In this document: one piece after another, positions 1 through 64,000 of the stretch
Layout of the letters: each line of letters starts with the position of its first letter
How positions within the stretch are numbered: the first letter of the stretch is position 1
Assembly: GCA_964586785.1 (NCBI GenBank)
Contig: CAZPHS010000003.1
Coordinates: 5,062-69,061, forward strand
Source of the DNA: an uncultured Christensenellaceae bacterium
GTDB lineage: Bacteria > Bacillota > Clostridia > Christensenellales > SZUA-584
Direction of reading: 5' to 3'
DNA length: 64,000 nucleotides
Made by a program: the position numbers and the translations under genes
Notes under the pieces: generated by a model
The model's input: only the letters and a program-made list of their open reading frames with translations
Told to the model about the DNA's origin: nothing
Databases searched by the model: none

Positions 1-655
1 CCAGTTTTAAGTCTGTGTAAAGACGGTCTCCCACAACCGCCGTTTTGCCGGCCGGAACGCCGGTGGCGGCCAAAATATAGTTCGCAGTATATACGGACGG
101 TTTTCCAAGGTACAGGGGAGAGCGTCCGGAGGCGTGCGAAAGCATGGCGCATATGCTGGCGCAGTCGGGAATAACATTGCCGTCTTCAAGCGGACATACC
201 GCATCGACATTGGTCGCGAGGAACGGAAGGCCGTCACGAAGCAGCGACACCGCTTTGCGCGCTTTTTTATAATCATACGATGTGTCAAAGCCGACAAGAA
301 CACAATCCGGATTATTTTCCGTACATAGAATTCCGTAATCTTTTAGTTGTTTATGCAGCGCTTTTGTTCCCGCCGTATAAACCCGCGCATTGGCGCCGAA
401 GGTTTTTATTATATAATCCGCCGAAACATCAGCGGAAGTTATAACGCGCGGCTGCCGTCCAAACTTAAGCGATTTAAGCTTTTGCGCGTAATCTTTTGGA
501 TTACGGGACGAGTTATTGGTAAAAAATCTGTAGCTTATACCGTGCTCCGTGAAAAATGAAAGAAGTTCTTTAGCTCCGTCAATCGCTTTATTACCAATAT
601 AAACGGTGCCGTCCATGTCGAGAATAAAGCATTCAGCCGATAAAAGGTTAATCAT
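1..655 (-). CDS. HAD-superfamily subfamily IIA hydrolase (NagD/YutF-like phosphatase); 3' end cut by window edge
   Basis: Absent from the ORF track because there is no stop in the window. Minus-strand translation from the ATG at 655-653 gives MINLLSAECFILDMDGTVYIGNKAIDGAKELL...FFTNNSSR...VVGDRLYTD. This contains HAD motif I (DMDGT) and motif IV (GDRxxTD). Confidence 0.8.
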   Translation of the reverse strand, partial: MINLLSAECFILDMDGTVYIGNKAIDGAKELLSFFTEHGISYRFFTNNSSRNPKDYAQKLKSLKFGRQPRVITSADVSADYIIKTFGANARVYTAGTKALHKQLKDYGILCTENNPDCVLVGFDTSYDYKKARKAVSLLRDGLPFLATNVDAVCPLEDGNVIPDCASICAMLSHASGRSPLYLGKPSVYTANYILAATGVPAGKTAVVGDRLYTDLKL

Positions 656-802
656 TTGCGTCACATCCTTAAATTTTATTTTATCAGAACGTCAGGTACA
701 AAACAACAAAACGGCGGTTTCAATTTTTTGGGGCTGTTTATTATGTTTGGCTTTACGGAGCGAATACATAATGGTATATTAAAAAAGGTGAATAATACGG
801 TT

Positions 803-1576
803 ATGAAAACAGGTTTGGCTTTAGGCGGAGGCGGAGTTCGCGGGATTGCGCATATTGCTTATATTGAAGCTATGGAGCGCGCGGGAATTTTTCCGGATAT
901 CATTTCCGGAACATCAAGCGGCGCCATTGTGGGAGCGCTTTATGCCGGAGGCATGTCCCCGCGGGAAATTTGCGGCGTGCTGGAAGACTTTTTAAAAACC
1001 GCCAAGCGTTTGGGGCTGGCGTTATTAAAAAGAAAAAAAGACGGCGGCAGAATAGCGTCTTTCGTAAGGGACTATTTGAGCCGCGTGCTGCCCGTGGATA
1101 GATTCGAAGAGCTGCGAATACCGCTTAAAATCGTCGCGACCGATTTTCACACTCTGCGAGAGAAAGTGTTTGACAGCGAAGATATACTTCCGGCGCTTAT
1201 GGGCAGCATCGCGCTGCCAAGCGTTTTTGTTCCGCAGTTTACCCGGGGCGCTTATTATATGGACGGCGGCGCGACAAATATTGTGCCCTTCGATATTATA
1301 CGAGATTTGTGCGATGTGCTTATAGCTATTGACGTGTCGCTTGTCAGACCGAATGATTACAAGCCCAGCACTAAAAACGCCCTCCGCGCGACATGGGCGG
1401 CAACTCACGAAACGCTTATAGCGCTCAAATTAAAATCGTGTTCGGTAGAAATATTCGAACGGCCGACATTTGATAAAGCGTCAACAATGGAATTTCAAAA
1501 ATATAAGCATATATACAATCAGGCGCAGGCAATGACGCCGGCGTTTATCGAAAAAATAAATAAATATATTTTATGA
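803..1576 (+). CDS. patatin-like phospholipase (catalytic motifs intact)
   Basis: Oxyanion GGGGVRG, nucleophile elbow GTSSG and a DGG Asp motif (YYMDGGATN) are all present. I start at MKTGLALGGGG (803) rather than the ORF-track start at 656; the start is uncertain (743 is an alternative). Confidence 0.8.
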   Translation: MKTGLALGGGGVRGIAHIAYIEAMERAGIFPDIISGTSSGAIVGALYAGGMSPREICGVLEDFLKTAKRLGLALLKRKKDGGRIASFVRDYLSRVLPVDRFEELRIPLKIVATDFHTLREKVFDSEDILPALMGSIALPSVFVPQFTRGAYYMDGGATNIVPFDIIRDLCDVLIAIDVSLVRPNDYKPSTKNALRATWAATHETLIALKLKSCSVEIFERPTFDKASTMEFQKYKHIYNQAQAMTPAFIEKINKYIL

Positions 1577-1591
1577 GAAGGGATAACGGTT

Positions 1592-2380
1592 ATGTCTAAG
1601 ACATTGGGAATAGCTTTCGGGGGAAGCGGCGCGCAGGGCATCGCGGGCGTTGCTTATGTTAAGGCGCTTGAAGCGCTGGGTATAAAGCCCGACATCGTAT
1701 CCGGAACGGGCATAGGCGCCGTGGTCGCGTCTATGTACGCGGCCGGCATGGACAGCGACGGCATGATGCAATTTATGCGTGAAGTCGATTTTCCGGGGGC
1801 TAAACGTCCGGTTAACGCCGCAAGGGTGAAAGACGCGAAGATAGGTATATTAGACGGGCTTGGGCTTGAGGAATACTATCAGATGATTGTTCCCGTCAAG
1901 GTGTTCGACAGGCTTTATTTTCATCTGAAAATTGTCGCGGCAAACGCCGTGACGGGAGAAGCGGTAATGTTTACGCATGGCGACGTGGGCAGGGCGGTTC
2001 GCTGCGCGGCTGCCGTTCCGGGAGTGTTCCTGCCGCATAAAGTTGAAGAAGATTATTTTTTTGACGGCTCATGCGTCAACCCCGTGCCTTTCGATATAAT
2101 CCGTGACGATTGCGATGTGCTCGCGGCAGTATATCCGCAGATTAAGGCGAAAGAGGATTCTTACAGTACGCAGGTGTTTTTCGCGCTTACGGACGCTTAC
2201 AACGCCGCGAAAAAAGCGCTGGCGGAAGAAAAACAAAAAACGTGCCGTGTAGATAAATATGAATCCATAATACTCGAGGGCTTTTCAATGTATGATTTTG
2301 CCCTGTTTGAAGATATTATAGAGTCTGCGGAAGAACAGGCGGGAATGTTCGCGCTTGATTTACAGAACAAACTTAAATAA
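1592..2380 (+). CDS. patatin-like paralogue with degenerate active site (GTGIG instead of GxSxG)
   Basis: Same fold signature as the upstream gene (IAFGGSGAQG...SGTGIGAVVASMYAAG...FDGSCVNPVPFD). The nucleophile position is Gly (GGC at 1709-1711) and the oxyanion Arg is Gln. Confidence 0.75.
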   Translation: MSKTLGIAFGGSGAQGIAGVAYVKALEALGIKPDIVSGTGIGAVVASMYAAGMDSDGMMQFMREVDFPGAKRPVNAARVKDAKIGILDGLGLEEYYQMIVPVKVFDRLYFHLKIVAANAVTGEAVMFTHGDVGRAVRCAAAVPGVFLPHKVEEDYFFDGSCVNPVPFDIIRDDCDVLAAVYPQIKAKEDSYSTQVFFALTDAYNAAKKALAEEKQKTCRVDKYESIILEGFSMYDFALFEDIIESAEEQAGMFALDLQNKLK

Positions 2381-2414
2381 AATACTAATGAAATCGTGAT
2401 TTGCGGAGGTTGGT

Positions 2415-3392
2415 ATGATTAACAAAATAGCGTTTACTATACCCATAGGTGAAGGTTTTAACGTATACTGGTACGGCGTTATAATAGCGGCTGCGGTTTT
2501 GGTTGCCGTAACGCTCGGGACTATCGAATCAAAAAGAAGAGGCTATCGCTCTGAAATGGTGTTGGATTTTATGCTTCTCGCGATACCTTTGGGAATACTG
2601 TTCGCGCGGCTTTATTACGTGGTATTTTCGGATATCGCGTACAACAGCATAATTGACGTTATTGCCATATGGAACGGAGGGCTTGCGATATACGGCGCGG
2701 TAATAGGCGGCTCCATTGCCGCGGTGATTTTCTCCAAATGGCGGAAAGTGCCTCTCGGAGAGCTGTTTGATATAGCGGCTCCAAGCATAATAATTGCGCA
2801 GGCGATAGGGCGCTGGGGCAATTTTGTAAACCAGGAAGCTCACGGGGTATTGATAACCAGCCAAAACTGGCAGTGGTTTCCCGCGGGCGTCAACATCGGA
2901 GGCCAATGGTTCATGGCGACTTTTTTCTATGAATCGGTATGGAATTTAATTATATTCGCTGTTCTGATGCTTATAAGAAAGAAGATGAAGGTAAGGGGCG
3001 GGGTATTCGCGCTGTATGTGGCATTATACGGTTTTGGGCGTTTCTTTATAGAAGCGCTAAGGACTGACAGCCTTTTTGTCGGCGAATTCAGAGTGTCCCA
3101 GCTGCTGAGCGCCGCGCTTGTGGTTGCCGGAATACTGTATATAGTTTTGATGTCAAGAAAAAAGAAAGAATGGCCGGCATACGAAGGTTTTTACAGTATA
3201 AACTTAAGCTTAGAGCAGATTGAGGAATATAGGGAAAGCATGAAGAAAACCAAAACAAAAAAAGACAAGGACGAGACAGAAACGGACGAGATGAAAGAGA
3301 GCGCGGAAAAAGAGCAAAAAGAGAGTAAAAAGGTATCAAAAAAGAATAAAGATAAGAAATCGGATAAAAACGAAGAGAACAACGAAGAGTAA
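2415..3392 (+). CDS. lgt: prolipoprotein diacylglyceryl transferase with a long K/E/D-rich C-terminal tail
   Basis: Lgt signature GRWGNFVNQEAHG and a multi-TM profile. The last ~68 aa are a charged low-complexity tail (KKTKTKKDKDETETDEMKESAEKEQKESKKVSKKNKDKKSDKNEENNEE). Confidence 0.9.
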   Translation: MINKIAFTIPIGEGFNVYWYGVIIAAAVLVAVTLGTIESKRRGYRSEMVLDFMLLAIPLGILFARLYYVVFSDIAYNSIIDVIAIWNGGLAIYGAVIGGSIAAVIFSKWRKVPLGELFDIAAPSIIIAQAIGRWGNFVNQEAHGVLITSQNWQWFPAGVNIGGQWFMATFFYESVWNLIIFAVLMLIRKKMKVRGGVFALYVALYGFGRFFIEALRTDSLFVGEFRVSQLLSAALVVAGILYIVLMSRKKKEWPAYEGFYSINLSLEQIEEYRESMKKTKTKKDKDETETDEMKESAEKEQKESKKVSKKNKDKKSDKNEENNEE

Positions 3393-3497
3393 GTTATAAG
3401 TATTAGTATTAACGCAAAATAAGACCGGTCAATTAGCGCCGTCCGACAGTTTATACATTCGGGCGGTGTTATTATTTTGGCAAAGGAGGGTGGTCTT

Positions 3498-3944
3498 ATG
3501 GAAAAATTAAAAAAGAGCATTATGGGAAAATATAATGCCGGTGATGTCGATAAACTGCTGCAAAAGGTAAGAGAAGACTATGAACAGTGCTTAAAAAATC
3601 AGAAAGAAAGGATATTGTTGCTCAGGGACGAAAATAAAGATATGGCAGGTATGCTTGAAGCGTATAAAAGGAATGAGCAAAACATATTAAGCGCTATAAC
3701 CCACGCCGAAGAGAAGGCGCAAAGTATAATCCGGCAGGCAAAGGAAAAGGCGGCGTTATGTTTGGAAAACGCGCAAAGGGAAGCGCAGAGCATAAGAAGC
3801 TCCGCCGAATGCTATTATCAGCGTTTATGCAGCCTGAAAAAAGCGAGCGAAACCATACACAAAGCGTTTGATAAGGTTATAAACGAAGAGCGTACCAATG
3901 TGCGGCCGTTTGTCGCCAATTCGGACAAAACGCAAACATACTGA
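3498..3944 (+). CDS. DivIVA-domain coiled-coil protein
   Basis: KKSIMGKYNAGDVDKLLQKVREDYEQCLKNQKE matches the DivIVA N-terminal pattern (GY..eVD.fLd.v..dYe), followed by a coiled coil. An AAGGAGGG RBS sits 7 nt before the ATG at 3498. Confidence 0.65.
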   Translation: MEKLKKSIMGKYNAGDVDKLLQKVREDYEQCLKNQKERILLLRDENKDMAGMLEAYKRNEQNILSAITHAEEKAQSIIRQAKEKAALCLENAQREAQSIRSSAECYYQRLCSLKKASETIHKAFDKVINEERTNVRPFVANSDKTQTY

Positions 3945-3955
3945 CGCCGCGCCGG

Positions 3956-3981
3956 GGCTGCCGCAAGGCAGCCTCGCTTTT
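3956..3981 (+). terminator. rho-independent terminator after the DivIVA-like gene
   Basis: GGCTGCC-GCAA-GGCAGCC hairpin followed by TCGCTTTT. Confidence 0.7.
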
Positions 3982-4086
3982 CGGGTCTCATATGTTTGGA
4001 ACACGCTGCGAAAAAACGCCAAACAACGTAAAATACCGGGTCTTGGGATTTTTGACGGAAAAGATATGTTGATGCCTGAACGCTAA

Positions 4087-4450
4087 AAGACCTGTTATTG
4101 TTCCAATTCTCGCCGGCCTTTGGAAAACGGCATGTATGAGATCGTGGCTGGTCACAACAGGGTTAAAGTGTCTGATTTAACTTCAGGACAACTTGTCCCC
4201 GAAGTTAGTAGAAGCAAGAGAAAAAGTTGCAAATGTGGCAGGAGAAAACTATAAACAAATATTAAGGTATATACGGTTGACTCAGCTTACACCACAACTT
4301 TTGGAGAAGATAGATGAGAAGAAGCTGGCGTTCATACCGGCTGTCGAGTTGTCATATCTCAAGGAGCGCGAACAAAAGTGGTCCTTGGATGAAATCACAA
4401 GGTCATTTCTGTGGAGCCCATACATTCTGATTAACGTTAGGACTATATAG
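4087..4450 (+). pseudogene. ParB/Srx-like (ICE/IME-type) gene remnant, frameshifted and internally deleted
   Basis: One frame reads ENGMYEIVAGHNRVKV, the ParB N-terminal GxYEIxxGHxR box. Another frame reads YKQILRYIRLTQLTPQLLEKIDEKKLAFIPAVELSYLKEREQ. The middle of the gene is missing and the tail is nonsense. Confidence 0.7.
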
Positions 4451-4472
4451 TGTTAATATTTAAGGCTTAATT

Positions 4473-4522
4473 TGCAGACTGCATGGATGTATGTTCTTCA
4501 GTTGCAGACCATGCAGACTGCC
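4473..4522. repeat. cluster of short palindromic TGCAGACTGC repeats
   Basis: TGCAGACTGC occurs at 4473-4482 and 4512-4521, with a partial TTGCAGAC at 4502-4509. GCAGACTGCATGG (4474-4486) and CCATGCAGACTGC (4509-4521) form a near-perfect inverted repeat. Confidence 0.6.
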
Positions 4523-4637
4523 ATCTTCCTTATCAGATGTATACCGCCCGCGTCATTCATTCAGAAAACGGTTTCTATACAAACATATTCAAATAGCCAG
4601 TTAACGCACCCTTTATATCTATAATATAAGATCGAAA

Positions 4638-4687
4638 TTGACACTTGCAATTACCCGGTGCTATAATAAATAGAAAACGATAACTAT
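4638..4687 (+). promoter_or_regulatory. consensus sigma-A promoter plus LacI-type operator motif (copy 1)
   Basis: TTGACA (4638-4643), 18 nt, TATAAT (4662-4667), then ATAGAAAACGATAACTAT (4670-4687) with a central CG. The same 21-nt string recurs at 11513-11533. Confidence 0.7.
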
Positions 4688-4699
4688 CAATGAAGGGAT

Positions 4700-5698
4700 G
4701 TGTTTGTCTTGATTATCGATTGTCACAACCATATACTGGCAGCGGGAGAATACCCCGGATATGAAAAGTTTATTAAAGAAATGACGCTTGGTTATTTCAG
4801 ATCAATGGGAAAATTGCCGGTAGACAGAATGCCGGTAGACAGCGACTGGGAAGGTATGGAATACCTATGGGCGCCGACTAGCCCCGAAAAGCTCAAAAAG
4901 GACCATCCGGGCATCGACAGGTGTACGATTCTCGCGGTAGCGCCTTCTGATTATACGGCTTACAGCATCCGAGGCAGCATAGACGTGGCAGGGCAGACCA
5001 ATGTACCGGGTCCTCCTTCTATTGATAAGGGAAACGACTATATTGCGGACATCGTGAAGTCTGACCCTAATTATTTCATAGGTTTTTGCGCGGTCAACCC
5101 AAAATACAAGGGTGTCGATGCGGCAGTCAGAGAGCTTGACAGAGCGATTAACGAGCTTGGATTAACCGGACTTAAGCTTTATCCATCGTACGACCATTAT
5201 TCTCCGGATGATAGGGAGCTTGCGTTTCCCATATTTGAAAAAGCACAGGAGTTGGGTATACCGGTTATGGTTCACCAGTCCTCAACGCCTGTTATCGATG
5301 CACCGCTTAAATTTGGAAGGCCCTTCCTGTTGGATGATGTTGGCTGCGCATTCCCGAATTTAAAACTACTGGCTTGCCATGCGGGTGCGCCATGGGTAGA
5401 CGAATGCCTTGTGTTGGCCGCAAAGCATCCCAATTTTTATATCGACATATCATTTTATAACAGCCTGTTGAGCGCTAAGGATACGCTGCTGTTTTTGCAC
5501 AAGTGTGTCGCATACGGTCTGCCGCTGGCAAAGGTATGCTGGGGAACGGACTATCCCGGCTTTGAGATGCCAAGGCAGCTGCTAGAAAAATTTATGAGCA
5601 TCAACCAATTTGCCAAAGAGCTTGGAGTCGCGCCCATTTCGCAGCAGGATATGGACGGATTGCTGGGACAAAACTATCTGAACTTTATTTCCCGGTAA
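4700..5698 (+). CDS. amidohydrolase-2 family metal-dependent hydrolase (TIM barrel; decarboxylase/lactonase-type)
   Basis: N-terminal IIDCHNHI metal-binding motif, later VMVHQS and CHAGAPW, and a DY motif near the C-terminus (WGTDYPG). This is typical of PF04909-like enzymes. The start is ambiguous (GTG 4700 or TTG 4709). Confidence 0.7.
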   Translation: MFVLIIDCHNHILAAGEYPGYEKFIKEMTLGYFRSMGKLPVDRMPVDSDWEGMEYLWAPTSPEKLKKDHPGIDRCTILAVAPSDYTAYSIRGSIDVAGQTNVPGPPSIDKGNDYIADIVKSDPNYFIGFCAVNPKYKGVDAAVRELDRAINELGLTGLKLYPSYDHYSPDDRELAFPIFEKAQELGIPVMVHQSSTPVIDAPLKFGRPFLLDDVGCAFPNLKLLACHAGAPWVDECLVLAAKHPNFYIDISFYNSLLSAKDTLLFLHKCVAYGLPLAKVCWGTDYPGFEMPRQLLEKFMSINQFAKELGVAPISQQDMDGLLGQNYLNFISR

Positions 5699-5779
5699 CA
5701 CGAGCTTTCAGATTTAATAAATTGCATTTTAACGGGGCAGTCTTAAAGTAGGGCTACCCCGTTAAATGGAGGAATTTTT

Positions 5780-6231
5780 GTGTTTCACATTTTGACCAAA
5801 GCAGACTGTTCAAAAATACATGAAGAAGCGCTCAACGTGCTTAAAACCACGGTTGTCAGAAGCAAAGACAAGCCCATGTATGATAAACTGGCCGGTTCCG
5901 CGTAGGCATACCTGTCAGCGAAGAAACGCTCGCAGCGGATGTTATCAAGGAAGTTGGCTTTTCTGGTGATTACCTGTTGACAGATACGATGCGTCATTTT
6001 AGAAATACATTATGGAGCCTTGAGCTTGCGAACCGTTTGACCCGGAATGTATGGGAAAACCGCAGCACGATGTCCATTGAGCAAAGAGCCGCTGAAAAGG
6101 TGAACAGCATACTGTCTCAAAAGCAGGATATCTATGTGGAACAAAGTCAGCTCAGCAAGCTGGAAAGAATCAGAAAGAAGTGGATGAAAAAGCTGACGCA
6201 GCTTATAAGGTGGGAGGCACAGAATGAGTAA
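5780..6231 (+). pseudogene. MttB-superfamily (trimethylamine/betaine-type) methyltransferase remnant with large internal deletion
   Basis: The N-terminal piece VFHILTKADCSKIHEEALNVLKTTVV... has its own GGAGG RBS and ends at a TAG (5903-5905). The C-terminal piece GIPVSEETLAADVIKEVGFSGDYLLTDTMRHFRNTLW...EQRAAEKVNSIL lies in another frame. Roughly 300 codons of the centre are absent. Confidence 0.65.
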
Positions 6232-6976
6232 AACGGCGATCATAACCGGCGGCAGCAGAGGCATAGGCTTTGCGATAGCGCAGCAGCTTGGCAAAGACGG
6301 TTACAACATTGTGATAACGGCCTCCGGCAGCAAACAGAAGTATACCGAGAATTTAGATGAGCTAAATAAAAACAGCATACCGCATGTGTATGTGCAGGCC
6401 GATATTTCGAAATCTTACGACAGGCTGAGCTGCTTTAACCGGGCGCTCGATGCTTTTGGCGGTGTGGATGTGCTGGTGAACTCTGCCGGAGTGGCACAAA
6501 AAGTGCGTGCCGACCTGCTTGAGATGACGGAGGAAAGCTTCGATCATGTGTTGTCGATAAACCTAAAAGGACTGCTTTTTTTTACACAGCTTGTTGCAAA
6601 CCAAATGGTAAAAAAACAGGAGGGCTGCATCATCAATATTTCTTCGCTGTCTGCTTACGCGGCATCGGTCAACCGAGGCGAGTATTGCATATCCAAAGCG
6701 GGAGTCAGCATGGTGACATCGCTTTTTGCGGACAGACTGGCCAAAGAGGGTATTTTGGTATATGAAGTGCGCCCCGGCATCATAGCGACCGATATGACGT
6801 CGGGCGTTGTACAAAAATACGATGCGCTTATTGAACAGGGCATTTTTCCGATTGCGCGATGGGGTAGGCCGCAGGACGTCGCCGATGCGGTTAGCGTTTT
6901 GTGCAGTGGAAAGTTTTCCTATTCAACCGGACAGGTGATCAATGTTGACGGCGGATTTCACATTCGACGTCTGTAG
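6224..6976 (+). CDS. short-chain dehydrogenase/reductase (SDR)
   Basis: TGGSRGIG cofactor motif, NSAG, and the YxxxK catalytic motif (YCISKAG). A GGGAGG RBS is present. The ATG overlaps the stop of the MttB remnant (ATGAGTAA). Confidence 0.85.
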   Translation: MSKTAIITGGSRGIGFAIAQQLGKDGYNIVITASGSKQKYTENLDELNKNSIPHVYVQADISKSYDRLSCFNRALDAFGGVDVLVNSAGVAQKVRADLLEMTEESFDHVLSINLKGLLFFTQLVANQMVKKQEGCIINISSLSAYAASVNRGEYCISKAGVSMVTSLFADRLAKEGILVYEVRPGIIATDMTSGVVQKYDALIEQGIFPIARWGRPQDVADAVSVLCSGKFSYSTGQVINVDGGFHIRRL

Positions 6977-8929
6977 ATGAGGGCTATGGATACACTGAGA
7001 TTAAGCGGGCATAAGGTTAGAATTGTTTCCATGAATACGGCCGTGGTGGGCGCAGGCGCCGCGGGGCTTTGTGCTTTGGGCAGGTTTTATGCCTACGGTC
7101 AGCGCGATATCGCTTTAATCTGCGAGGATATAAAAGCCGGCACATCCCGCAACACAGGGTCGGACAAGCAGACATATTATAAACTCACGCTTTCGGGTTC
7201 AAAACCCGATTCAGTACGCAGCATGACAAAAACGCTGTTTGACGGATTATGCGTTGACGGCGATATTGCGCTTGCAGAAGCAGCGCTTTCTGCTTCAAGT
7301 TTTTTCTGGCTTGCCGAGATGGGCGTTCCTTTCCCGAAAAACAGGTATGGCGAATACACAGGGTACAAGACCGATCACGATCCGATGCAGAGGGCAACTT
7401 CTGCAGGCCCATTAACATCCAAAATGATGACAGAGGCTTTGGAAGCCGACATCAAACAAAAGGGCATAAAAGTATATAACGGATATCAGGTGATTCGTAT
7501 CATAACAGAGTGCGGCAGTATACGTGGTCTTTTATGCCTTGATCTTAATATAGAAGACAGAGCCGAATATGTGCTGTTCAACTGCAAGAATGTGATTTAC
7601 GCAACGGGCGGACCGGCGGCTATCTATCAAGATTCGGTTTATCCCTTGAACCATTACGGTTCGAGCGGTATTGCTTTTGAAGTAGGCGTCAAAGGTAAAA
7701 ACCTGACCGAATGGCAATATGGGTTGGCTTCTGTCGCTCCGAGGTGGAACGTATCGGGCTCTTATATGCAGGCGCTGCCAAGATTTTTTTCTGCCGATCA
7801 AAAGGGCCGTCATCAAAGAGACTTTTTAAAAGAATACTTTAAAAACGACGCGGTTTATCTAAATCGTGTGTTCTTAAAGGGCTACCAGTGGCCGTTCGAT
7901 GTCAGCCGTATTGAAAATGGTTCATCGGTTATCGATTTGCTGGTTTATGAGGAAACCAGAAAAGGGCGCAGGGTCTTTATCGATTATACGCAAAACCCGC
8001 TGGATACCATGGATTATTCGCTGCTTGAAAATGAGGCGTTTGAATACCTTGAGAAAGCGGATATGCTTTTTGGTACACCGATTGAGCGGCTGATACGGCT
8101 TAACGAACCCGCTTATGCGCTCTACCGCGATAAGGGCGTGGATTTAAAGACGCAGCCGCTGGAAATCGCACTGTGCGCACAGCATCATAACGGCGGCCTT
8201 TCTACCGATTGCTGGTGGCAGACCAATGTTGAGGGCTTTTTTGCTGTGGGAGAGGTGAGCGCGACGCATGGCGTGTACCGGCCCGGCGGCAGCGCATTGA
8301 ACGCAGGCCAAGTGGGTGCCGAACGCGCTGCGCTTTATATATCAGTGAGACGCAAAGGCAGCCCTGGAGCTAACGATGCGTTTATAAAAGCAGCAGCAAA
8401 TTCTGCAATGGAGCTTATAGAGTGTGCAGACAGCGCTTGGGGCAGTACGGATAATGTCGTAGAGCTTTTTTCGGATGCCGCAAAACGTATGAGCCTTGCA
8501 GGGGCGGCGGTCAGATGTAAAAAACAAATTGAACAGGCCATAGACCGGGTAAAAAAACTGATGGATGGTTTCTCAAAAAGTGTTCAGGTAGCGTCGGTCG
8601 CTTCCTTGAGCCGCTTCTTTTATTTGCGTGATGCGCTGTTGAGTCAGTATGTCGTTTTAAACGCAATGGCCGATTATATCGATCGCGGAGGCGGAAGCCG
8701 CGGTTCGGCAGTATATCCGGACGAAATGGGAGAGAAAACCGTCGCTCTGTCCGATCGCACATTCTCGTTCTCGTCAGCAGACTTAAAATTTGGGCATATG
8801 GTACAGGAAACATTGCTTAAAAACGGACAATGTACATTTTTTTGGAGACCGGTGCGACCTATCCCCGGCGAAGACGATCTTTTTGAAAATGTATGGAGAA
8901 GATACAGGGAAGATAAAAATATCTATTAG
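6977..8929 (+). CDS. FAD-binding flavoprotein of the fumarate reductase / succinate dehydrogenase / L-aspartate oxidase type
   Basis: N-terminal VVGAGAAG dinucleotide fold; ATGGPA; HHNGGLSTD...FFAVGEVSATHGVYRPGGSALNAGQVGAERAA, resembling the FrdA/NadB C-terminal FAD segment. Substrate unknown. Confidence 0.65.
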   Translation: MRAMDTLRLSGHKVRIVSMNTAVVGAGAAGLCALGRFYAYGQRDIALICEDIKAGTSRNTGSDKQTYYKLTLSGSKPDSVRSMTKTLFDGLCVDGDIALAEAALSASSFFWLAEMGVPFPKNRYGEYTGYKTDHDPMQRATSAGPLTSKMMTEALEADIKQKGIKVYNGYQVIRIITECGSIRGLLCLDLNIEDRAEYVLFNCKNVIYATGGPAAIYQDSVYPLNHYGSSGIAFEVGVKGKNLTEWQYGLASVAPRWNVSGSYMQALPRFFSADQKGRHQRDFLKEYFKNDAVYLNRVFLKGYQWPFDVSRIENGSSVIDLLVYEETRKGRRVFIDYTQNPLDTMDYSLLENEAFEYLEKADMLFGTPIERLIRLNEPAYALYRDKGVDLKTQPLEIALCAQHHNGGLSTDCWWQTNVEGFFAVGEVSATHGVYRPGGSALNAGQVGAERAALYISVRRKGSPGANDAFIKAAANSAMELIECADSAWGSTDNVVELFSDAAKRMSLAGAAVRCKKQIEQAIDRVKKLMDGFSKSVQVASVASLSRFFYLRDALLSQYVVLNAMADYIDRGGGSRGSAVYPDEMGEKTVALSDRTFSFSSADLKFGHMVQETLLKNGQCTFFWRPVRPIPGEDDLFENVWRRYREDKNIY

Positions 8930-8946
8930 CTAAAAGGTGAGGCACA

Positions 8947-10239
8947 ATGATTGAAGAAATAAAAAAACGTTGTAAAGATCAGGGTATCCAAATCGGTTTT
9001 AGCGAGGATATCGGCATATTTAAGAAAAAGAAAGCTTTAGGCCGATTTGAGCTTGAAAACACGCTTGCGGTATTGCCTATGGAAGGAAACGATTCGGAGG
9101 AGTCAGGGGCGCCGTCCGAACTGACATTCCGCCGGTACAGGCGTTTCGCGCAAGGCGGAGCAGCGTTGATATGGGTAGAGGCGATTGCCGTTCAAAAAGC
9201 GGGCAGAGCCAGCCCGCATCAGCTTTACCTTGACAACCAGACACAGGAAGCTTTTGCTAAGCTGTGCGCGATGATAAAACGTGAGGGGCTCGACAAAAAC
9301 GGTTTTGAGCCTGTTGTAATCGCCCAATTGACGCATTCGGGACGATACTCAAAACCACAAGGCCCTCCAAGCCCTATAATTGCGGCGCGCAACCCCTGGC
9401 TGGATGAAAAATACAATATTCCAAAAACGCTTTCGCCAATCAATGATGAATCCCTTTTAGAACTGGAGAAAAAATTCTTTAATGCAGCGCTGCTTGCAAA
9501 GCAGGCCGGGTTTGACGGAATCGATATCAAAATGTGCCACGGATATCTGCTCAACGAGCTGTTGTCGGCATTTACGCGCAAAGGAGACTTTGGCGGCAGT
9601 TATCAGGGCAGGACACGATTTGCAAGGGATACCGTTAAGAATATCAGAGAAAAGACGGGTGAAGGCTTTATTATCGGCAGCAGGATGAGCCTGTTTGATG
9701 CCATGCCGTATCCGTACGGTTTTGGCATGACACAAGACGGTACCGTAAAAAGCGATTTGACTGAGCCGGTCAAGCTGATAATGGAACTGAGCCAGCTTGG
9801 CCTTGATGTCGCAGCAATAACAATCGGCAACCCCTACTATAAACCGCATTACAACAGGCCTTACGACAAAGGATTCTATGAACCGCCCGAACCTGCCTTA
9901 AAAGGCGTAGAACGTATACTGACGCTGACTAAAAACGTTAAGGAACAAACAAAGGATGTGCTTATAATAGGAGCGGGTTACACGTATCTGCGTGAAGCGG
10001 CAACCGAGGCGGGTGCGTACGCACTGCAAAACAACTATGCGGATTTAATAGGATTTGGCAGACAAGCCTTTGCATATCCTGATTTTGCATCTGACATTGT
10101 AAAGAATGGATGCCTAGACACAAAAAAAGTATGCATCACCTGTTCAAAATGCACAGAGATTATGCGAAAAGGCGGGCCGACAGGCTGTGCCATCAGAGAT
10201 TTTAAGTACAGAGAGATTTATAAGGAATACTGCCTGTGA
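8947..10239 (+). CDS. NADH:flavin oxidoreductase (Old Yellow Enzyme TIM barrel) with C-terminal Cys cluster, lacking the usual reductase domain
   Basis: OYE-type segments (AQLTHSGR, DGIDIKMCHGYLLNELLS) and a terminal CITCSKCTEIMRKGGPTGC Fe-S-like motif. At 430 aa it stops where FadH/BaiH-type enzymes continue into an FAD/NAD(P) domain. Confidence 0.75.
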   Translation: MIEEIKKRCKDQGIQIGFSEDIGIFKKKKALGRFELENTLAVLPMEGNDSEESGAPSELTFRRYRRFAQGGAALIWVEAIAVQKAGRASPHQLYLDNQTQEAFAKLCAMIKREGLDKNGFEPVVIAQLTHSGRYSKPQGPPSPIIAARNPWLDEKYNIPKTLSPINDESLLELEKKFFNAALLAKQAGFDGIDIKMCHGYLLNELLSAFTRKGDFGGSYQGRTRFARDTVKNIREKTGEGFIIGSRMSLFDAMPYPYGFGMTQDGTVKSDLTEPVKLIMELSQLGLDVAAITIGNPYYKPHYNRPYDKGFYEPPEPALKGVERILTLTKNVKEQTKDVLIIGAGYTYLREAATEAGAYALQNNYADLIGFGRQAFAYPDFASDIVKNGCLDTKKVCITCSKCTEIMRKGGPTGCAIRDFKYREIYKEYCL

Positions 10240-10241
10240 AG

Positions 10242-11291
10242 TCAGTTTGTAATTTGGCGCACGGTATCGCGTACGATAAGTCTTGGTTCAATTTTGAGAC
10301 TGGCATCCAAGGGCGTGCTGCCGTTTATTTTGTCGATCAATATTCTGCCGGCTAGATCGCCCATCTCGAACGCGAAGCATTTCACCGTGGTGAGCGCCGG
10401 TGAAAACATTGATGCAAAAGGAATATCGTCGAAACCGATGACCGAAACATCGCGTGGTACCTTTAAGCCCCCTTTATTGAGTTCTTGTATAAAGCCGAAC
10501 GCCACCATATCATTGACGCAAAGCGCCCCGGTTGCATCACATTTTAATTGTATAAACCGCTTTGCTAGCTGCGTGCCGATTGTATATTCGTAGCCGAACT
10601 GGTTTTCTTCCTGTTCGCTGTCCGCTTCAAATATGATGGGTTCGCCGGGCGTATCGGCACGCTCAGAAAGTGCGTCCAGATAACCTTTAGATGTTTCTCT
10701 GCGTGTCCAGCGAGTAAGGGGTGTTGTAATCAGCGCAATTTTGGTGTGGCCCTGATTAACAAGGTATTCGGTGGCAATTCTTGCCCCCTCGCGCGAATCA
10801 AAGAGTATATTGGTGCAGTTTTTGTCTTCAATTCGCTGGTCCAGCAACACAAAATTCATGCCTTTTCGAGAAAACTCCAGTATATTCTTACCGTCTTTGG
10901 CAACGGCGGATATGATGACGCCGTTAACTCTTTTGTTGTAGAGTATTTGCAGATAATTCCGTTCATCTTCAGCATGTCGAAACGTGTTGCACAAAAGTAT
11001 GTTGTATCCGCGTTTATGGATTTGTTTTTGTATACCGAGCAGCGCCGTCGAATAAAAAGGGTTCGAGACCGTTGGGACGATGACGCCGATTTCGCTGCTT
11101 GTTGAGGATTTTAAACCACGTGCCATTGCGTTGGGCGAGTAGTCAAGCTTCTCGACAACATCAAGAACCCTTTGACGCAATTTATCCGATACCGGATAGC
11201 CGTTATTGCTCAGAACACGCGAAACAGTTGTTGCGGACGTTCCCGAAAATTTTGCTACATCATGTATGGTATAATTCTTTTTGATTTGCAT
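10242..11291 (-). CDS. LacI-family transcriptional regulator
   Basis: N-terminal HTH (YTIHDVAKFSGTSATTVSRVLSN) plus a periplasmic-binding-protein-like sugar-binding core. It is divergent from the ABC/hydrolase operon. Confidence 0.9.
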   Translation of the reverse strand: MQIKKNYTIHDVAKFSGTSATTVSRVLSNNGYPVSDKLRQRVLDVVEKLDYSPNAMARGLKSSTSSEIGVIVPTVSNPFYSTALLGIQKQIHKRGYNILLCNTFRHAEDERNYLQILYNKRVNGVIISAVAKDGKNILEFSRKGMNFVLLDQRIEDKNCTNILFDSREGARIATEYLVNQGHTKIALITTPLTRWTRRETSKGYLDALSERADTPGEPIIFEADSEQEENQFGYEYTIGTQLAKRFIQLKCDATGALCVNDMVAFGFIQELNKGGLKVPRDVSVIGFDDIPFASMFSPALTTVKCFAFEMGDLAGRILIDKINGSTPLDASLKIEPRLIVRDTVRQITN

Positions 11292-11350
11292 GGCAGACCC
11301 CTGTTTTAACCGACTATTTCTGTTAATATATAATTATTTATCAAGCGGTT

Positions 11351-11406
11351 TAGTTATCGATTTCTAATTTAATAGAAATTATATACCATTGCAACTTCAA
11401 TGTCAA
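11351..11406 (-). promoter_or_regulatory. lacI-family gene promoter with operator motif (copy 3, opposite orientation)
   Basis: On the minus strand: TTGACA (11406-11401), 17 nt, TATAAT (11383-11378), then TAGAAATCGATAACTA (11366-11351). This differs at one position from the core of copies 1 and 2. An extra TTTCTA/TAGAAA pair sits at 11361-11378. Confidence 0.6.
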
Positions 11407-11480
11407 ATTAATGCGCAATTAACCTATATCTTAAGCATTCGGAGTATTTTGAATGATACTATTCAGGTAAATCTGTATGC

Positions 11481-11544
11481 TTGACACTAAAAATGATTGC
11501 TGATATAATTACAAAATAGAAAACGATAACTATATGTTTTCTAT
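11481..11544 (+). promoter_or_regulatory. consensus sigma-A promoter plus LacI-type operator motif (copy 2)
   Basis: TTGACA (11481-11486), 17 nt, TGATATAAT extended -10 (11501-11509), then ATAGAAAACGATAACTAT (11516-11533). GTTTTCTAT (11536-11544) forms a perfect 9-nt inverted repeat with ATAGAAAAC. Confidence 0.7.
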
Positions 11545-11586
11545 ACAATTTGAAATGAATATTGCAATAAGGGAGGATGCGTTATT

Positions 11587-12414
11587 GTGACAAAGAAAAT
11601 CGCTGTATTGCAGATTGATTCGGTTTTGGCGGATATAGATGCGAACTTATCCAAGATAGATAAGATGATCGGATCGATCAACGACAGGGATGTGCGTATG
11701 GCTGTTTTCTGCGAATACGGATTGACAGGGTACTGCACTGATTTGAATAAAATCGCCGAACCTGTTCCGGGTAGAATGATAAATGCCCTTGAAGCGATTT
11801 CGAAAAAGCACAACATATGGATCAGCGGAGGCACTGCAGAGCTGGTAGGCGACAAAATCGCCAATACAACAGTAATGATTTCTCCTGATAACGGTATGGT
11901 GGCAAAGTACAGAAAAATACATCCTTTCGGTGACGAGAGAAATGCCATCATTTATGGTGATGAGCCTGTTGTCGTCGATACCGAGATAGGAAAAGTCGGT
12001 ATGACAATCTGTTATGACTTTATTTTTCCAGAGCTTGTACGCGGGCTCGCGCTTAAAGGCGCCGAAATCATTCTCAATTCAACATTCTGGTTTGCTGATG
12101 ATATCAGCGGTCCCGCCGGTTTTGAGCCCGAACAGGTCATGTCGCTGGCAAGAATCAGAGCGCTTGAAAACAACGTTTATGTGGCCATGGCGTGCCGTAC
12201 CGGCGAAGAAACGGCACCATGGGGCGGAAAGGTGCGCGGTTTCGGGTATTCTTCAATTGCAGGCCCTGTCGGGAAAACGCTTGCTCACGCCGGTCTTGGA
12301 GAGATGGTTATTACAGCGGATATCGATCTTGAAAAACGCAAGGCATGGGCTGAATATGCTGCGTATTTAAAGGACCGCAGGCCGGATATCTATAAAAACA
12401 TTCTTGATTTTTAA
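11587..12414 (+). CDS. carbon-nitrogen hydrolase (nitrilase superfamily; amidase/N-carbamoyl-amidase type)
   Basis: The E-K-C triad context is intact: VFCEYGLTGY, KYRKIHPF, GMTICYDFIFPE. A GGGAGGA RBS precedes the GTG start. Confidence 0.85.
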   Translation: MTKKIAVLQIDSVLADIDANLSKIDKMIGSINDRDVRMAVFCEYGLTGYCTDLNKIAEPVPGRMINALEAISKKHNIWISGGTAELVGDKIANTTVMISPDNGMVAKYRKIHPFGDERNAIIYGDEPVVVDTEIGKVGMTICYDFIFPELVRGLALKGAEIILNSTFWFADDISGPAGFEPEQVMSLARIRALENNVYVAMACRTGEETAPWGGKVRGFGYSSIAGPVGKTLAHAGLGEMVITADIDLEKRKAWAEYAAYLKDRRPDIYKNILDF

Positions 12415-12435
12415 AAAGCTTTTATGGGAGAGAAA

Positions 12436-13389
12436 ATGAGTAAAACCCAGATAGTAAACCAATACAATAGCGTCTATATCGTAATGGTCCTACTGTGCGT
12501 TGCGGCTTTTATATACAAACCCTCGTATATGCAAGCTGAGAACATTTATGTCATGCTCAGGCAGACATCGGCACTTGGCATGCTAGCGTTGGGGCAGCTG
12601 TTTGTCATATCGGCAGGCGGCGTTGACCTATCCGTCGCGGCCACGATGCAGGGCGCTGTAACGATTTTCATGTTCAGTTCCAATACCTACGGTCCTGCAG
12701 GATTGGTTGTCGGGATCGTTTTGAGTCTGATCGCCGGACTGATTGTCGGCCTTATAAACGGAATCATTATTGCCAAGTTTAAAGTACAGCCTTTTCTGAC
12801 AACTCTTTTTACAGGCGCCATACTGGTCGGCATCAGACGCGTATTTGCAGGTGTTACACCGATGGGCGTTGCACCCCGGCAAATAATGGACATTGTCAAA
12901 GGCGAAAAGTCGGGCGCTTTTCCAAATGCTTCGTTGATTTTTCTGTTTTTCTCTGTAATTGTGTTCGTAATTTTCAAGTACACGGTTTACGGCAGAAAAA
13001 TCATGTCGGTAGGAACAAATCCGACTGCGGCGTTGTTCTCGGGATATAAAATAGACCGCATTAAAATATCGACGTATTGCATAAGCGCATTGGCTGCAGT
13101 GCTTTCCTCAATCGTTATGGTCGGTTACACGGGATACGCAGACCAGGAGGCACTGGGGAAAGGCATGGAGATGGATTCGCTCGTGGCGGTCGTGCTTGGC
13201 GGCAATTATCTTGGCGGCGGCCGCGGATCGGTTGTCGGTACGGTGGGCGGCGTGCTTGTCACAACATTAATTATCAACATTGTAATACTGTTCGGATTTG
13301 AAATACAGCATCAATATGTTGTCAAGGGCGTTATATTGCTGCTTGTTACATTTATCGCTTCACTTGTCAGAAAAAATGCACATGTTTAA
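12436..13389 (+). CDS. ABC transporter permease, ribose/CUT2 type (RbsC-like)
   Basis: About 10 TM segments with the RbsC-like GGVDLSV motif. I start at MSKTQ (12436) behind a GGGAGAG RBS. Confidence 0.85.
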   Translation: MSKTQIVNQYNSVYIVMVLLCVAAFIYKPSYMQAENIYVMLRQTSALGMLALGQLFVISAGGVDLSVAATMQGAVTIFMFSSNTYGPAGLVVGIVLSLIAGLIVGLINGIIIAKFKVQPFLTTLFTGAILVGIRRVFAGVTPMGVAPRQIMDIVKGEKSGAFPNASLIFLFFSVIVFVIFKYTVYGRKIMSVGTNPTAALFSGYKIDRIKISTYCISALAAVLSSIVMVGYTGYADQEALGKGMEMDSLVAVVLGGNYLGGGRGSVVGTVGGVLVTTLIINIVILFGFEIQHQYVVKGVILLLVTFIASLVRKNAHV

Positions 13390-13429
13390 ATTTCGGAGTA
13401 AATCCGGATTAATTAAAGGAGGTAATACA

Positions 13430-14503
13430 ATGAGACTTAAGAAAAAGACAGGCTTAATACTCGTAGTAGCTATTGCCGTTATGATGCTTTTTGCGGCTTG
13501 TGCTCCGACTGAGAGCCCGGAACCTGGGAAAAACCAGCCTGATACCGAAACTAAAGCTCCGGGGGATGGACAAAAATACAACATCGGTGTGAGCTGGCAG
13601 GGTGCAAACAACGACTGGGCAAGCATGGTGCTGTACCATTTCAACTATGGGTTTGATGTCAAGTATGCCGACAAAGTAGAAAATGTCTACATCAATGCAT
13701 GCGACATGGATGACACTAAGCAGATAGCCGACGTGGAAGACCTTCTTGTTAAGGGTATCGACATACTGCTGATACAGCCTGTCAGCGAATCCTCGCTGGC
13801 GAATGTAATCGAAAAGGTCAAGGATAACGGTATTCCGGTTGTTGTTTTTGGAGCAAGCGCAGGTACGGATAAGTATGACACGTACATCAACCGTGACGGC
13901 TATATGACTGGCTATAAGTATACCCAATGGATGGGTGAGAGACTTGAAGGCAAGGGCAACGTCATCGTAATAATGGGATGGCCGGGCTCCGGTTACTCGA
14001 ACGATGTTCTTCGCGGTGTCGAAGATGCGCTTGCAGATTACCCCGAAATGGAGGTTCTCGGTACAGAGTACGCTTTATACACGCCCGCAACTTCCAAACA
14101 GATCGTAGAGAGTTACATGGCCAAAGGTGTAACCATCGACGGCGTTATTGTTGACGGTGGCTTGATGAACTTCGGCGTCATAGAAGCCTTCTTAGATGCT
14201 GATATGCCGATTCCCCCGACAACGGGCGATGACAGCACCGGTTTCTTAAAGAAAGTCAGAGATCTTGGCTATACAGATTTCGTATCTCAAAGCGGCGGCG
14301 CCGAACTGGCTATTGATGCAGTGGACGCGGTATTCAGCATACTTGCTGGAGAAGAAGTGCCTAAAGATGATGTCAGAGAGCCTATGTATGTTGAAGGCGC
14401 AGAAATTATTGCAATGATCAAAGACGAAATGCCGGACAGCTACTGGCTGGCGTGCCAGATTCCCGAAGAGGAGCTGGGAAACTACTACAGCATAGAAAAG
14501 TAA
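13430..14503 (+). CDS. ABC transporter substrate-binding lipoprotein (periplasmic-binding-protein type I, RbsB-like)
   Basis: An AAGGAGG RBS precedes the ATG at 13430. The signal peptide carries a lipobox (MMLFAAC). Alternating beta-alpha PBP pattern (IDILLIQPV, GIPVVVFG). The ORF-track start at 13298 is a spurious extension. Confidence 0.85.
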   Translation: MRLKKKTGLILVVAIAVMMLFAACAPTESPEPGKNQPDTETKAPGDGQKYNIGVSWQGANNDWASMVLYHFNYGFDVKYADKVENVYINACDMDDTKQIADVEDLLVKGIDILLIQPVSESSLANVIEKVKDNGIPVVVFGASAGTDKYDTYINRDGYMTGYKYTQWMGERLEGKGNVIVIMGWPGSGYSNDVLRGVEDALADYPEMEVLGTEYALYTPATSKQIVESYMAKGVTIDGVIVDGGLMNFGVIEAFLDADMPIPPTTGDDSTGFLKKVRDLGYTDFVSQSGGAELAIDAVDAVFSILAGEEVPKDDVREPMYVEGAEIIAMIKDEMPDSYWLACQIPEEELGNYYSIEK

Positions 14504-14538
14504 ATAAGTAAAGCATAGATTATTTACAGGGCGTTTAG

Positions 14539-14568
14539 ATGCAGAGCTGCACATCTGCAGCTCTGCAT
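14539..14568 (+). other. perfect 13-bp intercistronic hairpin between the binding-protein and ATPase genes
   Basis: ATGCAGAGCTGCA-CATC-TGCAGCTCTGCAT with no following T-tract. It lies between the stop at 14503 and the start at 14588. Confidence 0.7.
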
Positions 14569-14587
14569 AAAACGCAAGGAGGTTTGA

Positions 14588-17080
14588 TTGACCACTATGG
14601 CCGCTTCAATATTACAAATTAAAAATGTAACAAAACACTTCTTTGGCGTTAAAGCCTTGAATGATGTTAGCTTTGACATCAACAAAGGCGAGATCGTTGG
14701 GCTGCTTGGAGCCAACGGTGCGGGGAAAAGCACGCTATTGAAGATCATAGGCGGTATTCAGTCGGCTGATTCTGGAGAAATTCTCTATGAGGGCGAGCCG
14801 CTTAATTTAAAAACGCCCCATGATGCACAGCAAAAGGGGTTGATCAGCGTTTACCAGGAACTGAATCTTTTCCTGAACATGACCGTAGCGGAAAATCTCT
14901 TTTTGGGAAGGGAATGCAAGGATGGCCTTGGTTTTGTAGACTGGAAAAAAACAAATAAGGAAGCAGAATTCATACTGAAGGGTATGGGTCTGAATATCGA
15001 TCCGTGCACAGTTGTTAGCAATCTGAGTGTTGCACGTCAGCATTTGATAGAAATCGCAAGAGCGATCAATGAAAAACCGAAAGTACTTCTTCTGGACGAG
15101 CCCACGGCGGCATTGTCGGAAGATCAGATAGAATGGTTGTTTAAGCAGGTGCGCGGCTTGGTTGAGGCCGGAACGACAGTGATTTATGTTTCGCACCGTT
15201 TGGACGAAGTGTCCGAGTTTTGCAGCCGTTGCGTGATACTGCGTGACGGACGCTTGACGGCCATATTAGACGACGAATTTGATAAATGCAATATAGTCAA
15301 GAACATGATCGGCTATGATGTCGTTTTGGAGAAAAAAGCCGCAGCAAAAGAATGTAAAGACGTGGTTTTTGAATGCGAAGGCCTGAGCGTAAAGGGCAAG
15401 CTTGATGATGTCAGCTTTAAAGTCGGACGCGAAGAGATTTTGGGTATCGCCGGTTTGGTGGGGGCAGGGCGCACAGATCTGCTGCGTGCGATATACGGTG
15501 TCGACAAGGCGGATAGCGGAATCCTTAAACTAAACGGTAAGCCGCTCAATATAAATCATACAAGCGACGCGATAAAAAATAAAATAGTGCTGATCAGCGA
15601 AGACAGAAAGCTGGAAGGCTTGTTTCTTGCCGAACCCGTAAAACTCAATCTCGCTGCCAATACATTAAAAGACAGAGCAACCGTGGGATTTATAAAAAGC
15701 AAAGAAGAAACAAAAGCGGCAAAGGAGATAAGCGGGAAAGTCAGCCTTGATAAAGGACGCCTTAGAAGCCCTGTGCGGATGCTTTCGGGCGGCAACCAGC
15801 AAAAGGTGGTTATCGGCAAGGCGCTGCTTACAGGCGCGGATCTTCTGTTGATGGACGAGCCGTCTCGCGGCGTAGACGTTGGCGCACGTGAAGAGATATA
15901 CAAGATTATCAACAGTCTTTCAGAAGAGGGCAAAGGCATTATACTCGTATCTTCCGACTGGGAGGAGCTTTTGGCGCTGTCGGACAGGGTAATCGTAATG
16001 TCCGAAGGAAGGCTCACTCAAGAGCTTTCGGGCGATGCCATCACTGAAGAGAACATCATGCACGCTTCAACAATAGCCAATCTGAATAAGGCTGAAAAAG
16101 CGGTAAAGAATGGGAGCCCCATAAAGCGTATGACGTCTAAGATGCTAGGCAAAAACTCGGCTGTTTTGGCGCTTATGCTGGCGGTGCTGATCATCATAGG
16201 CATGAGTACATCACCGACGTTTTTAAGCATCAACAATGTTAAAAATCTTTTTTGGCAGTCTTTTACCTTTATACTGTTGACGCTCGGACAGCTGACGGTG
16301 ATCATATCAGGCGGTATAGACCTGGCAAACGGCGCGATATTGACTGTATCAGGCGTTACAGGCTTAACGATCATGAATTCAGGGCCGAATATGTTTTGGC
16401 CGGGTCTGTTTGCTATGCTGGCCGTCGGGATTGTTGTCGGTCTGATAAACGGGCTGCTGGTAGTAAAGGCACGTATGGACGCTTTTATTGCAACGCTGGG
16501 TATCAGCATTGCTTTGCAGGGTGCGGCGCTTATCATCACACCGAAACCCATATTTCCTGTGCCGGATGTACTTAAATACATATCCAATAAAGAGTGGCTT
16601 GGGCTGCCAATCATACTGTTTATCGGTATTTTGATTGTCGCAATATTCGCGGTGCTGCTAAAATACCGCCCAATGGGCAGGCGGCTGTATGCCATAGGAG
16701 AAAACCAGAGAAATGCGCATTGGCTGGGCTTGCCGGTTCAATCAACGCAAGTCTGTGCTTATATGGTCAGTGCGCTGTTGGCGGCGGTGGCATCGATCTA
16801 TATGCTCGGAAGAAGAGGTGCTGCAGAATCGGCTGTTAATTCGGGCATGATGCTTGACTCAATCGCTTTTTCACTGATTGGCGGCGCAACGCTGGCGGGA
16901 GGAAAGGGCAGTGTAGCGGGTTCACTGCTTGGCGTATTTTCCATCGCGATACTGATGAACATATTAAACCAGATTGGTGTGGGCATGTACTTCCAGCAGA
17001 TCATACGCGGTGTGCTGCTTATGGGCATTATCATTTCGTATGAACGGCGGATTTCGAAACGAAAAGAAATAACAGTTTAA
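14588..17080 (+). CDS. fused ABC ATPase (two nucleotide-binding domains, RbsA-like) plus C-terminal RbsC-like permease domain
   Basis: NBD1: GANGAGKST, LLLDEPTAAL. NBD2: GLVGAGRTD, LSGGNQQK, LLMDEPSRGVD. From about residue 520 there is a multi-TM permease with GGIDLANG. It is one uninterrupted 830-codon frame. Confidence 0.85.
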   Translation: MTTMAASILQIKNVTKHFFGVKALNDVSFDINKGEIVGLLGANGAGKSTLLKIIGGIQSADSGEILYEGEPLNLKTPHDAQQKGLISVYQELNLFLNMTVAENLFLGRECKDGLGFVDWKKTNKEAEFILKGMGLNIDPCTVVSNLSVARQHLIEIARAINEKPKVLLLDEPTAALSEDQIEWLFKQVRGLVEAGTTVIYVSHRLDEVSEFCSRCVILRDGRLTAILDDEFDKCNIVKNMIGYDVVLEKKAAAKECKDVVFECEGLSVKGKLDDVSFKVGREEILGIAGLVGAGRTDLLRAIYGVDKADSGILKLNGKPLNINHTSDAIKNKIVLISEDRKLEGLFLAEPVKLNLAANTLKDRATVGFIKSKEETKAAKEISGKVSLDKGRLRSPVRMLSGGNQQKVVIGKALLTGADLLLMDEPSRGVDVGAREEIYKIINSLSEEGKGIILVSSDWEELLALSDRVIVMSEGRLTQELSGDAITEENIMHASTIANLNKAEKAVKNGSPIKRMTSKMLGKNSAVLALMLAVLIIIGMSTSPTFLSINNVKNLFWQSFTFILLTLGQLTVIISGGIDLANGAILTVSGVTGLTIMNSGPNMFWPGLFAMLAVGIVVGLINGLLVVKARMDAFIATLGISIALQGAALIITPKPIFPVPDVLKYISNKEWLGLPIILFIGILIVAIFAVLLKYRPMGRRLYAIGENQRNAHWLGLPVQSTQVCAYMVSALLAAVASIYMLGRRGAAESAVNSGMMLDSIAFSLIGGATLAGGKGSVAGSLLGVFSIAILMNILNQIGVGMYFQQIIRGVLLMGIIISYERRISKRKEITV

Positions 17081-17114
17081 GGTTCGTTATATAACGAAAG
17101 AAGGAGGTGCTGTC

Positions 17115-17645
17115 ATGTTTAATGACGGAAGATCAAAAAAAGTTGTTGTTGTTGTACACTGCGTTTTGAATCACAATGCCAGAATGGATCCTTACGCAAG
17201 GCATAAAGGTGCCGTGACCGAAATCGTCGATTATTTGATGGAGAAAGATTACGGCATACTGCAGATACCATGCCCTGAGTTTTTATACATGGGTCTTCTG
17301 CGCGAAAAAAGAACAAAAGAGCTTCCAGAAGTGTGGCATGTATTGGGAACGCCGGAAGGTCGCGCGAAGTGCAGGGAAATTGCGCTGCAAACGGCTATGC
17401 AAATCAAACAGTACAGGGAAAATGGTTTTTATGTGGCCGCCGTTATCGGAAAAAATCAAAGCCCCTCATGCGGCGTTGAGGAAACCACGATCGGCGATGA
17501 AGTGTTGGAAGGGCCGGGAATCTTCATACAAGAGCTAAGAAAAGTATTTGAGGAGCAGGGCATTGAGATCCCCATCGTTGCCTGTCCTCAGGGAGAAAAC
17601 GAATCCGTGGGGATACTCGATTGGCTTAAGGAAAATGTAAAATAA
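17115..17645 (+). CDS. DUF523 / TudS-like (2-thiouracil desulfurase family) putative 3-Cys [4Fe-4S] protein
   Basis: Three Cys lie in family-typical contexts: VVVHCVLNHNARMD, IPCPE and NQSPSCG. A GAAGGAGG RBS is present. The assignment rests on motif pattern only. Confidence 0.55.
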   Translation: MFNDGRSKKVVVVVHCVLNHNARMDPYARHKGAVTEIVDYLMEKDYGILQIPCPEFLYMGLLREKRTKELPEVWHVLGTPEGRAKCREIALQTAMQIKQYRENGFYVAAVIGKNQSPSCGVEETTIGDEVLEGPGIFIQELRKVFEEQGIEIPIVACPQGENESVGILDWLKENVK

Positions 17646-17737
17646 CCATAAGCGGAATTGAGCAGCAATAAGGCTTTCGCTGCACCTTGCTTTGGGCAAT
17701 AGGTATCAAGCAAATATACAATTAGAGGTATTGACAA

Positions 17738-18505
17738 ATGAGAAAATTACTAGAAAAGACAGCGGACAGATTAATTGTTAAGGCATTTGAAACTCGCGAA
17801 GAGATGGGTCGTGAGGCGGCAGAAGACGCAGCGCAAAGAATCAATGCGATTATTGAGAAAAAGGGCTTTGTTAATGCTGTTTTTGCGGCTGCGCCATCGC
17901 AAAACGAGTTTCTTGCGTGTTTACTTGAGCAGGATATTGACTGGAGTAAGGTGCAGGCTTTTCATATGGATGAATATGTCGGACTGGACAAAGACGCGCC
18001 GCAGGGCTTCGGTAATTTTTTAAGAGACGCTATTTTCGGCAAAGTCCCGTTCGCGAAAGTTAACTACCTGAACGGACAGGCGGCAGATATCAGCCGGGAA
18101 TGTGAACGCTATTCGAAACTGCTTGAAGAGAATCCTGTGGACATCATATTTTTGGGTATAGGTGAAAACGGGCATCTCGCATTCAACGACCCGGCCGTTG
18201 CAGATTTTGATGACCGCCGTAAGGTTAAGGCGGTACAGCTGGATATCGTCTGCAGAAACCAGCAGGTGAACGACGGTTGTTTTGAAAAGCTGGAGGACGT
18301 GCCTAAATCGGCACTGACGCTGACGATGTCTATGATCATGAGCGTTCCAGAAGCGGTTGTCATCGTTCCCGGCGCTCAGAAAAAGTATGCGGTTAAAAGA
18401 ACAACCCACGGTGATATCACGACACAGTGCCCGGCAAGCATACTTAAGCAGCACCAAAGTGCGGTTTTATATCTTGATAAAGAAAGTGCGCAGGATTTGC
18501 TGTAA
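17738..18505 (+). CDS. glucosamine-6-phosphate deaminase / 6-phosphogluconolactonase family protein (NagB-like)
   Basis: AAAPSQNEF, FHMDEYVGL and GIGENGHLAFNDP motifs are characteristic of the NagB/SugarP-isomerase family. Confidence 0.8.
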   Translation: MRKLLEKTADRLIVKAFETREEMGREAAEDAAQRINAIIEKKGFVNAVFAAAPSQNEFLACLLEQDIDWSKVQAFHMDEYVGLDKDAPQGFGNFLRDAIFGKVPFAKVNYLNGQAADISRECERYSKLLEENPVDIIFLGIGENGHLAFNDPAVADFDDRRKVKAVQLDIVCRNQQVNDGCFEKLEDVPKSALTLTMSMIMSVPEAVVIVPGAQKKYAVKRTTHGDITTQCPASILKQHQSAVLYLDKESAQDLL

Positions 18506-18521
18506 AGAAGGGATAAAGAAC

Positions 18522-19268
18522 ATGTTGTCTTATGACATGACCATAGAAGATATTGAAAAACTCAATCCGGATACGGCAGTGCTTGCGTTTGCATCTATTG
18601 AGCAGCATGGCGCGCATTTGCCGGTGTCCACAGATTATATAACGACGGAAGCTTTTGCACGCGGTGTTGCCGAGCAGCTCGGGGCTTTTTTGATACCGAC
18701 TTTTCCGATAAGCAATTGCCGCGAGCACATGGGCAAAAAGGGAAGCGTCTGGATGAAGCCAGATACATTTTACAATATGGTGATCGATATCTGCCATTCG
18801 CTCAAGGAGCAGGGGTTTAAAAAGGCCGTCATCATTCGAGGGCACGGCGGCATATTTGTTTTGTCTCCGACGATACGAGAATTAAATGCTACGCTGAATT
18901 CTGATTTTATGGTGTGCTGTGTTGAGTATTATGATTATGTCGATGCATACAGAAAAGCAGGCATTATTGAAAGCGATGTATGCCTGCATGCGGACGAGCT
19001 GGAGACTTCTGTCGTTATGCATTTGCGCGGCGATCTGGTTAAAAATGATCAGATAAGCGACTTTGTTCCTGATGCACCAAGGACTTATTTAAACTATGGC
19101 AGCATTTTCTGCGCAAGTCCAAAAGGTGTCTGGGGCAGGCCTTCATATGCATCCGCAGAAAAGGGAGAAAAGGTGCTCAAAATGGGAATCGAGCTGATGG
19201 CCGCGGAGGCAAAACGAGCGTTTGATTACATGCAGAATAAAAACACAATCGGTTATAGTGATTTTTAA
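18522..19268 (+). CDS. creatininase-family (cyclic amide) amidohydrolase
   Basis: SIEQHGAHLPVSTDY signature, later RGHGG and HADELETS. I start at the ATG at 18522; the ORF-track start at 18357 overlaps the upstream gene. Confidence 0.8.
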   Translation: MLSYDMTIEDIEKLNPDTAVLAFASIEQHGAHLPVSTDYITTEAFARGVAEQLGAFLIPTFPISNCREHMGKKGSVWMKPDTFYNMVIDICHSLKEQGFKKAVIIRGHGGIFVLSPTIRELNATLNSDFMVCCVEYYDYVDAYRKAGIIESDVCLHADELETSVVMHLRGDLVKNDQISDFVPDAPRTYLNYGSIFCASPKGVWGRPSYASAEKGEKVLKMGIELMAAEAKRAFDYMQNKNTIGYSDF

Positions 19269-19289
19269 CATTAAAATTTTTTAAGAGAA

Positions 19290-19307
19290 AGTAACCAAAC
19301 GGTTACT
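19290..19307. promoter_or_regulatory. perfect inverted repeat, candidate TetR operator
   Basis: AGTAACC-AAAC-GGTTACT, located 16 nt upstream of the TetR-family start codon. Confidence 0.5.
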
Positions 19308-19322
19308 GAATCGGGGAAGGCT

Positions 19323-19967
19323 TTGAAGAGGGTTAAAGACAGCAGAAAATCAAAAGAAGATATATTGAATGCCGCAGAGATGCTGTTTAGCCAAAAAGGT
19401 TTATATGGTACGCGCGTTGATGACATCGCGGTGATGGCAAAAATCAATAAGCGCATGATCTATGAATATTTCGGTTCTAAAGTGGATTTGTATAAAGAGG
19501 TGCTGACAAAGGTATACAGCAAGATCGGCAACACAGGAAAGGCTGTAATCCGGCAGGACATGGTGTATACGCAGGCAGTAAAAAATGCAGCCGCATTTTA
19601 TTTTAACTACTTAAATGCGCACCCGACATATGTAAATCTTTTGCTGTGGGAGAATCTGAACCAAGGGGAATACATCTCTAAGGTTCAGATAAAAGAGCTC
19701 AATCAGCCGGTGCTTGAGGACCTGCAAAAGATTATAGAACGTGACCAGAAAAACGGTACCATCAGAAGCGATTTTGAGTCTAAATTTATTATCACGGCGC
19801 TGCTGACAAGCACGTTTGCGTATTTTTCAAACAGGTATACGCTCTCAAAGCTGCTGCAGTATGATTTTAAATCGATACAAAGCATACAGAAAAGGGCGGA
19901 AGACTTAGCCGAGATGATGATTGCATATATACAGAAAACTAAGGAGGAAGAAGATGAAAAAAATTAA
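19323..19967 (+). CDS. TetR/AcrR-family transcriptional regulator
   Basis: N-terminal HTH: KEDILNAAEMLFSQKGLYGTRVDDIAVMAKINKRMIYEYFGSK. Confidence 0.9.
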   Translation: MKRVKDSRKSKEDILNAAEMLFSQKGLYGTRVDDIAVMAKINKRMIYEYFGSKVDLYKEVLTKVYSKIGNTGKAVIRQDMVYTQAVKNAAAFYFNYLNAHPTYVNLLLWENLNQGEYISKVQIKELNQPVLEDLQKIIERDQKNGTIRSDFESKFIITALLTSTFAYFSNRYTLSKLLQYDFKSIQSIQKRAEDLAEMMIAYIQKTKEEEDEKN

Positions 19968-21024
19968 AGTGCTGCTCTTGGGTGCGGCATTCAGCGCGGA
20001 CCTGCATGTTGATGCATATGCCAGAATCAAAGACAAAGCGCAGATTGTCGCGATAGCCGATAAAGATGCAGCGCGTATTGAAGCGCTCGCAAAGCGTTAC
20101 GGTATTGAAGGATATCAGGCTTTTGACAGCTATGAAGAAGCAATAGAGAAGGTGGACTGCGATTTGGTCGATATTTGTCTTCCCAACTTTTTGCACCATG
20201 ACCCGGTGATCCGTGCGTTGAACAAAGGACGGGATATTATAAGCGAAAAACCGCTGGCGACTTCGGTAAAGCACGGTGAAGAAATGATCACTTTGGCCGA
20301 GCAAAAAGGCAGGCATATCTATTACGCGGAAGACTGGCTGTTTTCTCCGGCCATTTGCAAAGCACTGGATATGATCAAACAGGGGGGTATCGGAAAACCG
20401 GTGTTTATCCGCGCGCGCGAATGCCACTGCGGCTCGCACAGTCCTTTTGCTCAGAAATTAAAATACTGCGGCGGCGGCAGCATGATCCACTTAGGCATTC
20501 ATCCGATCGGACTTATGCTGGCGCTTAAGGATAACAATTGGACCGAGCTTAGCGCCATGACATCGGGCGGTATGGACGGCAATTTGATACATAAACAGAT
20601 GGAAGGCGAAGATTGGGCGGTGGTCACAATGAAATTCAGCGACGGTACAGCGGGGCTCTTAGAAGGCAATTATGTGACCACAGGCGGCATGGAAGACATC
20701 ATTGATATATACGGCACACAAGGGTGCCTGCATCTTGATCTGACATTTACCAGCGCCATAAAGTGCTACAGCATACCCGGCGTGGATTATACGGTGGAAA
20801 AGGCGGAGATTACGACAGGATGGTCGCGCCCCGCCGTCGATGAGAAATTCAACCTCGGATATGTCAAAGAAATCGAGTATTTTGTCGATTGCTGCAGAGA
20901 GGACAAAGAAGCAGGTGTTGGAATGCGCGGTATCGACGGGCTTGAGGCGTTGCGCGTTATCGACCTTATCTATAAGTCGGCCAAAGAAGGCAGAACGATG
21001 AAAAACGAAAGACTGAAGGTGTAG
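19954..21024 (+). CDS. Gfo/Idh/MocA-family NAD(P)-dependent oxidoreductase
   Basis: A TAAGGAGG RBS precedes the ATG at 19954. N-terminal Rossmann fold (KVLLLGAAFSA), an EKP motif (ISEKPLA) and a C-terminal alpha/beta domain. It overlaps the TetR gene end by 14 nt. Confidence 0.85.
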   Translation: MKKIKVLLLGAAFSADLHVDAYARIKDKAQIVAIADKDAARIEALAKRYGIEGYQAFDSYEEAIEKVDCDLVDICLPNFLHHDPVIRALNKGRDIISEKPLATSVKHGEEMITLAEQKGRHIYYAEDWLFSPAICKALDMIKQGGIGKPVFIRARECHCGSHSPFAQKLKYCGGGSMIHLGIHPIGLMLALKDNNWTELSAMTSGGMDGNLIHKQMEGEDWAVVTMKFSDGTAGLLEGNYVTTGGMEDIIDIYGTQGCLHLDLTFTSAIKCYSIPGVDYTVEKAEITTGWSRPAVDEKFNLGYVKEIEYFVDCCREDKEAGVGMRGIDGLEALRVIDLIYKSAKEGRTMKNERLKV

Positions 21025-21027
21025 CAG

Positions 21028-23661
21028 ATGCCGAAAGAAATCATTATACCGGTTGAAATAGGCGGTGTGACGTTCAAGAATCCGTTTTATGTTGCGTCGG
21101 GCCCGACGACAAAATCGGTCAAGCAGCTCAAAAGGATAGAAGAGACGGGCTGGGCGGCAGCCAGTATCAAGCTGACGATAGACCCGACGCCCTATGTGAA
21201 CAGAAAGCCGCGTTACGCCATTTTCAATGATAGAGATGCGCTTTGCTTTACAGCGGAAAAAAGGCTGGAGTTTGAGCAGGGACTGAAACTAATGGAGGAT
21301 GCCAAAAAGGAGCTGAGCGGACTGCTGCTTTTCGCCAATATCACATACGCCGGAGACAAAGGGTATCTTGGCTGGGTCAATATGGCCAAAAAGTTTGAAG
21401 AAGCAGGAGCTGATATCATCGAGCTGAATATGTGCTGCCCGAACATGTCTTATAATATGGAGCTGACATCAGGAAATGACAAGGCATGCAACGTTCAGAC
21501 AGGGGCCAGCCTCGGACAGCAGGGCGATGTGGTTTCTCAGATCGTACGGGAAATCAAAAAAGCTGTTAACATACCGTTATTCGTTAAATTGACGCCCGAA
21601 GGCGGACGCATCGCCAAAGTTGCACAGACGCTTTACGCGGCAGGTGCCGACGCTGTCGGCGGTACGGCAAACCGCCTGGGGATCCCGCCTATCGACCTTG
21701 AAAATCCTGAAAAGGCGGTTTACCACCTGCAGGAGGAAATCAGCATGTCGTGCCACTGCGGCGGCTGGCTTAAGCCGCTTGCGCAGAGGGATACCTATGA
21801 AATCAGAAAGGTCAACGGATCAAAGCCGCGCATTATGGCAGCTGGTGGCATCAGAAACCATAAAGACGCCATCGAAATGGTCATGTGCGGCGCCGACCTG
21901 CTTGGCGTGTGCGCAGAGACATTGATCAGCGGATTTGATATTGTGCGGCCAATGGTCAAAGGCCTTAAGCAATGGATGGACGCGCATCATTATAATTCTC
22001 TGCAGGAATTTAGAGATGCCATCGTTTCAAAGGTGAAAACAGCGCCTGAACTGACACTTTACGGTGGGTACGCAAAGATTAAAGACCCGCATTTGGCTGC
22101 GCCCTGCAAAGATGCATGTCCGCACCATGTACCCGCTCAGGCATATGTACGCAAGGTGGCAGAGAGAGACTTTAAGCGCGCGTATGAGCTGATCGCAAAC
22201 AAAGGTCCGCTGCAGCAGACATGCGGCTATGTGTGCAGTCACCCGTGTGAAGACGCGTGCACAAGAGGCGTAAACGGCAATCCGGTGCGCATACGCGATA
22301 TTAAACGTTTTGTATTCGACTATGCAAAGCAAAACGGATGGAAACAAAACAACGAAGCTCAGGAACCGAACGGACACCGCGTGGCTGTCGTCGGTTCAGG
22401 TCCGGCGGGCATATCCAATGCGTATTACCTTGCAAAAGCCGGTTATGACGTGACAGTTTTCGAACGCGAGCAAAAGACCGGAGGCATGCTGCGCTATGCG
22501 CTTCCCGGTTTCCGTATGGCAGACGGTTTGATTGATGACGAAATACAAAAGCTGCTTGATATGGGCGTAAAGATTGTAACGGGCAAGGCGCTTGGGCGCG
22601 ACTTCAGCATCGATTCGCTTAAAAATGATGATTTTGAAGCTGTGTTTTTGGGAATAGGCGCACAGCAGGGACGTGCGCTTGAGATTCCGGGTGAGCATAC
22701 AAAAGGCGTAATCAACGCGGTCGATTTTCTAAAGCGGGTCAGCCTTGGTGAAAAGCCAAACGTAGGCAATACCGTTGTGGTATTGGGAGGCGGATTCACG
22801 GCGGTGGATTCGGCACGGACAGCCAAGCGGCTCGGCGCACAAAACGTCTATATTGCTTACCGCCGTACAAAAGAGCAAATGCCCGCGACGGCGGAAGAAA
22901 TTGCCGAGGCCGAGGTCGAAGGTATCAGAATCATGTATCTTGTATCCCCTGTCGAAGTCGTAGAAAGCGGCGGCAGGCTTGGTCTTAAGATGAGCAATCA
23001 GGTGCTCGGAGGCCGGGATGATACCCAAAGGAGAAGGCCCGAGTCCGTTAACGGCGCACAGTTTACACTGCCGTGCGATACTGTGATTGTTGCAATCGGA
23101 CAGCAGGTTGAGCCTGTCGGAGGCATTGACTTAAAGAACGGTGCTATTAAGGCTGACGAAGAGTCGCTAAGGGTTCAGGAAGGCGTCTTTGCTGGTGGCG
23201 ATTCGGTCGAAGTCAAGACCATTATCGCGGCTGTTGCTGCAGGAAAAAAAGCAGCTGTTTCAATCGACAAGTTTATACGCGGCGAGCAGGCCATCCTTCA
23301 ATATGAACCGCAGGGCGGTGTTGTGGATAAAGAAGCTGTGCTTAAACGTACCGGCTATTTTAAGGACAACGAAAAGCTGTCGCTTGAGACTCAGGAGGGT
23401 CATGAAAGAGTTAAGAACTTCGAGCCATATACGCGTACGATGACCGAGCAAGAAGCGGTTTCGGAAGCATCAAGGTGCCTTGCATGCGGCTGCGGAGAAG
23501 GCTGCGAAATATGCAAGACCATCTGTTCCGAGTTCACAATACATGTTGAAGACTTCGATACGCTTGCCGTAGACAACAGTGACTGCGTTGCCTGCGGAAT
23601 GTGCTTCAACCGCTGCCCAAATCAAAATATAGAGATGGTCAATACCGGCGAACCGGTATAA
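21028..23661 (+). CDS. fusion of a PreA/dihydroorotate-dehydrogenase-like FMN barrel, a PreT/GltD-like Fe-S + FAD/NAD(P) module and a C-terminal 2x[4Fe-4S] ferredoxin domain
   Basis: Residues 1-340: FKNPFYVASGP, IELNMCCPNM, MAAGGI. Residues ~350-430: PCKDACPHH...CGYVCSHPCEDACTRG. Then VAVVGSGPAGISNAYYLAKAGYDVTVFE, GGMLRYALPGFRM and VVVLGGGFTAVD. C-terminus: CLACGCGEGCEICKTIC...CVACGMCFNRCP. Confidence 0.8.
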   Translation: MPKEIIIPVEIGGVTFKNPFYVASGPTTKSVKQLKRIEETGWAAASIKLTIDPTPYVNRKPRYAIFNDRDALCFTAEKRLEFEQGLKLMEDAKKELSGLLLFANITYAGDKGYLGWVNMAKKFEEAGADIIELNMCCPNMSYNMELTSGNDKACNVQTGASLGQQGDVVSQIVREIKKAVNIPLFVKLTPEGGRIAKVAQTLYAAGADAVGGTANRLGIPPIDLENPEKAVYHLQEEISMSCHCGGWLKPLAQRDTYEIRKVNGSKPRIMAAGGIRNHKDAIEMVMCGADLLGVCAETLISGFDIVRPMVKGLKQWMDAHHYNSLQEFRDAIVSKVKTAPELTLYGGYAKIKDPHLAAPCKDACPHHVPAQAYVRKVAERDFKRAYELIANKGPLQQTCGYVCSHPCEDACTRGVNGNPVRIRDIKRFVFDYAKQNGWKQNNEAQEPNGHRVAVVGSGPAGISNAYYLAKAGYDVTVFEREQKTGGMLRYALPGFRMADGLIDDEIQKLLDMGVKIVTGKALGRDFSIDSLKNDDFEAVFLGIGAQQGRALEIPGEHTKGVINAVDFLKRVSLGEKPNVGNTVVVLGGGFTAVDSARTAKRLGAQNVYIAYRRTKEQMPATAEEIAEAEVEGIRIMYLVSPVEVVESGGRLGLKMSNQVLGGRDDTQRRRPESVNGAQFTLPCDTVIVAIGQQVEPVGGIDLKNGAIKADEESLRVQEGVFAGGDSVEVKTIIAAVAAGKKAAVSIDKFIRGEQAILQYEPQGGVVDKEAVLKRTGYFKDNEKLSLETQEGHERVKNFEPYTRTMTEQEAVSEASRCLACGCGEGCEICKTICSEFTIHVEDFDTLAVDNSDCVACGMCFNRCPNQNIEMVNTGEPV

Positions 23662-23672
23662 AGGAGCAAAAG

Positions 23673-24728
23673 ATGAGTAAAACGATATTTCAGAAGGATC
23701 TTGAACAGTTCTGCATTGATGCGTTGAATAAAAGCGGTATGGAAAGCTTATACGCGGTAGTAACGGCAAAAGTGCTAGTCGAAACGGATGCATACGGCAC
23801 ACATTCACACGGCACAAAGAACTTAAGGCTTTATATTGAGAAATTCAAGGCAGGCGCGCTCGATCAGAAAGCGCGGCCCGAATTTATACTGCAGGGCGGT
23901 GCGTTTGCGGTGATGGATGCTAAGGATGCCATGGGCATGGTATCCTCGTATCTCGCTATGGAGAAAGCCGTTGAGCTTGCGCAAAAAAGCGGCATCGGTT
24001 TTGTCAGTGTAAAAAACAGCTGTCATTTCGGAGCCGCGGGTTACTACGCAAACATGGCGGCCCAAAAAGGGCTTATCGGCATTGCAATGAGCAACACCGA
24101 CCCGAACATGACGGTGCCGGGCGGAAAAAGCATGATCATAGGAAACAGCCCGATTGCGTATGCGGTTCCGGCCGGTAAGTATAAGAGTATGTTTTTGGAT
24201 ATCGCGATGAGCGCAACGGCTGCGCTGAAAATAAATCAGGCCAAGCTCGAAAAAAAAGCGATCCCAAATACGTGGCTGGTTGACGATAAGGGCATACCGA
24301 CGACCGATCCAAAGTATTACGGAAATGGCGGGGCGCTTCAGCCGATGGCGGCGCACAAGGGCTATGGGCTTTCTTTACTGGTTGACGTGCTCTCAGGGGT
24401 GCTTTCGGGCGGCGAGATAACCAGCGGCATCACAAGCTGGTGTTTTGATATGGCCGCAAAAAACAGAGTCAGCCATGCTTTTATTGCACTGGATATCAGA
24501 CAAATGCAGCCGGAAGATAAATTCATAGAAAGAATAGAGGGCTATATCGATTATTTGAAAAATGCGCCCAAAGCCAAAGGCAACGATACGATTTATTATC
24601 CGGGTGAAATTGAATGGCTTAAGAAACAAAAGGCCGATGAGCAGGGAATAGCTCTGCCTGATGATGTGGTTCAAAGCTTAGAGCAGCTTGCACAAAGCAC
24701 AGGCCTGAGTCTTGCTTGGGTCCAATGA
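23673..24728 (+). CDS. Ldh2-family (malate/L-lactate/ureidoglycolate/diketogulonate-type) dehydrogenase
   Basis: THSHGT and CHFGAAGYYA segments match Ldh_2 family patterns. An AAGGAG RBS precedes the ATG at 23673. Confidence 0.8.
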   Translation: MSKTIFQKDLEQFCIDALNKSGMESLYAVVTAKVLVETDAYGTHSHGTKNLRLYIEKFKAGALDQKARPEFILQGGAFAVMDAKDAMGMVSSYLAMEKAVELAQKSGIGFVSVKNSCHFGAAGYYANMAAQKGLIGIAMSNTDPNMTVPGGKSMIIGNSPIAYAVPAGKYKSMFLDIAMSATAALKINQAKLEKKAIPNTWLVDDKGIPTTDPKYYGNGGALQPMAAHKGYGLSLLVDVLSGVLSGGEITSGITSWCFDMAAKNRVSHAFIALDIRQMQPEDKFIERIEGYIDYLKNAPKAKGNDTIYYPGEIEWLKKQKADEQGIALPDDVVQSLEQLAQSTGLSLAWVQ

Positions 24729-24754
24729 GTTTAAACGGCTAAAAGGGTAACGGT

Positions 24755-25669
24755 ATGCCGGATTTCTCATCACTCATATTGATGCTGATGCTGATTTGCA
24801 CGGGGTTTGTTCTGAGCAGGGTCAAGCTTTTACGCCGGGAGCAAACCAGTGCGCTTCCGGGGCTGCTGCTCAATATGGCTTACCCCGCGTTGATCATAAA
24901 ATCGGTCACATCAGTCGATGTGGGCAGACTTGCAAAGGAGAGTCTGATCGTTGCGGGGGTCACCGCTGCGGTGACGCTGGCGCTGTTTGTTTTGGGTACT
25001 GTGCTGTTAAAGCGGTATAAAGACGCAAAGAGAAGGCCTTTGATACTCTTTTCTATGGCAGTCGGCAACATCGCGTATGTGGCTCTGCCTGTGGTGCGGA
25101 TGCTGTACGGAGATGTGGGCGTTTATTACACGATACTCCACAGCACCACGCAGGATGTGATGATATGGACGCTGTATTATGCCTATTTTGTAGGCGGCGG
25201 CACGCTCAAAGGGTTTAAGCCCAAAAAAATATTGAGCCCCGGATTTGCCGCAATCGTGCTGGGGGTGCTGCTCGCGGCATTTGGAATCAAACCGCTGGGC
25301 ACTGTGGCAATGTTTTTAGAAGCGCTTGCGGCGCTTACGGTGCCTCTGGCGCTGGTTTACATCGGTGCCGTTTTGGCATCGTACAAAAAAAGCAGTGACT
25401 GGATGCCCGATAGGGATACCTGTTTGATTTCTGTAATCAAGGTTCTTGTGCTGCCGGCCGCCGTTTATGGCATTATGTGGCTTGTGCCTGCCGATGCGGA
25501 ATTAAGACTGATGATGGCATTGTTTTTCGCGGCGCCGGTCACGGTGCTCAGCACCATTTGGGCAAAAGAGTATGGATTCGATTACCATTTCTCGGTTAAA
25601 GCGCTGATTTTCTCGACGCTGTTGTTTCTGCTGGCGGCCGGAGCCACCATAATATGGATGGACAGATAA
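24755..25669 (+). CDS. AEC (auxin efflux carrier) family transporter
   Basis: About 10 TM helices in a two-repeat organisation typical of the AEC/malonate-type permease family. Confidence 0.75.
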   Translation: MPDFSSLILMLMLICTGFVLSRVKLLRREQTSALPGLLLNMAYPALIIKSVTSVDVGRLAKESLIVAGVTAAVTLALFVLGTVLLKRYKDAKRRPLILFSMAVGNIAYVALPVVRMLYGDVGVYYTILHSTTQDVMIWTLYYAYFVGGGTLKGFKPKKILSPGFAAIVLGVLLAAFGIKPLGTVAMFLEALAALTVPLALVYIGAVLASYKKSSDWMPDRDTCLISVIKVLVLPAAVYGIMWLVPADAELRLMMALFFAAPVTVLSTIWAKEYGFDYHFSVKALIFSTLLFLLAAGATIIWMDR

Positions 25670-25696
25670 AAAATTTGAAACTGGAGGATTATAAAT

Positions 25697-26509
25697 ATGC
25701 AGATGCGTATCGACGGTAAAGTTGCCGTTGTAACCGGAGGGGCAGGCGTATTGTGTGCGCAAATGGCAGTAGGGCTCGCTGCAAGCGGTGCTAAGGTTGC
25801 CGTACTTGATATAAGCACCGATAAAGCGCAGGAAGTTGCGGACGGTATCGCAAACCTCGGCTATAAGGCCATTGCGATGGAATGCAATGTACTGAGCAAG
25901 GAAAGCGTGGAGAAGGCATGCAGTTTAGTTATCGGCAAGTTCGGTACGGTCGATATTTTGATAAACGGTGCCGGCGGAAATAAAGCCGACGCGACGACGG
26001 GCGCTAATATGAGCTTTTTCGATATGCCCAAAGAGGCCATAGAATGGGTGTTTGATTTGAATCTTATGGGCACAATACTGCCCACGCAGGTTTTCGGACG
26101 TGTGTTTGCACAAAAAAAAGGAGGCTGTGTCGTCAACGTTTCGTCTATGGCGGCCTTTACGCCTTTGACTAAAACGGTGGCTTACAGCGCAGCCAAAGCG
26201 GGCGTGACGAATTTTACGCGGTGGATGGCGACGCATTTTAATCAGGAGTATTCGCCGAATATTCGCGTTAATGCCATTGCGCCCGGGTTTTTGCTGACAC
26301 AGCAGAATGAATACCTGCTTGTCGATCAAAAAACAAAACAGCACACAGAAAGGGGCGCAAAGATTATCGCGGGCACGCCGATGGGGCGCTATGGCAAACC
26401 CGAAGAACTGGTGGGCGCCGTCGTTTTCCTGTGTTCTTCCGCCGCTTCTTTCATCAACGGTGCAGTCTTGCCGATTGACGGGGGATACGCCGCATATTCA
26501 GGCGTATAA
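25697..26509 (+). CDS. SDR oxidoreductase, UxuB/YjmF-like (short-chain D-mannonate/fructuronate-type)
   Basis: TGGAGVL, NGAGGNKADATT...FFDM insertion, YSAAKAG, PIDGGY. It sits directly upstream of eda and kdgK. Confidence 0.7.
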   Translation: MQMRIDGKVAVVTGGAGVLCAQMAVGLAASGAKVAVLDISTDKAQEVADGIANLGYKAIAMECNVLSKESVEKACSLVIGKFGTVDILINGAGGNKADATTGANMSFFDMPKEAIEWVFDLNLMGTILPTQVFGRVFAQKKGGCVVNVSSMAAFTPLTKTVAYSAAKAGVTNFTRWMATHFNQEYSPNIRVNAIAPGFLLTQQNEYLLVDQKTKQHTERGAKIIAGTPMGRYGKPEELVGAVVFLCSSAASFINGAVLPIDGGYAAYSGV

Positions 26510-26538
26510 CGATATAAACAATTTTAAGGAGTGCAGAA

Positions 26539-27498
26539 ATGGATAATGTATTGAAAAAAATCGGAGACATGGGTCTGGTACCGGTCGTCGTCATTGAAGA
26601 TGCCGACCTTGCGGTACCGGCGGCAAAGGCCTTGATTGACGGCGGGCTTGATGTGATGGAAATCACCATGCGCACCGAGCAAGGTATTGCCGCAATCGAG
26701 AAAGTCAAAAAAGCGTATCCGGATATGCTGGTAGGAGCCGGAACGGTACTGACGGTCGAAAAAGCCAAAGAAGCCGTCGGCGCCGGTGCAGAATTTATCG
26801 TCGCGCCAGGATTCAACCCAGATATGGTTCAGTGGTGCATGGATAAGAATATTGCGATAACACCGGGGTGTGTAACGCCCACCGAAATCGAGCAGGCGCT
26901 CAAAGCCGGCCTTAACACGCTTAAATTCTTTCCGGCCAATATCTACGGAGGCATAGACGGATGCAAAGCGCTGAACGGTCCGTACCGTATGGTCAAGTTT
27001 ATACCAACAGGCGGCGTCAGTCTCAGCAACCTGTCCGATTTCACCGACAAACCCTTCATACATGCCATCGGCGGGGGATGGCTGTGTAAAACAGCCGATA
27101 TCAAAGCGCAGAACTTTGAAGCCATTACCAAGGTGGTTAAAGAATCGATCAACGTGCTGCTCGGGTTTGAAATGGCGCACATCGGTATCAATGTCCAAAA
27201 CGCGGATGAGTCCTTGAAAACTGCCGGGAGGTTTGCAGACGGTTTCGGATTTTCGGTCAAACAAGGAAATTCCTCTAATTTTGTGGGCAGTGGCATTGAA
27301 GTGAATAAGGCGGCCGGGCTAGGTGCCAACGGGCACATTGCGATACGCACCAGCAGCATCGCGCGTGCGGTTTATTATCTTGGTAAGAGAGGTTATTGCG
27401 TCGACTGGAGCACCAGTAAAGGGCCGGAGCAAAGGCCGGTTGCTGTTTATCTGAAAGACGAAATCGGCGGCTTTGCAATACACCTTTTACAAAAATAG
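26539..27498 (+). CDS. eda: KDPG/KHG aldolase fused to a C-terminal VOC (glyoxalase-like) domain
   Basis: The first ~210 aa are Eda-like (VPVVVIEDA, EITMRT, GAGTVL, KFFPA, IPTGGV). A further ~105 aa (MAHIGINVQNADES...GHIAIRTSSIARAVYYL...FAIHLLQK) looks like a single VOC module. Confidence 0.8.
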   Translation: MDNVLKKIGDMGLVPVVVIEDADLAVPAAKALIDGGLDVMEITMRTEQGIAAIEKVKKAYPDMLVGAGTVLTVEKAKEAVGAGAEFIVAPGFNPDMVQWCMDKNIAITPGCVTPTEIEQALKAGLNTLKFFPANIYGGIDGCKALNGPYRMVKFIPTGGVSLSNLSDFTDKPFIHAIGGGWLCKTADIKAQNFEAITKVVKESINVLLGFEMAHIGINVQNADESLKTAGRFADGFGFSVKQGNSSNFVGSGIEVNKAAGLGANGHIAIRTSSIARAVYYLGKRGYCVDWSTSKGPEQRPVAVYLKDEIGGFAIHLLQK

Positions 27499-27507
27499 CG
27501 GAGGAAC

Positions 27508-28542
27508 ATGATGATGAAAAAAGTTATTACATTCGGAGAAGTGATGCTTAGGCTCAAGTCGCCCGGCAATGAAAGGATGTTTCAGTCTCCCGCGCTGGAG
27601 GCGACATTTGGAGGCGGAGAAGCAAATGTGGCTATTTCGCTGGCCAACTTTGGTATGAACGTTGCTTTCGTCACTGCACTGCCCAAAAATATGATCGGTG
27701 AGAGCTGTGTGCAGGAACTCAGAAAATGGGGCGTGGATACATCGAAAATCATCAGGAGCGACGCACGAATGGGTGTCTATTTCCTTGAAACGGGCGCGAA
27801 CCAGCGGCCATCCAGCGTGGTCTATGACAGAGATCAATCCGCAATTTCACTGGCAAAACCGGGTGATATCGACTGGGATGTCGTGTTTGACGGTGCAGAA
27901 TGGTTCCATATTACCGGCATTACCCCGGCTATAAGCAAAGATGCAAAAGAGCTTTCTTTCGAAGCGGTCAAAAAGGCAAAAGAGAAAGGGCTGACGATAT
28001 CCTGCGACTTCAATTTCCGCAAAAAACTGTGGAAATACGGCGAGTCAGCCACCGATGTGATGCCAAGGCTCGTTGAATACTGCGACTACGGCATAGCGAA
28101 TGAAGAGGACTGCCAGAAGTCTCTCGGTGTTCATATAGACGTAAAAGTGGAAAGCGGCAAACTGGATACCGATCAATACAAGGCTTTGGGTGACAAGGTT
28201 TTAAGTATGTATCCGAACTTAAAGGCCATTGCCATCACGTTGCGCGAAAGCGTCAGTGCGGATATAAACGGCTGGGCGGCATGCCTGAATGACAGAAACA
28301 CCTTTAGCCTGAGCAAAAAATATGAAATCAGGGACATCATTGACCGCGTCGGCGGCGGTGATTCGTTTGCTGCCGGTTTGATATACGGTCTTAATGCCTA
28401 CAGCAGCAAACAGGAGGCGCTTGAATTTGCCGTTGCGGCAAGCTGCCTTAAGCATTCCATCATGGGCGACTTCAACCGTGTGACTGTCGCCGAAGTGGAG
28501 AAGCTCAAAGGCGGTGATGCGTCGGGCAGGGTTCAGCGCTAA
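27508..28542 (+). CDS. kdgK: 2-dehydro-3-deoxygluconokinase (PfkB family)
   Basis: [19 protein letters not shown] and the C-terminal [13 protein letters not shown] motif; adjacent to eda. Confidence 0.85.
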
Positions 28543-28586
28543 GCCATGCGGGATGTAGCCAAGCATCGGGATTCGGGAGATGTGCA

Positions 28587-29783
28587 TTGAAAAATAATAA
28601 AGAAATCCTTGGAGTTTACCCAATATTCTTTTGTTATGCTTTTTATTTATCGATGCTTGGCCAGCTGGTCCCGTATCTGCAGCAAAAATACGGACTTGTG
28701 CTCATGGGCGCGGGTTTGTTTTCAACGCTGCAGTCGGTGGGGGGTATAGCAGCGGTATGTATCTACATAATGTATCTGGATTGGGTCAGCAAACCAAAGC
28801 TTCTGGCAGTTTTGGGCATCGTCTTTGGCATCCAGATGGCATTTGTAGGAATGATGCCGACTTTTTTGCTGGCTTGTCTGCTCTTTGTACTCATAGGTTT
28901 TGTCAACAGCTTCGTCAACGCACTATCAAATGCCGTTGTATCAGATTATACCATGGAGCAAAGAGGGCTGTATCTTAATCTGCTGCATGGTTTTTTCGGA
29001 CTTGGCGGAGCAGTAGGTTCACAGGCGGCGGGCTTTATAAAAGGTGTTGCCGGTATAGAACAGACCTTTTTGTGGTTTGGTGTCATCGCAGCGGGGTTTG
29101 CTTTTAGCTACCATTTGTTATTGAGGCGCGGTATGCAGTTCCCTGTTGTTGCAGTGAGACAATCATCAGCGGTCCGGTTGCACGTATTAAAGCAGGCCAT
29201 TAAAATACCCGGCATGATAAGCGTTGTTTTGGTAGCATTTTTCAATGCATTTGTATTGATCAACGTGCTATACTTTACATATTCATATGTTTACGGGTTA
29301 AGCGGTAACATACGTATTTCGGCAGCCGCGATAACAGTTTTTTTTGTTTTTATGGCATTGAGCCGTTTCATCGGAACAAAACTGACGAAAAGGCTAACGC
29401 CCAAACAGTTCGTTTTCTGGGGCAGCCTTCTTGGATTTGGCGCATACATCATTGCCGGCTTGACGGTAAACGTATTTGTTGTTGTTGCTATGATAGGGAT
29501 GCTTGGTTTTTTTACGGGAAACCATTTGCCTCAGATTACCAACGCCGCGTGCTCGATCATCCCCGAAACGTCGGCAGCAGCGACGGGGCTGATCACTCTT
29601 GGTTATTTTCTTGCAACCATTGTGGCTTCGCCGATTATCGGATGGGTAGGCGATGCTTTTAGTCTCAAGCATGCGTTGATGGTTAATGCTTTGATGCTTG
29701 TGCCGGCCGCAATGCTTTCCTTGAAGATGGGTAGCGGAAAACTGATAAATCATAAAGAATATCAATTAAATATAAAAATATGA
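28587..29783 (+). CDS. MFS transporter
   Basis: 12-TM profile; TTG start behind a GGGAGA RBS. Confidence 0.75.
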   Translation: MKNNKEILGVYPIFFCYAFYLSMLGQLVPYLQQKYGLVLMGAGLFSTLQSVGGIAAVCIYIMYLDWVSKPKLLAVLGIVFGIQMAFVGMMPTFLLACLLFVLIGFVNSFVNALSNAVVSDYTMEQRGLYLNLLHGFFGLGGAVGSQAAGFIKGVAGIEQTFLWFGVIAAGFAFSYHLLLRRGMQFPVVAVRQSSAVRLHVLKQAIKIPGMISVVLVAFFNAFVLINVLYFTYSYVYGLSGNIRISAAAITVFFVFMALSRFIGTKLTKRLTPKQFVFWGSLLGFGAYIIAGLTVNVFVVVAMIGMLGFFTGNHLPQITNAACSIIPETSAAATGLITLGYFLATIVASPIIGWVGDAFSLKHALMVNALMLVPAAMLSLKMGSGKLINHKEYQLNIKI

Positions 29784-29795
29784 AAGGATGGCATT

Positions 29796-30413
29796 ATGCT
29801 TAAATTTGAAACAGACAAAACCGCGCTTGTGATCGTTGATCTTCAGAATGATTTTGTGCGTATCGGAGCCGCTTTGGAAGTTGCCGATGCACGAAAAACA
29901 ATACCTGTGGCTCAGAAACTGATTGCTTTTGCACGTAAGAAAAATATGCCGATTGTCTTTACTAAATTTGTTGCAGGGCCAAAGAGAACTCTTCTTTGGA
30001 ACTGGAGCCCGCAAATTAAAGAAGACAGTTGCTGCTTTCGCAACTTTAAACGCTATTATCTTGAAGAAGGAAAAGAGCTCGAAGTTACCGATATTATATC
30101 GGAGTTAAAACCAGAACCCCATGATTATATCATCGAAAAGTATGGTTACTCTTCTTTTAGAAATACTGCGCTGCAGGATATCTTGGCGGCTGAAAACAGA
30201 GACTCCATCATTGTTTTAGGTACGGTTACGCAGATCTGTGTTGAGGATACGGTGCATGATGCTTTTCATCTTGGTATTAAAACGCTGGTGGCAAAAGACG
30301 GCGTATCCTCGTTTGACAGCCAACTGCATGATGCCGCGATAAAGAATTTCGAGATGAAATATGCGGCGGTTGCGGATTCGGACAGCATTATAAAGATGAT
30401 GAGTGAAAATTAA
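29796..30413 (+). CDS. isochorismatase-family cysteine hydrolase (RutB / N-carbamoylsarcosine amidase / nicotinamidase family)
   Basis: ALVIVDLQNDF (Asp), a conserved Lys region, and GTVTQICVEDT with the nucleophile Cys. Confidence 0.8.
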   Translation: MLKFETDKTALVIVDLQNDFVRIGAALEVADARKTIPVAQKLIAFARKKNMPIVFTKFVAGPKRTLLWNWSPQIKEDSCCFRNFKRYYLEEGKELEVTDIISELKPEPHDYIIEKYGYSSFRNTALQDILAAENRDSIIVLGTVTQICVEDTVHDAFHLGIKTLVAKDGVSSFDSQLHDAAIKNFEMKYAAVADSDSIIKMMSEN

Positions 30414-30453
30414 CGGAACTATCCCATATTAGCAAAAAGAAACCGAGCTGTAA

Positions 30454-30790
30454 CAAAAGAAGGTTCTAGGTGACAGAGAGCATAAGCTTGGCGCAAAGTA
30501 TAAAGCGAAGCAGAACGAGCTTAAGGTCGGCCTGTCGGAGCTGAAAGCGGAGTTGGCTGTTGTTAGGGACGATACCGAAAACATCAAACATATGATTGAA
30601 CGCTTTAAGCAGTGCGTTTACATTGAAGAACTGGATAGGGATACCGTATGCGAGCTGATCGACTAAATATGGGTATACAAAAAGGATAATGCCGGGAAAG
30701 GCTACAGGCAGAAGATCGGCATACACTGCAACTTTGTCGGGGATCTGAACGGCTGCGATATCATGGCATATTTCGATCACATCACGAGAA
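30454..30790 (+). pseudogene. 3' remnant of a large serine recombinase gene with in-frame nonsense codon
   Basis: Reads ...LSELKAELAVVRDDTENIKHMIERFKQCVYIEELDRDTVCELID*IWVYKKDNAGKGYRQKIGIHCNFVGDL, with the TAA at 30664-30666. This is the coiled-coil and C-terminal tail typical of TndX/CcrB-like recombinases. The catalytic N-terminus is absent. Confidence 0.65.
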
Positions 30791-30793
30791 ACC

Positions 30794-30839
30794 AAAAGAA
30801 AAAGTCCGAAAACCCTGTATTTATCGGTGTTCTCGGACT
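30794..30839 (-). terminator. rho-independent terminator of tRNA-Ser
   Basis: On the minus strand: AGTCCGAGAAC...GTTTTCGGACT hairpin (30839-30803) followed by TTTTTCTTTT. Confidence 0.7.
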
Positions 30840-30841
30840 TT

Positions 30842-30935
30842 TGGCGGAGAAGCCGGGATTTGAACCCGGGCACCGGTTACCCCGGTCTACTCCCTTAGCA
30901 GGGGAGCCCCTTCAGCCGTACTTGGGTACTTCTCC
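30842..30935 (-). tRNA. tRNA-Ser (anticodon GCU), CCA encoded
   Basis: Minus strand: GGAGAAG acceptor, anticodon stem-loop CTCCC-CTGCTAA-GGGAG, long variable arm, T-arm CCGGGTTCAAATCCCGG, CTTCTCC-G-CCA. The discriminator is G. Confidence 0.9.
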
Positions 30936-30957
30936 ACAGACGCTTTAAAACCAGTTT

Positions 30958-30987
30958 ATTATAAGAGATAACCGGCTCGGCTGTCAA
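30958..30987 (-). promoter_or_regulatory. sigma-A promoter of tRNA-Ser
   Basis: Minus strand: TTGACA (30987-30982), 18 nt, TATAAT (30963-30958), about 22 nt upstream of the mature tRNA 5' end. Confidence 0.65.
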
Positions 30988-30990
30988 CTG

Positions 30991-31467
30991 TCAAACATGA
31001 CGGAATTTCGCGTTGTCGCGCCGCATATTAACCATATCGACACCAAATTCGTTGCGAGAGGACACTATGGTATAGCCAAGCTTATTGTAGAAGCTAATAT
31101 TTTTTACGCTGTCTTTTGCGGTAAACAATATAAACCCGCGGCAATCTTTGTACATATCGTGTACGGCAAACATGAGCGACTGACCGATTCCTTTACGCTG
31201 GTGATAGGGATGCACGGAAAGCCTGCCTATATAACAGTCGCCATTTCCGTCCGGACACGCCCTGACAGAACCCGCTATTTTACCGTTAAGTGTGTATTTG
31301 AACATTGTCATTCTTTCAAAATCGCCCGTTATCTGCTCAATTGTTTCTGTCATAGGAGCGATATCGGGCCTTTCGCTCTTAAGCGCGATTGGCGCGAATG
31401 CTGCTTTCTGCACCTCTAAAACTTCGGCCAAATCCTTTTTTTCAACCATAACGACTAACCCGTCCAT
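30991..31467 (-). CDS. GNAT-family N-acetyltransferase
   Basis: Acetyl-CoA motif A HQRKGIGQSLM inside a ~158-aa GNAT fold. A GGAGG RBS sits 5 nt before the ATG at 31467. The ORF-track extension to 31569 runs through the T-box terminator. Confidence 0.8.
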   Translation of the reverse strand: MDGLVVMVEKKDLAEVLEVQKAAFAPIALKSERPDIAPMTETIEQITGDFERMTMFKYTLNGKIAGSVRACPDGNGDCYIGRLSVHPYHQRKGIGQSLMFAVHDMYKDCRGFILFTAKDSVKNISFYNKLGYTIVSSRNEFGVDMVNMRRDNAKFRHV

Positions 31468-31510
31468 TTTTGCCTCCGCGTAAATAATAAAAATTTTGCT
31501 GCGTCTTTTT

Positions 31511-31783
31511 AGAAAAATAAAATAAGCCTTATCCTCAAGGGACAAAAGCTTATGCTTCTGCGGTACCACCCAAATTGATGATATAAATCACCCGCTCGTT
31601 TCGCATACAATAATATGCACCCCGCTGATAACGGAAGGGGTTCCCGTCGGCGCCTATTTCCGGACAGGTTTCAGGCCGCCCTCACAAGTCCATTCGGTAA
31701 AATCTGTGCTGCCGCGTTCCCATCGCCCGCGGCTTTCTTTATACACCCGATATTACTTACTAATCATGCTCTTAGGTTTATCT
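31511..31783 (-). promoter_or_regulatory. T-box riboswitch leader (tRNA-sensing transcription attenuator)
   Basis: Minus strand carries AAUUUGGGUGGUACCGC (31576-31560), the conserved T-box sequence. A K-turn-like GCGAUGGGAA sits near 31726-31717, with distal stem I elements UGUGAG and CCUGAAACC. The terminator is AUAAGC-U-UUUGUCC/GGAUAAG-GCUUAU (31553-31522) plus UUUUAUUUUU. Confidence 0.85.
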
Positions 31784-31789
31784 TAATAA

Positions 31790-31819
31790 ATTATATGTTA
31801 TTTGCTGTAATCATGTCAA
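31790..31819 (-). promoter_or_regulatory. sigma-A promoter driving the T-box leader
   Basis: Minus strand: TTGACA (31819-31814), 18 nt, TATAAT (31795-31790). Confidence 0.65.
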
Positions 31820-31940
31820 TAAAAAAACGGTTTTACTTCTTTACTTGTGATTAGGCATTATGATTTTGTTTATATATAATGTAAGCGCAGTTATCGCTTA
31901 AGCATACCGGACACGATAAGGCAACCAATAGTAGGGGCGG

Positions 31941-31982
31941 AAAAAACAAAGAAAACAGGGCGGCCTTGCTCTGTTTTCTTTG
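31941..31982 (-). terminator. strong orphan intrinsic terminator-like hairpin (minus-strand orientation)
   Basis: CAAAGAAAACAG (31947-31958) pairs with CTGTTTTCTTTG (31971-31982), a perfect 12 bp extendable to ~15 bp. On the minus strand it is followed directly by TTTTTT (31946-31941). No annotated minus-strand gene lies upstream. Confidence 0.55.
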
Positions 31983-32060
31983 ATTGATGAAAAAAACACC
32001 GCAAGCGTAACCGAGGTTTAATTATTCACGCGCCTGAACAACAAATCAGCATATTGCCTC

Positions 32061-32090
32061 TTGTCAGCGGCCTTTGCGCCATGTTATAAT
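32061..32090 (+). promoter_or_regulatory. sigma-A promoter of rplS with ~95-nt leader
   Basis: TTGTCA (32061-32066), 18 nt, TATAAT (32085-32090). The leader contains a GCGC-rich hairpin before the GGGAGGAGG RBS. Confidence 0.6.
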
Positions 32091-32184
32091 CCTTTGGTTG
32101 ATTTAGGGCGGTCCGCTTTCCGAGCTGCGCATTTTTGCGCCGCGCTTACGGTTATGAACGCCTGTATTGGGAGGAGGAATCAGC

Positions 32185-32532
32185 ATGAATAATATAATAA
32201 AAGCCATAGAGCAGGAACAGATTCGCGGCGATTTGCCTAAACTTGAAATCGGCGATCTCGTCAAGGTATTCGTTAAAGTTGTCGAGGGCACAAGGGAGAG
32301 GCTTCAAGGATTCGAAGGTTATATAATCGCCCGTCGCGGCGGCGGGGTTAAAGAGACTATAACCGTAAGGAGAGTTTCTTTCGGAGTGGGAATAGAGCGT
32401 ACGTTTCCGCTTCATTCGCCTAAAATTGCGAATATTGAAAAGGTGCGCGGCAGCAAAGTACGGCGCGCAAAACTATACTTTCTGCGCGACCGCATAGGTA
32501 AAGCGGCAAAACTTAAAGAAAAAAGACATTAA
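32185..32532 (+). CDS. rplS: 50S ribosomal protein L19
   Basis: [35 protein letters not shown]...[17 protein letters not shown]. The ATG at 32185 follows a GGAGGAGG RBS. Confidence 0.95.
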
Positions 32533-32591
32533 ATAAAGGGAGCCGGCAGCGGCTTCTTTTGTTATCGCAAGATTTGGTACGGAGGTTCGTG

Positions 32592-33425
32592 ATGGACATT
32601 CAATGGTATCCCGGGCACATGGCAAAAACCCGGCGCCAAATAACCGAAAAGCTAAAGCTTATAAGCGTTGCCGTTATAGCGGTGGACGCGCGCGCGCCCA
32701 AAAGCACGTTAAGCCCCGATTTAGTGTCCCTGCTGTCCGGAAAATCCTGCGTTATAGCGCTTAACAAGAGTGATTTGGCGGATTCTTGGCAGACAAAGCT
32801 TTGGTTAAATTACTACCGAAATTCTTTTGGCTTCGCGGTATCGTTTTCCGCCACGCGTGACAAGGCGGGAAAGCTTATAGATGTTATAAACAAAGCCGCG
32901 GCGCCGGTTAAGGACCGTTACGCAAAAAAAGGTATGCGCAAAAGCGTCCGCGTTCTTGTCGCGGGGGTGCCGAACGTGGGCAAATCGGCTATCATAAACA
33001 GGCTCATAGGCAGAAAAAGCGCTAAAGAGGGCAATATACCCGGGGTTACGCGCGCGCTGCAGTGGGTGCGGCTTTCCGACGATATTGAGCTTATGGATTC
33101 TCCCGGGCTGCTTTGGCCTAAAATTGAATCGCGCGAGGCGGCCGAAAGGATAGCCGTTCTCGGCGGCATAAAGCATGAGATAACGGACGGTATAGCGCTT
33201 GCGAGGAGCCTTATAAACATGCTTGCCGACGCAGCGCCCCACGCCATAGCGCGGCGCTATGAAATAGAGCCTTCGGGCACGGCGGACGAGGTACTAAATG
33301 CCATATGCCAAAAAAGAGGGTTTCTTATAAAGCGCGGCGAAATTGATACGGAGCGCGGCGCCCGTATGCTGCTTGATGAATTCCGCGGCGGGCGTCTTGG
33401 ACGCATTACGCTTGAACGGGTTTAA
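32592..33425 (+). CDS. rbgA: ribosome biogenesis GTPase A (YlqF)
   Basis: MDIQWYPGHMAKTRRQI and circularly permuted GTPase motifs (NKSDL, GVPNVGKS, DSPG). Position between rplS and rnhB is conserved. Confidence 0.9.
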   Translation: MDIQWYPGHMAKTRRQITEKLKLISVAVIAVDARAPKSTLSPDLVSLLSGKSCVIALNKSDLADSWQTKLWLNYYRNSFGFAVSFSATRDKAGKLIDVINKAAAPVKDRYAKKGMRKSVRVLVAGVPNVGKSAIINRLIGRKSAKEGNIPGVTRALQWVRLSDDIELMDSPGLLWPKIESREAAERIAVLGGIKHEITDGIALARSLINMLADAAPHAIARRYEIEPSGTADEVLNAICQKRGFLIKRGEIDTERGARMLLDEFRGGRLGRITLERV

Positions 33426-33431
33426 AATTAT

Positions 33432-34070
33432 ATGAAAAATATAAAAAATATATCGGAAGAGCGCGTAAGGCTGCGGCAATTAAGCCAATATGAAAAGCCG
33501 TTCTGGAAAAAGCGCCTGCTTGTCGCGGGGGTTGATGAAGCGGGGCGCGGACCGTTGGCGGGGCCGTGCGTTGCGGCGGCAGTGATAATGCCTCCGGACT
33601 GCCTTATAGAGGGCGTGGACGATTCAAAAAAGCTGTCCGAAGACAAACGGGAAGCCTTGTATGAGAAGATAACGTCACAGGCCGTATGCTATGCGGTCGG
33701 CATGGCGGACAACCGGCTTATTGACGAAATAAACATTTTAAAGGCGGCGCAGTACGCTTTTTCACAGGCCATATCGGTTCTGGCGGTAAAACCCGCGTTT
33801 ATATTCTGCGACCGTATAGGCGGCATAAAAACCGATATAGACTACGAAGAGATTATAGGCGGAGACCGTTTGTGCTACAGCGTCGCGGCGGCGTCAATAA
33901 TCGCGAAAGTAACGCGAGACCGTATGATGCGCGAATTTGACGAGAAATACAAAGGCTACGGTTTCGCGCAGCACAAGGGTTACGGAACAAAGCAGCATTA
34001 CGACGCTATAGCGGCATTGGGCGTATGCGGCATTCACAGGGCTACATTCCTAAAAAAACTGTCCGTATGA
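33432..34070 (+). CDS. rnhB: ribonuclease HII
   Basis: VAGVDEAGRGPLAGPCVAAAV, DDSKKLS and HKGYGT motifs. Confidence 0.9.
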   Translation: MKNIKNISEERVRLRQLSQYEKPFWKKRLLVAGVDEAGRGPLAGPCVAAAVIMPPDCLIEGVDDSKKLSEDKREALYEKITSQAVCYAVGMADNRLIDEINILKAAQYAFSQAISVLAVKPAFIFCDRIGGIKTDIDYEEIIGGDRLCYSVAAASIIAKVTRDRMMREFDEKYKGYGFAQHKGYGTKQHYDAIAALGVCGIHRATFLKKLSV

Positions 34071-34420
34071 ACAATAGGCGCAGGGGAGACGACGGTGAGA
34101 TAATAGCCGTACAATATCTTAAAAAACAAGGGCATACTATACTCGCCAGAAACCATTGCGTGCGCGGCGGCGAAATAGACATTATTTTTTTAGACGGGAG
34201 CACCGTTGTTTTCTGCGAGGTTAAGCTTAGGACGCAAAGTAAATTCGGAACCGGCGCGGAGGCGGTTGACGAGAGAAAACGGCGCTGCATATGCCGGGCG
34301 GCTCTTGATTACGCGTATACCGGCGGGTATTTGGACAGCGCCATGCGGTTTGATATTATAGAAATTACGGGCGGGCGCATAGCGCATATAAAAGGCGCGT
34401 TCGAGTTTATAGAGCCGTAA
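34067..34420 (+). CDS. YraN-family (UPF0102) endonuclease-like protein
   Basis: GEIIAVQYLKKQGHTILARNHCVRGGEIDIIFLDGSTVVFCEVKLR. The ATG at 34067 overlaps the rnhB stop (ATGA). Confidence 0.8.
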   Translation: MNNRRRGDDGEIIAVQYLKKQGHTILARNHCVRGGEIDIIFLDGSTVVFCEVKLRTQSKFGTGAEAVDERKRRCICRAALDYAYTGGYLDSAMRFDIIEITGGRIAHIKGAFEFIEP

Positions 34421-34548
34421 GCGTTTTTCCGAATAATTATATATTTTAAACAAATATTAAGAATACTTGATAATCAGCAAAAATACCGCGCCCCTTTTAT
34501 TTCCCGCCAAAAGAAAAAGTTGCCGTAAGCTTTTTTTTTGGTATAATA

Positions 34549-36060
34549 ATGGACGGACGCGGCAGAAGGGCAGTGGCTGCCTATATTTATAATGCCGGAG
34601 AAAAACAGGGAGGCGTTGTGCGCAGATATATTTTTTTTGCCGTGGCGCTGCCGGCGGCGATTACGCTGTTTATGACAACGGCTTACGCGGCCAATACATT
34701 CAGTCCGTCGCAGGCAACCGAACAGCAAACCGCGCTTATAACGGTTTTTACCATAATTACGGCGGCGGTTTTCGCGCTGGTATGCCTGCTGCTGCTTATG
34801 CGCGCGGGCGGTGACGGCGGCGGGCGCGTTTGGCCGGCGCTTGCGCTTGCCGTGGCGCTTGCCGTGGCGCTTCGCGTTTTCACGGCGCTTATATTCAAAG
34901 GCCATGAGACTGATGTAAGGTGTTTTACCATTTGGGCGGAAACCGTTTACAAAACGGGACCCGAACAGTTTTATACGCACGGCATATTTTCGGACTACCC
35001 GCCCGGCTATATGTATGTGCTTTGGCTGTTGGGTTTTATTCGCGATTTGTTTTCGCTTGATATAAACAGCGCTATTAACATACTGCTTATAAAGCTGCCT
35101 TCCATTGCGGCCGAGGTTATAACCGCGGTTATTGTGTACAAGGCGGCTTCCAAACAAACGGGCAAAATGTTCGGACTGCTGTGCGCGTCATTTTTGCTGT
35201 TTAACCCCGCCATGTTTTTTAACAGCAGCGCGTGGGGGCAGATAGACGCTTTTTTCATACTGTTCGCGGTTCTTGCGTTATATTACGCAAGAAAAGAAAA
35301 CCCGTATCTTACCGCGCTTTATTTTGCCGTTTCACTGCTTTTAAAACCGCACGCGCTTATGGTCGCGCCGGTAATAGGCTTATATTATCTGTATTCATTG
35401 TTTAGAAAAGGCCGTTTTGGACGCGCGGCGCTCGGAGCGTTGGGAGGCGCCGCCGTTTTTACCGCCGTTTTTGCCGCGGGAGTGCTGCCGTTTACCGGCA
35501 GCCAGCCTATAACATGGATAGCTCACAAATACGCGGGAACGGTGGCTTCGTATAATTACGCCACAATAAACGCGTTTAACCTTTTTGCTTTAACGGGAGG
35601 AAACTGGGTGGACAGCGGCGAGGCTTTGTGGCTTAATCTGCCGTACGCCACATGGGGATGGTTTTTTATAGGGCTTGCGGTATTGGCGGTTATTATACTG
35701 CAATGGCGTTCGCGCGAATACGGGCGAACCTTCGAGCTTGCCGCGTTTCTTATTATATCGGTGTTTATGCTCGCGCATTCAATGCACGAAAGATATATGC
35801 TTCCCGCGTGCGTATTTTTGTTTTTCGGGTACGTGTATACGCGCGAGAGAGGAACGCTTCTTTTCGCGGCCGCTTTTTCATTCACGTCCCTTTTGAACCA
35901 AACTGTAACGCTGTTTGCCGAAACCACTGCCGCCCCGCAAAACTCCGCGTATATTATAGCGGCAGTTAATATAGTGTTGTTTTTAATATTCGTTCCATAC
36001 ATGTCAAGGAGGCTGCTGAGCGGAAGGGTGCTTATAAAACCGCCCGCTCTTAACGGATGA
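34549..36060 (+). CDS. polytopic membrane protein, GT-C-fold glycosyltransferase-like
   Basis: About 12 TM helices and an extracytoplasmic-loop motif FSDYPPGYMYVLW typical of GT-C mannosyl/arabinosyl-transferase-like families. The start is uncertain (34549, or GTG 34618 behind AGGGAGG). Confidence 0.55.
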   Translation: MDGRGRRAVAAYIYNAGEKQGGVVRRYIFFAVALPAAITLFMTTAYAANTFSPSQATEQQTALITVFTIITAAVFALVCLLLLMRAGGDGGGRVWPALALAVALAVALRVFTALIFKGHETDVRCFTIWAETVYKTGPEQFYTHGIFSDYPPGYMYVLWLLGFIRDLFSLDINSAINILLIKLPSIAAEVITAVIVYKAASKQTGKMFGLLCASFLLFNPAMFFNSSAWGQIDAFFILFAVLALYYARKENPYLTALYFAVSLLLKPHALMVAPVIGLYYLYSLFRKGRFGRAALGALGGAAVFTAVFAAGVLPFTGSQPITWIAHKYAGTVASYNYATINAFNLFALTGGNWVDSGEALWLNLPYATWGWFFIGLAVLAVIILQWRSREYGRTFELAAFLIISVFMLAHSMHERYMLPACVFLFFGYVYTRERGTLLFAAAFSFTSLLNQTVTLFAETTAAPQNSAYIIAAVNIVLFLIFVPYMSRRLLSGRVLIKPPALNG

Positions 36061-36064
36061 GAAT

Positions 36065-37960
36065 ATGAGGTTTCTGATGAAAGGCAAAAGGATAGACTGG
36101 AGAAAGCACGCGCGCAGGCGGCTTTTTGATAAGCATGAGAAGGCGCGTTTTACGCGGCTTGACTTTATAGTTATGGCGGCGGTAACGCTTTGCTACGCTT
36201 TCGTGGCGTTTATAAACCTTGGGTCGACGGACATACCGCAGACTTTTTATACTTTTGAAAAGGATGAGGTAATCATCGAGTTCAGTGAAACGCGGCTGAT
36301 TGAATCTATACGCTATTTTACATCCGTGGTGAAAGGCGACACCGATATTTATATCGGCTATTCATTGGACGGAGAAGGCTACTCCGACGCGGAATTTATC
36401 AAGAAAGACGAAGACGGGGTCGAATACTCCGAATATGTGATAAAGCATAACGATACGAATCTTTACAGGTGGCAGATAATAGAGCCGGTGCCGTTTAACG
36501 CAAAGTACGTGTCTGTACGCGCGCAGGGGTATCCTCTTCCGATGCTTGAAATGGGATTTTGCGATAAGGACGGCAGCCCCTTTGATGTAGTATCCGCGGT
36601 AAGCGCCGATCCGCAGGCGCCGCGGGGAAACCCGCCTATGTATATGTTTGACGAACAGCGGCATGTACCCAAACAGACGTACTATATGAACCAGATGTAC
36701 TTCGACGAAGTACACCACGCGCGCACGGCTTACGAGCATATAAACTATATAAGCCCGCGCGAGATTTCGCACCCGCCTCTCGGTAAAATACTTTTGGGCG
36801 TCGGCATACGTATATTCGGCATGAACCCGTTCGGGTGGCGGTTTATGGGAACGCTTTTCGGCGTTATGATGCTGCCTCTTATGTATGTTTTCGCAAAGAG
36901 GCTGTTTAAAAAAACGCTGTTCGCTTTTATACCCACAATGCTTTTCGCTTGTGATTTTATGCATTATACGCAAACGCGCATTGCCACTATAGACAGCTAC
37001 AGCATATTTTTTATAATGCTTATGTGCTATTTTATGTACCTTTATACCGAAACCAATTATAACAGGCAGCCTCTTGGCAAATCACTGCTGCCGCTGGCGC
37101 TGTGCGGCGTAACGTTCGGGCTTGGCGCCGCGACAAAGTGGCTGTGCATATACGCGGGCGCGGGGCTTGCGTTTATATTCGCGGTACAGATGGTGAAAAG
37201 ATACAGGGAGTACGCGTACGCCTGCGGCGCGCTTAAAGAGCAGGACGATATAAATCCGCGGCGGCGCGGGTTTTTAGAAGAGGTAAGCCGCGACTATTTC
37301 AGAAAAACTTTTATAACGCTTCTGTGGTGCGTGCTGTTTTTCATTATTATACCGCTTGTCATATACCTGCTTTCATATATACCCTACACATTGGTAAAGG
37401 ACGGCGCTTACGATTTTAACGCGATTTTGCGCAACCAGGAGGTTATGCTGAGCCACCACAGCAAGTTTAACGTGCATCCGTACAGTTCGCCGTGGTATTC
37501 GTGGCCGCTTAACATAAGGCCGGTATTTTTCTTTAAAGGCCAGGGCTATCCGGAGGGGCTTATATCGTCCATGTCCACTATGGGCAATCCCGCGGTTTGG
37601 TGGGGGGGCATAGGGGCGGTTATAGCGCTTATCGTTATACGCATACGCAAAGGGCGGCTCGGACGGCGCACATTCTTTATCGCCGTAATGGCTCTCTCGC
37701 AGTATATTCCCTGGGCGCTGCTTTCAAGGGAGACGTATATATACCACTATTTCGCGACTGTGCCTTTTCTTATACTGCTTATAGGCGTTCTCGCGAAATA
37801 TCTTACAGAGCGTACAAAGCACGGCAAAAAGGCGGTGTTTATATACCTTGGCGTATGCCTTTTGCTGTTTATTATGTTCTATCCTATAACGACCGGCGTT
37901 ATGGTGCCAAGCTGGTACCCGTACACATTCTTAAAATGGTTTGGCAGCTGGCCGATATAA
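36065..37960 (+). CDS. GT39/PMT-like polyprenyl-phosphate-sugar-dependent protein glycosyltransferase with an N-terminal extracytoplasmic beta-rich insert
   Basis: FDEVHHARTAYE (the loop-1 DE motif of PMT/GT39), HPPLGK, and many TM helices. Residues ~60-190, after TM1, look like a soluble beta-sandwich domain. Confidence 0.7.
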   Translation: MRFLMKGKRIDWRKHARRRLFDKHEKARFTRLDFIVMAAVTLCYAFVAFINLGSTDIPQTFYTFEKDEVIIEFSETRLIESIRYFTSVVKGDTDIYIGYSLDGEGYSDAEFIKKDEDGVEYSEYVIKHNDTNLYRWQIIEPVPFNAKYVSVRAQGYPLPMLEMGFCDKDGSPFDVVSAVSADPQAPRGNPPMYMFDEQRHVPKQTYYMNQMYFDEVHHARTAYEHINYISPREISHPPLGKILLGVGIRIFGMNPFGWRFMGTLFGVMMLPLMYVFAKRLFKKTLFAFIPTMLFACDFMHYTQTRIATIDSYSIFFIMLMCYFMYLYTETNYNRQPLGKSLLPLALCGVTFGLGAATKWLCIYAGAGLAFIFAVQMVKRYREYAYACGALKEQDDINPRRRGFLEEVSRDYFRKTFITLLWCVLFFIIIPLVIYLLSYIPYTLVKDGAYDFNAILRNQEVMLSHHSKFNVHPYSSPWYSWPLNIRPVFFFKGQGYPEGLISSMSTMGNPAVWWGGIGAVIALIVIRIRKGRLGRRTFFIAVMALSQYIPWALLSRETYIYHYFATVPFLILLIGVLAKYLTERTKHGKKAVFIYLGVCLLLFIMFYPITTGVMVPSWYPYTFLKWFGSWPI

Positions 37961-37972
37961 AAGGGGGCTAAA

Positions 37973-38404
37973 TTGCGAAACAAGCCGTATGCCGGACACA
38001 AAGAAAGCATAAGGCAGCTTATAAAATTTATTATTGTAGGCGCGGTCAACTTTTTTGTTGATTTTGGAATACTTGCTTTGCTTAATTACGCGTTCGGATG
38101 GCCGCTTATTATATCAAACACAATTTCTTACTCTTGCGGCGTAATAAACAGCTTTTTGCTTAACCGGCGCTGGACATTCAAACAAAAACATAAATTTTTA
38201 TCCGACCGCTTTGCGTTGTTTATTATTATAAACTTAATATCGCTGGGCGTTAACAATCTGGCGGTGCATATACTGGGCGATATTTACGGACTTCCCGTCA
38301 TGTGGGCAAAGCTGATTGCGACCGTATTCTCGTTTACGGTAAATTTTGCGGGAAACAAGCTGTTTGTATTCAACCGGCCTGTTACCGAAGAAAATAAAAA
38401 GTAA
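37973..38404 (+). CDS. GtrA-family membrane protein
   Basis: 4-TM protein with FIIVGAVNFFVDFGILALL and FTVNFAGNKLFVF, matching the GtrA-like pattern. Confidence 0.8.
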   Translation: MRNKPYAGHKESIRQLIKFIIVGAVNFFVDFGILALLNYAFGWPLIISNTISYSCGVINSFLLNRRWTFKQKHKFLSDRFALFIIINLISLGVNNLAVHILGDIYGLPVMWAKLIATVFSFTVNFAGNKLFVFNRPVTEENKK

Positions 38405-38424
38405 ACCGAATCGAGGCATGGACA

Positions 38425-39942
38425 GTGCTTTCAAAAGTACGCAGTTTTGGACTGCTCGGGCTGTGCGGCTATCCCGTTACGGTGGAGGCGGACATAACTA
38501 CAGGTATGCCCTCATACGAGACGGTGGGGCTGCCGGGCGCGGCCGTGCGCGAATCAAAAGAGCGCGTAAGGTCGGCTATAAGAAACTCCGGCTTTTGTTA
38601 TCCGCAGCAGCGCATAACGATTAATCTGGCGCCCGCCGATTTAAAAAAGCAGGGGCCTATTTACGATTTGGCTATAGCGCTCTCTCTTTTGTGCGCAAGC
38701 GGGCAGTGCGGCGAACCCGACGAAAAAAGCATATTTTTAGGCGAGCTTTCTCTCGACGGACAGCTCCGCGGCATTGCCGGAGCTTTGCCTATGGCAATAT
38801 CGGCGCTTGAGGCGGGATACACAAAGCTTTTTATACCGGCGGACAACGCCGGAGAGGCGGCGTACCTTTGCGGTATAGAGGTTTACGCCGTCGATACCCT
38901 TGCCGACGTCGCCGGACATTTTGCGGGAGACAAAAAGCTTACGCCGGAGAAGCTGCGAATATTCGAGCCTTACGGCGAAGCGTTGTGCGAAGGCGATATG
39001 GCGCATATTAAGGGACAGCAGCAGGCAAGGAGAGCCATAGAGATTGCGGCGGCGGGAGGGCACAACATAGTGTTCATAGGTCCGCCCGGCTCGGGCAAAA
39101 CGATGCTCGCGCGGGCTTTGCCCGGCATACTGCCGGACATTTGCTTTGAAGAAGCGATAGAGATATCCAAAATACAATCGGTATGCGGACAAAACAGAGG
39201 CGGCATAGCAACGCGGCGTCCTTTCCGCGGGCCGCACCATACGCTTTCAACGGCGGCGCTGACAGGAGGAGGGCACGGCGTAACGCCCGGAGAGATAAGC
39301 CTCGCGCACGGAGGCGTGCTTTTTTTGGACGAGCTGCCCGAATTCTCTCGCGCGGCGCTGGAAGCCTTGCGCCAGCCTCTTGAAGACCGCCGTATAAGCA
39401 TAGCGCGCGCTAACTTTAAAGTGACATATCCCGCGAACTTTATGCTTGTCGCGTCTTTAAATCCGTGCCCCTGCGGAAATTACGGCGGCGAAAAACCCTG
39501 CCGATGTACGCCCCGCGAGATTTCACGTTATCTTTCGCGCATAAGCGGGCCGCTGCTTGACAGGATAGATATGCACATAGGTATGGACACCGTATCCTAC
39601 GGGGAGCTTTCGCAGCGTCAAAACGCCGAAACCTCGAGGGATATACGCGCGCGCGTAAATACGGCCAGGCGCATACAGCAAAGGCGTTACGCAGGCAGCG
39701 GCATATACAGCAACGCGGCTTTGCACAGCGAACAGCTCTCGCGGTACTGCGCGCTTGACGCGGAAAGCCGCGTTTTAATGGAAACCGCGTACAACAGGTT
39801 CGGCTTAAGCCCGCGGGGCAGGGCGCGCGTTTTAAAGGTGTCGCGAACCATCGCCGATTTGGCGGGTACGGAGAGCATACTGAAAAATCATCTTGCCGAG
39901 GCGCTGCAATTCAGAACGCCCGACAAAAAGTACTGGGGTTAG
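38425..39942 (+). CDS. YifB/ComM-family Mg-chelatase-like AAA+ ATPase
   Basis: N-terminal Lon-protease-like domain (VEADITTGMPSYETVGLPGAAVRESKERV), Walker A GPPGSGKT, LFLDELPEF. Confidence 0.85.
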   Translation: MLSKVRSFGLLGLCGYPVTVEADITTGMPSYETVGLPGAAVRESKERVRSAIRNSGFCYPQQRITINLAPADLKKQGPIYDLAIALSLLCASGQCGEPDEKSIFLGELSLDGQLRGIAGALPMAISALEAGYTKLFIPADNAGEAAYLCGIEVYAVDTLADVAGHFAGDKKLTPEKLRIFEPYGEALCEGDMAHIKGQQQARRAIEIAAAGGHNIVFIGPPGSGKTMLARALPGILPDICFEEAIEISKIQSVCGQNRGGIATRRPFRGPHHTLSTAALTGGGHGVTPGEISLAHGGVLFLDELPEFSRAALEALRQPLEDRRISIARANFKVTYPANFMLVASLNPCPCGNYGGEKPCRCTPREISRYLSRISGPLLDRIDMHIGMDTVSYGELSQRQNAETSRDIRARVNTARRIQQRRYAGSGIYSNAALHSEQLSRYCALDAESRVLMETAYNRFGLSPRGRARVLKVSRTIADLAGTESILKNHLAEALQFRTPDKKYWG

Positions 39943-39944
39943 CA

Positions 39945-41018
39945 ATGCCGGAAGAGATAAAGTATTGGATATGGATGGCGTATCTGCCCGGTATGGGCGC
40001 GAAAACATTCTATCAGATAATTAAAACATTCGGCTGCGCCGCGAACTTTTTTGACGCCGCGTATAACAATTCGCCGATGCTCCGCGGTCTGCAGCCCGAG
40101 CTTGTATCGGCCGCACGCGCGGCGTGTTCAAAAAGCCGCGTTACGGAAATTTTGTGCGAGCTCGCGGAAAAGAGGGTGTCTGTTATCACGCGGCTGTGCG
40201 AAGATTATCCCGCCCCGCTTTTACGAATACCGTGGTCTCCCGCGGTATTGTTTGTAAAGGGGAGGCTTTGCGACGCGCGGCGGGCAATAGGAATAGTCGG
40301 TACGCGCCGCTGTACAAGGCGCGGATACGAACTGACGCACAATATATCGTCTTGCCTTGGTATGCCCGTGGTGTCGGGGCTGGCGCGCGGCATAGACACC
40401 GCCGCGCATACCGGAGCGCTTAAGGCGAATCAGCCGACGACGGCGGTTTTAGGCTGCGGTGCGGACATTGTATATCCGCCGGAAAATACCGACGTGTATC
40501 AAAGCATAATAGAGAACAACGGCGCGGTTGTCTCCGAGCTGCCGCCCGGGGCGGCGCCTTTCGCAGCCAATTTTCCCGTGCGAAACCGTATAATAGCGGG
40601 TTTGGCGCGCGGTCTGCTTGTCGTGGAATCGGAGGAGATCGGCGGAACGGCCATAACGGTATCAAACGCCATAGGCTTGGGCATTGATATTTTCGCCGTA
40701 CCCGGCCCCCCGTACATAGCAAACAGCGCTTTGCCTAATATGCTTATTGCCAACGGAGCCGTGCCCGTGCTCGGCGCCGCCGATATAAAAAGGCATTACG
40801 GCGAAGAAAGCCGTGCGGAGCGAAAAAACGCTGCGCCGCCGCCGCCGCTAGATTTGCTGCAAAGCCGTATACTTGAGCTGCTGAAAAACGAAGACCGGAG
40901 CGCGCAGGCAATATCGGATTTGACCGGTATGCCCGCCGAGCAAATAAGCGCCGCTCTTACAATGCTTGAGCTTTCCGGCGCGGTACGGCGCATAGCGGGA
41001 GGCAAATACGGTGTGTAA
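39945..41018 (+). CDS. dprA: DNA processing protein DprA (Smf)
   Basis: GIVGTRRCT, SGLARGIDTAAH, VSELPPG and a C-terminal winged-helix tail. Confidence 0.85.
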   Translation: MPEEIKYWIWMAYLPGMGAKTFYQIIKTFGCAANFFDAAYNNSPMLRGLQPELVSAARAACSKSRVTEILCELAEKRVSVITRLCEDYPAPLLRIPWSPAVLFVKGRLCDARRAIGIVGTRRCTRRGYELTHNISSCLGMPVVSGLARGIDTAAHTGALKANQPTTAVLGCGADIVYPPENTDVYQSIIENNGAVVSELPPGAAPFAANFPVRNRIIAGLARGLLVVESEEIGGTAITVSNAIGLGIDIFAVPGPPYIANSALPNMLIANGAVPVLGAADIKRHYGEESRAERKNAAPPPPLDLLQSRILELLKNEDRSAQAISDLTGMPAEQISAALTMLELSGAVRRIAGGKYGV

Positions 41019-41223
41019 ACGGCGGCAAAAGAATTTTCGCGGCGCGGCGCGTAAATAACACCAAACGCGTTTTAAGGTGATATGCCGCTTGCTTTTTTTT
41101 GCGCACGCATTTATAATTTGCAATCGTAAGGGAAAAAGTATGCAAATTTTATTACAAGCCGCATAAAATAGCGGTAAAGATGTGCCGAAGAGTTGCGATT
41201 ATTATTTTTACGGAGAGATGAAT

Positions 41224-43332
41224 ATGCAGAAAACAAGCACAAAAAAATACGACCTCGTTATCGTCGAGTCTCCCGCGAAAGCCAAAACGATAAGCAAGTT
41301 TTTAGGTTCCGGCTATAAGGTGCAGGCAAGCGGAGGGCATGTGAGGGATCTGCCCAAAAGCACAATAGGCGTTGATATCGAAAATGATTTTGAACCGAAA
41401 TATATTCAGATAAGAGGAAAAAAGGAAATAATAGGCGCGCTTAAGGCTGGTGCGCAGGGCGCGCGCAACATATATCTTGCGACAGACCCCGACAGGGAAG
41501 GCGAGGCGATATCGTGGCACATAGCAAATATGCTCGGCGTTGACGCGAATAAGCCTGTACGCATAGAGTTTAATGAAATAACCAAAAACGCGGTGACAAG
41601 CGCCATATCGCACCCGCGGAAAATAAACGCCGATTTGGTGGACGCGCAGCAGGCGCGCCGCGTGTTAGACAGGCTTGTGGGATATAAGCTAAGCCCGCTG
41701 CTTTGGAGAAAGGTGAAAAAGGGTTTGTCGGCGGGGCGCGTTCAGTCTGTGGCGGTGCGTATAATCTGCGACCGCGAGGATGAGATAAACGCTTTTGTTC
41801 CGGAGGAATACTGGACTGTAACGGCGCGGCTTAAAAACGCCGGAGGAACGCATGAATTTGAAGCTAAATATTTCGGGGAAAACGGCGAAAAGAAAAAGCT
41901 TGAATCCAAAGCTCAAACGGACGAAGTATTAGAGAGTATAAAAGGAAAAGAGTTTGTCGTAGGGGATATAAAGAAGGGCACTAAACGCAAAAACGCGCTG
42001 CCGCCTTTTACGACAAGTTATCTCCAGCAGGCCGCTTCGGGCGCGCTCGGGTTTACGGCGAAACGGACAATGCTTGTGGCGCAGCAGCTTTACGAGGGAA
42101 TAGAAATAGGCGGAGAAGGCCCCGTGGGGCTTGTCACATATATACGTACCGATTCAACCCGCGTGTCAAACGAGGCGCTTTCGGCTGTCCGCGACCACAT
42201 AACGGAAAAGTACGGACCGGAATATCTTCCCGAAAAGCCTAATTATTTTAAAAGCTCGAAAAAAGCCCAGGACGCGCACGAGGCTATTCGCCCGTCATAT
42301 TTGGAATTAACTCCGGATTCGATAAAACACGCTCTTACAAAAGACCAGTATAAGCTCTATAAGCTCATATACGGCAGATTCGTGGCAAGCCAGATGGCGC
42401 CCGCGGTGTATGAGACTATGCAGGTTAACATAAACGCAGGCAAAAACACATTCCGCGCGAGCGGCTCGCGGGTGCTGTTCCGCGGCTGTACGGCGGTGTA
42501 TTGCGCGGAGGACGAGGAAACAAAGGATATATTGCTGCCGCCGCTTAACGCTCAGGATGTGTGCGCGCTTGTAAACATTGCGCCGAAACAGAATTTTACC
42601 CAGCCGCCGCCGCGGTACACCGAGGCTACGCTGGTGCGCGCGCTTGAGGAAAAGGGCATAGGAAGACCGAGCACCTACGCGCCTATCATATCTACAATAC
42701 AGGAGCGGCGCTATATAGTAAAAGAGGGGCGCGGGCTTATGCCTACGGAGCTTGGCGTTATTGTAAACAACCTTATGAAGCAGAATTTTTCGGACATAGT
42801 TGACGTCGCTTTTACCGCGGAGCTTGAAAATAAGCTTGACGATATCGAAAACGGCGGCAAGCAATGGAAAAGGCTTCTGCACGATTTTTACGCGCCTTTT
42901 GAAGCGACTTTGAATGTGGCGGACAAAAACATAGAACGCATTGAATTGCCCGTGCAAGAAAGCGACGTTGTATGCGAAAAGTGCGGGCGTAATATGGTAT
43001 ATAAGGACGGGCGTTTCGGACAGTTTCTTGCCTGCCCGGGATATCCCGAGTGCCGCAACACAAAGCCTATAGTAAAATATATAGAAACGCCGTGTCCAAA
43101 GTGCGGCAAGCGCATAGTGGAGAAGCGTTCGGCGAAAACGCGCAAGACGTTCTACGGCTGCGAAGGTTACCCTGAGTGCGACTTTGTATCATGGGATATG
43201 CCCATCGCCGAAAAATGCGAGGAATGCGGCTCTATGATGGTGCTGCGCCGATTGTCGAACGGAAGCAGCTATAAAAGATGCGCCAACGCGGAATGCGTTA
43301 AAAACCGGCGCAAAAAGGCGGACGCCGATTAG
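41224..43332 (+). CDS. topA: DNA topoisomerase I
   Basis: LVIVESPAKAKTISKFLG Toprim start, the active-site Tyr region, and C-terminal Zn-ribbon repeats (CEKCGRNM..., CPKCGKR..., CEECGS...). The ATG at 41224 follows GGAGAG. Confidence 0.95.
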   Translation: MQKTSTKKYDLVIVESPAKAKTISKFLGSGYKVQASGGHVRDLPKSTIGVDIENDFEPKYIQIRGKKEIIGALKAGAQGARNIYLATDPDREGEAISWHIANMLGVDANKPVRIEFNEITKNAVTSAISHPRKINADLVDAQQARRVLDRLVGYKLSPLLWRKVKKGLSAGRVQSVAVRIICDREDEINAFVPEEYWTVTARLKNAGGTHEFEAKYFGENGEKKKLESKAQTDEVLESIKGKEFVVGDIKKGTKRKNALPPFTTSYLQQAASGALGFTAKRTMLVAQQLYEGIEIGGEGPVGLVTYIRTDSTRVSNEALSAVRDHITEKYGPEYLPEKPNYFKSSKKAQDAHEAIRPSYLELTPDSIKHALTKDQYKLYKLIYGRFVASQMAPAVYETMQVNINAGKNTFRASGSRVLFRGCTAVYCAEDEETKDILLPPLNAQDVCALVNIAPKQNFTQPPPRYTEATLVRALEEKGIGRPSTYAPIISTIQERRYIVKEGRGLMPTELGVIVNNLMKQNFSDIVDVAFTAELENKLDDIENGGKQWKRLLHDFYAPFEATLNVADKNIERIELPVQESDVVCEKCGRNMVYKDGRFGQFLACPGYPECRNTKPIVKYIETPCPKCGKRIVEKRSAKTRKTFYGCEGYPECDFVSWDMPIAEKCEECGSMMVLRRLSNGSSYKRCANAECVKNRRKKADAD

Positions 43333-44638
43333 CGCCGTCGTTATAGGCGCGGGGCTCGCGGGCTGCGAAGCCGCGTACCAGCTTGCGCGGCGGGGAGTTA
43401 AAGTCAGGCTTATAGAGCAAAAGCCTTTGCGTAAATCGCCGGCGCATTATTCGGATTATTTCGCGGAGCTTGTATGCTCCAATTCGCTCGGCTCACGCGC
43501 GCTTACAAGCGCCTCGGGGCTGCTTAAGCAGGAGATGCGCGAGCTTGGCTCGCTGATAATAAAAGCCGCCGATAGAAACGGCGTTCCGGCGGGCGGCGCT
43601 CTCGCGGTGGACAGGGAAGCGTTTTCGGGCTTTATAACGAACGCCGTATACTCCGACCCGAACATTACGGTTGAATGCGGCACGGCGGCCGAACTGCCCG
43701 AAGAAGGCGTTGTTATAGCCGCGCCGGGACCGCTGGCGGAGGGAAAACTGGCGCAAAGCATAAAAGACGCCGTCGGTAAAGGCTTTTTGTCTTTCTACGA
43801 CGCGGCGGCTCCCATTGTGACCGGCGATTCCATAGACCATACAAAAGCGTTTTTCGCGTCGCGGTACGGCAAGGGCGGGGACGATTATCTTAACTGCCCT
43901 ATGGATAAGGAGCGGTACGACGCTTTTTATAAAGAGCTTATAGCCGCGCAAACCGCGCCTTTGCGCGGCTTTGAGGACGATGGTGTGTTCGAAGGCTGTA
44001 TGCCCGTGGAGACAATGGCGGGGCGCGGATATAAGACGCTGCTTTTTGGGCCGCTAAAGCCCGTAGGTCTGTATGCGAGGGACGGCAAAAGGGCTTACGC
44101 TGTGGTTCAGCTGCGCCGTGAGGACGGCGCGGGAAGGCTTTACAATATGGTGGGGTTTCAGACTCATCTGAAATTCGGCGAACAGCGGCGTGTATTTAGA
44201 ATGATACCGGGGCTTGAAAACGCGCGGTTTGTACGGTACGGGGTTATGCACAGGAATACATTTATAGCAAGCCCGGGAATTTTAAACGGGTGTTACGAAT
44301 TAATAAGCCGTCCGGGGCTGTTTTTCGCGGGGCAGATAACGGGAGTGGAGGGCTATGTGGAAAGCGCGGCAAGCGGTTTGCTCGCGGGTTTATGCGCCGC
44401 GTGCGATTTGACGGGCGCTCCGCGTCCTTGTTTTGGAAGCGATACGGCTGCGGGCGCGCTGTCCGCGTATGTATCCGGATACGCGGGGGGAAACTTTCAG
44501 CCTATGAACATAAATTTTGGCATTATTGATTCGGTTTCGGGAACGGGGAAAGATAAAAAAGAACTTACGGCAGAGCGCGCGCTCGAAAAAGTGCGGCTGA
44601 TTGCCAAGGCTGTTGAGCCAAAGGAGAGCCGGCCATGA
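43328..44638 (+). CDS. trmFO: methylenetetrahydrofolate--tRNA-(uracil54-C5)-methyltransferase TrmFO (Gid); start codon non-canonical or unresolved
   Basis: The frame opens at 43238. The conserved N-terminus [27 protein letters not shown] is encoded at 43331-43411, upstream of the ORF-track TTG (43427). The only plausible initiator is ATT at 43328, overlapping the topA TAG. Confidence 0.8.
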
Positions 44639-45165
44639 TGGAAGGAACAACTATTGTCGCGGTGCGCAGGGACGGGAAATGCGCCGTCGCGGGAGACGGG
44701 CAGGTAACGTTCGGACAGAATACTATTATGAAGCACAACGCTAAAAAGGTGCGCAGGCTTTTTAACGACAAGGTCGTAGTCGGCTTTGCCGGTTCCGTCG
44801 CCGACGCGTTTACCTTATCGGAGCGGTTTGAAGCCAAGCTTGAGCAGTATAGCGGAAGCCTGCAAAGGGCGGCGGTGGAGCTGGCGCAGGAGTGGCGCGG
44901 CGATAAGGTTCTGCGCAAGCTTGAAGCTATGCTCATAGCGGCGGATAAAAACGAACTGCTTATAGTTTCGGGCAGCGGAGAGGTGATATCTCCCGACGAC
45001 GAAGTGGCGGCGATAGGTTCTGGCGGAAGCTACGCTCTTGCGGCGGCTAAAGCGCTTAAGGAAAACACTTCTCTATCGGCATATGAAATTGCCAGCAAGG
45101 CGATAACAATAGCCGGTCAAATTTGTGTTTTTACCAACGATCGCATAACGGTCGAGGAGGTTTGA
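44635..45165 (+). CDS. hslV: ATP-dependent protease subunit HslV (ClpQ)
   Basis: [25 protein letters not shown], an N-terminal Thr protease. The start overlaps the trmFO stop. Confidence 0.9.
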
Positions 45166-45166
45166 T

Positions 45167-46540
45167 ATGCATCTTACGCCTAAACAGATTGTAGACGAAC
45201 TTGACAAATACATAATAGGGCAGGAAAAAGCCAAAAAGGCGGTTGCCATAGCGCTTAGAAACAGATACCGCCGCCAAAGGCTGGGGCTTGAGATGCAGGA
45301 AGAGATAACCCCTAAAAACATAATAATGGTGGGGCCTACCGGCGTTGGAAAAACCGAGATAGCAAGAAGGCTTGCCAAACTGATGAAAGCGCCTTTCATA
45401 AAGGTTGAAGCCACCAAGTTTACCGAAGTGGGGTATGTGGGGCGCGATGTCGAGTCGATGATACGCGACCTTGTCGAAGCTTCTATACGCATGGTTAAAT
45501 CGTCGCGCAGGGAATCGGTGCTGGAGAAGGCGAAACAGATGGCGGAAGAGCGGCTGGCGGATATACTTGTGCCCGCCGGCAGAAAGGCTCCGCCGGCAAA
45601 TCCATTGCAGGCGCTTTTGGGGCAGGGACAAAACGTGCCGCAGGAATCCGACGAGGAAAAACAGCGCCGTATGACAAAGAAAGAAGAAACCCTCGCGCTT
45701 CTGCGGGCGGGGCGTTTGGACGATACGGCCATTGAGGTTGAGGTGGAAGATAACGCCTCGTTCGGCATAGAGATTGCGGGCATAGGCAGCGATATAAACA
45801 TAGGCGAGATGTTTTCGGGGATATTGCCTAAAAAAACAAAGAAACGCCGCGTTACCGTCGCCGAAGCCAAAAAGATATTTACGCAGGAAGAAGCTGACAA
45901 GCTTATCGATATGGACGAGGTTATAAGCACCGCCGTGGAACGCGCGGAGCAGGACGGTATTATTTTTTTGGACGAGATTGACAAAATAGCCGGCAAAAAC
46001 ATGGGGCAAGGCCCCGACGTATCCCGCGAGGGCGTGCAAAGGGATATTTTGCCTATAGTCGAGGGCAGCACGGTGGTCACCAAATACGGACCTGTTAAAA
46101 CGGATTACATGCTTTTTATAGCGGCGGGCGCTTTTCATGTCGCGAAAATATCGGATTTGATTCCCGAGCTTCAGGGGCGTTTCCCGATAAAAGTGGAATT
46201 GAAAAGCTTATCGTGCGAGGATTTGCGGCTTATACTGATACAGCCTAAAAACGCGCTTATAAAACAGTATCAGGCGCTTCTTGAGGCGGACAACGTGCGG
46301 CTTTTGTTTAAAGACGACGCTATAAACGAAATCGCGCGTTATGCCGTTATGGTAAACGAGACGACCGAAAACATAGGAGCGCGGCGGCTGCATACAATTA
46401 TCGAAAAGCTGCTTGAGGACGTATCATACAACGCGGGCGGAGACCATCCCGTAACCGATGTTGATATAGACGCCGAGTACGTAAAGGCGCACCTGAAGGA
46501 TCAGATAAAAGACAACGACTTAAACAAGCATATACTGTAG
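45167..46540 (+). CDS. hslU: ATP-dependent protease ATPase subunit HslU (ClpY)
   Basis: [34 protein letters not shown], Walker [26 protein letters not shown]. Confidence 0.95.
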
Positions 46541-46597
46541 AATAAGCCGCGGTCTTAACGCGCATAATAATGCTATACTTTTTATCGGAGCATTATT

Positions 46598-48943
46598 ATG
46601 AAAGCAATTGTTATGGCGGGCGGAGGGGGCAAACGCTTAAGGCCTTTAACGTGTACCGTTCCAAAACCGATGGTAAAGATACTGGACAGGCCGATGCTCG
46701 AATATACTCTCGAGCATCTTTTCGCGCACGGCATAAATTACGCCGCTATGACGCTTGGGTTTTTGCCGTCGGTTATAACGGATTATTTTGAGCGGCACAA
46801 AATAAACGGTATGCATATTTCTTATTATATAGAGGATTCTCCGCTGGGCACCGCGGGCGGGGTTAAAAACGCCGCCTCGTTTATAGACGGGACTTTTTTG
46901 GTTATAAGCGGCGACGCTCTTACCGATATAGATTTAACCAAAATGAAAAATGAGCATAAACAAAGCGGCGCTAAAGCCACCATCGCGCTTAAAAGAATGG
47001 GTAATCCGCGGGGCTACGGCGTTGTGATAACCGGCGGCGACGGCAATGTGGAGCGGTTTGTGGAAAAGCCCGGATGGGAGGACGTATTTTCCGACAAGAT
47101 AAATACGGGCATATACATGCTGGAGCCGGAAGTTTTGGATTTGATACCCGACAAGCGCTCGTTCGATTTCGCCAAAGATTTGTTCCCGCTTATGCTGGGC
47201 GAGGGCATGGCAATTTACGGTCATGTGACGGACGGTTACTGGTGCGACGTGGGCAGCGTTGAAAGCTATATACGCGTTCACGAGGATATGCTGCGCGGCA
47301 TGGTAAACGCGAATATTTCCGGCCGCAACATAAGCGGCATATGGGTTGGCGATAACGTGCGTCTTAGTGATACCGCGTTTATACAGCCGCCCGGGTTTAT
47401 AGGCGCGGGCGCTTCAATAGGAGACGGCGCGAGAATTGGGCGCTATAGCTGCATAGGCGCAAACGCCCATGTAGGCGCGTATTCCTCTTTATCCCATTGC
47501 GTGCTGCATGAGGGCGCGCGGGTGGGAAGGCACGCGAGGCTTAGCGGCTGCGTTGTGGCGGTCGGCGGCGCGGTGGGTGAGCGGTGCAGCGTGCGGGAGG
47601 AAGCCGTGGTGGGAGAGCGTTGCCGGCTGGGGCAGGGCAGCAGGGTTTCGCCGCGGGTACGCATATGGCCGGATAAAAGCATAGGGTTCGGCGCCCGCGC
47701 GAATGAAAACATAATGTACGGGTACGGCGAGAGGTCGGGCTTTTTCGGCAGCGACGGTTTCGCGGGAGATTTGGGTGTTGATTTAACGCCACTTAGGCTC
47801 TCGCGGCTGTTCGGGGCGGTTGCGGAGTATATGTCGGGCAAAACCGCGGCGGTAAGCGCGGAAGCTTCCGCGGTATGTGAAGCCGCCGGAAAGCTTGCCG
47901 CCGGAATGCTTACGTTAAGCGGCGCCGACGTGTTCACTTTTCGCGGCGCGCAGCGTCCGGTGCTGGCGCTTTGCGCGCATTCTCTGGGCGCGGGGCTTTG
48001 CGTAACTCTGCGCACACACAGAAACAGGCTGTACGCCGATGTATTCGAGCCGGATATTTTTATGTTAAGCAAAGCGGCTCGCGGAAAGATAGAGGAGAAA
48101 TATTTCAATCTCGGTGAGACGCTGGCAAACAGGGACTGCGGCGCGGAAACATCGGCGGGAGCCGCCGAGAACTTTTATATTAACGCCGTTGCCGAAAAAA
48201 TAGATTGGAGCGCGGCTAAGAGGGCCGGAACGCGCGTTGCCGTTTACGGCAGGCGCGGCGCGGACGATTTGCTCGCCCGCACTCTTTTATCGTGCGGCAT
48301 AGGCGCGGCGCGCTTAAGCGGCGGTAAGTACGAGCCGGAAGCCGATTTCGGCGTGCGCCTAAACAGGAACGGAACCGTTAATTCGCTTTTTACCCCCAAG
48401 GGGCGCGTTTTAAGCGCGGACGAGTGCCGCATCGTTTGGTATTACCTTATTTTCAGCGGATACAATAAAAACAGTATAAAGCTGCAAAGCGGCGTGCTGC
48501 GCGGTATAACCGCAATGGCGGACATTTTCGGCATAAGCTACGGCTTCGCGTCTGCCGAGGAATCGCTAAAAGAGCTTTCTTTAGACCAGCGGCGGTTGCT
48601 TTTCGACGGTATATTCGCCGTATGCCGGCTGGCGGAGCATATAGCGCGGACAGGCGCGTCGCTGGACGAGATTGCCGATATGATATCGCCGCCGCATGTA
48701 AGGGTTAAGGCGGTAAGGTGCGGCTTTGAGAACATAGGCCGCGTTATAAGCGAAATGTACGCGAAGGGCGGAGCGCACGCGAGCGAAGGGCTGCGCATTA
48801 ACCTTGATAAGGGCAGCGGCTATATATGCCCGCATTCGACGCGCCCGTCCATACTTATACGCACGGAAGCCGATACCGAAGAATTCGCCGAAGAGCTTTG
48901 CGCCGAATATACGGATATGGTGAAAAAGATAATCGAAAAATAA
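46598..48943 (+). CDS. sugar-1-phosphate nucleotidyltransferase (with left-handed beta-helix) fused to a phosphohexomutase-like C-terminal region
   Basis: N-terminal MKAIVMAGGGGKRLRPLTCTVPKPM NTP-transferase motif, hexapeptide repeats at ~250-350, then a ~400-aa PGM/PMM-like region. In that region the expected TASHNP loop reads TLRTHRN. Confidence 0.7.
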   Translation: MKAIVMAGGGGKRLRPLTCTVPKPMVKILDRPMLEYTLEHLFAHGINYAAMTLGFLPSVITDYFERHKINGMHISYYIEDSPLGTAGGVKNAASFIDGTFLVISGDALTDIDLTKMKNEHKQSGAKATIALKRMGNPRGYGVVITGGDGNVERFVEKPGWEDVFSDKINTGIYMLEPEVLDLIPDKRSFDFAKDLFPLMLGEGMAIYGHVTDGYWCDVGSVESYIRVHEDMLRGMVNANISGRNISGIWVGDNVRLSDTAFIQPPGFIGAGASIGDGARIGRYSCIGANAHVGAYSSLSHCVLHEGARVGRHARLSGCVVAVGGAVGERCSVREEAVVGERCRLGQGSRVSPRVRIWPDKSIGFGARANENIMYGYGERSGFFGSDGFAGDLGVDLTPLRLSRLFGAVAEYMSGKTAAVSAEASAVCEAAGKLAAGMLTLSGADVFTFRGAQRPVLALCAHSLGAGLCVTLRTHRNRLYADVFEPDIFMLSKAARGKIEEKYFNLGETLANRDCGAETSAGAAENFYINAVAEKIDWSAAKRAGTRVAVYGRRGADDLLARTLLSCGIGAARLSGGKYEPEADFGVRLNRNGTVNSLFTPKGRVLSADECRIVWYYLIFSGYNKNSIKLQSGVLRGITAMADIFGISYGFASAEESLKELSLDQRRLLFDGIFAVCRLAEHIARTGASLDEIADMISPPHVRVKAVRCGFENIGRVISEMYAKGGAHASEGLRINLDKGSGYICPHSTRPSILIRTEADTEEFAEELCAEYTDMVKKIIEK

Positions 48944-48987
48944 TACGACGATTGGAAATTTTTAAGGACCGCGCATATTTTAGCTTG

Positions 48988-49015
48988 AGCCGGATAAAGA
49001 CGCCGGCTTTTTTTG
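48988..49015 (+). terminator. rho-independent terminator
   Basis: AGCCGG-ATAAAGACG-CCGGCT followed by TTTTTTT. Confidence 0.75.
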
Positions 49016-49045
49016 TTCGCCGTTTTGCTTTTATGGTAATTATTT

Positions 49046-49076
49046 TTGCCTGAAGACGGCGTTTTTGTGGTATAAT
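49046..49076 (+). promoter_or_regulatory. candidate extended -10 promoter for rnj
   Basis: TTGCCT (49046-49051), 19 nt, with TGgTATAAT (49068-49076). About 85 nt of leader precede the TTG start. Confidence 0.5.
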
Positions 49077-49166
49077 AGATTGTCGTTTAGAAATCCGAAA
49101 GCTTACGGCAGAGAAATAAACATTTGTTTTTAATATACAATGCGTACATTAAGAGAGGAATAAGAT

Positions 49167-50831
49167 TTGTCGAAAAAACAACAGAATATAAGGATAATAC
49201 CGCTGGGCGGGGTTGGCGAGATAGGCAAAAACATGTGGGTTATAGAATACGCCGAGCAGATGCTGGTTGTAGACTGCGGTTTTTGTTTCCCGCGGGAAGA
49301 TATGCTCGGGGTAGATTATGTTATACCGGATATCACCTATTTAAGAAAAAATAAAGAGAAGATTAAAGCCGTTCTTATAACGCACGGCCATGAAGACCAT
49401 ATAGGAGCCACTCCGTATCTTCTGCCCGAATTGGGTGCGCCCGTATACGGCACCGATTTAACTTTGGCTCTTATAGAAACAAAACTCGCGGAACGCAAAA
49501 TAAATGGTGTGCAGTTTAATATTATAAAGCCGGGCGATAGCTTTTTGGCGGGCGCTTTTAAAATAGAAGCTATACGCGTAACGCACAGCATAGACGCGGC
49601 GCTTGGTTTTGCAATTCATACGCCCGCGGGCTCGATTGTGTATACGGGTGATTTCAAAGTGGACTATACCCCTGTTGACGGTAAAATTATTGATTTGGCC
49701 AAGTTCGCCAAGCTTGGGGAAAAGGGCGTGCTTGCGCTTTTATCAGACAGCACAAACGCCGAAAGCCCCGGGTTTACGATGTCGGAGAGCAGGGTTGGGG
49801 ATACTTTCGAGAGCTATTTTAAAAAAGCCTCGGGGCGCATAATAGTGGCGACGTTCGCGTCAAACATACATCGCTTGCAGCAGGTTGTCAGCGCGTCTAA
49901 GCGCTACGGCCGAAAGGTGTGCTTAACGGGGCGGAGCATGGAGAAAATCGCCAAGGTCGCAAAACAGCTTGGTTATCTTAATCTTGACGAGGATATACTT
50001 GTAGAGCCCGAAGAGCTTGAGAAACTGAAAAATAACAAAATAGCGATACTGACTACCGGCAGCCAGGGCGAGCCGATGTCCGGTCTTGTGCGCATGGCGG
50101 CGGGCGAGCATAAAAAGCTTGCCATGATTCCCGGGGACACCGTTATTATATCGGCTTCCCCCATACCCGGAAACGAACGCTATGTATCAGACGTTATAAA
50201 TATGCTGTACCGAAGGGGCGCGAATGTAATAAACGAAGGCATAGCCGACGTGCATGTTTCGGGGCACGCCTGCGAGGAAGAATTAAAGCTTATGCTCTCG
50301 CTTGTAAAGCCTAAATATTTCATACCCGTACACGGCGAATACAGGCATTTATATCGTCACGCGGCGCTCGCGGAAAGCCTTGGGATAAAGCAAAGCCGTA
50401 TTTTCATACCCGAGATTGGCAAAGTTATAGAAATAGGAAAAAAGTTTGCGTTGATGGGAGAGACGGTTCCGTCCGGAAGCGTTATAATAGACGGGTCGGG
50501 CGTCGGCGACGTCGGAAACGTTGTTCTGCGTGACAGGAAGCTGCTGTCTTCGGACGGGTTGTTTATTGTTGTGGTTTCGTTGTCCGCCGAAACGGGCGCG
50601 CTTATATCCGGTCCGGAGATAATATCGCGCGGCTTTGTGTATATGCGCGAATCCGCAGACCTTCTTGAAACCGCCCGAAATGTTGTTATAAGCGTTGTGG
50701 ACGAATGCGCGCAGAACAAGATTACGGAATGGACGACAATTAAAGGGCGCATAAAAAAGGCGCTTCGCGGCTTTCTGTACGAGAGCACAAAGCGCAATCC
50801 CATGATACTGCCTATAATAATAGACATATAA
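49167..50831 (+). CDS. rnj: ribonuclease J
   Basis: IRIIPLGGVGEIGKNM, metallo-beta-lactamase HGHEDHIG, beta-CASP and C-terminal domains. TTG start behind AGAGAGGA. Confidence 0.95.
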   Translation: MSKKQQNIRIIPLGGVGEIGKNMWVIEYAEQMLVVDCGFCFPREDMLGVDYVIPDITYLRKNKEKIKAVLITHGHEDHIGATPYLLPELGAPVYGTDLTLALIETKLAERKINGVQFNIIKPGDSFLAGAFKIEAIRVTHSIDAALGFAIHTPAGSIVYTGDFKVDYTPVDGKIIDLAKFAKLGEKGVLALLSDSTNAESPGFTMSESRVGDTFESYFKKASGRIIVATFASNIHRLQQVVSASKRYGRKVCLTGRSMEKIAKVAKQLGYLNLDEDILVEPEELEKLKNNKIAILTTGSQGEPMSGLVRMAAGEHKKLAMIPGDTVIISASPIPGNERYVSDVINMLYRRGANVINEGIADVHVSGHACEEELKLMLSLVKPKYFIPVHGEYRHLYRHAALAESLGIKQSRIFIPEIGKVIEIGKKFALMGETVPSGSVIIDGSGVGDVGNVVLRDRKLLSSDGLFIVVVSLSAETGALISGPEIISRGFVYMRESADLLETARNVVISVVDECAQNKITEWTTIKGRIKKALRGFLYESTKRNPMILPIIIDI

Positions 50832-50861
50832 AGCACTATATATTTGGAAGGAGTATAGTTT

Positions 50862-51209
50862 ATGCTGGTATACGATAAGGCGCATGAGCTCGCGGACGAA
50901 CTTAAAAAATGTCCTGAGTACAGTGAATATAAAAGGCTCAAGGATACGGTAACATCCGACGAGAAAACAAAAGCGCTGCTTGCGGACTATAAAAAGCTTC
51001 AGCTTGAGGCGCAGGCGGGATATATCTCCGGCAATCAGATGTCTGAGGAAACAATGGACAAGTTAAAAAAACTTGGTGAAGTGCTCGCTTTTAATAAGGA
51101 CGTGACGGATTTTTTTGCCGCGGAATACCGCTTTCAAACTTTGGTCGCGGACATATACAAGATACTCGGGGACGCGTGCGACTTGGGGTTTGATCTGTTC
51201 CCGGAATAA
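50862..51209 (+). CDS. YlbF/YmcA-family (UPF0342) regulatory protein
   Basis: Small helical protein with AHELADELKKCPEYSEYKRLKDTV...LLADYKKLQ, matching the YlbF-like pattern. Confidence 0.6.
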   Translation: MLVYDKAHELADELKKCPEYSEYKRLKDTVTSDEKTKALLADYKKLQLEAQAGYISGNQMSEETMDKLKKLGEVLAFNKDVTDFFAAEYRFQTLVADIYKILGDACDLGFDLFPE

Positions 51210-51219
51210 GGAAAACATT

Positions 51220-52455
51220 ATGGCTAAAGACAATAACAACTATATAGACGATATAGGTTCCAATACGCGCACTTTTTCGCTGAACGGTTCCGCAAACGAG
51301 CCGCTTGAGAAATGCGAGGAGCGCGAATCGTTAAAGGAGATGCCTGCCGGAATAATGGCGTGGCGCGTAACGCGCCCTTTGCTTATTTTGCTGGCAAGCG
51401 TTTTTCTGGTCGCGGCTTTGGGCGTTTTTGTTTACAACTATATAGAACAAAATTATTTGCTTCCGGTATCGGGCGACACCGCCGTCAAACGTATTGAGAT
51501 AAGGGCGGGCTCGTCTCTTTCCAAGATTGCTATGCTGCTTTACGAGGAAGGCATTATACGCAACAAATTTGTATTTCAGCTTTATGTCGATTTGAACGAT
51601 ATGTCGTCAAGCCTAAAGGCGGGGCGTTACGATTTGTCTCCAAGCATGACTATGGAACAAATTGCCGCCATATTAAAAGAGGGCGACGGGGGGCGCAAAA
51701 CAAAAACGGTCACTTTTACCGAGGGCTCGTCCGTGGAGATAATAGCTTCAAGGCTGGTTGCCGCCGAGATATTTGACGAGCAAAGGCGCGGCGAGTTCCT
51801 TGCGTTATGCAACGACGCCGAGGCTTTCTCCGACTATGATTTTATATCTAAGCTTGCCGATGAGGCGGCGGACGGGCGCAAATATCTGCTTGAAGGATAC
51901 CTGTTTCCAGACACATACGAATTTTATATTGACGCGGAGCCCAAGGATATAATAAGGAGGCTTCTTAACCAGTTCGACAATGTGTTTACCGTTACTTTTG
52001 AAGACAGGGCAAAAGAGCTTGGCTTGAGCGTAAACGAAGCGGTGACTCTCGCGTCCATAGTCGAGTGGGAAGCGCTGCCTAAGGATTATAAAAAAGTGTC
52101 GTCGGTGTTCTACAACCGCATAAAGGATAAGATGCGCCTTGATTCGTGCGCTACTCTGGCTTATGTGACGGGAGAAAGAAAGCTGCAGTATACGGCGGAG
52201 GAGCGCGGTATGGATTCCCCGTACAACACATATAAGCTGACGGGGCTGCCTATAGGTCCGGTGGGAAATCCGGGCCAGAAGGCTATTGAAGCGGCTCTGT
52301 ATCCGGACGATGAATATATAAAAGAAGGGTATCTGTATTTTTGCAATAAAGACCCCGAAACCGGCGAGCTCGCGTTCGCGAAAACATTAAAAGAGCACGA
52401 TAAAAACGTGGAAAAATATTCGCCTCTTTGGAATAACACTAATGGCAAAGATTGA
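51220..52455 (+). CDS. mltG: endolytic murein transglycosylase MltG (YceG-like)
   Basis: N-terminal TM helix, LysM-like segment, then YceG core (GYLFPDTYEF, ASIVEWEA, NTYKLTGLPIGPVGNPG). I start at the ATG at 51220. Confidence 0.85.
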   Translation: MAKDNNNYIDDIGSNTRTFSLNGSANEPLEKCEERESLKEMPAGIMAWRVTRPLLILLASVFLVAALGVFVYNYIEQNYLLPVSGDTAVKRIEIRAGSSLSKIAMLLYEEGIIRNKFVFQLYVDLNDMSSSLKAGRYDLSPSMTMEQIAAILKEGDGGRKTKTVTFTEGSSVEIIASRLVAAEIFDEQRRGEFLALCNDAEAFSDYDFISKLADEAADGRKYLLEGYLFPDTYEFYIDAEPKDIIRRLLNQFDNVFTVTFEDRAKELGLSVNEAVTLASIVEWEALPKDYKKVSSVFYNRIKDKMRLDSCATLAYVTGERKLQYTAEERGMDSPYNTYKLTGLPIGPVGNPGQKAIEAALYPDDEYIKEGYLYFCNKDPETGELAFAKTLKEHDKNVEKYSPLWNNTNGKD

Positions 52456-53656
52456 GCTGCTTGCTCCGGCGGGCGGCCTTGAAAGCCTGCGCGCCGCCTC
52501 CGATTTCGGCGCGGACGCCGTTTACGCGGCGGGCAAGGCGTACGGTATGCGCGCCTTTGCGGAAAACTTTACGCGGGACGGCATAAAACGGGCGGCGGAT
52601 TTGCTGCACGGCGCAGGCAAAAAACTCTACGTTGCGCTTAACGCCGTATTTCATCAAAACGATTTTTTGGGGCTTGACGAGTATATAGCTTTTCTTGGGG
52701 AAGCGGGAGCGGACGCTTTTATAATATCAGACCCGGGGGTGCTTCGCGCCGCGAAACGGGCGGCGCCCGGCGTGCCCGTCCATATAAGCACTCAGCAAAG
52801 CACAAGCAATTCCCACAGCGCGAATTTCTGGCACGAAAACGGCGCGAGCCGCGTTATATTGGCGCGTGAATTATCTCTTGACGATATTGCCGATATACGC
52901 GCAAAAACGCCCAAAGCCCTTGAGCTTGAAGCTTTTGTTCACGGCGCTATGTGCGTCGCGTATTCGGGAAGGTGCCTTCTAAGCGGCGTTTTAACGGGGC
53001 GCAGCGGAAACAAAGGCGAATGCGCGCAGCCTTGCCGGTGGAAATACTATTTATACGAAAAAGGCTGTGAAGGGGAGTATCTTCCTGTTTATTCCGACGA
53101 TAAGGGCACATATGTGCTTAACTCCAAGGATTTATGCATGATTGAACACTTGAAAAAGATTATTGACGCCGGTGTCACCTCGCTTAAAATTGAGGGAAGG
53201 ATGAAATCGGCGTATTATGTCGCCTGCGTAACGCGCGCTTACAGAAAGGCGCTTGACGATGTCATTGCGGATATTCCCTTCGACGAAAGCCTTCTTGACG
53301 AGGTAAGCAAGGCGGGCAGCCGCTCCTTTACAACCGGCTTTTATTTCGGCAATCCGCGTGAATGCGGCCAAGACGCCAAGCTGGGTACGGCGGTGCGCAC
53401 GCACGATTTTGTCGGCGTGGTAAAACAGCCTTCGGACGGCGAAGGATGGGCGCTTGTGCAGCAGCGCGGCAAGTTCTGTACGGGAGACATTTTAGAGGCG
53501 CTCTCGCCCGGCGGTTGCGGCGGCTTTGTTGTTTCCGGCATACGCTCAAAGACGGGGGAGCCGAGGGAGAGCGCGCCGCATCCCATGGAGGCCGTTTATA
53601 TAAACTGCGATTATAATCTTTCGGCGGGCGATATGCTGCGCAAGAAGAACGAATAA
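52442..53656 (+). CDS. peptidase U32 family protein
   Basis: MAKIELLAPAGGLESLRAA, EAFVHGAMCVAYSGRCLLS and the U32 Cys-rich signature. Confidence 0.85.
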   Translation: MAKIELLAPAGGLESLRAASDFGADAVYAAGKAYGMRAFAENFTRDGIKRAADLLHGAGKKLYVALNAVFHQNDFLGLDEYIAFLGEAGADAFIISDPGVLRAAKRAAPGVPVHISTQQSTSNSHSANFWHENGASRVILARELSLDDIADIRAKTPKALELEAFVHGAMCVAYSGRCLLSGVLTGRSGNKGECAQPCRWKYYLYEKGCEGEYLPVYSDDKGTYVLNSKDLCMIEHLKKIIDAGVTSLKIEGRMKSAYYVACVTRAYRKALDDVIADIPFDESLLDEVSKAGSRSFTTGFYFGNPRECGQDAKLGTAVRTHDFVGVVKQPSDGEGWALVQQRGKFCTGDILEALSPGGCGGFVVSGIRSKTGEPRESAPHPMEAVYINCDYNLSAGDMLRKKNE

Positions 53657-53697
53657 CAAATCAAACATTTGCGGCGTACCGCGAAGGAGCATATTTT

Positions 53698-54249
53698 ATG
53701 AGCAAGCACAGGGATTATATACAGACTTATACTAAAAAAGTTTTTGACCCGTTTAATATTTGCGCGGAAGATATAAATATTGAGGATATAGCGCACTCGC
53801 TTTCAATGACAGTTCGCGCCAACGGTCATATTAAACATTTTTATTCCGTCGCGCAGCACGCTATAGATTGCGTCAACGAGGCGAAAGCAAGAAAACTAAG
53901 CCGCAGGATTGCGCTGACTTGCCTGCTTCATGACGCGTCCGAATGCTATATAGCGGATATACCGCGTCCGGTAAAGCACCGTTTAAACGGTTACGCGCGC
54001 ATAGAGGAAAAGATAAGCGAGGCTGTTTTTTTGGCGTTCGGAGCGGGCAATCTGACGGAAGAAGAGCGGCGCGAAGTAGCCGATATAGACGACGCGCTGC
54101 TGTATCACGAGTTTCTCGCTCTTGCCGGTTTGGCGCTTTTCGAACCCGCCCCAAGGCTTTTTGGCGCTCACAGCTTTGAATACGAAGAGATGCGCGACGT
54201 TAAAGCAAAATTCATTGATATATTTACACAGCTTACAAAAGCCGAATAA
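53698..54249 (+). CDS. HD-domain phosphohydrolase
   Basis: HS...VAQH...LLHDASE...D pattern (H...HD...D metal ligands). Confidence 0.7.
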   Translation: MSKHRDYIQTYTKKVFDPFNICAEDINIEDIAHSLSMTVRANGHIKHFYSVAQHAIDCVNEAKARKLSRRIALTCLLHDASECYIADIPRPVKHRLNGYARIEEKISEAVFLAFGAGNLTEEERREVADIDDALLYHEFLALAGLALFEPAPRLFGAHSFEYEEMRDVKAKFIDIFTQLTKAE

Positions 54250-54275
54250 ATATTAAACGGCTGTGAGTATTTCGC

Positions 54276-54737
54276 TCACAGATCAGCCAGCGTAAGCGCC
54301 CAGTTCGCGGCGCGTTTAAGTTCGCCTTCAGCGAGAGGACCTTCGTTTGCGGTAACATAGAAACCTTCGGGCGGGGCGGCGAGCTTAACGCCTTTTTTTA
54401 GCAGCAGCTTTTGAATATAACCGGAGGCGTAACCGAAACGCCCGGCCATCTTCTTTAAAAACTTTGAATCTATGGTATTGATATCAATGCGCGTATCAAA
54501 AGCGGCGGCGCTTATGCCCGTAAGCTTTTTTGCGGGCAGTTTTTTTATCCACGCCGTTACGGCGGGCGTCGGCCTGAAGGCGCGGGTGGGGGAACCGATA
54601 ATAAGCAAGCCGGCGTCAAGCCGGTCCGCGTCATTATCCGTAATACGCATGGGCGCGGCTCCTATGGCGTCGGCGATAAACAAAGCGAGCTTCTCTGTGT
54701 TGCCGAACACGGAATCATACAAAACTACTGTTTTCAT
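54276..54737 (-). CDS. flavodoxin-family protein
   Basis: MKTVVLYDSVFGNTEKLA FMN-phosphate loop (S/T-x-x-G-N-T) and IIGSPTR. Confidence 0.8.
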   Translation of the reverse strand: MKTVVLYDSVFGNTEKLALFIADAIGAAPMRITDNDADRLDAGLLIIGSPTRAFRPTPAVTAWIKKLPAKKLTGISAAAFDTRIDINTIDSKFLKKMAGRFGYASGYIQKLLLKKGVKLAAPPEGFYVTANEGPLAEGELKRAANWALTLADL

Positions 54738-54950
54738 AACGCAAAGGCTCCCTATTGAATTATATGGAATGATTATATCAGATTTTTATATATTGCAATA
54801 GTCGTGTATAAAAGATTTGAATCAGGGCATAATGGAATACTTGAGGGTATTATTTACTTTTTTGGACTTTGCATTAAAAACACACTATTTAGATGTTTTC
54901 ATATTATAAAATATAACGCCCGCGCAAGGGCGATATCAAGGAGAAACAAA

Positions 54951-55142
54951 ATGAAGTATGAAGATTATCCCGATATGGCCGCAATGGCAAAGGTTTGCGT
55001 GCCATGGGAACAGGTGATAAGCGACGTGATGCTCGCGCGCGCGTATGTGCCGTGGCAGAAACTATGCGAGACATATAAGCCTATGCGGTCATTAAAAGCG
55101 GGTACGGCGTTCCCCGAGCTTTTTATGCCGTATTCCGGCTGA
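54951..55142 (+). CDS. cotJA: spore coat-associated protein CotJA
   Basis: ARAYVPWQKLCETYKPMRSLKAGTAFPELFMPY. The ATG at 54951 follows AAGGAGA. The ORF-track start at 54804 is rejected. Confidence 0.85.
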   Translation: MKYEDYPDMAAMAKVCVPWEQVISDVMLARAYVPWQKLCETYKPMRSLKAGTAFPELFMPYSG

Positions 55143-55160
55143 ATCTTAAGGAGCAGTGAC

Positions 55161-55436
55161 ATGAACAAAGAGGAAATGTTAAGAGAGCTTACGGCAATGG
55201 ATTTTTACACGGTAGACCTGCAGTTGTATTTGAACACCCATCCGAACGACCGCGAGGCGCTGGCCAAATACAACGCGGTGGCGGAAAAGGCAAACGCGCT
55301 GCGGAGGGAATACGAGACGATGTTCGGGCCGCTCAATTCGTTCCGCTCCACAAGCAAATATCCGTGGCAATGGATAGACGATCCATGGCCGTGGCAGTAT
55401 CAATTTAATTTTAATTTGACGGGGGATGATAAATAA
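55161..55436 (+). CDS. cotJB: spore coat protein CotJB
   Basis: LRELTAMDFYTVDLQLYLNTHPNDREALAKYN. Confidence 0.9.
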   Translation: MNKEEMLRELTAMDFYTVDLQLYLNTHPNDREALAKYNAVAEKANALRREYETMFGPLNSFRSTSKYPWQWIDDPWPWQYQFNFNLTGDDK

Positions 55437-56026
55437 TGTGGATATATGAAAAGAAGCTTGAATACCCCGTTAAAATCAAAAAGCCCGATCCGAGAATGGC
55501 TAAAGTGGTAATTACGCAATACGGCGGGCCGGACGGGGAGCTTGCGGCGTCGCTTCGGTATTTAAGCCAGAGGTTTTCTATGATTACACCGGAAGCGAAG
55601 GCGACGCTTAACGATATAGGCACGGAGGAGCTGGCGCATCTTGAGATGATTGGCACCATGGTAAAGCAGCTTACCGAAAACGCCAGCGTAGAGGAAATAG
55701 AAAAGGCGGGGCTCGCCCCGTATTACGCCGACCACGACAGGGCGGTATATCCGGCTAACGCGTCGGGGAATCCGTTTACGGCGGCTTATATTCAGTCTAA
55801 GGGAGACCCCATAACGGATTTGTATGAAGATATGGCCGCGGAACAAAAAGCGCGCTCTACTTACGAATATCTTATACAGCTGGCAAGCGACCCCGATGTG
55901 ATAGAGCCGCTGAGATTTTTAAGAGAGCGTGAGATTGTACACTTTCAGCGTTTCGGCGAGGCTCTTCGCCGCGTGCAGGACTATCTTGGAAATAAAAAAC
56001 GCTTCAGCTACAAAAGCCGCGGCTGA
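55436..56026 (+). CDS. cotJC: spore coat protein CotJC (manganese-catalase/ferritin-like)
   Basis: MWIYEKKLEYPVKIKKPDPRMAKVVITQYGGPDGELAASLRYLSQRF...EELAHLEMIG. Confidence 0.9.
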   Translation: MWIYEKKLEYPVKIKKPDPRMAKVVITQYGGPDGELAASLRYLSQRFSMITPEAKATLNDIGTEELAHLEMIGTMVKQLTENASVEEIEKAGLAPYYADHDRAVYPANASGNPFTAAYIQSKGDPITDLYEDMAAEQKARSTYEYLIQLASDPDVIEPLRFLREREIVHFQRFGEALRRVQDYLGNKKRFSYKSRG

Positions 56027-56042
56027 TTGTAACCGCGCAAAT

Positions 56043-56070
56043 ACGGGGCTTGCGCAACCGCAGGCCCCGT
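56043..56070. terminator. hairpin between convergent cotJC and copA (possible bidirectional terminator)
   Basis: ACGGGGC (56043-56049) pairs with GCCCCGT (56064-56070). Short T/A runs lie on both sides. Confidence 0.45.
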
Positions 56071-56084
56071 TTATCGCCTGCATT

Positions 56085-58550
56085 TTATCTCGTTTTTATT
56101 TTAAAGCTTCTGAGGCGCAGCGCGTTGGATACAACGGAGACTGAGCTTAAAGCCATCGCCGCCCCCGCGAACATAGGGTTTAGCAGCGGACCGCCGAAAA
56201 TATAGAAAACGCCTGCGGCAAAGGGTATGCCCAGAGCGTTGTAAATAAACGCCCAAAACAGATTCTGTCTTATTGTGCGCATTGTGGCGCGGCTTAAGGC
56301 GATTGCCGTCGCCACTTCGTTAATATCTCCCCGCATGAGCACAATATCGGCGGATTCCACGGCTACGTCCGTTCCGGTGCCTATAGCCATTCCAATATCA
56401 GCCGCAACCAGCGCCGGCGCGTCGTTTATGCCGTCGCCCACCATAGCGACTTTTTTGCCCCCGCGCATAAGATTTTGTATCTGCTCCGCCTTATCACGCG
56501 GCAGCACGTCCGCCAGTACGCGGCGTATGCCCGCCTCTTTAGCTATAGCGTCCGCGGTGTTTTTGTTGTCTCCCGTTATCATAATAACGTCTATGCCCAT
56601 GCGATAAAGCGCGGATACGGCTTTTTTGCTTGTGGCTTTAAGAGAGTCGGCCGCCGCCATAAGCCCTATAAGCCGTCCATCGGCCGCTATATACATAAGC
56701 GTCCGCCCTTTTTGTGAAAGTGCTTGCGCATCGTTTAGCGATACGGCGACGTCTATGCCGTTTTCGCTCATAAGCTTTATGTTGCCGGCAAGCACGCGTT
56801 TTCCGTCCGCGTAAGCGTCTATGCCCCTGCCGGGAACCGCGGTAAAAGACTCGGGCTCAAAAGTTTTAAGCCCAAGCTCTTTTGCGCGTTCCGCAATAGC
56901 GCGCGCTATGGGGTGCTCCGAGCCTTTCTCGGCGGAAGCGGCAAGCCCAAGCAACGCGTCTTTGTCAAACCCGTTATACGCGACGATATCCGTAAGTTTC
57001 GGCTTGCCCTCCGTAAGCGTGCCGGTTTTATCAAAAACCACCGTATTTATACCGTGAGCCGTCTCCAGCGCTTCCCCGCCCTTTATAAGTATTCCAAGTT
57101 CGGCGCCCTTGCCTGTGCCCGCCATTATTGCCGTGGGAGTGGCAAGACCGAGAGCGCAGGGGCACGCGATAACCATGACGGTTACAAAGCTGTTAAGCAC
57201 GTAATCGAACTCGCGTCCGGCAAGCGCCCAGCCTATGCCGCTTAACAAAGCTATAATAATTACAGCGGGTACGAAATACCCCGATACTTTATCGGCTATC
57301 TTGGCTATAGGCGCTTTTTTATTCTGAGCGTCCTCCACAAGCCGTATAATCTGCGCCAGCGCGGTGTCCTCACCCACGCGGGTCACCTTAAATTTAAGCA
57401 GCCCCTCGCCGTTTATACTGCCGCCGGTAACGGCGCTGCCCGGGTGCTTTTCCACGGGCAAACTTTCGCCCGTAAGCATGGATTCGTCTACGGAGGATAT
57501 GCCGTCGGAAACCACGCCGTCGACGGGGATTGAAGAGCCGGGGCGCACAAGCGCCGTATCCCCGACGGCAACCTCGTCAATGGGCACTTCCGTTTCTATG
57601 CCGCCGCGTATAACCGCCGCGGTTTTCGGCGCCAGCTTTAAAAGCTTTTTTATTGCCAAAGAGGTTTTTCCTTTGCTTACCGCCTCAAGATACTTTCCGA
57701 GCATAACAAGTGTGACGACTACCGCTGCGCTTTCAAAATACAGCGATGAGGCGAATGCCGTCTCGCCGAAATAAACCCTCGCGAGCGCGTACACGCTGTA
57801 GAAAAACGCGCTTCCCGTGCCTACCGCAACCAAAGTGTCCATATTGGGGGCTTTTTTAAACAGCATTTTAAAACCGTTTATGTAAAAATGGCTGCCCGCA
57901 AACAATACCGGTATGGTTAAAAAAAGCTGAACAAGCCCGAAGTTAAGCGGAAACATACGGTGGTCTAAAAATTGCGGAAGCGGCAATCCCAGAAAAGGAA
58001 TCATATGCGCCATTCCTATATAAAGCTCTAAAAAAGCGAAAACAGACGCTATCGCCAAGCGTGCCCGCATACCGCGAAGCGTTTTTAAACGCCTCTCCTC
58101 CTGTTCGTCGCGTCCGGCTTCTTCGGCGCGCGGGGTAAAGCCTGCGTCTTCAATAGCTTTTTTTATCTGCGCCAAATTTGTCAAATAGGCGTCGTATTCT
58201 ATACGCGCTTTATTTGTCGCTATATTAACAAAGGCGGATTTTGTCCCGGGCAGGCCTTTAAGAGCGCGCTCAACCGCCGCCGCGCAGGCGGCGCAGGACA
58301 TACCGTCTACGGCAAGCGTTAAGCCGCGCACATTATCCGCAATGCCGTACCCCGCGTCTTCCACGGCTTTTTTTATACGCGCGTAATCCGTTAAAGCCTC
58401 GTCGTATATAACGCGCATTTTTTCGGCGGATATATTGACGTTAGCCGAAACCACGCCGGTTTTTTTTGATACTTCTTTTTGCAGATGCGCCGCGCACGCC
58501 GCGCACGACATCCCCGTAATTTCATAAGTTTTCTCAGTCAAAATAATCAC
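56085..58550 (-). CDS. copA: copper-translocating P1B-type ATPase with two N-terminal HMA domains
   Basis: Two GMSCAACA metal-binding domains, the CPC transmembrane motif, DKTGTLT and GDGINDAP. The start may be TTG at 58541 (RBS AAAGGTGA) rather than GTG at 58550. Confidence 0.95.
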
Positions 58551-58753
58551 CTTTCGCTAAATTTTTTTATGACAATATTTTTCTGTCCGCTCTTTGGCGG
58601 TTTTTGCGCCTATATCGTAAAAGGCAAACCCATTTATCAGCTTAATACTACTTAACAAATTAACTTTTTGTCAAACAAATAATGCGTCCGGCGGCGTTAT
58701 TTTCTTTTGTGCCGCGGCGGGAATATAAAAGGCGCGAGAGGTATTGTTACTTA

Positions 58754-58809
58754 TTGACATGATAAAAAGCATATGTTAGCATCCTTATTGCAAGGGCATT
58801 GCAATAAGG
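58754..58809 (+). promoter_or_regulatory. promoter followed by a perfect 11-bp inverted repeat overlapping the Shine-Dalgarno of the metal ABC operon
   Basis: TTGACA (58754-58759), 17 nt, TGtTAGCAT extended -10 (58774-58782). Then CCTTATTGCAA (58783-58793), GGGCA, TTGCAATAAGG (58799-58809). The right arm runs into AAGGAG, 8 nt before the ATG at 58818. Confidence 0.6.
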
Positions 58810-58817
58810 AGAAAAGA

Positions 58818-59699
58818 ATGCTTAAAAAGATACTGGCTTTGGCGGCGGCCGCCGCTTTATTGTGCGCTTCCGCGTGCGGCGGCGAAGGCTTTGCGCTGCG
58901 GGCGGCATATAAACTGACGGCGGCGGTAGGCATTGCGCCGCAGGCCGCTTTTGTGGAAAAGGTTGCCGGAGACCTCGCGCGGGTTATCACGGTCGTCCCT
59001 CCGGGCAATAATCCGGAAACATTTTCGCCCTCCTCGGCGCAGATGAAGGCTTTGTCGGACGCCGACGTTTATTTTACGCTTAATCTTCCTGCCGAGCAGG
59101 CGAATATACTGCCAAAACTTTATGATTTCAACGCGAATATATTGCTTGTTGACCTGCAGGCGGAAACGGCTTTGGTTTATCCCATGCTGCATTCCGCACA
59201 TGGTCAAAAAGACGGGGAAGCGACGGATTTTCATACGTGGCTGTCTCCCAAACGCGCGATAGTTATGGTGCAGACCATTGCCGATACGCTAAGCGGGCTT
59301 GACGAAGCGAACAGCGAAACGTATCAGGCGAATGCCGCAGGGTATATTAAAGAGCTGACCGCTCTTAACGCGGAGCTTAAAAATAAGTTCGCGGCGTATG
59401 AAAGCAAAGCGTTTATTATTTATCACGCGGCATACGCTTACTTTGCCGACGATTACGGGCTTGAAATGATAGCTATTGAAATTGAGGGCAAGAAGGCCTC
59501 GGCGGCGGACATGCGGGCGGTTATAGAGCTCGCGAGAGAGAGGGGCATAAAAACTATATTCTATCAGCGGGAATTCGACGCTAATCAGGCGAGCACGATT
59601 GCGCAGGAAATAGGCGGCGTTGCGGCGGAGGCCGCTCCGCTTTCAAAAGATTATATCGATTCGCTGCGCGATTTCGCGGCGGCCATAACGGGAAGCTGA
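58818..59699 (+). CDS. metal (Zn/Mn-type) ABC transporter substrate-binding lipoprotein, TroA/ZnuA cluster-9 family
   Basis: Signal peptide with lipobox (LLCASAC). HTWLSP and IIYHAAYAYFADDYGL segments are typical of the ZnuA/TroA family. The ORF-track start at 58773 is rejected. Confidence 0.8.
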   Translation: MLKKILALAAAAALLCASACGGEGFALRAAYKLTAAVGIAPQAAFVEKVAGDLARVITVVPPGNNPETFSPSSAQMKALSDADVYFTLNLPAEQANILPKLYDFNANILLVDLQAETALVYPMLHSAHGQKDGEATDFHTWLSPKRAIVMVQTIADTLSGLDEANSETYQANAAGYIKELTALNAELKNKFAAYESKAFIIYHAAYAYFADDYGLEMIAIEIEGKKASAADMRAVIELARERGIKTIFYQREFDANQASTIAQEIGGVAAEAAPLSKDYIDSLRDFAAAITGS

Positions 59700-60374
59700 A
59701 TGGATACGGCGATAGCTTTTAAGAATGTAAGATATTGCTTCGGTAATGTTTGCGCGCTCAACGGCGTGAGTTTTTCGGTTCCGAAAAATTCGCTGACTAT
59801 ATTGGCAGGCCCTAACGGGGGCGGCAAAAGCACGCTTATACGTCTTATCGCGGGGCTGCTTACTCCGGACGAGGGCGTTATAAACGGTTCGGGTATGGCG
59901 GCGTATGTGCCGCAGAACCTAAACTTTGATATTTCATTTCCCGTTACGGTCAAAGAGCTTGTTCTTATGGGAATGCTGAGCCGGAAAATACGTCCTTTTT
60001 ACCGTTTCAGCGCGGGGCAGCGCGCGGCCGCGGAAGACGCCATGCGGCGCGCGGGGCTTTCGGATATAGCCGACAGGGGAATAGGACAGCTTTCGGGAGG
60101 TCAGAGGGGGCGCGCGCTTATCGCTCGCGCGCTTGTGTCAAAGGCCGATATAATGGCTTTGGACGAGCCGGACGCCAGCCTTGATACGGACGCGGCGCGT
60201 TCGCTTTATTCCATGCTTGCCGAGCTTAAGAGTGAAAAGACAATAATTATGGCAAGCCATCATATTGGCGGCGTGCTCGGTATTGCGGATAATGTTATAT
60301 ATGTAAACGGAACGACAAGCGTTTATTACTCGCCGGATGAATTTAAAGAAAAGCGCGGGGGAGGCATCGCTTAA
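59700..60374 (+). CDS. metal ABC transporter ATP-binding protein
   Basis: GPNGGGKST, LSGGQRGR, ALDEPDASLD. Confidence 0.85.
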   Translation: MDTAIAFKNVRYCFGNVCALNGVSFSVPKNSLTILAGPNGGGKSTLIRLIAGLLTPDEGVINGSGMAAYVPQNLNFDISFPVTVKELVLMGMLSRKIRPFYRFSAGQRAAAEDAMRRAGLSDIADRGIGQLSGGQRGRALIARALVSKADIMALDEPDASLDTDAARSLYSMLAELKSEKTIIMASHHIGGVLGIADNVIYVNGTTSVYYSPDEFKEKRGGGIA

Positions 60375-61226
60375 ATGATAGAGGCCGTATTCACCTATAC
60401 GTTTTTACGAAACGCTCTTATAGCGGCGGTGCTCGCCAGCATAACGGGCGGCATTATAGGCGCCGTTGCCATAGAAAAAAAGCTTATAAGCATGTCCGGC
60501 GGGATAGCGCACGCGTCGTTCGGCGGCATTGGGCTTGGGTACTTGGTCGGGTTTGAGCCTATTTGGGGCGGTCTCGCTTTCGCGGTCGGCGCTTCGGCGC
60601 TTATAGCAAAAATGCCGTCCAACGCCCGGCTTAAAGCGGATACAATGACGGGAATACTCTGGTCTTTCGGAATGGCGCTCGGCATATTGTTTATTTCGTT
60701 AAGGCCGGGGTACGTTCCCGATATGACAAGCTACCTTTTTGGGGATATTCTTTCGGTATCCACGGATACCCTTATATATATGGCGGCGTTCACCGGCGCG
60801 GTGGTCGTTGTGTTTACTGTTTTTTACCGCCATTTAATTTTGTATATATTTGACGAGGAATATGCCGCGGCAACGGGTATAAGAACGGGCGTATTAAAAT
60901 GGATAGTATATATTATAATACCCGTAGGCATTATAGTGCTGCTTAAAATTGTAGGCATATTGCTTACCATAGCGCTTATGACCATACCCGTGTCGGCAGC
61001 GAAAATGCTGTGCAATTCTTTCGGGCGGGTTGTTGTCATATCGGTGTTTATAAGTCTTATATTCTGCCTTGCGGGGCTTGTTGTTTCCTACTATATAAAT
61101 ATTCCTTCCGGCGTGTGCATAATAGTTATAAGCACCGTTATTTATCTTTTTATGCTTATGATGCGCGGCGGCGTAACAAGATGGATACACAGCCGCACAA
61201 AACATCATTCACGGCGATTGCCGTAA
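60375..61226 (+). CDS. metal ABC transporter permease (ABC-3 family)
   Basis: 8-9 TM helices and FLRNALIAAVLASITGGIIG, typical of ZnuB/TroC-like permeases. Confidence 0.85.
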   Translation: MIEAVFTYTFLRNALIAAVLASITGGIIGAVAIEKKLISMSGGIAHASFGGIGLGYLVGFEPIWGGLAFAVGASALIAKMPSNARLKADTMTGILWSFGMALGILFISLRPGYVPDMTSYLFGDILSVSTDTLIYMAAFTGAVVVVFTVFYRHLILYIFDEEYAAATGIRTGVLKWIVYIIIPVGIIVLLKIVGILLTIALMTIPVSAAKMLCNSFGRVVVISVFISLIFCLAGLVVSYYINIPSGVCIIVISTVIYLFMLMMRGGVTRWIHSRTKHHSRRLP

Positions 61227-61374
61227 GCCGCGGCGCCGCATAACCCTTAAAATGTTATTAATAACTTTCGTATTCCGTTAATTGTGTTTATTTTGCCAAT
61301 TTGGTGGTATTAATGAAAAACAAATATATCCATGAAGAGGATTTTGTTTTTTGACCGATATTTACTCTATATTT

Positions 61375-64000
61375 TACGGCAAAGATGCGTTGCTTGCTCT
61401 TGATTCGCGTAAAAAGGTAAAGGAATGCAGCTCCCAACTATTAAAGCTTTTCGGACTCAAAGAACTTCATGACGGCATTGTATTTGACGAGATGTTCGAA
61501 TTGATAAGCGGCCAAATAGACGGCGATACCGGCTGGCGGCCGATTTGTGTTGTCTTTAAACCGACAGGGGTTAAAGCCGACGGGGTTGTATGCGGCGACG
61601 AAAACGGATACAGATTGATATTCTGGGAGCATGATATAAACGCGCAGTGTTTTGAGGTGGCGAGGGTTTCGCTTCTTTTCAGCCACATGCGGGAAGGAGT
61701 GGCAATTCACCGTCTTTTTTTCAAGGAAGGAAAAGCGGTCGATTATGTTATCGAGGGTATGAACGAAAGCTTTGCGGAAATGTTCGGGCTTAACAGGGAA
61801 AACGCGGAAGGGAAAATGGCGAGCAGTTTGTTTGAAGCGGGAAAAGCGCCTTTTTTAAGAAAGTTTGCCCGGGTGGTAAAATCAGCGCAGCCAAGCCAGT
61901 TTGACGCTTTTAACGCGCGTTTAAGCAGGCATTATTTGATTTCGGTTACGCCGTGGGACGAATGCCGCTTTGGCACGGTGGTTTCTGATTTGTCTCAAAG
62001 CCGTTATTCACAAATGCTGTATAAGGCGCTTAATGAAGCCGCCGCCGATATAAGCAATATTGTTGAAACGGACGAATTGTTTGACGGCACGGCAAAGGTG
62101 CTGCAGAAAAACGGTTTTGAATGTATGCTTCTCCTTCTTGACAGCAGCGCGCTGACGACGGGTATTTATCAAAGCTTCGGAGAGCCAAGGTACTTAAAGC
62201 ATACCGAACAAACCAACTTTATAGGCGGCATATGCGGAAAAGCCGTAAGGGAGCGCTGTTCCGCTTACATAGACAACTTAGATATGCGGGAAATATTGCA
62301 GAAAGCGGGATTTGACGACGGGTTAAAGTGCATAGCTTCGCCGCTTATAGTATCGGGAGAACTGAAAGGTATTTTTGTAATATTATCCCGCGGGTTAAAA
62401 CAAAGGGATATTGACGCCGTTACCGCTTTTGCTAATCAGCTCGCGGCGATTATGGAAAAAGCGGCTTTGATTAAAGATTTGCGGGCGCATATAGTTAAGC
62501 TGGAGATGTCAAGAAAAGCCCACAAAGACGCCGCCGAACGCCTAAAGCTTGCGTCGAGCGCGAGCCGCGTCGGCATATGGGATATCGATTTGATACGTAA
62601 AGTGGAATATATGGACACTACCCTTGAGAAGATTTACGGCATAGAGCCGGGCACATTTGACGGAAAAATAGAATCGTGGAGAAAGTTTGTTCACGCCGAC
62701 GATATAGAAAATGTTATAAAAGCTTATAAGAAAGCGCTTGGCGGAGGCGATGAATATTCGGTTGAATTCCGCATCATATTGAACGACGGGTCGGTTCGGC
62801 ATATAAGCAGCGCGGGAATGCTGCACAAAGACGACGGCGGAAAACCAGTTCGTATGGTCGGGACTGACTGGGATATAACGGAGAGAAAGAAAGCCGAGCT
62901 TGCGCTTACCGCCGAAAAAGAGCTTATGGGCGCGACATTAAGGTCGATAGGCGACGGAGTGGTGGTAACAGACAGGTACGCGCGCATAACGCTTGTAAAC
63001 GCTCAGTTCGAGCAGATTATAGGTTTAAAACGCGCCCAAATTCACGGGTGTTTATTCGGAGAGGTTGTAAAAACTATTGACGGCGGCTCGGGCGATTCGG
63101 ACGGTTTGCGGCTCATAGAGAAAACACTGCGCACAGGCCGTATCTATTCATACTCGGGGCGCGAGCTTTTGCGCAGCGACGGCAAGATTGTACCGGTGGC
63201 ATATACCGCGGCGCCCATAAAAGATTCGGGGTCTGATATATGCGGCAGCGTTATAGTTATACGGGATATTACCGAGGAAAAAAAGAAACAGGATAAAATA
63301 GACTATCTTTTATATCATGATTCGCTGACAGGCGTATACAACAGGCGATACTTTGAAATGATGCTTAGAAAATATGATACAAAGGAAAGCTTGCCCATAT
63401 CAATATTAAGCTGCGATGTAAACGGTTTAAAACTTACAAACGACGCTTTCGGTCACGGCGCGGGTGACCGGCTGTTGCAGCGTATGGCGGCAATAATGGA
63501 AAAAGCCGCGCGGCCGGAGGATACGGTAGCCCGAATCGGCGGGGACGAGTTTTATATACTTATGCCAAATGCCGATGAAAAGAAGGCGAAAAGAACATGC
63601 GAAAAAGTGAAAGAACTCGCGGCGAGCAACAACCGATTTGAGATAGACTCGTCCGTTTCCATAGGATTTGAAACCAAATACAGGCCTGATCAAAACATAA
63701 ACACTATTATAAAAAGGGCTGAAAGCAAGATGTACCGCATAAAGACGTTTGAGGACCCGGACAGAAGGGACAACTCAATAAACACAATATTGCTTACGCT
63801 GCATCAAAGAAGGCCGTATGAACAGCTTCACGCCCGACAGGTAAGCGATATCTGCGGCAAAATAGCGTGTCAAATGGGATTGAGCAAAAGGGAGATAAGC
63901 GAAATAAAAGCGGCGGGGCTTATGCACGACATAGGTAAAATAGCGGTGCCTGAAACCATTTTCAATAAGCCCGGCAAATTGACCGACGAGGAATGGACGG
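61375..64000 (+). CDS. multidomain c-di-GMP signalling protein: PAS-GAF-PAS-PAS-GGDEF-HD-GYP (3' end beyond window)
   Basis: Absent from the ORF track because there is no stop in the window. Frame-1 translation from the ATG at 61375 is open to 64000. It contains a GAF-like block, two PAS/PAC blocks (GIWDIDL...DWDITERK; GDGVVVTD...VIRDITEEK), then YHDSLTGVYNRRYFE...RIGGDEFYIL (GGDEF) and LMHDIGKIAVPETIFNKPGKLTDEE (HD-GYP). The start is uncertain. Confidence 0.8.

Follow-up and report, generated by a model that had tools for sequence, protein, structure and literature searches.

We found that the window, a stretch of 64,000 nucleotides from an uncultured Christensenellaceae bacterium, holds a compositionally foreign block of 26.8 kb (positions 4064-30797) that was probably acquired horizontally, by site-specific integration into the 3' end of a tRNA-Ser(GCT) gene, with one element or two elements in tandem as its carrier (probability roughly 0.7). 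This reading rests on remnants of mobile-element genes, a repeat at the two borders, a step in composition, the fact that the nearest relatives lack the block, and the layout of intact related elements, all of them observed directly, and we classify the block as a CIME-like decayed integrative island. Its features, from left to right, are as follows.

3498-3944, forward strand: divIVA, the last native gene on the left (Pfam DivIVA, E = 1.5e-12; CpG o/e 1.42)
4009-4063: left repeat copy, attL-like, a decayed tRNA-Ser terminator with CCA and 8 nt of acceptor stem
4053-4091, forward strand: left arm of a ParAB-type ICE, from alignments to congeners G013 and G003
4094-4382, forward strand: ParB-like remnant in two pieces (4094-4168 and 4173-4382), from DNA identity to congener parB
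4709-11291: module 1 (Pfam), with amidohydrolase_2, an MttB C-terminal fragment (5944-6231), SDR, a FAD_binding_2 flavoprotein and an OYE-type flavin oxidoreductase on the forward strand, and a LacI-family regulator (10242-11291) on the reverse strand
11587-17645, forward strand: module 2 (Pfam), with CN-hydrolase, a CUT2-type ABC importer (permease, binding protein, ATPase fused to a second permease) and DUF523
17738-30413, forward strand: module 3 (Pfam), with NagB-like, creatininase-family, TetR, GFO/IDH/MocA, 877-aa DPD-like, Ldh_2, AEC transporter, SDR, KDPG aldolase, PfkB kinase, MFS and isochorismatase genes
30487-30819, forward strand: 3' remnant, 111 codons, of a DUF4368-type large serine recombinase gene (tblastn, DNA match, Pfam)
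30798-30852: right repeat copy, attR-like, a functional tRNA-Ser terminator hairpin with the first 11 nt of the tRNA gene (CCA, acceptor stem)
30842-30935, reverse strand: tRNA-Ser(GCT), the putative integration target (ARAGORN; Rfam tRNA, 53.3 bits)
30991-31782, reverse strand: native right flank, a GNAT acetyltransferase gene (Pfam) and its T-box leader (31535-31782; Rfam T-box, 92.8 bits)

The block is atypical for its host in dinucleotide and tetranucleotide usage, at the same GC content. An earlier sequence-only reading had noted fewer CG runs here, and CpG o/e is indeed 1.19 in the block as compared with 1.56 in the flanks and remaining window (genome, 1.48; 5th percentile of 5-kb windows, 1.23; block, 1.16-1.30), making it the biggest low-CpG tract genome-wide. 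The difference also holds gene by gene (means of 1.17 for the island and 1.58 for the flanks; p = 5e-6, Mann-Whitney), and the tetranucleotide distance of the block lies in the 91st-97th percentile. Sliding windows detected a shift in tetranucleotide and CpG usage, whereas GC was flat across the borders, at 0.43-0.51 in block and flanks alike. The CpG steps fall between divIVA and the ParB remnant and between the recombinase remnant and the GNAT gene, with both remnants within a few hundred bases of a step. Outside the steps lie the housekeeping genes that had been recognized earlier: two patatin genes, lgt and divIVA on the left, and tRNA-Ser(GCT), GNAT, rplS, rbgA and rnhB on the right. The divIVA gene has orthologues in 32 of 41 relatives and a terminator at about 3953-3985; the GNAT gene has a CpG o/e of 1.54, and its neighbourhood with tRNA-Ser also occurs in G002 and G008. 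Between the T-box and the GNAT gene the trp operon has been lost, a deletion next door to the island.

At the left edge, a frameshifted, internally deleted ParB-like gene had been proposed, and comparison with the intact genes of four congeners (G013, G004, G003 and G010; 349 aa at full length) substantiates it: the two pieces retain 81-89% DNA identity, are separated by a frameshift with about 175 bp missing, and are truncated at both ends. By themselves the fragments give a weak Pfam signal (HTH_ParB, E = 2.9e-4; ParB_N, E = 0.2; in two frames) as compared with a full-length congener gene (ParB_N, E = 2e-20), and a single open frame encoding ParB_N and the HTH is absent from the remnant, which is a pseudogene. 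Directly preceding it, positions 4053-4091 are about 77% identical over 39 nt to the G013 and G003 sequence that follows a TGGCGG core upstream of parA. The left arm is fused to mid-parB across a deletion of about 1 kb that took parA and the first ~100 codons of parB; the last ~100 parB codons are also missing.

The right edge carries the recombinase tail that had been described as some 110 codons with an in-frame TAA. Positions 30487-30819 match residues 474-584 of a 584-aa serine recombinase of G013 (68% identity, tblastn), the TAA lies at 30664-30666, and, reading through it, DUF4368 is detected over profile positions 2-66 of 67 (E = 2.9e-12, 47.1 bits). Since only the last 111 codons are left there is no catalytic domain; the Resolvase, Recombinase and zinc-ribbon domains, all found next to DUF4368 in the full-length G013 relative (E = 1.1e-23, 3.7e-24 and 4.6e-16, respectively), are absent, and this is a gene remnant rather than a gene. 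At the DNA level it is 74-79% identical to four congeners; taken together, the two remnants have 74-89% identity to full-length congener genes. Every one of the recombinase matches stops at 30807, and from 30809 on the sequence matches the host tRNA terminator of G008. The end of the block lies 34 nt from the 3' end of the tRNA-Ser(GCT) gene.

A diverged direct repeat of about 55 nt, made up of the tRNA terminator and the 3' end of the tRNA, lies on either side of the block like attL and attR (TTTTTGACGGAAAAG against TTTTGGCGGAGAAG). The copies are imperfect, with about 67% identity over 55 nt, yet their global alignment score of 13 was reached by none of 5000 shuffles (-11.5 +/- 4.3); a local alignment of 4046-4063 with 30835-30852 has 15 of 18 matches, a value equalled by 42 of 2000 shuffles. 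The left core differs by two changes (TGGCGGAGAAG -> TGACGGAAAAG), and the ICE left arm follows directly after the left copy, just as it follows the TGGCGG core in G013 and G003. No further att copy was found on searching the inside of the block. We infer from this arrangement that the two copies are attL and attR, and the repeat, a new result of this analysis, strengthens the integration reading. One point runs counter: the right copy resembles the G008 host terminator, so that an element-borne copy would require a related host as the source of the element.

Could the borders be artificial, with contig C3 a chimera of unrelated pieces joined at about 3973 and 30800-32070? The assembly is a draft of 43 contigs, and in a 98%-identical strain (SRR8925713) the contigs break off at 3973 and resume at 32070. 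However, independent assemblies of the same strain reproduce the left junction (L174, L175, L177) and the right junction (L204, L178). The former is spanned at 99.9-100% identity by SRR8449813 (to 4143), ERZ27247376 (to 4220), ERZ27247346 and GCA_041656035.1, the latter by SRR8449813 contigs covering 26004-30899 and 30888-33673 and by a 138-kb ENA contig, and an artefact is essentially refuted.

Had the same block been present in all relatives, a foreign origin would be in doubt; this is not so. In the two nearest species (G002 and G006), neither a DNA match to it nor an orthologue of any of the six cargo proteins tested was found, and it is mostly missing from the 22 congeners. An empty site joining 3980 to 30800 does not occur in any available relative, because synteny there is scrambled: in G002 and G006, thpR-hppA-leuA come after divIVA, genes that in this genome are on contig C1, and tRNA-Ser and rplS are on other contigs. 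With divIVA, tRNA-Ser and rplS in other contexts in the relatives, the pre-insertion state is deduced rather than seen.

Intact relatives of the element ends do exist in the genus. An ICE of about 71 kb in G013 comprises a core, parA, parB, an actin-like protein gene, Tad-type pilus genes, two serine recombinase genes and, after these, tRNA-Ser(TGA). The 3' ends of recombinase and tRNA point towards each other, the arrangement also seen in the window, and near-identical ParAB-ICE left ends occur in G003, G004 and G010. In G004 (contig C8) the right arm continues through a TGGCGGAG core into the left arm and parA, an attP-like junction, and the cores at which elements with the recombinase type of the window end match tRNA-Ser 3' ends exactly (TGGCGGAGAAGCC in G004; TGGCGGAGAGAG in G013 and G014). 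Together with the repeat and the absence from the two closest species, the intact G013 ICE strengthens the case for a foreign block at tRNA-Ser.

A sub-case of this explanation is a single ICE or IME, with parA-parB on the left, a DUF4368 recombinase on the right and 26 kb of its own cargo, which then underwent internal deletions only. In G013, a 3' remnant of the same recombinase type is joined through the TGGCGG core straight to the parA left arm, in attP-like order, and such an element would also account for the lack of an internal att copy and the uniformly low CpG o/e throughout the block. Against it, the recombinase pair of the G013 ParAB ICE is only 30% identical to the type of the remnant, so the two ends of the window may stem from different elements; an intact gene of the remnant type lies at the end of a prophage (portal and capsid genes), with no ParAB within 48 kb; and GC differs between sub-blocks (0.43-0.47 vs 0.50-0.51). 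We consider a single element possible but tentative: as the two remnants represent two element types that both use tRNA-Ser, tandem accretion is at least as likely. It is rather improbable that both are the ends of one undescribed class of Clostridia ICE, with a DUF4368 recombinase specific for tRNA-Ser 3' ends, a replacement tRNA end and terminator, and a multi-operon catabolic cargo of about 26 kb; if this were true, the window would be a fossil element caught after domestication in a shrinking genome.

The genes between the remnants serve sugar and heterocycle degradation and transport. They had been counted as 23 intact genes; 22 are full length, and the other, at 5944-6231, encodes just the C-terminal ~75 residues of an MttB-family protein. 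Apart from the ParB and recombinase fragments no mobility genes are present, and Pfam detected no intact recombinase, relaxase, coupling protein or T4SS/Tad gene in the block. For four of the six cargo proteins tested, all 22 congeners lack an orthologue: the CN-hydrolase, which has none in the genus, and the creatininase, DPD-like and Ldh2 proteins. Farther afield, the fused ATPase-permease finds its best match among 5.8 billion proteins at 71% identity, the operon core of module 3 occurs at 55-67% aa identity in many Clostridia/Oscillospiraceae MAGs, and some 18 cargo genes lie together, in permuted order and at 55-83% aa identity, on an unrelated ENA contig (ERZ27297438 k141_2662037); a point against the integration reading is that no donor above 83% aa identity was found.

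These distributions bear on whether the framing is coincidental, the remnants having stayed behind from unrelated insertions at the breakpoints of rearrangements or deletions, and the cargo either having come separately (for example by homologous recombination or as an IS composite) or being an old chromosomal region. The SDR-FAD-OYE cluster occurs in 9 of the 22 congeners (54-60% aa identity; missing in the two nearest species), and it and the isochorismatase and PfkB genes are chromosomal in nine congeners, at identities like those of housekeeping genes, so that older residence in the genus would fit too. On the ENA contig the cargo adjoins an IS1595 transposase and a tyrosine integrase, elements other than those found here, and in this genus synteny is scrambled around divIVA, tRNA-Ser and rplS, with the trp deletion next door. 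Coincidence nevertheless appears distinctly unlikely: composition steps and remnants agree within a few hundred bases, the left remnant starts with a copy of the tRNA end found at the right border, and trapped native genes would be expected at the native CpG o/e (~1.5), above that of the block genes.

For acquisition by integration at tRNA-Ser, the order of events, the number of elements and which of them bore the cargo are inferred, as in the following model. The left end would derive from the ParA/ParB-bearing ICE family that is intact in congeners, and the right end from an element that integrated by means of a DUF4368-type large serine recombinase. Integration would have moved the original tRNA terminator and 3' end to the far left (4009-4063), where they decayed; next to the tRNA body a functional copy would have remained (30798-30852). 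Deletions that came later, in a shrinking genome (1.86 Mb, as compared with mostly 2-4 Mb in the genus; the two nearest species are likewise small, at 1.7-1.8 Mb), may have removed parA, most of parB, the whole conjugation or phage core and 473 of 584 recombinase codons; with the mobility genes deleted, the island alone can no longer excise or transfer. Selection would have kept three coherent modules, namely the LacI-controlled redox/amidohydrolase genes, the CN-hydrolase and ABC importer genes, and the TetR-associated genes ending in KDG kinase and KDPG aldolase, whose cargo genes also travel together in other bacteria. The sequence-only reading, of an integrative element that lost its mobility genes while its cargo was fixed, therefore stands as regards a foreign block between element-end remnants at tRNA-Ser with its cargo kept, and calls for changes elsewhere: GC does not differ, no available relative has an empty site, two elements in tandem are at least as likely as one, and the cargo includes a gene fragment.

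Compared with known systems, the island is no ICE, having neither an integrase of its own (111 of 584 recombinase codons, with a stop) nor conjugation genes. It shares with the ~71-kb ParA/ParB ICE of G013 the left arm and parB (81-89% DNA identity), the orientation to tRNA-Ser and serine recombinase sequence beside the tRNA, but the window retains about 330 bp of it, lacks its core genes and has a remnant of another recombinase type at the tRNA end. Among tRNA-linked ICEs and islands with catabolic or metabolic cargo, the clc element (at tRNA-Gly) and ICEMlSym (at tRNA-Phe) are intact and self-transmissible and have tyrosine integrases. The island resembles them in its large catabolic gene set at a tRNA 3' end, its flanking direct repeats and its atypical composition, and differs in being a stripped remnant with serine-recombinase ends in a Clostridia-type genome.

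The remnant keeps a complete DUF4368 domain, as in the TnpX/TndX-like clade of large serine recombinases (Tn4451, Tn5397). Members of this clade are mostly multi-targeting and not tRNA-specific (PMC10083194), which counts against tRNA-Ser-specific integration, whereas the relatives identified here end at tRNA-Ser-like cores instead of many unrelated targets. The closest parallel is with CIMEs, decayed ICEs or IMEs that have kept attL and attR, have lost their integration and transfer genes and often lie in tandem at tRNA 3' ends (PMC5704250). The island departs from these in that its recombinase remnant is of the serine and not the tyrosine type, that this genome has no functional partner element in tandem, and that decay has reached its left att copy as well, so that it may have lost the capacity for cis-mobilization. 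It agrees with them in the repeats with a tRNA 3' end that flank it, the loss of recombinase and transfer modules, the retention of adaptive cargo and the tandem accretion at tRNA-Ser for which the genus offers evidence, and as such represents a clear but ordinary case of acquired metabolic genes being fixed by bacteria.

The block at about 4064-30797 of the window (contig C3:5062-69061 of a 1.86-Mb genome in 43 contigs) is a decayed integrative island at a tRNA-Ser(GCT) gene, with its catabolic cargo fixed, and resembles a cis-mobilizable element (CIME), i.e., a decayed ICE or IME that keeps attL and attR. Its flanks are the housekeeping genes described in the sequence-only reading, and between them lie 22 full-length genes, which fall into three modules by their Pfam domains:

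Left flank, with divIVA ending at 3944: two patatin genes, lgt, divIVA
Module 1: amidohydrolase_2, SDR, FAD_binding_2 flavoprotein, OYE; LacI regulator divergent
Module 2: CN-hydrolase, ribose-type ABC importer with ATPase fused to a second permease, DUF523
Module 3: NagB-like, creatininase-family, TetR, GFO/IDH/MocA, 877-aa DPD-like, Ldh_2, AEC transporter, SDR, KDPG aldolase, PfkB kinase, MFS, isochorismatase
30842-30935, minus strand: tRNA-Ser(GCT), in the right flank
Right flank beyond tRNA-Ser(GCT): GNAT gene with T-box leader, then rplS, rbgA, rnhB

The cargo had been read as 23 genes, all intact. This holds for the 22 full-length genes but not for an MttB-family methyltransferase, of which only the last ~75 residues are present (5944-6231; Pfam E = 1.3e-6, profile positions 415-489 of 500); the fragment sits between the amidohydrolase and SDR genes and marks a deletion within the cargo. 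The fused double-NBD ATPase and permease of the importer (14588-17080) has an architecture that is common in metagenomes and not peculiar to G000, the genome holding the window: thousands of homologues of 820-860 aa occur there at 46-56% identity, some of them named ribose transport ATP-binding protein.

At the left edge, a ParB-like gene survives as two DNA pieces (4094-4168 and 4173-4382) that are 81-89% identical to the full-length parB genes (349 aa) of the congeners G013, G004, G003 and G010, and positions 4053-4091 match ~40 nt upstream of parA in G013 and G003. The two pieces are 176 bp apart in G013, and the gene in the window therefore has an internal deletion besides its frameshift, as had been proposed. 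This edge has lost about 1 kb with parA and the first ~100 parB codons, and it also lacks the last ~100 parB codons. At the right edge, the proposed 3' remnant of a large serine recombinase was confirmed: positions 30487-30819 correspond to residues 474-584 of a 584-aa G013 recombinase (68% identity; domains Resolvase, Recombinase, Zn_ribbon_recom and DUF4368), and DUF4368 is recognized when reading through the in-frame TAA at 30664-30666 (E = 2.9e-12). DNA similarity of this remnant to all five recombinase genes or remnants, from four congeners, ends at 30805-30807, and from 30809 on the sequence resembles the host tRNA-Ser terminator of congener G008.

The two borders form a diverged direct repeat, with the left copy (4009-4063) directly followed by the ICE left arm and the right copy (30798-30852) consisting of the tRNA terminator hairpin, CCA and 8 nt of the acceptor stem. 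Global alignment of the 55-nt copies was matched by 0/5000 shuffles, and the 15/18 matches of the repeat core by 42/2000. The left core is degenerate (TGACGGAAAAG vs TGGCGGAGAAG in the tRNA), as expected of the tRNA end that integration into a tRNA gene displaces and leaves without function. No third, internal att copy above chance was found in the block. Rfam searches of 3900-32300 gave no matches at gathering thresholds, with the tRNA and the T-box found at an E-value setting. The T-box leader (31535-31782, minus strand; 92.8 bits vs a gathering score of 93) is located immediately upstream of the GNAT gene. In three congeners (G002, contig C69; G008, C2; G003, C113), 7.5-11 kb separate the homologous leader from GNAT/tRNA-Ser, a difference in spacing that would fit the deletion of an intervening operon in G000.

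Sliding-window GC content showed no step at the island borders and is flat across the window, so that we dropped it as a discriminator in favor of the observed/expected CpG ratio (CpG o/e) and tetranucleotides. By CpG o/e, the "fewer CG runs" noticed in the block are real. The genome-wide ratio is unusually high (1.48; 5th percentile of 5-kb windows, 1.23), and all 5-kb windows spanning 2.5-32.5 kb have ratios of 1.16-1.30 and tetranucleotide distances in the 85th-97th percentile, making the island the longest low-CpG tract in the genome. Per gene, CpG o/e averages 1.17 in the island (n = 25) vs 1.58 in the flanks (n = 11; p = 5e-6, Mann-Whitney), with steps at both borders: from 1.42 in divIVA to 0.94 in the ParB remnant on the left, and from 1.20 in the recombinase remnant to 1.54 in GNAT on the right. 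Because sampled loci of other genus members have ratios of 1.07-1.32, the block looks like DNA that came from a Clostridia genome of more ordinary composition and has yet to drift to that of its host.

The CpG excess of G000, which the window flanks (1-3900 and 31000-64000) share, exists at only 47% GC, with housekeeping genes reaching ratios of 1.6-1.8. Low-CpG DNA makes up about 11% of this genome (34 segments, 202 kb) and was probably acquired. Genes on three such tracts suggest that more elements have integrated: C10 (1-22,000) has a full-length large serine recombinase with 30% identity to that of G013, C30 (10,000-17,000) a near-full ParB homologue (56%) and C2 (~13,165-13,701) another recombinase fragment.

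Both junctions of the island are spanned by contigs from SRR8449813 and ERZ27247346, and the left one also by contigs from ERZ27247376 and GCA_041656035.1. These contigs are 99.9-100% identical to the window and thus belong to the same strain; exact-protein look-ups returned only this strain (99.98-100%), in the same four data sets, and one 98% strain, and gave no record for two proteins that were start-codon variants. Contigs of the 98% strain, SRR8925713, the sole diverged one observed (98.3-98.7% identical), stop at 3973 and start at 32070, i.e., at the left border of the island and just upstream of rplS, and these ends may mark strain-level presence or absence of the island, or a different insert.

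G002 and G006 are the nearest of 22 further species in the genus (DivIVA 73% and 63% identical, respectively); their genomes are small, and we found zero DNA matches to the block in them. A concatenated query of six cargo proteins against these 22 species detected no orthologues of the CN-hydrolase, creatininase-family, DPD-like or Ldh_2 proteins, and recovered the flavoprotein in nine species (44-58% identity) and the aldolase in four; G002 and G006 gave only paralogues. An empty site joining ~3980 to ~30800 could not be demonstrated, as relatives have a different gene order: in at least eight congeners no such site was found around divIVA, rplS and tRNA-Ser, and synteny was not conserved. 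Each relative has a different region upstream of rplS; tRNA-Ser-GNAT is found on other contigs, that of G002 breaking off within the tRNA. Downstream of divIVA, G002 and G006 have thpR-hppA-leuA-leuC, which in G000 are located on another contig (C1, ~72,244-78,533), so that a rearrangement breakpoint coincides with the left border of the island.

The cargo itself recurs in other organisms. The core of module 3 forms an operon in many Clostridia/Oscillospiraceae MAGs (55-67% amino acid identity), and one ENA contig (ERZ27297438 k141_2662037; 27,296 bp, GC 0.43, CpG o/e ~1.0-1.2) carries about 18 cargo genes at 55-83% amino acid identity. These run from the CN-hydrolase through PfkB and on to the amidohydrolase, DUF523, SDR, flavoprotein and LacI genes, an order circularly permuted vs that of the island. 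OYE, MFS and isochorismatase are absent from this contig, the TetR, amidohydrolase, SDR and flavoprotein genes are broken, and insertions among the cargo genes encode an IS1595 transposase and a 530-aa tyrosine integrase; a 75-nt inverted repeat lies near two LacI-proximal promoter regions. A 1.2-kb contig of SRR17347032 retains the ABC-DUF523-NagB junction (76% nucleotide identity). Together with the permuted contig, this indicates that the three modules move together between lineages, which favors one functional pathway over piecemeal assembly in G000. Searching 185,579 species genomes for a donor with the DPD-like and fused ABC proteins gave best identities of 67% and 41%, and no block-wide match; the best hit in a set of 5.8 billion proteins (71%) led to the permuted contig and to no donor.

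Apparently intact relatives of the carriers exist in the genus. In G013, a ~71-kb element (C1, ~2,157,760-2,228,870) starts on the left with parA-parB, also carries Tad/Flp-type pilus genes and genes for an actin-like segregation protein and a thioester/CARDB adhesin (annotated on the 78-86% identical G003 copy), and closes on the right with two tandem large serine recombinase genes adjoining tRNA-Ser(TGA), whose 3' end their own 3' ends face. The same arrangement is inferred for the window. Because the parB and recombinase genes lie at opposite ends of this element, we dropped the idea that they were neighbors split by cargo insertion. Copies of this ICE family occur on G003:C97 and G004:C8, and on the latter an attP-like junction links the right arm through the core TGGCGGAG to the parA left arm. 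The left end of the G013 ICE is flanked by an IS200 copy and an older recombinase remnant.

The sequence-only reading took the island for one integrative element that had lost its mobility genes while its cargo was fixed. The decayed island at tRNA-Ser(GCT) and its fixed cargo stand; a single origin is about as probable as two. The type left in the window shares only 30% identity with the two recombinases of the G013 ICE; an intact gene of this type lies at a prophage end in G013, with portal and capsid genes. Elements with this type end at cores identical to tRNA-Ser 3' ends (TGGCGGAGAAGCC in G004; TGGCGGAGAGAG in G013 and G014), and in G013 a 3' remnant of the type is joined via the core to the ParAB ICE at its left end, the arrangement that tandem accretion at a single tRNA gene would produce. 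From these cores and this junction, both element types use tRNA-Ser. The window may hold the left end of one element and the right end of the other, through integration, decay to a CIME and integration of a second element; about equally probable is a single chimeric element that supplied both ends.

The island offers a clean, datable case in which an otherwise gene-losing genome gains and fixes a whole catabolic capability. Of the carrier there remain some 330 bp of parB, 333 bp of recombinase and a decayed att repeat. Foreign DNA stands out readily against the very CpG-rich host background, and the remaining acquired DNA of the lineage can be mapped likewise. The ~20 cargo genes form a unit moving between distant Clostridia, which supports treating them as one pathway in the search for a substrate. 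For mobile-element biology, tRNA-Ser is added as a common target of two serine-recombinase element types in the genus. General principles are unchanged by these findings. The decayed tRNA-linked island is a well-known phenomenon, and the same three-step route, from integration through CIME decay to a second element, has been described for streptococci (PMC5704250).

Follow-up and report, generated by a model that had tools for sequence, protein, structure and literature searches.

The region at positions 11587 to 30413 of the window (the whole stretch of 64,000 nucleotides analysed here) contains, with high confidence, two independently conserved catabolic modules interleaved on one strand, and not a single pathway. 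Module A comprises genes encoding a short-chain dehydrogenase (SDR), a fumarate-reductase (FRD)-like flavoprotein, an OYE-type oxidoreductase, a LacI-family repressor, a CN-hydrolase, a CUT2 ABC transporter and an isochorismatase. Module B (17738-29783) encodes a NagB-like protein, a creatininase-like hydrolase, a TetR regulator, a Gfo/Idh/MocA dehydrogenase, a DHO_dh plus GltD-type fusion, Ldh_2, an AEC transporter, a UxuB-like SDR, Eda, KdgK and an MFS transporter, and together with a TudS-like gene it sits between the ABC genes and the isochorismatase gene of module A. Module B is a real unit, widely conserved across hundreds of anaerobe species, and it merits attention as one in which a sugar dehydrogenase is paired with a pyrimidine-reductase-like iron-sulfur flavoenzyme, feeding KDG/KDPG.

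Two modules on one strand

A sequence-only reading had proposed a single pathway for a glycosylated or ribose-like N-heterocycle, which would be imported, reduced by a DPD-like enzyme, opened by a creatininase-like enzyme and decarbamoylated by the CN-hydrolase and the isochorismatase, the sugar being sent to KDG/KDPG. Assignment of the proteins with Pfam and NCBIfam profiles, combined with residue reading, confirmed the five "ring-enzyme" families and their intact catalytic motifs, as well as the CUT2 ribose-type ABC transporter and the NagB-like, Gfo/Idh/MocA, Ldh_2, UxuB-like SDR, Eda and KdgK proteins, and no Amidohydro_1/3-type dihydropyrimidinase was found inside the region, as had been claimed. 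The genes are also co-directional behind one strong promoter, and the creatininase, Amidohydro_3, DHO_dh, nitrilase and isochorismatase families all include ring-amide or ureide enzymes. However, homologues of the CN-hydrolase, the TudS-like protein and the isochorismatase were detected in none of 83 loci carrying the fusion gene, nor in further Pfam-annotated fusion loci, and no module B genes were found in 19 loci with the CN-hydrolase. The co-occurrence of all five families is restricted to the source organism's own contigs; what recurs elsewhere is the subset of reductase, creatininase-like and sugar-acid genes. This neighbourhood test weakened the single-pathway model, which we now regard as highly improbable given also that no family exceeds a ureide- or pyrimidine-specific equivalog cut-off and that nothing else in module B indicates nitrogen rings or ureides.

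Part of module A (6224-11291) lies upstream of the region and was omitted from the earlier reading. Among these genes there are an SDR gene (6224-6976, plus strand; Pfam adh_short), with orthologues 58% identical in the contiguous module A operon of locus L092 and 56% identical in L098; a gene for a 650-aa FAD_binding_2 (fumarate-reductase-like) flavoprotein (6977-8929, plus), whose orthologues (57-58% identity) adjoin the CN-hydrolase/ABC genes in L092 and L098; a gene for a 430-aa OYE-type FMN oxidoreductase (8947-10239, plus; Pfam Oxidored_FMN), with orthologues in L092, L096 and L098; and a LacI-family repressor gene (10242-11291, minus) divergent from the CN-hydrolase gene. A LacI gene whose product is 31% identical occupies the same divergent position in L096, and the window LacI is 48% identical to the LacI preceding module B in L087 and L088.

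On the plus strand, module A continues with a nitrilase-superfamily C-N hydrolase (11587-12414; CN_hydrolase, triad E43-K110-C142 read directly), an RbsC-type permease (12436-13389), a CUT2-family (Peripla_BP_4) substrate-binding protein (13430-14503) whose closest relatives of solved structure reach only about 80 bits, and an RbsA-type double ATPase fused to a second permease in a single 830-aa ORF (14588-17080), a fusion also present in L092, L093, L098 and L104 (827-882 aa). Of 19 related metagenome loci, at least 10 show these ABC genes downstream of the CN-hydrolase gene. The isochorismatase-family cysteine hydrolase gene (29796-30413, plus; triad D15-K105-C138 read directly) lies directly 3' of the ATPase/permease gene in L092, L093 and L098, and in the window it is cut off from its ABC partners by module B. 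In L092 the CN-hydrolase, permease, binding protein, ATPase/permease, isochorismatase, OYE, SDR and FRD-like flavoprotein genes form one contiguous string. The two enzymes to which decarbamoylation had been attributed belong to a separate conserved operon with the ABC importer, and that step is not supported.

The counterpart of this arrangement is seen in L088, where module B is syntenic with that of the window gene for gene from NagB-like to MFS (50-80% identity) and has LacI and an ABC transporter of LivJ type ahead of it, with the CN-hydrolase, TudS-like and isochorismatase genes all absent from the locus. At the module junction in the window, the TudS-related (CD3072-family) three-Cys protein (17115-17645, plus) scores 148.6 against an NCBIfam cut-off of 130 and keeps Cys16, Cys53 and Cys119. 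Its close relatives number just three and all lie on very short contigs, relatives at 40% identity lie in unrelated gene contexts, and the gene is absent from all module A and module B loci scanned; it is an orphan, and its place in the pathway is not supported.

A divergent pair of sigma-70-like promoters (11378-11509), both perfect at 12 of 12 positions, faces the long plus-strand gene string (11481-11509, plus) and LacI (11406-11378, minus). No strong terminator-like site was detected between genes through 30413, and both modules are probably read from the promoter at 11481-11509. Because modules A and B may therefore be co-transcribed in the source organism, a functional link specific to this lineage can be envisaged, in which module A would import and de-conjugate an amide- or ester-linked conjugate and module B would burn the sugar acid. 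The gap of only 12 bp between the MFS and isochorismatase genes is in line with such a link, and so is the fact that the window module B has lost the LivJ-type ABC importer retained in its closest relatives, suggesting that the CUT2 system assumed import. We consider it unlikely, however: the arrangement is confined to the source organism's own contigs, the internal TetR implies that module B is controlled separately, AEC and MFS transporters are still present within module B, and no repeats or other marks that would date or explain the junctions were found.

Module B and its fusion enzyme

Relatives of the fusion enzyme are encoded in at least 386 species genomes. In the 41 loci whose fusion gene is flanked by 6 kb or more on each side, the Gfo gene is always directly upstream of it (41/41), and a metal hydrolase is encoded in 33. 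The creatininase-family hydrolase is present in 28 of the 41, and Amidohydro_3 in six further loci. A 2-hydroxyacid dehydrogenase of one of three types is present in 31 of these loci, the SDR in 27, the NagB-like protein in 26 and malic enzyme in 12, and only about one third encode a kinase (14) or Eda (11); the CN-hydrolase, TudS-like and isochorismatase genes occur in none of the 41. The grouping of the fusion, creatininase-like, NagB-like, Gfo, SDR, Ldh_2, Eda and KdgK genes made in the sequence-only reading is thereby borne out as a conserved unit, and since a literature search found no published description of it, module B appears to be undescribed so far.

In the window all module B genes are on the plus strand. 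The NagB-fold isomerase/deaminase (17738-18505) retains D72, H143 and K208 but has lost both R172 and the phosphate loop at T41-T44. Next comes the creatininase-family metal hydrolase (18522-19268); the family membership claimed earlier stands, but the creatinine-binding residues are missing, and identification as a creatininase or as IolN is ruled out by score and by residues. A TetR-family regulator (19323-19967) missed by the earlier reading lies mid-cluster, in the same position as in L087, L088 and the TetR-type loci, and the Gfo/Idh/MocA NAD(P)-dependent sugar dehydrogenase gene (19954-21024) ends 4 bases before the fusion gene. Downstream of the latter are an Ldh_2-family 2-hydroxyacid dehydrogenase (23673-24728), whose operon slot is occupied elsewhere by a second Ldh_2 type or a D-2-hydroxyacid dehydrogenase, so that three non-homologous enzymes share it across module B loci; an AEC-family (Mem_trans) carboxylate-type transporter (24755-25669), which had also been missed and recurs in L001, L017, L031, L050, L062, L087, L088 and L122; an SDR of the D-mannonate oxidoreductase (UxuB, SDR-type) subfamily (25697-26509; NF006132 score 362.8, cut-off 281); the KDPG/KHG aldolase Eda (26539-27498; TIGR01182 score 233.5, cut-off 156), with a conserved C-terminal extension of about 110 aa that matched no Pfam or PDB sequence; a PfkB-family KDG-type kinase (27514-28542), 67-77% identical in L001, L002, L088 and others; and an MFS_1 transporter (28587-29783), likewise overlooked before and found in the same position in L087 and L088.

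In the signature fusion enzyme (21028-23661, 877 aa; DHO_dh + Fer4_20 + Pyr_redox_2 + Fer4), an FMN barrel of DHO_dh type and two [4Fe-4S] sites are joined to an FAD/NAD(P)H module of NfnB/GltD type, with a ferredoxin domain for two clusters at the C terminus. It had been described as a PreA+PreT-type reductase, and the cofactor architecture is indeed DPD-like, with the catalytic Cys/Asn residues of DPD/DHOD (K48, N134, C137, N139, N215) and 6 + 10 conserved Fe-S cysteines retained. In contrast, it scores below the PreA cut-off and the pyrimidine-binding loop is replaced: the N609 loop of pig DPD (the GLxNxG loop of DHODs) corresponds to an invariant F74-T75-x-E77-K78-R79, an E-K-R motif, and T737 of DPD to R216. 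Across 71 fusions, these features show conservation of at least 97%. Because the active-site loops are poorly modelled by AF2 (pLDDT 67.5), the pocket was read from alignments only.

Possible chemistry of module B

Module B has no conventional route to a 2-keto-3-deoxy acid: acid-sugar dehydratases, UxaC and KduI never occur in its neighbourhoods, and E. coli UxuA, UxaA, UxaC, KduI, Edd, DgoD and GudD gave no tblastn match in 88 loci and the whole window. Judging from gene content, it is fairly probable that the module specifies dehydratase-free catabolism of an anionic, sugar-derived six-membered ring. Reduction of the ring, its opening and flow of carbon to KDG/KDPG remain the most economical reading of the route proposed earlier, once decarbamoylation is removed. 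The explanation developed below is, as a whole, plausible while falling somewhat short of probable, and its specific steps, modelled by analogy on orotate and DHOD, are put forward tentatively.

The likeliest substrate, itself a tentative choice made on the same analogy, would be a 4,5-unsaturated uronate that is oxidised to an orotate-like pyranone-carboxylate. Gfo/Idh/MocA would oxidise the C3 (allylic) hydroxyl of the 4,5-unsaturated hexuronate or a glycoside thereof, and loss of the C1 substituent would give a planar, comenate-like 4-oxo-pyran-2-carboxylate, isosteric with orotate. The DPD/DHOD-like Fe-S flavoenzyme could then reduce the ring C=C with NAD(P)H, delivering hydride to the carboxylate-bearing carbon, with a proton from Cys137, to yield the future 3-deoxy methylene. 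The reduced ring would be opened by the creatininase-like hydrolase (Amidohydro_3 in other lineages), similarly to dihydropyrimidinase acting on dihydrouracil, after which the NagB-fold enzyme without its phosphate loop may isomerise the aldehyde-acid to a ketose-acid, the UxuB-like SDR may reduce the keto group(s) to a 3-deoxy-hexonate, and the 2-hydroxyacid dehydrogenase (Ldh_2 in the window) may oxidise C2 to give KDG, which KdgK and Eda would convert to pyruvate and glyceraldehyde-3-phosphate. In other lineages, the last two steps might be replaced by a LarA-type hexonate 2-epimerase, a gluconokinase-like FGGY kinase and a PGDH-like dehydrogenase leading to KDPG. The LarA homologue scores above the NCBIfam cut-off for "putative hexonate epimerase" and the FGGY kinases score highest against gluconokinase; together with the shared dehydrogenase slot, these suggest that a hexonate/2-hydroxyacid step is integral to the pathway.

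The substrate of module B is probably an anion, since its own transporters are of AEC, MFS_1 and LivJ type and the NagB-like protein has lost its phosphate-binding positions. The link to uronates is drawn from the SDR score above the D-mannonate oxidoreductase cut-off and from flanking lyase genes: in L118 a giant Pectate_lyase_2/SLH protein is encoded 52 bp after module B, and in Ruminiclostridium cellobioparum a pectate-lyase-fold protein flanks it. Since a route of two enzymes (KduI/KduD or DhuI/DhuD) already exists for unsaturated uronates, one of eight steps would have to offer some advantage, possibly the bypass of GH88/GH105 hydrolases. DhuI provides a precedent for recruitment of the sugar-phosphate isomerase family as a 4-deoxy-uronate isomerase (PMC12838403). 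We counted against our reading the rarity of lyase neighbours (two lineages among about 90 loci), the varied neighbours in L120 and L122, malic enzyme and the scarcity of the kinase and Eda.

Two other substrates deserve consideration. A cyclitol pathway akin to the Thermotoga maritima IolG/IolM/IolN/IolO route for inositol-type compounds is unlikely; in it Gfo would form an inosose, the fusion, working oxidatively like DHOD B, would desaturate the ketone-adjacent bond to a 1,3-diketone enol, the creatininase-family enzyme would act like IolN, yielding a 5-keto-hexonate by C-C bond cleavage, and the NagB-like protein and SDR would produce the hexonate. IolN belongs to the creatininase family, the genes for the creatininase-like protein, Gfo and fusion are contiguous in most loci, L120 adds an AP_endonuc_2 (IolE/IolO-like) TIM barrel and a second Gfo, and genes for a UxuB-like SDR, a hexonate epimerase and a gluconokinase-like kinase are located downstream, but the window proteins score 72.5 bits against the IolN model and 110 bits against IolG, far under the cut-offs (245 and 355), the transporters are of anion and not inositol type, the 2-hydroxyacid dehydrogenases are left without a role, and use of KdgK and Eda would still require a dehydratase, none of which is nearby. 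Degradation of an amino-sugar acid, such as an N-acyl hexosaminuronate or an acid of glucosaminate type derived from cell walls or oxidised chitin, is still rather improbable. Here the creatininase-like protein or Amidohydro_3 would be an N-deacylase, the NagB-like protein a deaminating isomerase forming a keto-uronate that the SDR reduces to a hexonate, and Gfo and the fusion would carry out a preparatory redox step, which leaves the signature enzyme with no defined role. Moreover, one third of loci, among them all operons of the TetR and Oscillospiraceae types, lack the NagB-like gene, whereas Gfo and the fusion are universal, and ammonia-handling genes do not recur. In its favour, the NagB-like protein retains deaminase catalytic residues with a remodelled phosphate site, binding proteins of LivJ (amino-acid) type are encoded ahead of module B in eight loci (L001, L034, L042, L045, L062, L087, L088 and L122), L122 carries adjoining genes for Amidohydro_3, a D-Ser-dehydratase-like protein and RidA, and a deacylase followed by a NagB-like enzyme mirrors NagA/NagB.

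Gene order and two conserved modules

Pfam and NCBIfam assignments, combined with the public gene calls of this contig, place about eighteen forward-strand genes with short gaps between 11587 and 30413. These genes encode, in order, a CN-hydrolase (from 11587), an RbsC-type permease (from 12436), a CUT2 binding protein (13430-14503), an ATPase and permease fusion of 830 aa (14588-17080), a CD3072-family TudS-related protein (17115-17645), a NagB-like protein (from 17738), a creatininase-family protein (from 18522), a TetR protein (from 19323), a Gfo/Idh/MocA protein (Gfo, from 19954), an 877-aa fusion of DHO_dh, Fer4_20, Pyr_redox_2 and Fer4 domains (from 21028; hereafter the fusion), an Ldh_2 protein (from 23673), an AEC transporter (from 24755), an SDR scoring above the D-mannonate oxidoreductase cut-off (from 25697), an Eda with about 110 extra C-terminal residues (from 26539), a KdgK-type PfkB kinase (from 27514), an MFS transporter (from 28587) and an isochorismatase (from 29796). 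A divergent LacI gene (10242-11291) precedes them, and the interval between LacI and the CN-hydrolase gene contains back-to-back sigma-70-like promoter sites (11378-11509), each matching the consensus at 12 of 12 positions, the forward-strand site carrying in addition an extended -10 TG. No convincing terminator was seen between the genes up to 30413. The gene inventory of the sequence-only reading was essentially correct, except that the TetR, AEC and MFS genes had been missed and that the ATPase and second permease had not been recognised as a single fused ORF. A reverse-strand ORF (30466-30873) of 135 aa, which the public record calls as 109 aa, matches no family and lies between the isochorismatase gene and a GNAT acetyltransferase gene, directly ahead of the housekeeping rplS, GTPase and RNase HII genes that close the cluster.

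An alignment of sixteen homologues of the fusion was used to scan one genome per GTDB species, and at least 386 species were found to encode a fusion relative. Eighty loci were fetched, further loci were added through exact-protein look-ups, and every window protein was compared by tblastn with these loci, neighbours being counted in the 41 that have at least 6 kb on both sides. The Gfo gene is immediately upstream of the fusion gene in all 41 loci. Near the fusion there are also a creatininase-like gene (28 loci) or an Amidohydro_3 gene in its place (6 loci), and genes for the SDR (27), the NagB-like protein (26), Ldh_2 (20), an FGGY or PfkB kinase (14), a D-2-hydroxyacid dehydrogenase (12), malic enzyme (12) and Eda (11). 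Of the relatives that have long flanks, L088 is the closest (its fusion has 78% identity to that of the window), and it is syntenic for each gene between the NagB-like and MFS genes, both included. We call this set module B (17738-29783); in L088 it is preceded by LacI and a LivJ-type ABC transporter. The CN-hydrolase, TudS-like and isochorismatase genes were found by tblastn near the fusion in none of the 41 full-flank loci.

The flanking genes form a set of their own, module A. A scan of metagenome contigs for the CN-hydrolase gave 19 loci. In at least 10 of these, the permease, binding protein and ATPase/permease fusion known from the window come after the CN-hydrolase gene; in three of them (L092, L093 and L098) the isochorismatase gene comes next. 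In L092 the string extends to OYE, SDR and FRD-like flavoprotein genes, whose products are orthologues (40-58% identity) of those encoded in the window at 8947-10239, 6224-6976 and 6977-8929, respectively. None of the 19 loci contains module-B genes. Because the genes of module A and those of module B each recur together elsewhere and were not found mixed in the loci compared, we conclude with high confidence that the region consists of two independently conserved modules, module B and an orphan TudS-like gene being lodged within module A. No meaningful direct or inverted repeats were found at the module junctions when a mobile-element signature was sought, and the GC difference is mild (about 0.50 versus 0.44-0.47).

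The sequence-only reading had proposed a single pathway for a sugar-linked N-heterocycle from the co-occurrence of five ring-enzyme families between 11587 and 30413. The neighbourhood comparisons with both gene sets divide these families between the two modules and an orphan gene, so that the proposed pathway is an artefact of interleaving. The case also serves as a caution, given that five "ring-amide" families came to stand in one operon-like string through the interleaving of two unrelated modules.

Module A thus comprises two cysteine amidases (nitrilase-superfamily and isochorismatase-like), an SDR, an OYE, an FRD-like flavoprotein, a CUT2 sugar-type importer and LacI, and none of its members reaches an equivalog cut-off. 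The CN-hydrolase (PF00795, 175 bits) has the triad E43, K110 and C142 in its translation and could not be assigned to a carbamoyl-amidase subfamily, its best NCBIfam scores being 132 for the archaeal nitrilase (cut-off 500) and 93 for AguB (cut-off 410). The isochorismatase (PF00857, 142 bits) likewise has the triad D15, K105 and C138 and scores 73 against 378 for RutB, 72 against 370 for BiuH and 66 against 174 for PncA. Solved relatives of the CUT2 binding protein reach about 80 bits at best, and none is informative on the ligand. A single protein of about 830 aa unites the double ATPase with the second permease in every module-A locus long enough to show it (14588-17080 in the window; L092 3812-6301, L093 12067-14550, L098 7098-9746 and L104 12046-14541). 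Upstream, an Amidohydro_2 gene (4700-5698) is followed up to 10239 by the SDR, FAD_binding_2 flavoprotein and OYE genes, which in other metagenome loci accompany the CN-hydrolase/ABC/isochorismatase module. The two modules may share a transcript in this organism and may be functionally linked in this lineage, though such a link is not conserved.

The TudS-related protein, located at the exact junction of the modules, scores 148.6 against NF045597 (CD3072-family; cut-off 130) and has Cys16, Cys53 and Cys119, and it scores 31.6 against PF04463, below the cut-off of 34.7; the CD3072 family is itself annotated as a "putative desulfidase". It has only three close relatives in a collection of 5.8 billion proteins, all of them on tiny contigs, while relatives of 40% identity adjoin an HD-domain protein or a glyoxalase, and on these grounds we discarded it as a pathway member.

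The reductase fusion and its companion enzymes

The fusion aligns with pig dihydropyrimidine dehydrogenase (DPD) and with class-1 dihydroorotate dehydrogenases (DHODs). Like DPD and PreT-PreA, it combines an FMN TIM barrel that has the N-x-x-C-P catalytic Cys with a GltD-type FAD/NAD(P)H module and four [4Fe-4S] sites (Fer4_20, Pyr_redox_2 and Fer4), conserved Cys being found at 360, 364, 399, 403, 407 and 411, with ten more between 817 and 863. In the alignment K48, N134 and C137 correspond to K574, N668 and C671 of pig DPD, K48 being the FMN-binding Lys and C137 the catalytic acid; N139 and N215 are also kept, and the equivalents of N668 and N736 are retained. However, the full pyrimidine-binding set of pig DPD (N609, N668, N736 and T737) is not present, since the N609 loop (GLxNxG of DHODs) is replaced by F74-T75-x-E77-K78-R79, and T737 by R216. 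The kept residues, the replacement loop and R216 are at least 97% conserved among 71 fusions of 53-100% identity. The domain order also differs from that of DPD, being permuted to barrel, Fe-S/FAD/NADPH module and ferredoxin domain, and the NAD(P)H/FAD/Fe-S half is nearest to NfnB-type subunits by both sequence and Foldseek. The Foldseek and phmmer matches of the fusion are NfnB, GltD and DPD, and its score against the PreA equivalog NF006183 is 182 bits (cut-off 335). An AlphaFold (AF2) model built from a 16-sequence alignment has a mean pLDDT of 67.5, with active-site loops below 50; the pocket was read without this model, on which Foldseek re-identified only the NfnB/GltD/DPD module.

DHODs of class 1B (PyrD/PyrK) share with the fusion the N-x-x-C-P-N motif, N139 matching DHOD and not the His of DPD, as well as a reversible NAD-linked flavin/Fe-S chain, but identity is only about 20-25% (46-51 bits), the first substrate-binding Asn is lost, the partner is of the GltD/NfnB type and not of the PyrK type, and the context is catabolic. 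In the DHOD/DPD active site the C=C bond that is reduced lies alpha,beta to a carbonyl of the ring, and its beta carbon bears the ring heteroatom and, in orotate, also a carboxylate; in DHOD it is this carboxylate-bearing ring carbon that receives or gives the hydride.

The creatininase-like protein has the family fold (PF02633, 181.6 bits) and keeps the binuclear-metal ligands and catalytic His, E27, H29, D38, H98 and H156 corresponding to E34, H36, D45, H120 and H178 of the P. putida enzyme. Residues Y121 and E122 are absent (GHGG) and W154 and W174 are replaced by Y and S; these four we take to be the creatinine-binding residues of the P. putida structures. It scores 80 against TIGR04448 (cut-off 235) and 72.5 bits against the IolN model NF041098 (cut-off 245), the latter covering only positions 10-193 of 307, and is equally distant from the creatininase, MftE and IolN models.

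In the NagB-like protein D72, E73, Y74, H143 and K208 are invariant when aligned with E. coli NagB. N stands in place of D141 and D in place of E148, an eight-residue deletion removes the phosphate loop T41-G42-G43-T44, R172 is replaced by Q, and the score against TIGR00502 is 148 (cut-off 236.9). Because the phosphate loop is lost and kinase genes are absent from most module-B loci, the anionic group that this protein recognises is probably the carboxylate of the substrate itself.

Among the sugar-acid enzymes, Eda scores 233.5 against TIGR01182 (cut-off 156), and the SDR scores 362.8 against NF006132 (cut-off 281), which places it in the SDR-type D-mannonate oxidoreductase (UxuB) subfamily, while it reaches only 154-155 against KduD models (cut-offs 339-369). 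The KDG-type kinase best matches the kinase half of a KHG/KDPG aldolase-kinase fusion model (494.8 bits; the cut-off of 700 bits is for the two-domain protein). The C-terminal extension of Eda (27150-27498, approximately residues 206-319) has no match in Pfam or among PDB sequences and is conserved in length among the module-B Eda proteins (318-333 aa); our impression is that of a VOC/glyoxalase-like fold.

Variation of module B across lineages

The Gfo and fusion genes are the invariant core of module B, and in the other slots genes of similar function that are not homologous replace one another. The metal-hydrolase slot is occupied by the creatininase-like gene in most loci and by Amidohydro_3 in a four-gene Oscillospiraceae operon (Gfo-fusion-SDR-Amidohydro_3), and the 2-hydroxyacid dehydrogenase slot by either of two Ldh_2 types or by a PGDH-like D-2-hydroxyacid dehydrogenase. 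Transporters include AEC, MFS_1 and LivJ-type ABC systems, with CUT1 systems nearby in two lineages. Downstream there are KdgK and Eda in some loci, and in others a LarA homologue, a gluconokinase-like FGGY kinase and Eda. The LarA homologue scores above the cut-off of the NCBIfam model "putative hexonate epimerase". A hexonate is also the substrate that Desguin et al. proposed for epimerisation by LarA-homologue group 18 (PMC7583248).

When E. coli UxuA, UxaA, UxaC, KduI, Edd, DgoD and GudD were used as tblastn queries, no match was obtained in 88 module-B loci or in the entire 64-kb window. Module B ends in KDG/KDPG-type enzymes, yet in the 88 loci and the window it never appears with the dehydratase or isomerase that normally makes the 2-keto-3-deoxy acid.

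Pectate-lyase genes adjoin module B in two unrelated lineages. In L118 a giant Pectate_lyase_2/SLH gene (15351-18765; more than 2142 aa, with SLH repeats) lies 52 bp downstream, and in Ruminiclostridium cellobioparum (L041 6735-8522, reverse strand, and L081) the module is flanked by a pectate-lyase-fold protein with F5/8-type-C and PKD domains. Neither lyase-like neighbour has homologues in the other module-B loci, and a systematic lyase association was accordingly rejected.

Relation to known pathways and a candidate chemistry

Membership in the reductive pyrimidine, Rut, hydantoin or creatinine pathways was rejected, as defining residues are lacking and scores remain below the cut-offs. The DPD route resembles the one considered here in that a hydrolytic ring-opening enzyme comes next, but the neighbours in module B are sugar-acid genes, without dihydropyrimidinase or beta-ureidopropionase. 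On balance, we favour for module B an anionic sugar-type substrate, converted to KDG/KDPG or hexonates, over a pyrimidine or ureide.

The inositol route of Thermotoga maritima, which Rodionova et al. reportedly described in 2013, leads through IolG, IolM, IolN and IolO to UxaB, UxaA, KdgK and KdgA, and to our knowledge no other known sugar pathway places a creatininase-family hydrolase beside a Gfo/Idh/MocA dehydrogenase and directs keto-hexonates toward KDG. Module B has in common with it the creatininase-family hydrolase, Gfo and the KDG-directed end; however, the scores of its proteins fall well short of the IolN and IolG cut-offs, an IolO-type TIM barrel is missing in most loci, no dehydratase is nearby, and the Thermotoga route has no Fe-S flavoenzyme. 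With NagA/NagB, module B shares a metal amidohydrolase-type enzyme and, after it, a NagB-fold enzyme in which D72, H143 and K208 are retained, but the hydrolase is of the creatininase family and not NagA, the NagB-like protein has the altered phosphate site, and most loci have no kinase or PTS system. Like the KduI/KduD, DhuI/DhuD and KdgF systems, module B has KDG as end product, followed by KdgK and Eda, and an SDR as reductase, and the adjacent pectate-lyase genes are a further likeness to unsaturated-uronate systems; DhuI itself is a case of a sugar-phosphate-isomerase family recruited as isomerase in 4-deoxy-uronate metabolism (PMC12838403). In contrast, no KduI homologue is present, the SDR is UxuB-like and not KduD, and Gfo, the fusion, the metal hydrolase and the 2-hydroxyacid dehydrogenase have no counterpart in the KduI and DhuI pairs. 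With the Ashwell pathway and the Thermotoga GntE branch, module-B loci share a UxuB-type mannonate oxidoreductase, a LarA-type hexonate 2-epimerase, a gluconokinase-like kinase, KdgK and Eda (cf. PMC7583248), whereas UxaC, UxuA, UxaA and Edd were absent by tblastn from every neighbourhood. By analogy, module B would work most like a hybrid between an unsaturated-uronate/hexuronate funnel and a DPD-style front end in which a ring is reduced and then hydrolysed.

An unsaturated-uronate/pyranone chemistry is the specific route that we propose from these analogies, with low confidence. A Gfo-type enzyme would oxidise the C3 hydroxyl, which is allylic, of a 4,5-unsaturated hexuronate. Once the C1 substituent is lost, 5-hydroxy-4-oxo-pyran-2-carboxylate would form, which is planar and isosteric with orotate, the DPD/DHOD-fold Fe-S flavoenzyme would reduce this pyranone-carboxylate, and the cyclic-amidohydrolase-type hydrolase would open the reduced vinylogous ester ring. 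The NagB-fold enzyme could then act as isomerase and the UxuB-like SDR as keto-reductase, and 2-hydroxyacid dehydrogenases with a C2 epimerase could make the 2-keto group of KDG/KDPG without a dehydratase. Such a scheme would account for the obligatory Gfo-fusion pair, the DPD-class "hard" reductase, the ring hydrolases, the isomerase, the keto-reductase and the 2-hydroxyacid enzymes. The lyase neighbours and the DhuI precedent are hints in its favour, but lyase neighbours are rare among the loci and the known KduI/KduD route is far shorter. Taken from Gfo through pyranone-carboxylate, reduction and ring opening to KDG/KDPG, module B would be an O-heterocycle counterpart of reductive pyrimidine catabolism, and its fusion family would have no part in pyrimidine metabolism; to this reading we give a slightly lower probability. 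Neither module B nor a comenate/pyranone pathway was found described in full-text literature searches.

Other substrates are suggested in some lineages: an AP_endonuc_2 TIM barrel and a second Gfo beside module B in L120 (8235-9967) point to cyclitols, and a D-Ser-dehydratase-like gene, Amidohydro_3 and RidA in L122 (658-3874), together with LivJ-type binding proteins, to amino-sugar acids. It is also possible, as a variant, that the creatininase-like enzyme cleaves a reduced 3-keto-4-deoxy-uronate in a retro-Claisen reaction to malate and glycolaldehyde, which would account for the presence of malic-enzyme and Ldh_2 genes nearby. By reasoning alone we set aside kojic acid, ascorbate, shikimate/quinate, muramic delta-lactam, DANA-type sialic acids, 4-O-methyl-glucuronate and Amadori compounds, each of which would leave several of the conserved genes unexplained or would fail to yield a C6 2-keto-3-deoxy acid.

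Module B is best filed with sugar-acid catabolic operons that have an unusual signature enzyme. If it works as proposed, DPD-type ring reduction in place of a dehydratase would be a new enzyme logic in sugar-acid catabolism and would give a function to the large family of "FAD-dependent oxidoreductase" fusions of about 880 aa, which are frequent in Oscillospiraceae and Christensenellaceae and in related anaerobes of the gut, the rumen and digesters. It would also change the prediction from metagenomes of the use of pectin, glycosaminoglycans and other acidic glycans, as such genomes now seem to be without KduI/KduD or Uxa/Uxu steps. If the O-heterocycle reading is true, the DPD architecture would gain its first physiological substrate that is not a pyrimidine, and carbon from acidic polysaccharides would enter central metabolism in gut and digester anaerobes by a way that needs neither a dehydratase nor GH88 or KduI. 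Even with another substrate, the strict pairing of Gfo with the fusion, and the hydrolases and 2-hydroxyacid dehydrogenases that can replace one another, make a tractable target, with R. cellobioparum as a cultured host. In several Oscillospiraceae loci a PyrK-like and GltD-like pair (NfnAB-type) is encoded a few kb upstream of module B (L026 2055-4290, L050 2237-4500), and it may be a redox partner of the module or unrelated to it.

Follow-up and report, generated by a model that had tools for sequence, protein, structure and literature searches.

A barrel-first relative of dihydropyrimidine dehydrogenase and YgfK as a marker of a candidate sugar-acid pathway in anaerobes

The gene at positions 21028..23661 on the forward strand of the window (the whole stretch of DNA analysed, 64,000 nucleotides) encodes a predicted 877-aa single-chain FMN/FAD/Fe-S oxidoreductase whose catalytic barrel comes first, and the family to which it belongs is judged here to be a variant of the DPD/YgfK enzyme class and a marker of an undescribed anaerobic sugar-acid pathway. 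The explanation that best fits the evidence as a whole, with a probability of roughly 70%, is that the fusion is a functional single-chain oxidoreductase of that class working in a sugar-acid pathway, on a substrate that is neither uracil, thymine nor orotate. This reading is built on the observed architecture of the protein, its conserved catalytic residues, the homology of its module to that of YgfK, the conservation of its operon, and the absence of classical KDG-forming enzymes from the host genome.

That the gene is genuine, and no assembly artefact, was confirmed. Its reading frame runs without a stop through barrel, Fe-S, FAD/NAD(P)H and ferredoxin regions in the order proposed by the first-pass annotation, Pfam agrees, and the motifs quoted in that annotation were all located in the translation, i.e., IELNMCCPNM at residues 130-139, CGYVCSHPCEDACTRG at 399-414, GSGPAG at 456-461, GGGFTAVD at 587-594 and CVACGMCFNRCP at 853-864. 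The chance that the long frame is two genes joined by an assembly or sequencing error near nt 22050 (residue ~340), a worry raised at the outset, is negligible: more than 119 independent full-length homologues (864-899 aa, 60-79% identity) were found in NCBI, JGI, ENA and Logan assemblies, a relative is encoded in 400 of 420 candidate stretches (GTDB contigs, one genome per species), and the same fusion recurs in hundreds of assemblies. At the junction itself A339, T343 and G347 are invariant among 119 homologues, and the AF2 model (mean pLDDT 90, pTM 0.79) is confident across it (pLDDT 89-95). The fusion also shows the traits of its subfamily: a length of ~865-900 aa, the invariant motifs NMCCPNMS, FT.EKR, ANITY and GGT.NR, 19 invariant Cys, and a Gfo/Idh/MocA gene directly upstream.

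All domains were delimited on the forward strand. Residues 9-317 (21052..21978) form a DHOD/DPD-class FMN TIM barrel, the catalytic domain, matched by PF01180 (DHO_dh) at 85.6 bits, so that the DHOD/PreA-like nature first suggested for the N-terminus stands and an unrelated family is excluded. As had also been predicted, a GltD/PreT-like Fe-S segment and Rossmann folds follow the barrel: a helical Fer4_20 segment at residues 358-437 (22099..22338; PF14691, 75 bits, profile positions 30-112 of 113), and FAD and NAD(P)H Rossmann domains at residues 451-739 (22378..23244; PF07992, Pyr_redox_2, 98.4 bits), with both nucleotide-binding glycine motifs (GSGPAG, GGGFTAVD) intact. The Fer4_20 segment lacks the first ~29 profile positions, while its C360, C364, C399, C403, C407 and C411 are invariant, and an 'EA.RCLxC' stretch in the C-terminal Cys-rich Fe-S region (residues 794-868, 23407..23631) matches the missing start, albeit under the 25.8-bit cutoff (profile positions 1-42 against residues 794-832, E=1.2e-4, 22.3 bits). 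The remainder of that region, with matches to Fer4_7 and, weakly, to Fer4 (residues 848-868), resembles a dicluster ferredoxin, and ten of its Cys are invariant among the 119 homologues (C817, 820, 822, 826, 829, 833, 853, 856, 859 and 863). The expectation of a terminal 2x[4Fe-4S] domain was therefore borne out as regards a Cys-rich ferredoxin tail, and not as regards two canonical motifs, since there is a single CxxCxxCxxxCP motif and the second is atypical (C817-x2-C820-x-C822-x3-C826-x2-C829-x3-C833). Because the canonical Fer4_20 motif lacks its first two Cys at the usual place, the protein may hold three or four [4Fe-4S] clusters.

The active-site loop (NMCCPNMSYN...TGASLGQ, residues 134-164, 21427..21519) departs from the canonical N(L/M)SCP(N/H), as had been noticed earlier, in having Cys instead of Ser at residue 136 and an insert that makes the loop after the CPN motif 12 residues longer than in pig DPD. 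C136 and the putative proton donor C137 are invariant in the 119 homologues, as are P138, N139, M140, S141, N143 and T158-Q164, and the low confidence of residues 138-154 (pLDDT <50 in the AF2 model) is what would be expected of a mobile lid.

Alignment of the barrel with residues 532-841 of pig DPD placed K48, N134, C137 and K187 opposite K574, N668, C671 and K709, and the equivalents of the catalytic Cys671 and of Lys574 and Lys709, which bind FMN, are invariant. These residues, and the fact that the nearest named barrels are PreA (182 bits) and pig DPD (E=1.9e-21), are what would speak for a true dihydropyrimidine (or dihydroorotate) dehydrogenase in a new single-chain format. We consider that highly improbable. 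The PreA equivalog NF006183 has a cutoff of 335 bits, the PyrD model reached 109 bits against a cutoff of 269, and the N-x-x-G-x-x-N substrate loop of class 1 DHOD was not found in the fusion barrel. Of the four residues with which pig DPD binds pyrimidines (N609, N668, N736, T737), N668 alone is kept, as N134; an invariant FTAEKRL stands in place of the N609 loop motif, and N736/T737 correspond to A214/N215. The host carries a separate canonical PyrD elsewhere in its genome (247 bits), a genome-wide search with TIGR02033 (dihydropyrimidinase) gave nothing above cutoff, and neither dihydropyrimidinase nor beta-ureidopropionase is among the conserved neighbours at 74 loci, where the operon is of a sugar type. 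With the barrel in a clade of its own as well, a true DPD or DHOD was rejected. The sub-cutoff scores, the lost pyrimidine-binding residues and the operon context make it likely that the substrate is something other than uracil or thymine, as the first-pass annotation had surmised, and a pyrimidine is probably not the substrate.

In the barrel phylogeny the fusion barrels form their own clade (support 97/77, stem length 1.21), while E. coli PreA and pig DPD group separately (96/94) and PyrD-1B also lies apart. The fusion event was thus independent of that which gave rise to mammalian DPD, as first proposed. The permuted order is no novelty in itself, since E. coli YgfK already has the same order with a homologous module, and the barrel-first order is common to many divergent subfamilies that are 32-36% identical. 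Nor is the protein a simple fusion of PreA and PreT: PRK12771 spans residues 356-872 in one piece (491.5 bits, just under its cutoff of 516), which indicates that electron-input module and C-terminal ferredoxin arrived as one unit, and that the latter is no relocated DPD domain V.

The neighbourhood points to sugars. Its counts refer to 74 loci and are slight underestimates, because spurious antisense ORFs are present in some gene orders and NfnA/NfnB pairs were drawn in by single linkage (e.g., L013, L027, L051, L055). The constant partner is a Gfo/Idh/MocA NAD(P)-dependent dehydrogenase (Pfam; 19951..21024), whose gene lies directly upstream of the fusion in 65 of the 74 with a median gap of -5 nt; in the window the gap is 3 nt, the Shine-Dalgarno sequence of the fusion (GAAGGTG) overlaps the Gfo stop codon, and the two are probably co-translated. 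At the head of the operon is a TetR-family regulator (Pfam; 19323..19967; 19/74), and on the same strand are a NagB-family deaminase/isomerase-like protein (17738..18505; PF01182; TIGR00502 at 148 bits against a cutoff of 237; 30/74) and a creatininase-family metal hydrolase of cyclic-amide, deformylase or IolN type (18522..19268; PF02633, 182 bits). Downstream, again on the forward strand, come an Ldh_2-family 2-hydroxyacid/2-oxoacid dehydrogenase (23673..24728; PF02615, 366 bits), which is found in 20 loci and alternates with 2-Hacid_dh (17/74), and an SDR of the 'D-mannonate oxidoreductase' subfamily (25697..26509; NF006132, 362.8 bits against a cutoff of 281), present in 36 and mostly right behind the fusion. 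The pathway exit at 26539..28542 consists of Eda, a KDPG/KHG aldolase extended by ~110 aa at its C-terminus (TIGR01182, 233 bits; 12/74), and a KdgK-like PfkB kinase (KDG-kinase models; 9/74), and an FGGY kinase is recurrent too. Different loci have different transporters next to the operon (ABC systems of the CUT1, CUT2 and HAAT types, AEC, MFS), so members of the subfamily may use different substrates.

The window also contains CN_hydrolase, DUF523-like and isochorismatase genes, and these occur at none of the 84 other loci, so that a 'pyrimidine/ureide island' was rejected as a description of it; GC composition does not mark the island.

Amidohydrolases of two unrelated, mutually replacing families stand beside the fusion in ~65% of loci, the creatininase-family gene within 7 kb in 38 of 74 and, mutually exclusive with it, Amidohydro_3 in 10-12. 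For the latter there is a precedent in the OngB-type GlcNAc1A deacetylase (PMC9537276, PMC12017989), an identity that found no specific support here, the nearest solved relatives being uncharacterised metal hydrolases. The pairing itself recalls every characterised relative, in which a reductase works with a cyclic amidohydrolase (DPD/dihydropyrimidinase, DHOD/dihydroorotase, YgfK/SsnA), and at ~7 loci the operon is flanked by ABC importers of the HAAT (amino-acid/amide) type. One might accordingly suppose that the fusion reduces a lactam, a ureide or a sugar-linked pyrimidine- or purine-like ring, that the partner amidohydrolase opens the reduced ring, and that what is left, a carbohydrate-like moiety, is dealt with by the sugar-acid genes. 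Such a substrate is unlikely given the three lost pyrimidine-binding residues, the sugar-type character of the conserved partners (Gfo, SDR, KdgK, Eda) and the absence of the window's CN_hydrolase, DUF523-like and isochorismatase genes from the other loci; moreover, genes for xanthine dehydrogenase, SsnA, HyuA, carbamoyltransferase and beta-ureidopropionase are not conserved nearby.

The preferred reading, in which a sugar-derived compound is reduced, would proceed as follows, with cofactor content, reaction direction and substrate identity being those that we infer. Electrons would pass from NAD(P)H to FAD in the GltD/NfnB-like module, with NADPH the likelier donor on account of a 'YRR' motif behind the second Rossmann strand, and then through the [4Fe-4S] clusters of the helical segment (residues 358-437) and of the C-terminal Cys-rich region to the FMN of the barrel. 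In a C=C bond conjugated with a carbonyl group, the beta-carbon would then receive a hydride from reduced FMN and the alpha-carbon a proton from Cys137 of the mobile lid, as in DPD/DHOD chemistry. With a sugar dehydrogenase next door to the fusion and sugar-acid operons around it, the compound reduced is probably a ring or enone that stems from a sugar, and not uracil; most likely it is anionic, derived from a sugar, and a cyclic enone, an ene-lactam or an ene-lactone. It would arise when the Gfo/Idh/MocA dehydrogenase oxidises an (amino-)sugar acid at a hydroxyl of its ring or chain, and the product of its reduction would be taken on by the metal amidohydrolase, whether of the creatininase family or Amidohydro_3. 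Oxidation states would be adjusted by the SDR together with the 2-hydroxyacid dehydrogenase, either Ldh_2 or 2-Hacid_dh, and carbon would exit as KDG through KdgK and Eda.

The fusion could, on the other hand, act in the oxidative direction, which counts against this scheme. It would then carry out a DHOD-like dehydrogenation of a sugar-derived ring, with electrons passing through Fe-S and FAD to NAD(P)+, e.g., on an inosose in a Thermotoga-like inositol pathway, where Gfo would serve as IolG and the creatininase-family protein as an IolN-type C-C hydrolase yielding a keto-uronate. IolN does belong to the creatininase superfamily and its model matches the window protein at 72.9 bits, Gfo matches IolG at 110 bits and resembles scyllo-inositol dehydrogenases, the importer in the window is of CUT2 type, and uronate-type reductases (the SDR 'mannonate oxidoreductase', Mannitol_dh) with KdgK/Eda lie downstream, as in the Thermotoga pathway. 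We nevertheless regard this as quite improbable. The IolN, creatininase and MftE models score alike on the neighbour (73-81 bits each) and far under their cutoffs (172-245 bits), so that membership in IolN was not accepted, and the literature on the Thermotoga pathway yielded nothing usable on the point; the alternation with Amidohydro_3 favours amide hydrolysis, and altronate and mannonate dehydratases are absent from the host genome. To our knowledge, DHOD-class barrels perform CH-CH/C=C chemistry and no alcohol oxidation.

How KDG arises in this host bears directly on the proposal of a reductive sugar-acid pathway. The Eda of the operon is the sole PF01081 match in the 1.86-Mb genome, which has no UxuA, UxaC, UxaA-type dehydratase or KduI, and a classical hexuronate exit, with the SDR as UxuB feeding UxuA, was rejected on that ground. 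The same absence counts against our own reading in one respect, as a mannonate oxidoreductase, the best family name for the SDR, normally needs UxuA, and a single IlvD/Edd-family dehydratase elsewhere in the genome could be the source of KDG from gluconate. We tentatively suggest, as a possibility that is more likely to prove wrong than right, that Gfo/Idh/MocA and the fusion are the core enzymes of an 'oxidise, eliminate, reduce' route, undescribed so far and independent of dehydratases, by which anaerobes would turn an (amino-)sugar acid or a uronate into KDG and so create its 3-deoxy carbon. In that case an Fe-S flavoenzyme of DPD type would have been taken over from nucleobase chemistry to saturate a sugar-derived, orotate-like carboxylated enone, and this would be the sole route into KdgK/Eda in the genome.

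The family is present in ~400 species-level genomes of anaerobes from gut, rumen and digester, and databases name it only 'FAD-dependent oxidoreductase' or 'GltD-like/DHOD'. That a sugar dehydrogenase is its constant partner points to a catabolic pathway outside textbook schemes, as does its position in operons ending in KdgK/Eda, in a host genome devoid of all classical KDG-forming enzymes. Once the substrate is identified, five or six gene families conserved together with the fusion would receive functions at the same time, and it would become clear how the DPD/YgfK redox scaffold has been reused beyond nucleobases. In the meantime, the names 'dihydropyrimidine dehydrogenase', 'glutamate synthase' and 'selenate reductase YgfK' should not pass to these genes.

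Comparison with known systems places the fusion among several relatives. DPD and PreTA share its module set and presumably its cofactors, and their barrel is the nearest among named families. The order FeS-FAD-NADPH-FMN-Fd of DPD (or the subunits PreT and PreA) differs from FMN barrel, FeS, FAD, NAD(P)H, Fd in the fusion, which puts the barrel first with no ferredoxin directly behind it, has a module nearer NfnB-like proteins than PreT/DPD, and is without Pyd-pathway neighbours. The module matched the NfnB-like 9bov_A at 385 bits and DPD at 227 bits, and a Foldseek search with the whole AF2 model returned NfnB, GltD and DPD (9bov_A, E=1.4e-50), matches dominated by the module and uninformative on the pocket of the barrel. 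The NfnB-like modules (NfnABC/StnABC, PRK12771) are its best matches in sequence and fold, C-terminal ferredoxin included. They serve electron bifurcation or transhydrogenation, and their partner domains are molybdopterin-type, NfnA or none, whereas that of the fusion is a DHOD-class barrel. GltD models scored well under their cutoffs (TIGR01317, 208.7 against 447.7 bits; TIGR01318, 249.5 against 483 bits), and the fusion differs from GltD in that its module is joined to a DHOD-type barrel.

In 2025, E. coli YgfK (DOPOR) was reported to be an NAD(P)H-dependent 2,8-dioxopurine reductase that contains [4Fe-4S] clusters and whose product could be detected only on coupling to SsnA (bioRxiv 10.1101/2025.04.24.650524; 10.1101/2025.05.19.654654). 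It shares with the fusion an N-terminal catalytic FMN domain, a Fer4_20 segment that is cut short at an identical point, FAD/NAD(P)H domains and a C-terminal Cys-rich ferredoxin, and its module is colinear and homologous with residues 335-864 (31-33% identity, hhalign probability 100). Both would be single-chain reductases of anaerobic catabolism, each paired with an amidohydrolase. The likeness does not extend to the N-terminal domain, which in YgfK is not recognised as DHO_dh by Pfam and for which homology to the fusion barrel was dropped, having gone undetected in searches with a single-sequence target that are insensitive to very remote homology (hmmsearch E=0.078; hhalign probability 0.3); TIGR03315 (YgfK) covered the module only, at 305 bits against a cutoff of 835. 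YgfK sits in a purine cluster (XdhD, SsnA, HyuA, YgeW/X/Y), none of which lies within the window or among the conserved neighbours, and the fusion in a sugar-acid operon with Gfo/Idh/MocA. A further format, barrel plus ferredoxin without the FAD module, is known from clostridial PydAc and UacX, the ferredoxin-dependent PydAc reducing uracil and UacX isoxanthine (PMC7332683), and is matched in the present family by the split relatives P0161 and P0173 (barrel plus dicluster ferredoxin, 46-47% identical), which keep the NMCCPN motif and, in distinction to PydAc and UacX, also adjoin a Gfo/Idh/MocA gene.

The reading frame at 21028-23661 (+) was found to be uninterrupted and to encode a single polypeptide of 877 residues, as the first-pass annotation had claimed; all of the motifs that it had quoted were located in this fusion protein, and the order of the domains was as it had described. 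Pfam placed DHO_dh at residues 9-317, Fer4_20 at 358-437 (profile positions 30-112 only), Pyr_redox_2 at 451-739 and weak Fer4 matches at 825-868, i.e., an FMN barrel followed by an Fe-S/FAD/NAD(P)H module that ends in a ferredoxin region. Among NCBIfam models, PRK12771 (“NAD(P)-binding protein”) spanned residues 356-872 unbroken at 491.5 bits (cutoff 516), and the barrel was matched best by PreA, at 182 bits versus a cutoff of 335, and then by PyrD models, at about 100-109 bits (cutoffs about 270). An AF2 model, for which the alignment input was 119 sequences, had a mean pLDDT of 90 and a pTM of 0.79, and the active-site lid (residues 138-154) was the sole part predicted to be disordered. Both the FAD and the NAD(P)H glycine motifs are intact in the window protein. 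In two relatives of 56% and 49% identity (P0122 and P0126) the FAD and/or NAD(P)H motifs are degenerate, e.g., “ARGVAGNA” and “GDDTDAID”, and such branches of the family may use another electron donor.

A word-indexed search of NCBI, JGI, ENA and Logan assemblies produced more than 119 full-length relatives (864-899 aa, 60-79% identity) with an identical Pfam set, whose sole database names were “FAD-dependent oxidoreductase” or “GltD-like oxidoreductase/dihydroorotate dehydrogenase”. When one genome for each GTDB species was scanned by pattern, 400 stretches proved to encode a relative, mostly from Clostridia (Oscillospiraceae, Christensenellales, Faecousia) and including the cultured Ruminiclostridium cellobioparum DSM 1351 (locus L082), with a few carriers in the Anaerolineaceae, Bacteroidales, Prolixibacteraceae and Planctomycetales. 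At the junction of barrel and module, A339, T343 and G347 were invariant. The full-length relatives, the species-level stretches and these junction residues together ruled out an assembly artefact, and the concern that the fusion was sequencing-derived was not borne out, the relatives having come from multiple assembly sources; that the frame is artefactual is exceedingly improbable. Among 31 genomes searched (the window's own, 18 congeners and 12 members of its order), the gene was found in the window's own genome alone, and the fusion is thus an accessory, patchily distributed trait.

Alignment of the barrel to pig DPD 532-841 paired K48, N134, C137 and K187 with K574, N668, C671 (the catalytic acid) and K709, and C136 and N139 with S670 and H673. 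In place of the N609 loop of DPD (N-x-x-G-x-x-N in DHODs) stands an invariant F74-T75-x-E77-K78-R79, A214/N215 take the positions of N736/T737 of the pig enzyme, and the active-site lid is 12 residues longer than that of DPD. The invariant residues R59, R62, K78, R79, R216, K249 and R254 are candidates for lining the pocket. These equivalences and replacements argue that the C=C redox machinery was retained and that three of the four pyrimidine contacts were not. It is very unlikely that the fusion is a true DPD or DHOD. The host genome (1.86 Mb, 96.5% complete) has a canonical PyrD elsewhere and no dihydropyrimidinase above cutoff. A 433-aa amidohydrolase-type frame of this genome (contig C12:3786-5033 (+); L094), for which one in-frame TGA was reported, is probably the dihydroorotase near pyrD.

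In a maximum-likelihood tree the barrel family formed a separate clade (support 97/77) on a long stem (1.21), apart from E. coli PreA and pig DPD (96/94) and from the genome's own PyrD-1B. Within this clade were two split proteins, consisting of a barrel and a dicluster ferredoxin, that retain NMCCPN and FT.EKR. The module was closest to those of NfnB type in NfnABC and StnABC (9bov_A at 385 bits; E=1.4e-50 with Foldseek), ahead of NfnI, GltD and DPD (227 bits for DPD). The separate barrel clade and the NfnB-like module indicate a fusion event independent of the mammalian one, and on this point the first-pass annotation was upheld.

The fusion family has 19 invariant cysteines: 136, 137 and 242 in the barrel; 360, 364, 399, 403, 407 and 411 in the helical segment; and 817, 820, 822, 826, 829, 833, 853, 856, 859 and 863 at the C-terminus. 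The helical segment does not have the first two cysteines of the canonical C-x2-C-x4-C-x3-CP motif. In a scan restricted to the last 105 residues of the protein, residues 794-832 (window 23407-23523; “...EQEAVSEASRCLACG.CGEGCEIC...”, the “EA.RCLxC” stretch) gave a weak match (E=1.2e-4; 22.3 bits, just under the 25.8-bit cutoff) to Fer4_20 profile positions 1-42, the very positions absent from the main segment at 358-437. The match is a hint, at the level of sequence, that the Fe-S domain is split or permuted; by folding back, the C-terminal region may provide the half of the first cluster site that the helical segment lacks, with C817 and C820 as candidates for completing it beside C360 and C411.

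The neighbours of the fusion were assessed by calling and clustering ORFs in 84 related loci and the window, and counting the 74 loci with a recognisable fusion. A Gfo/Idh/MocA dehydrogenase gene lay directly upstream in 65 of the 74 (median gap -5 nt), and in the window its stop codon is overlapped by the Shine-Dalgarno sequence of the fusion. In a Gram-negative genome (L092:1379-4158), a split form of 429 aa, comprising barrel and dicluster ferredoxin without the FAD/NAD module, is also near such a gene, with a small 23S_rRNA_IVP-family gene between them, which argues that the Gfo partnership belongs to the catalytic barrel. Creatininase-family (38/74) and Amidohydro_3 (10-12/74) genes never co-occurred; a “Mannonate oxidoreductase”-type SDR (36/74) mostly came directly after the fusion; and Ldh_2 (20/74) alternated with 2-Hacid_dh (17/74), which travels with an FGGY kinase. 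NagB-like (30/74), malic enzyme (13/74), Eda (12/74) and KdgK (9/74) genes, a Mannitol_dh-family reductase and TetR or LacI regulators were also recurrent. None of the other 84 loci had the CN_hydrolase, DUF523-like or isochorismatase genes of the window. A third operon type, Gfo-fusion-(SDR)-Amidohydro_3, was seen in rumen and hindgut Oscillospiraceae (L003, L014, L024, L028, L029, L034, L053), always with a divergently transcribed upstream trio of ATP-grasp, PHP and polysaccharide-deacetylase genes. The window Eda (26539-27498) has 319 aa, of which aldolase models span only residues ~3-208, leaving ~110 extra C-terminal residues; in 12 related loci Eda is likewise ~320 aa long.

GC content did not distinguish the operon island from its surroundings. 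Directly past its last gene, isochorismatase (29796-30413), is a tRNA-Ser(GCT) at 30842-30935 (-). An 830-aa ORF (14588-17080) has a double-NBD ABC ATPase and a permease domain in one frame. Upstream of the island is a 430-aa OYE-family flavoprotein (8947-10239), weakly similar to BaiCD and to the N-domain of bilirubin reductase, that adjoins a divergent LacI regulator (10242-11291).

UxuA, UxaC, a UxaA-type dehydratase and KduI were not found in the host genome, and its single Eda is the operon's own, so KdgK and Eda would be fed only by operon enzymes, unless the one IlvD/Edd-family protein of the genome makes KDG. The operon enzymes of the window include no dehydratase, and this is the main reason to infer that C=C reduction by the fusion creates the deoxy carbon, after Gfo-initiated oxidation and elimination. 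We consider it probable (about 70%) that the fusion uses NAD(P)H, by way of FMN, to saturate a conjugated C=C in a product of Gfo, an anionic ring or enone of sugar origin; hydrolysis of an amide or lactone would follow, then keto/hydroxy adjustments and, finally, entry into KDG metabolism. That the fusion works oxidatively, within a cyclitol pathway like that of Thermotoga, is improbable. The family occurs widely, as the marker of an undescribed pathway.

Although the barrel-first order described in the first-pass annotation is present, it is not new, having precedent in E. coli YgfK and in diverse subfamilies. YgfK (DOPOR) reduces 2,8-dioxopurine with NAD(P)H, holds [4Fe-4S] clusters and was modelled with two flavin sites, one for FMN and substrate and one for FAD, its product being detectable only with coupling to the amidohydrolase SsnA (bioRxiv 10.1101/2025.04.24.650524; 10.1101/2025.05.19.654654). 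With YgfK and SsnA as precedent, the fusion could instead reduce an N-heterocycle and be coupled to an amidohydrolase that opens the ring, a reading that we hold to be unlikely, if less so than the cyclitol role. Residues 335-864 of the fusion align with YgfK 443-949 (31% identity, E=1e-54 by BLASTP; hhalign probability 100); between the N-terminal catalytic domains no sequence homology was detected, and the ~440-aa N-terminal domain of the 1032-aa YgfK has no Pfam match. YgfK has Fer4_20 at 453-532, likewise truncated (from profile position 25), Pyr_redox_2 at 552-839, ferredoxin motifs at 900-955, and a like C-terminal Fer4_20 match, weaker than that of the fusion. When 1.84 billion representatives were searched exhaustively, about a dozen full-length subfamilies (842-914 aa, 32-36% identity) proved to share this order, and most of them have a DPD-like N(V/I)SCPH loop; each half of the fusion was also found as a stand-alone protein. 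The subfamily of the fusion is defined by NMCCPNMS plus an insert, FT.EKR, ANITYAGD, GGT.NR and EISM.C. With YgfK and these subfamilies, barrel-first proteins constitute an established, diversified class: the architecture of the fusion has a characterised precedent in YgfK, and the fusion itself belongs to the known DPD/YgfK class of enzymes as an uncharacterised variant.
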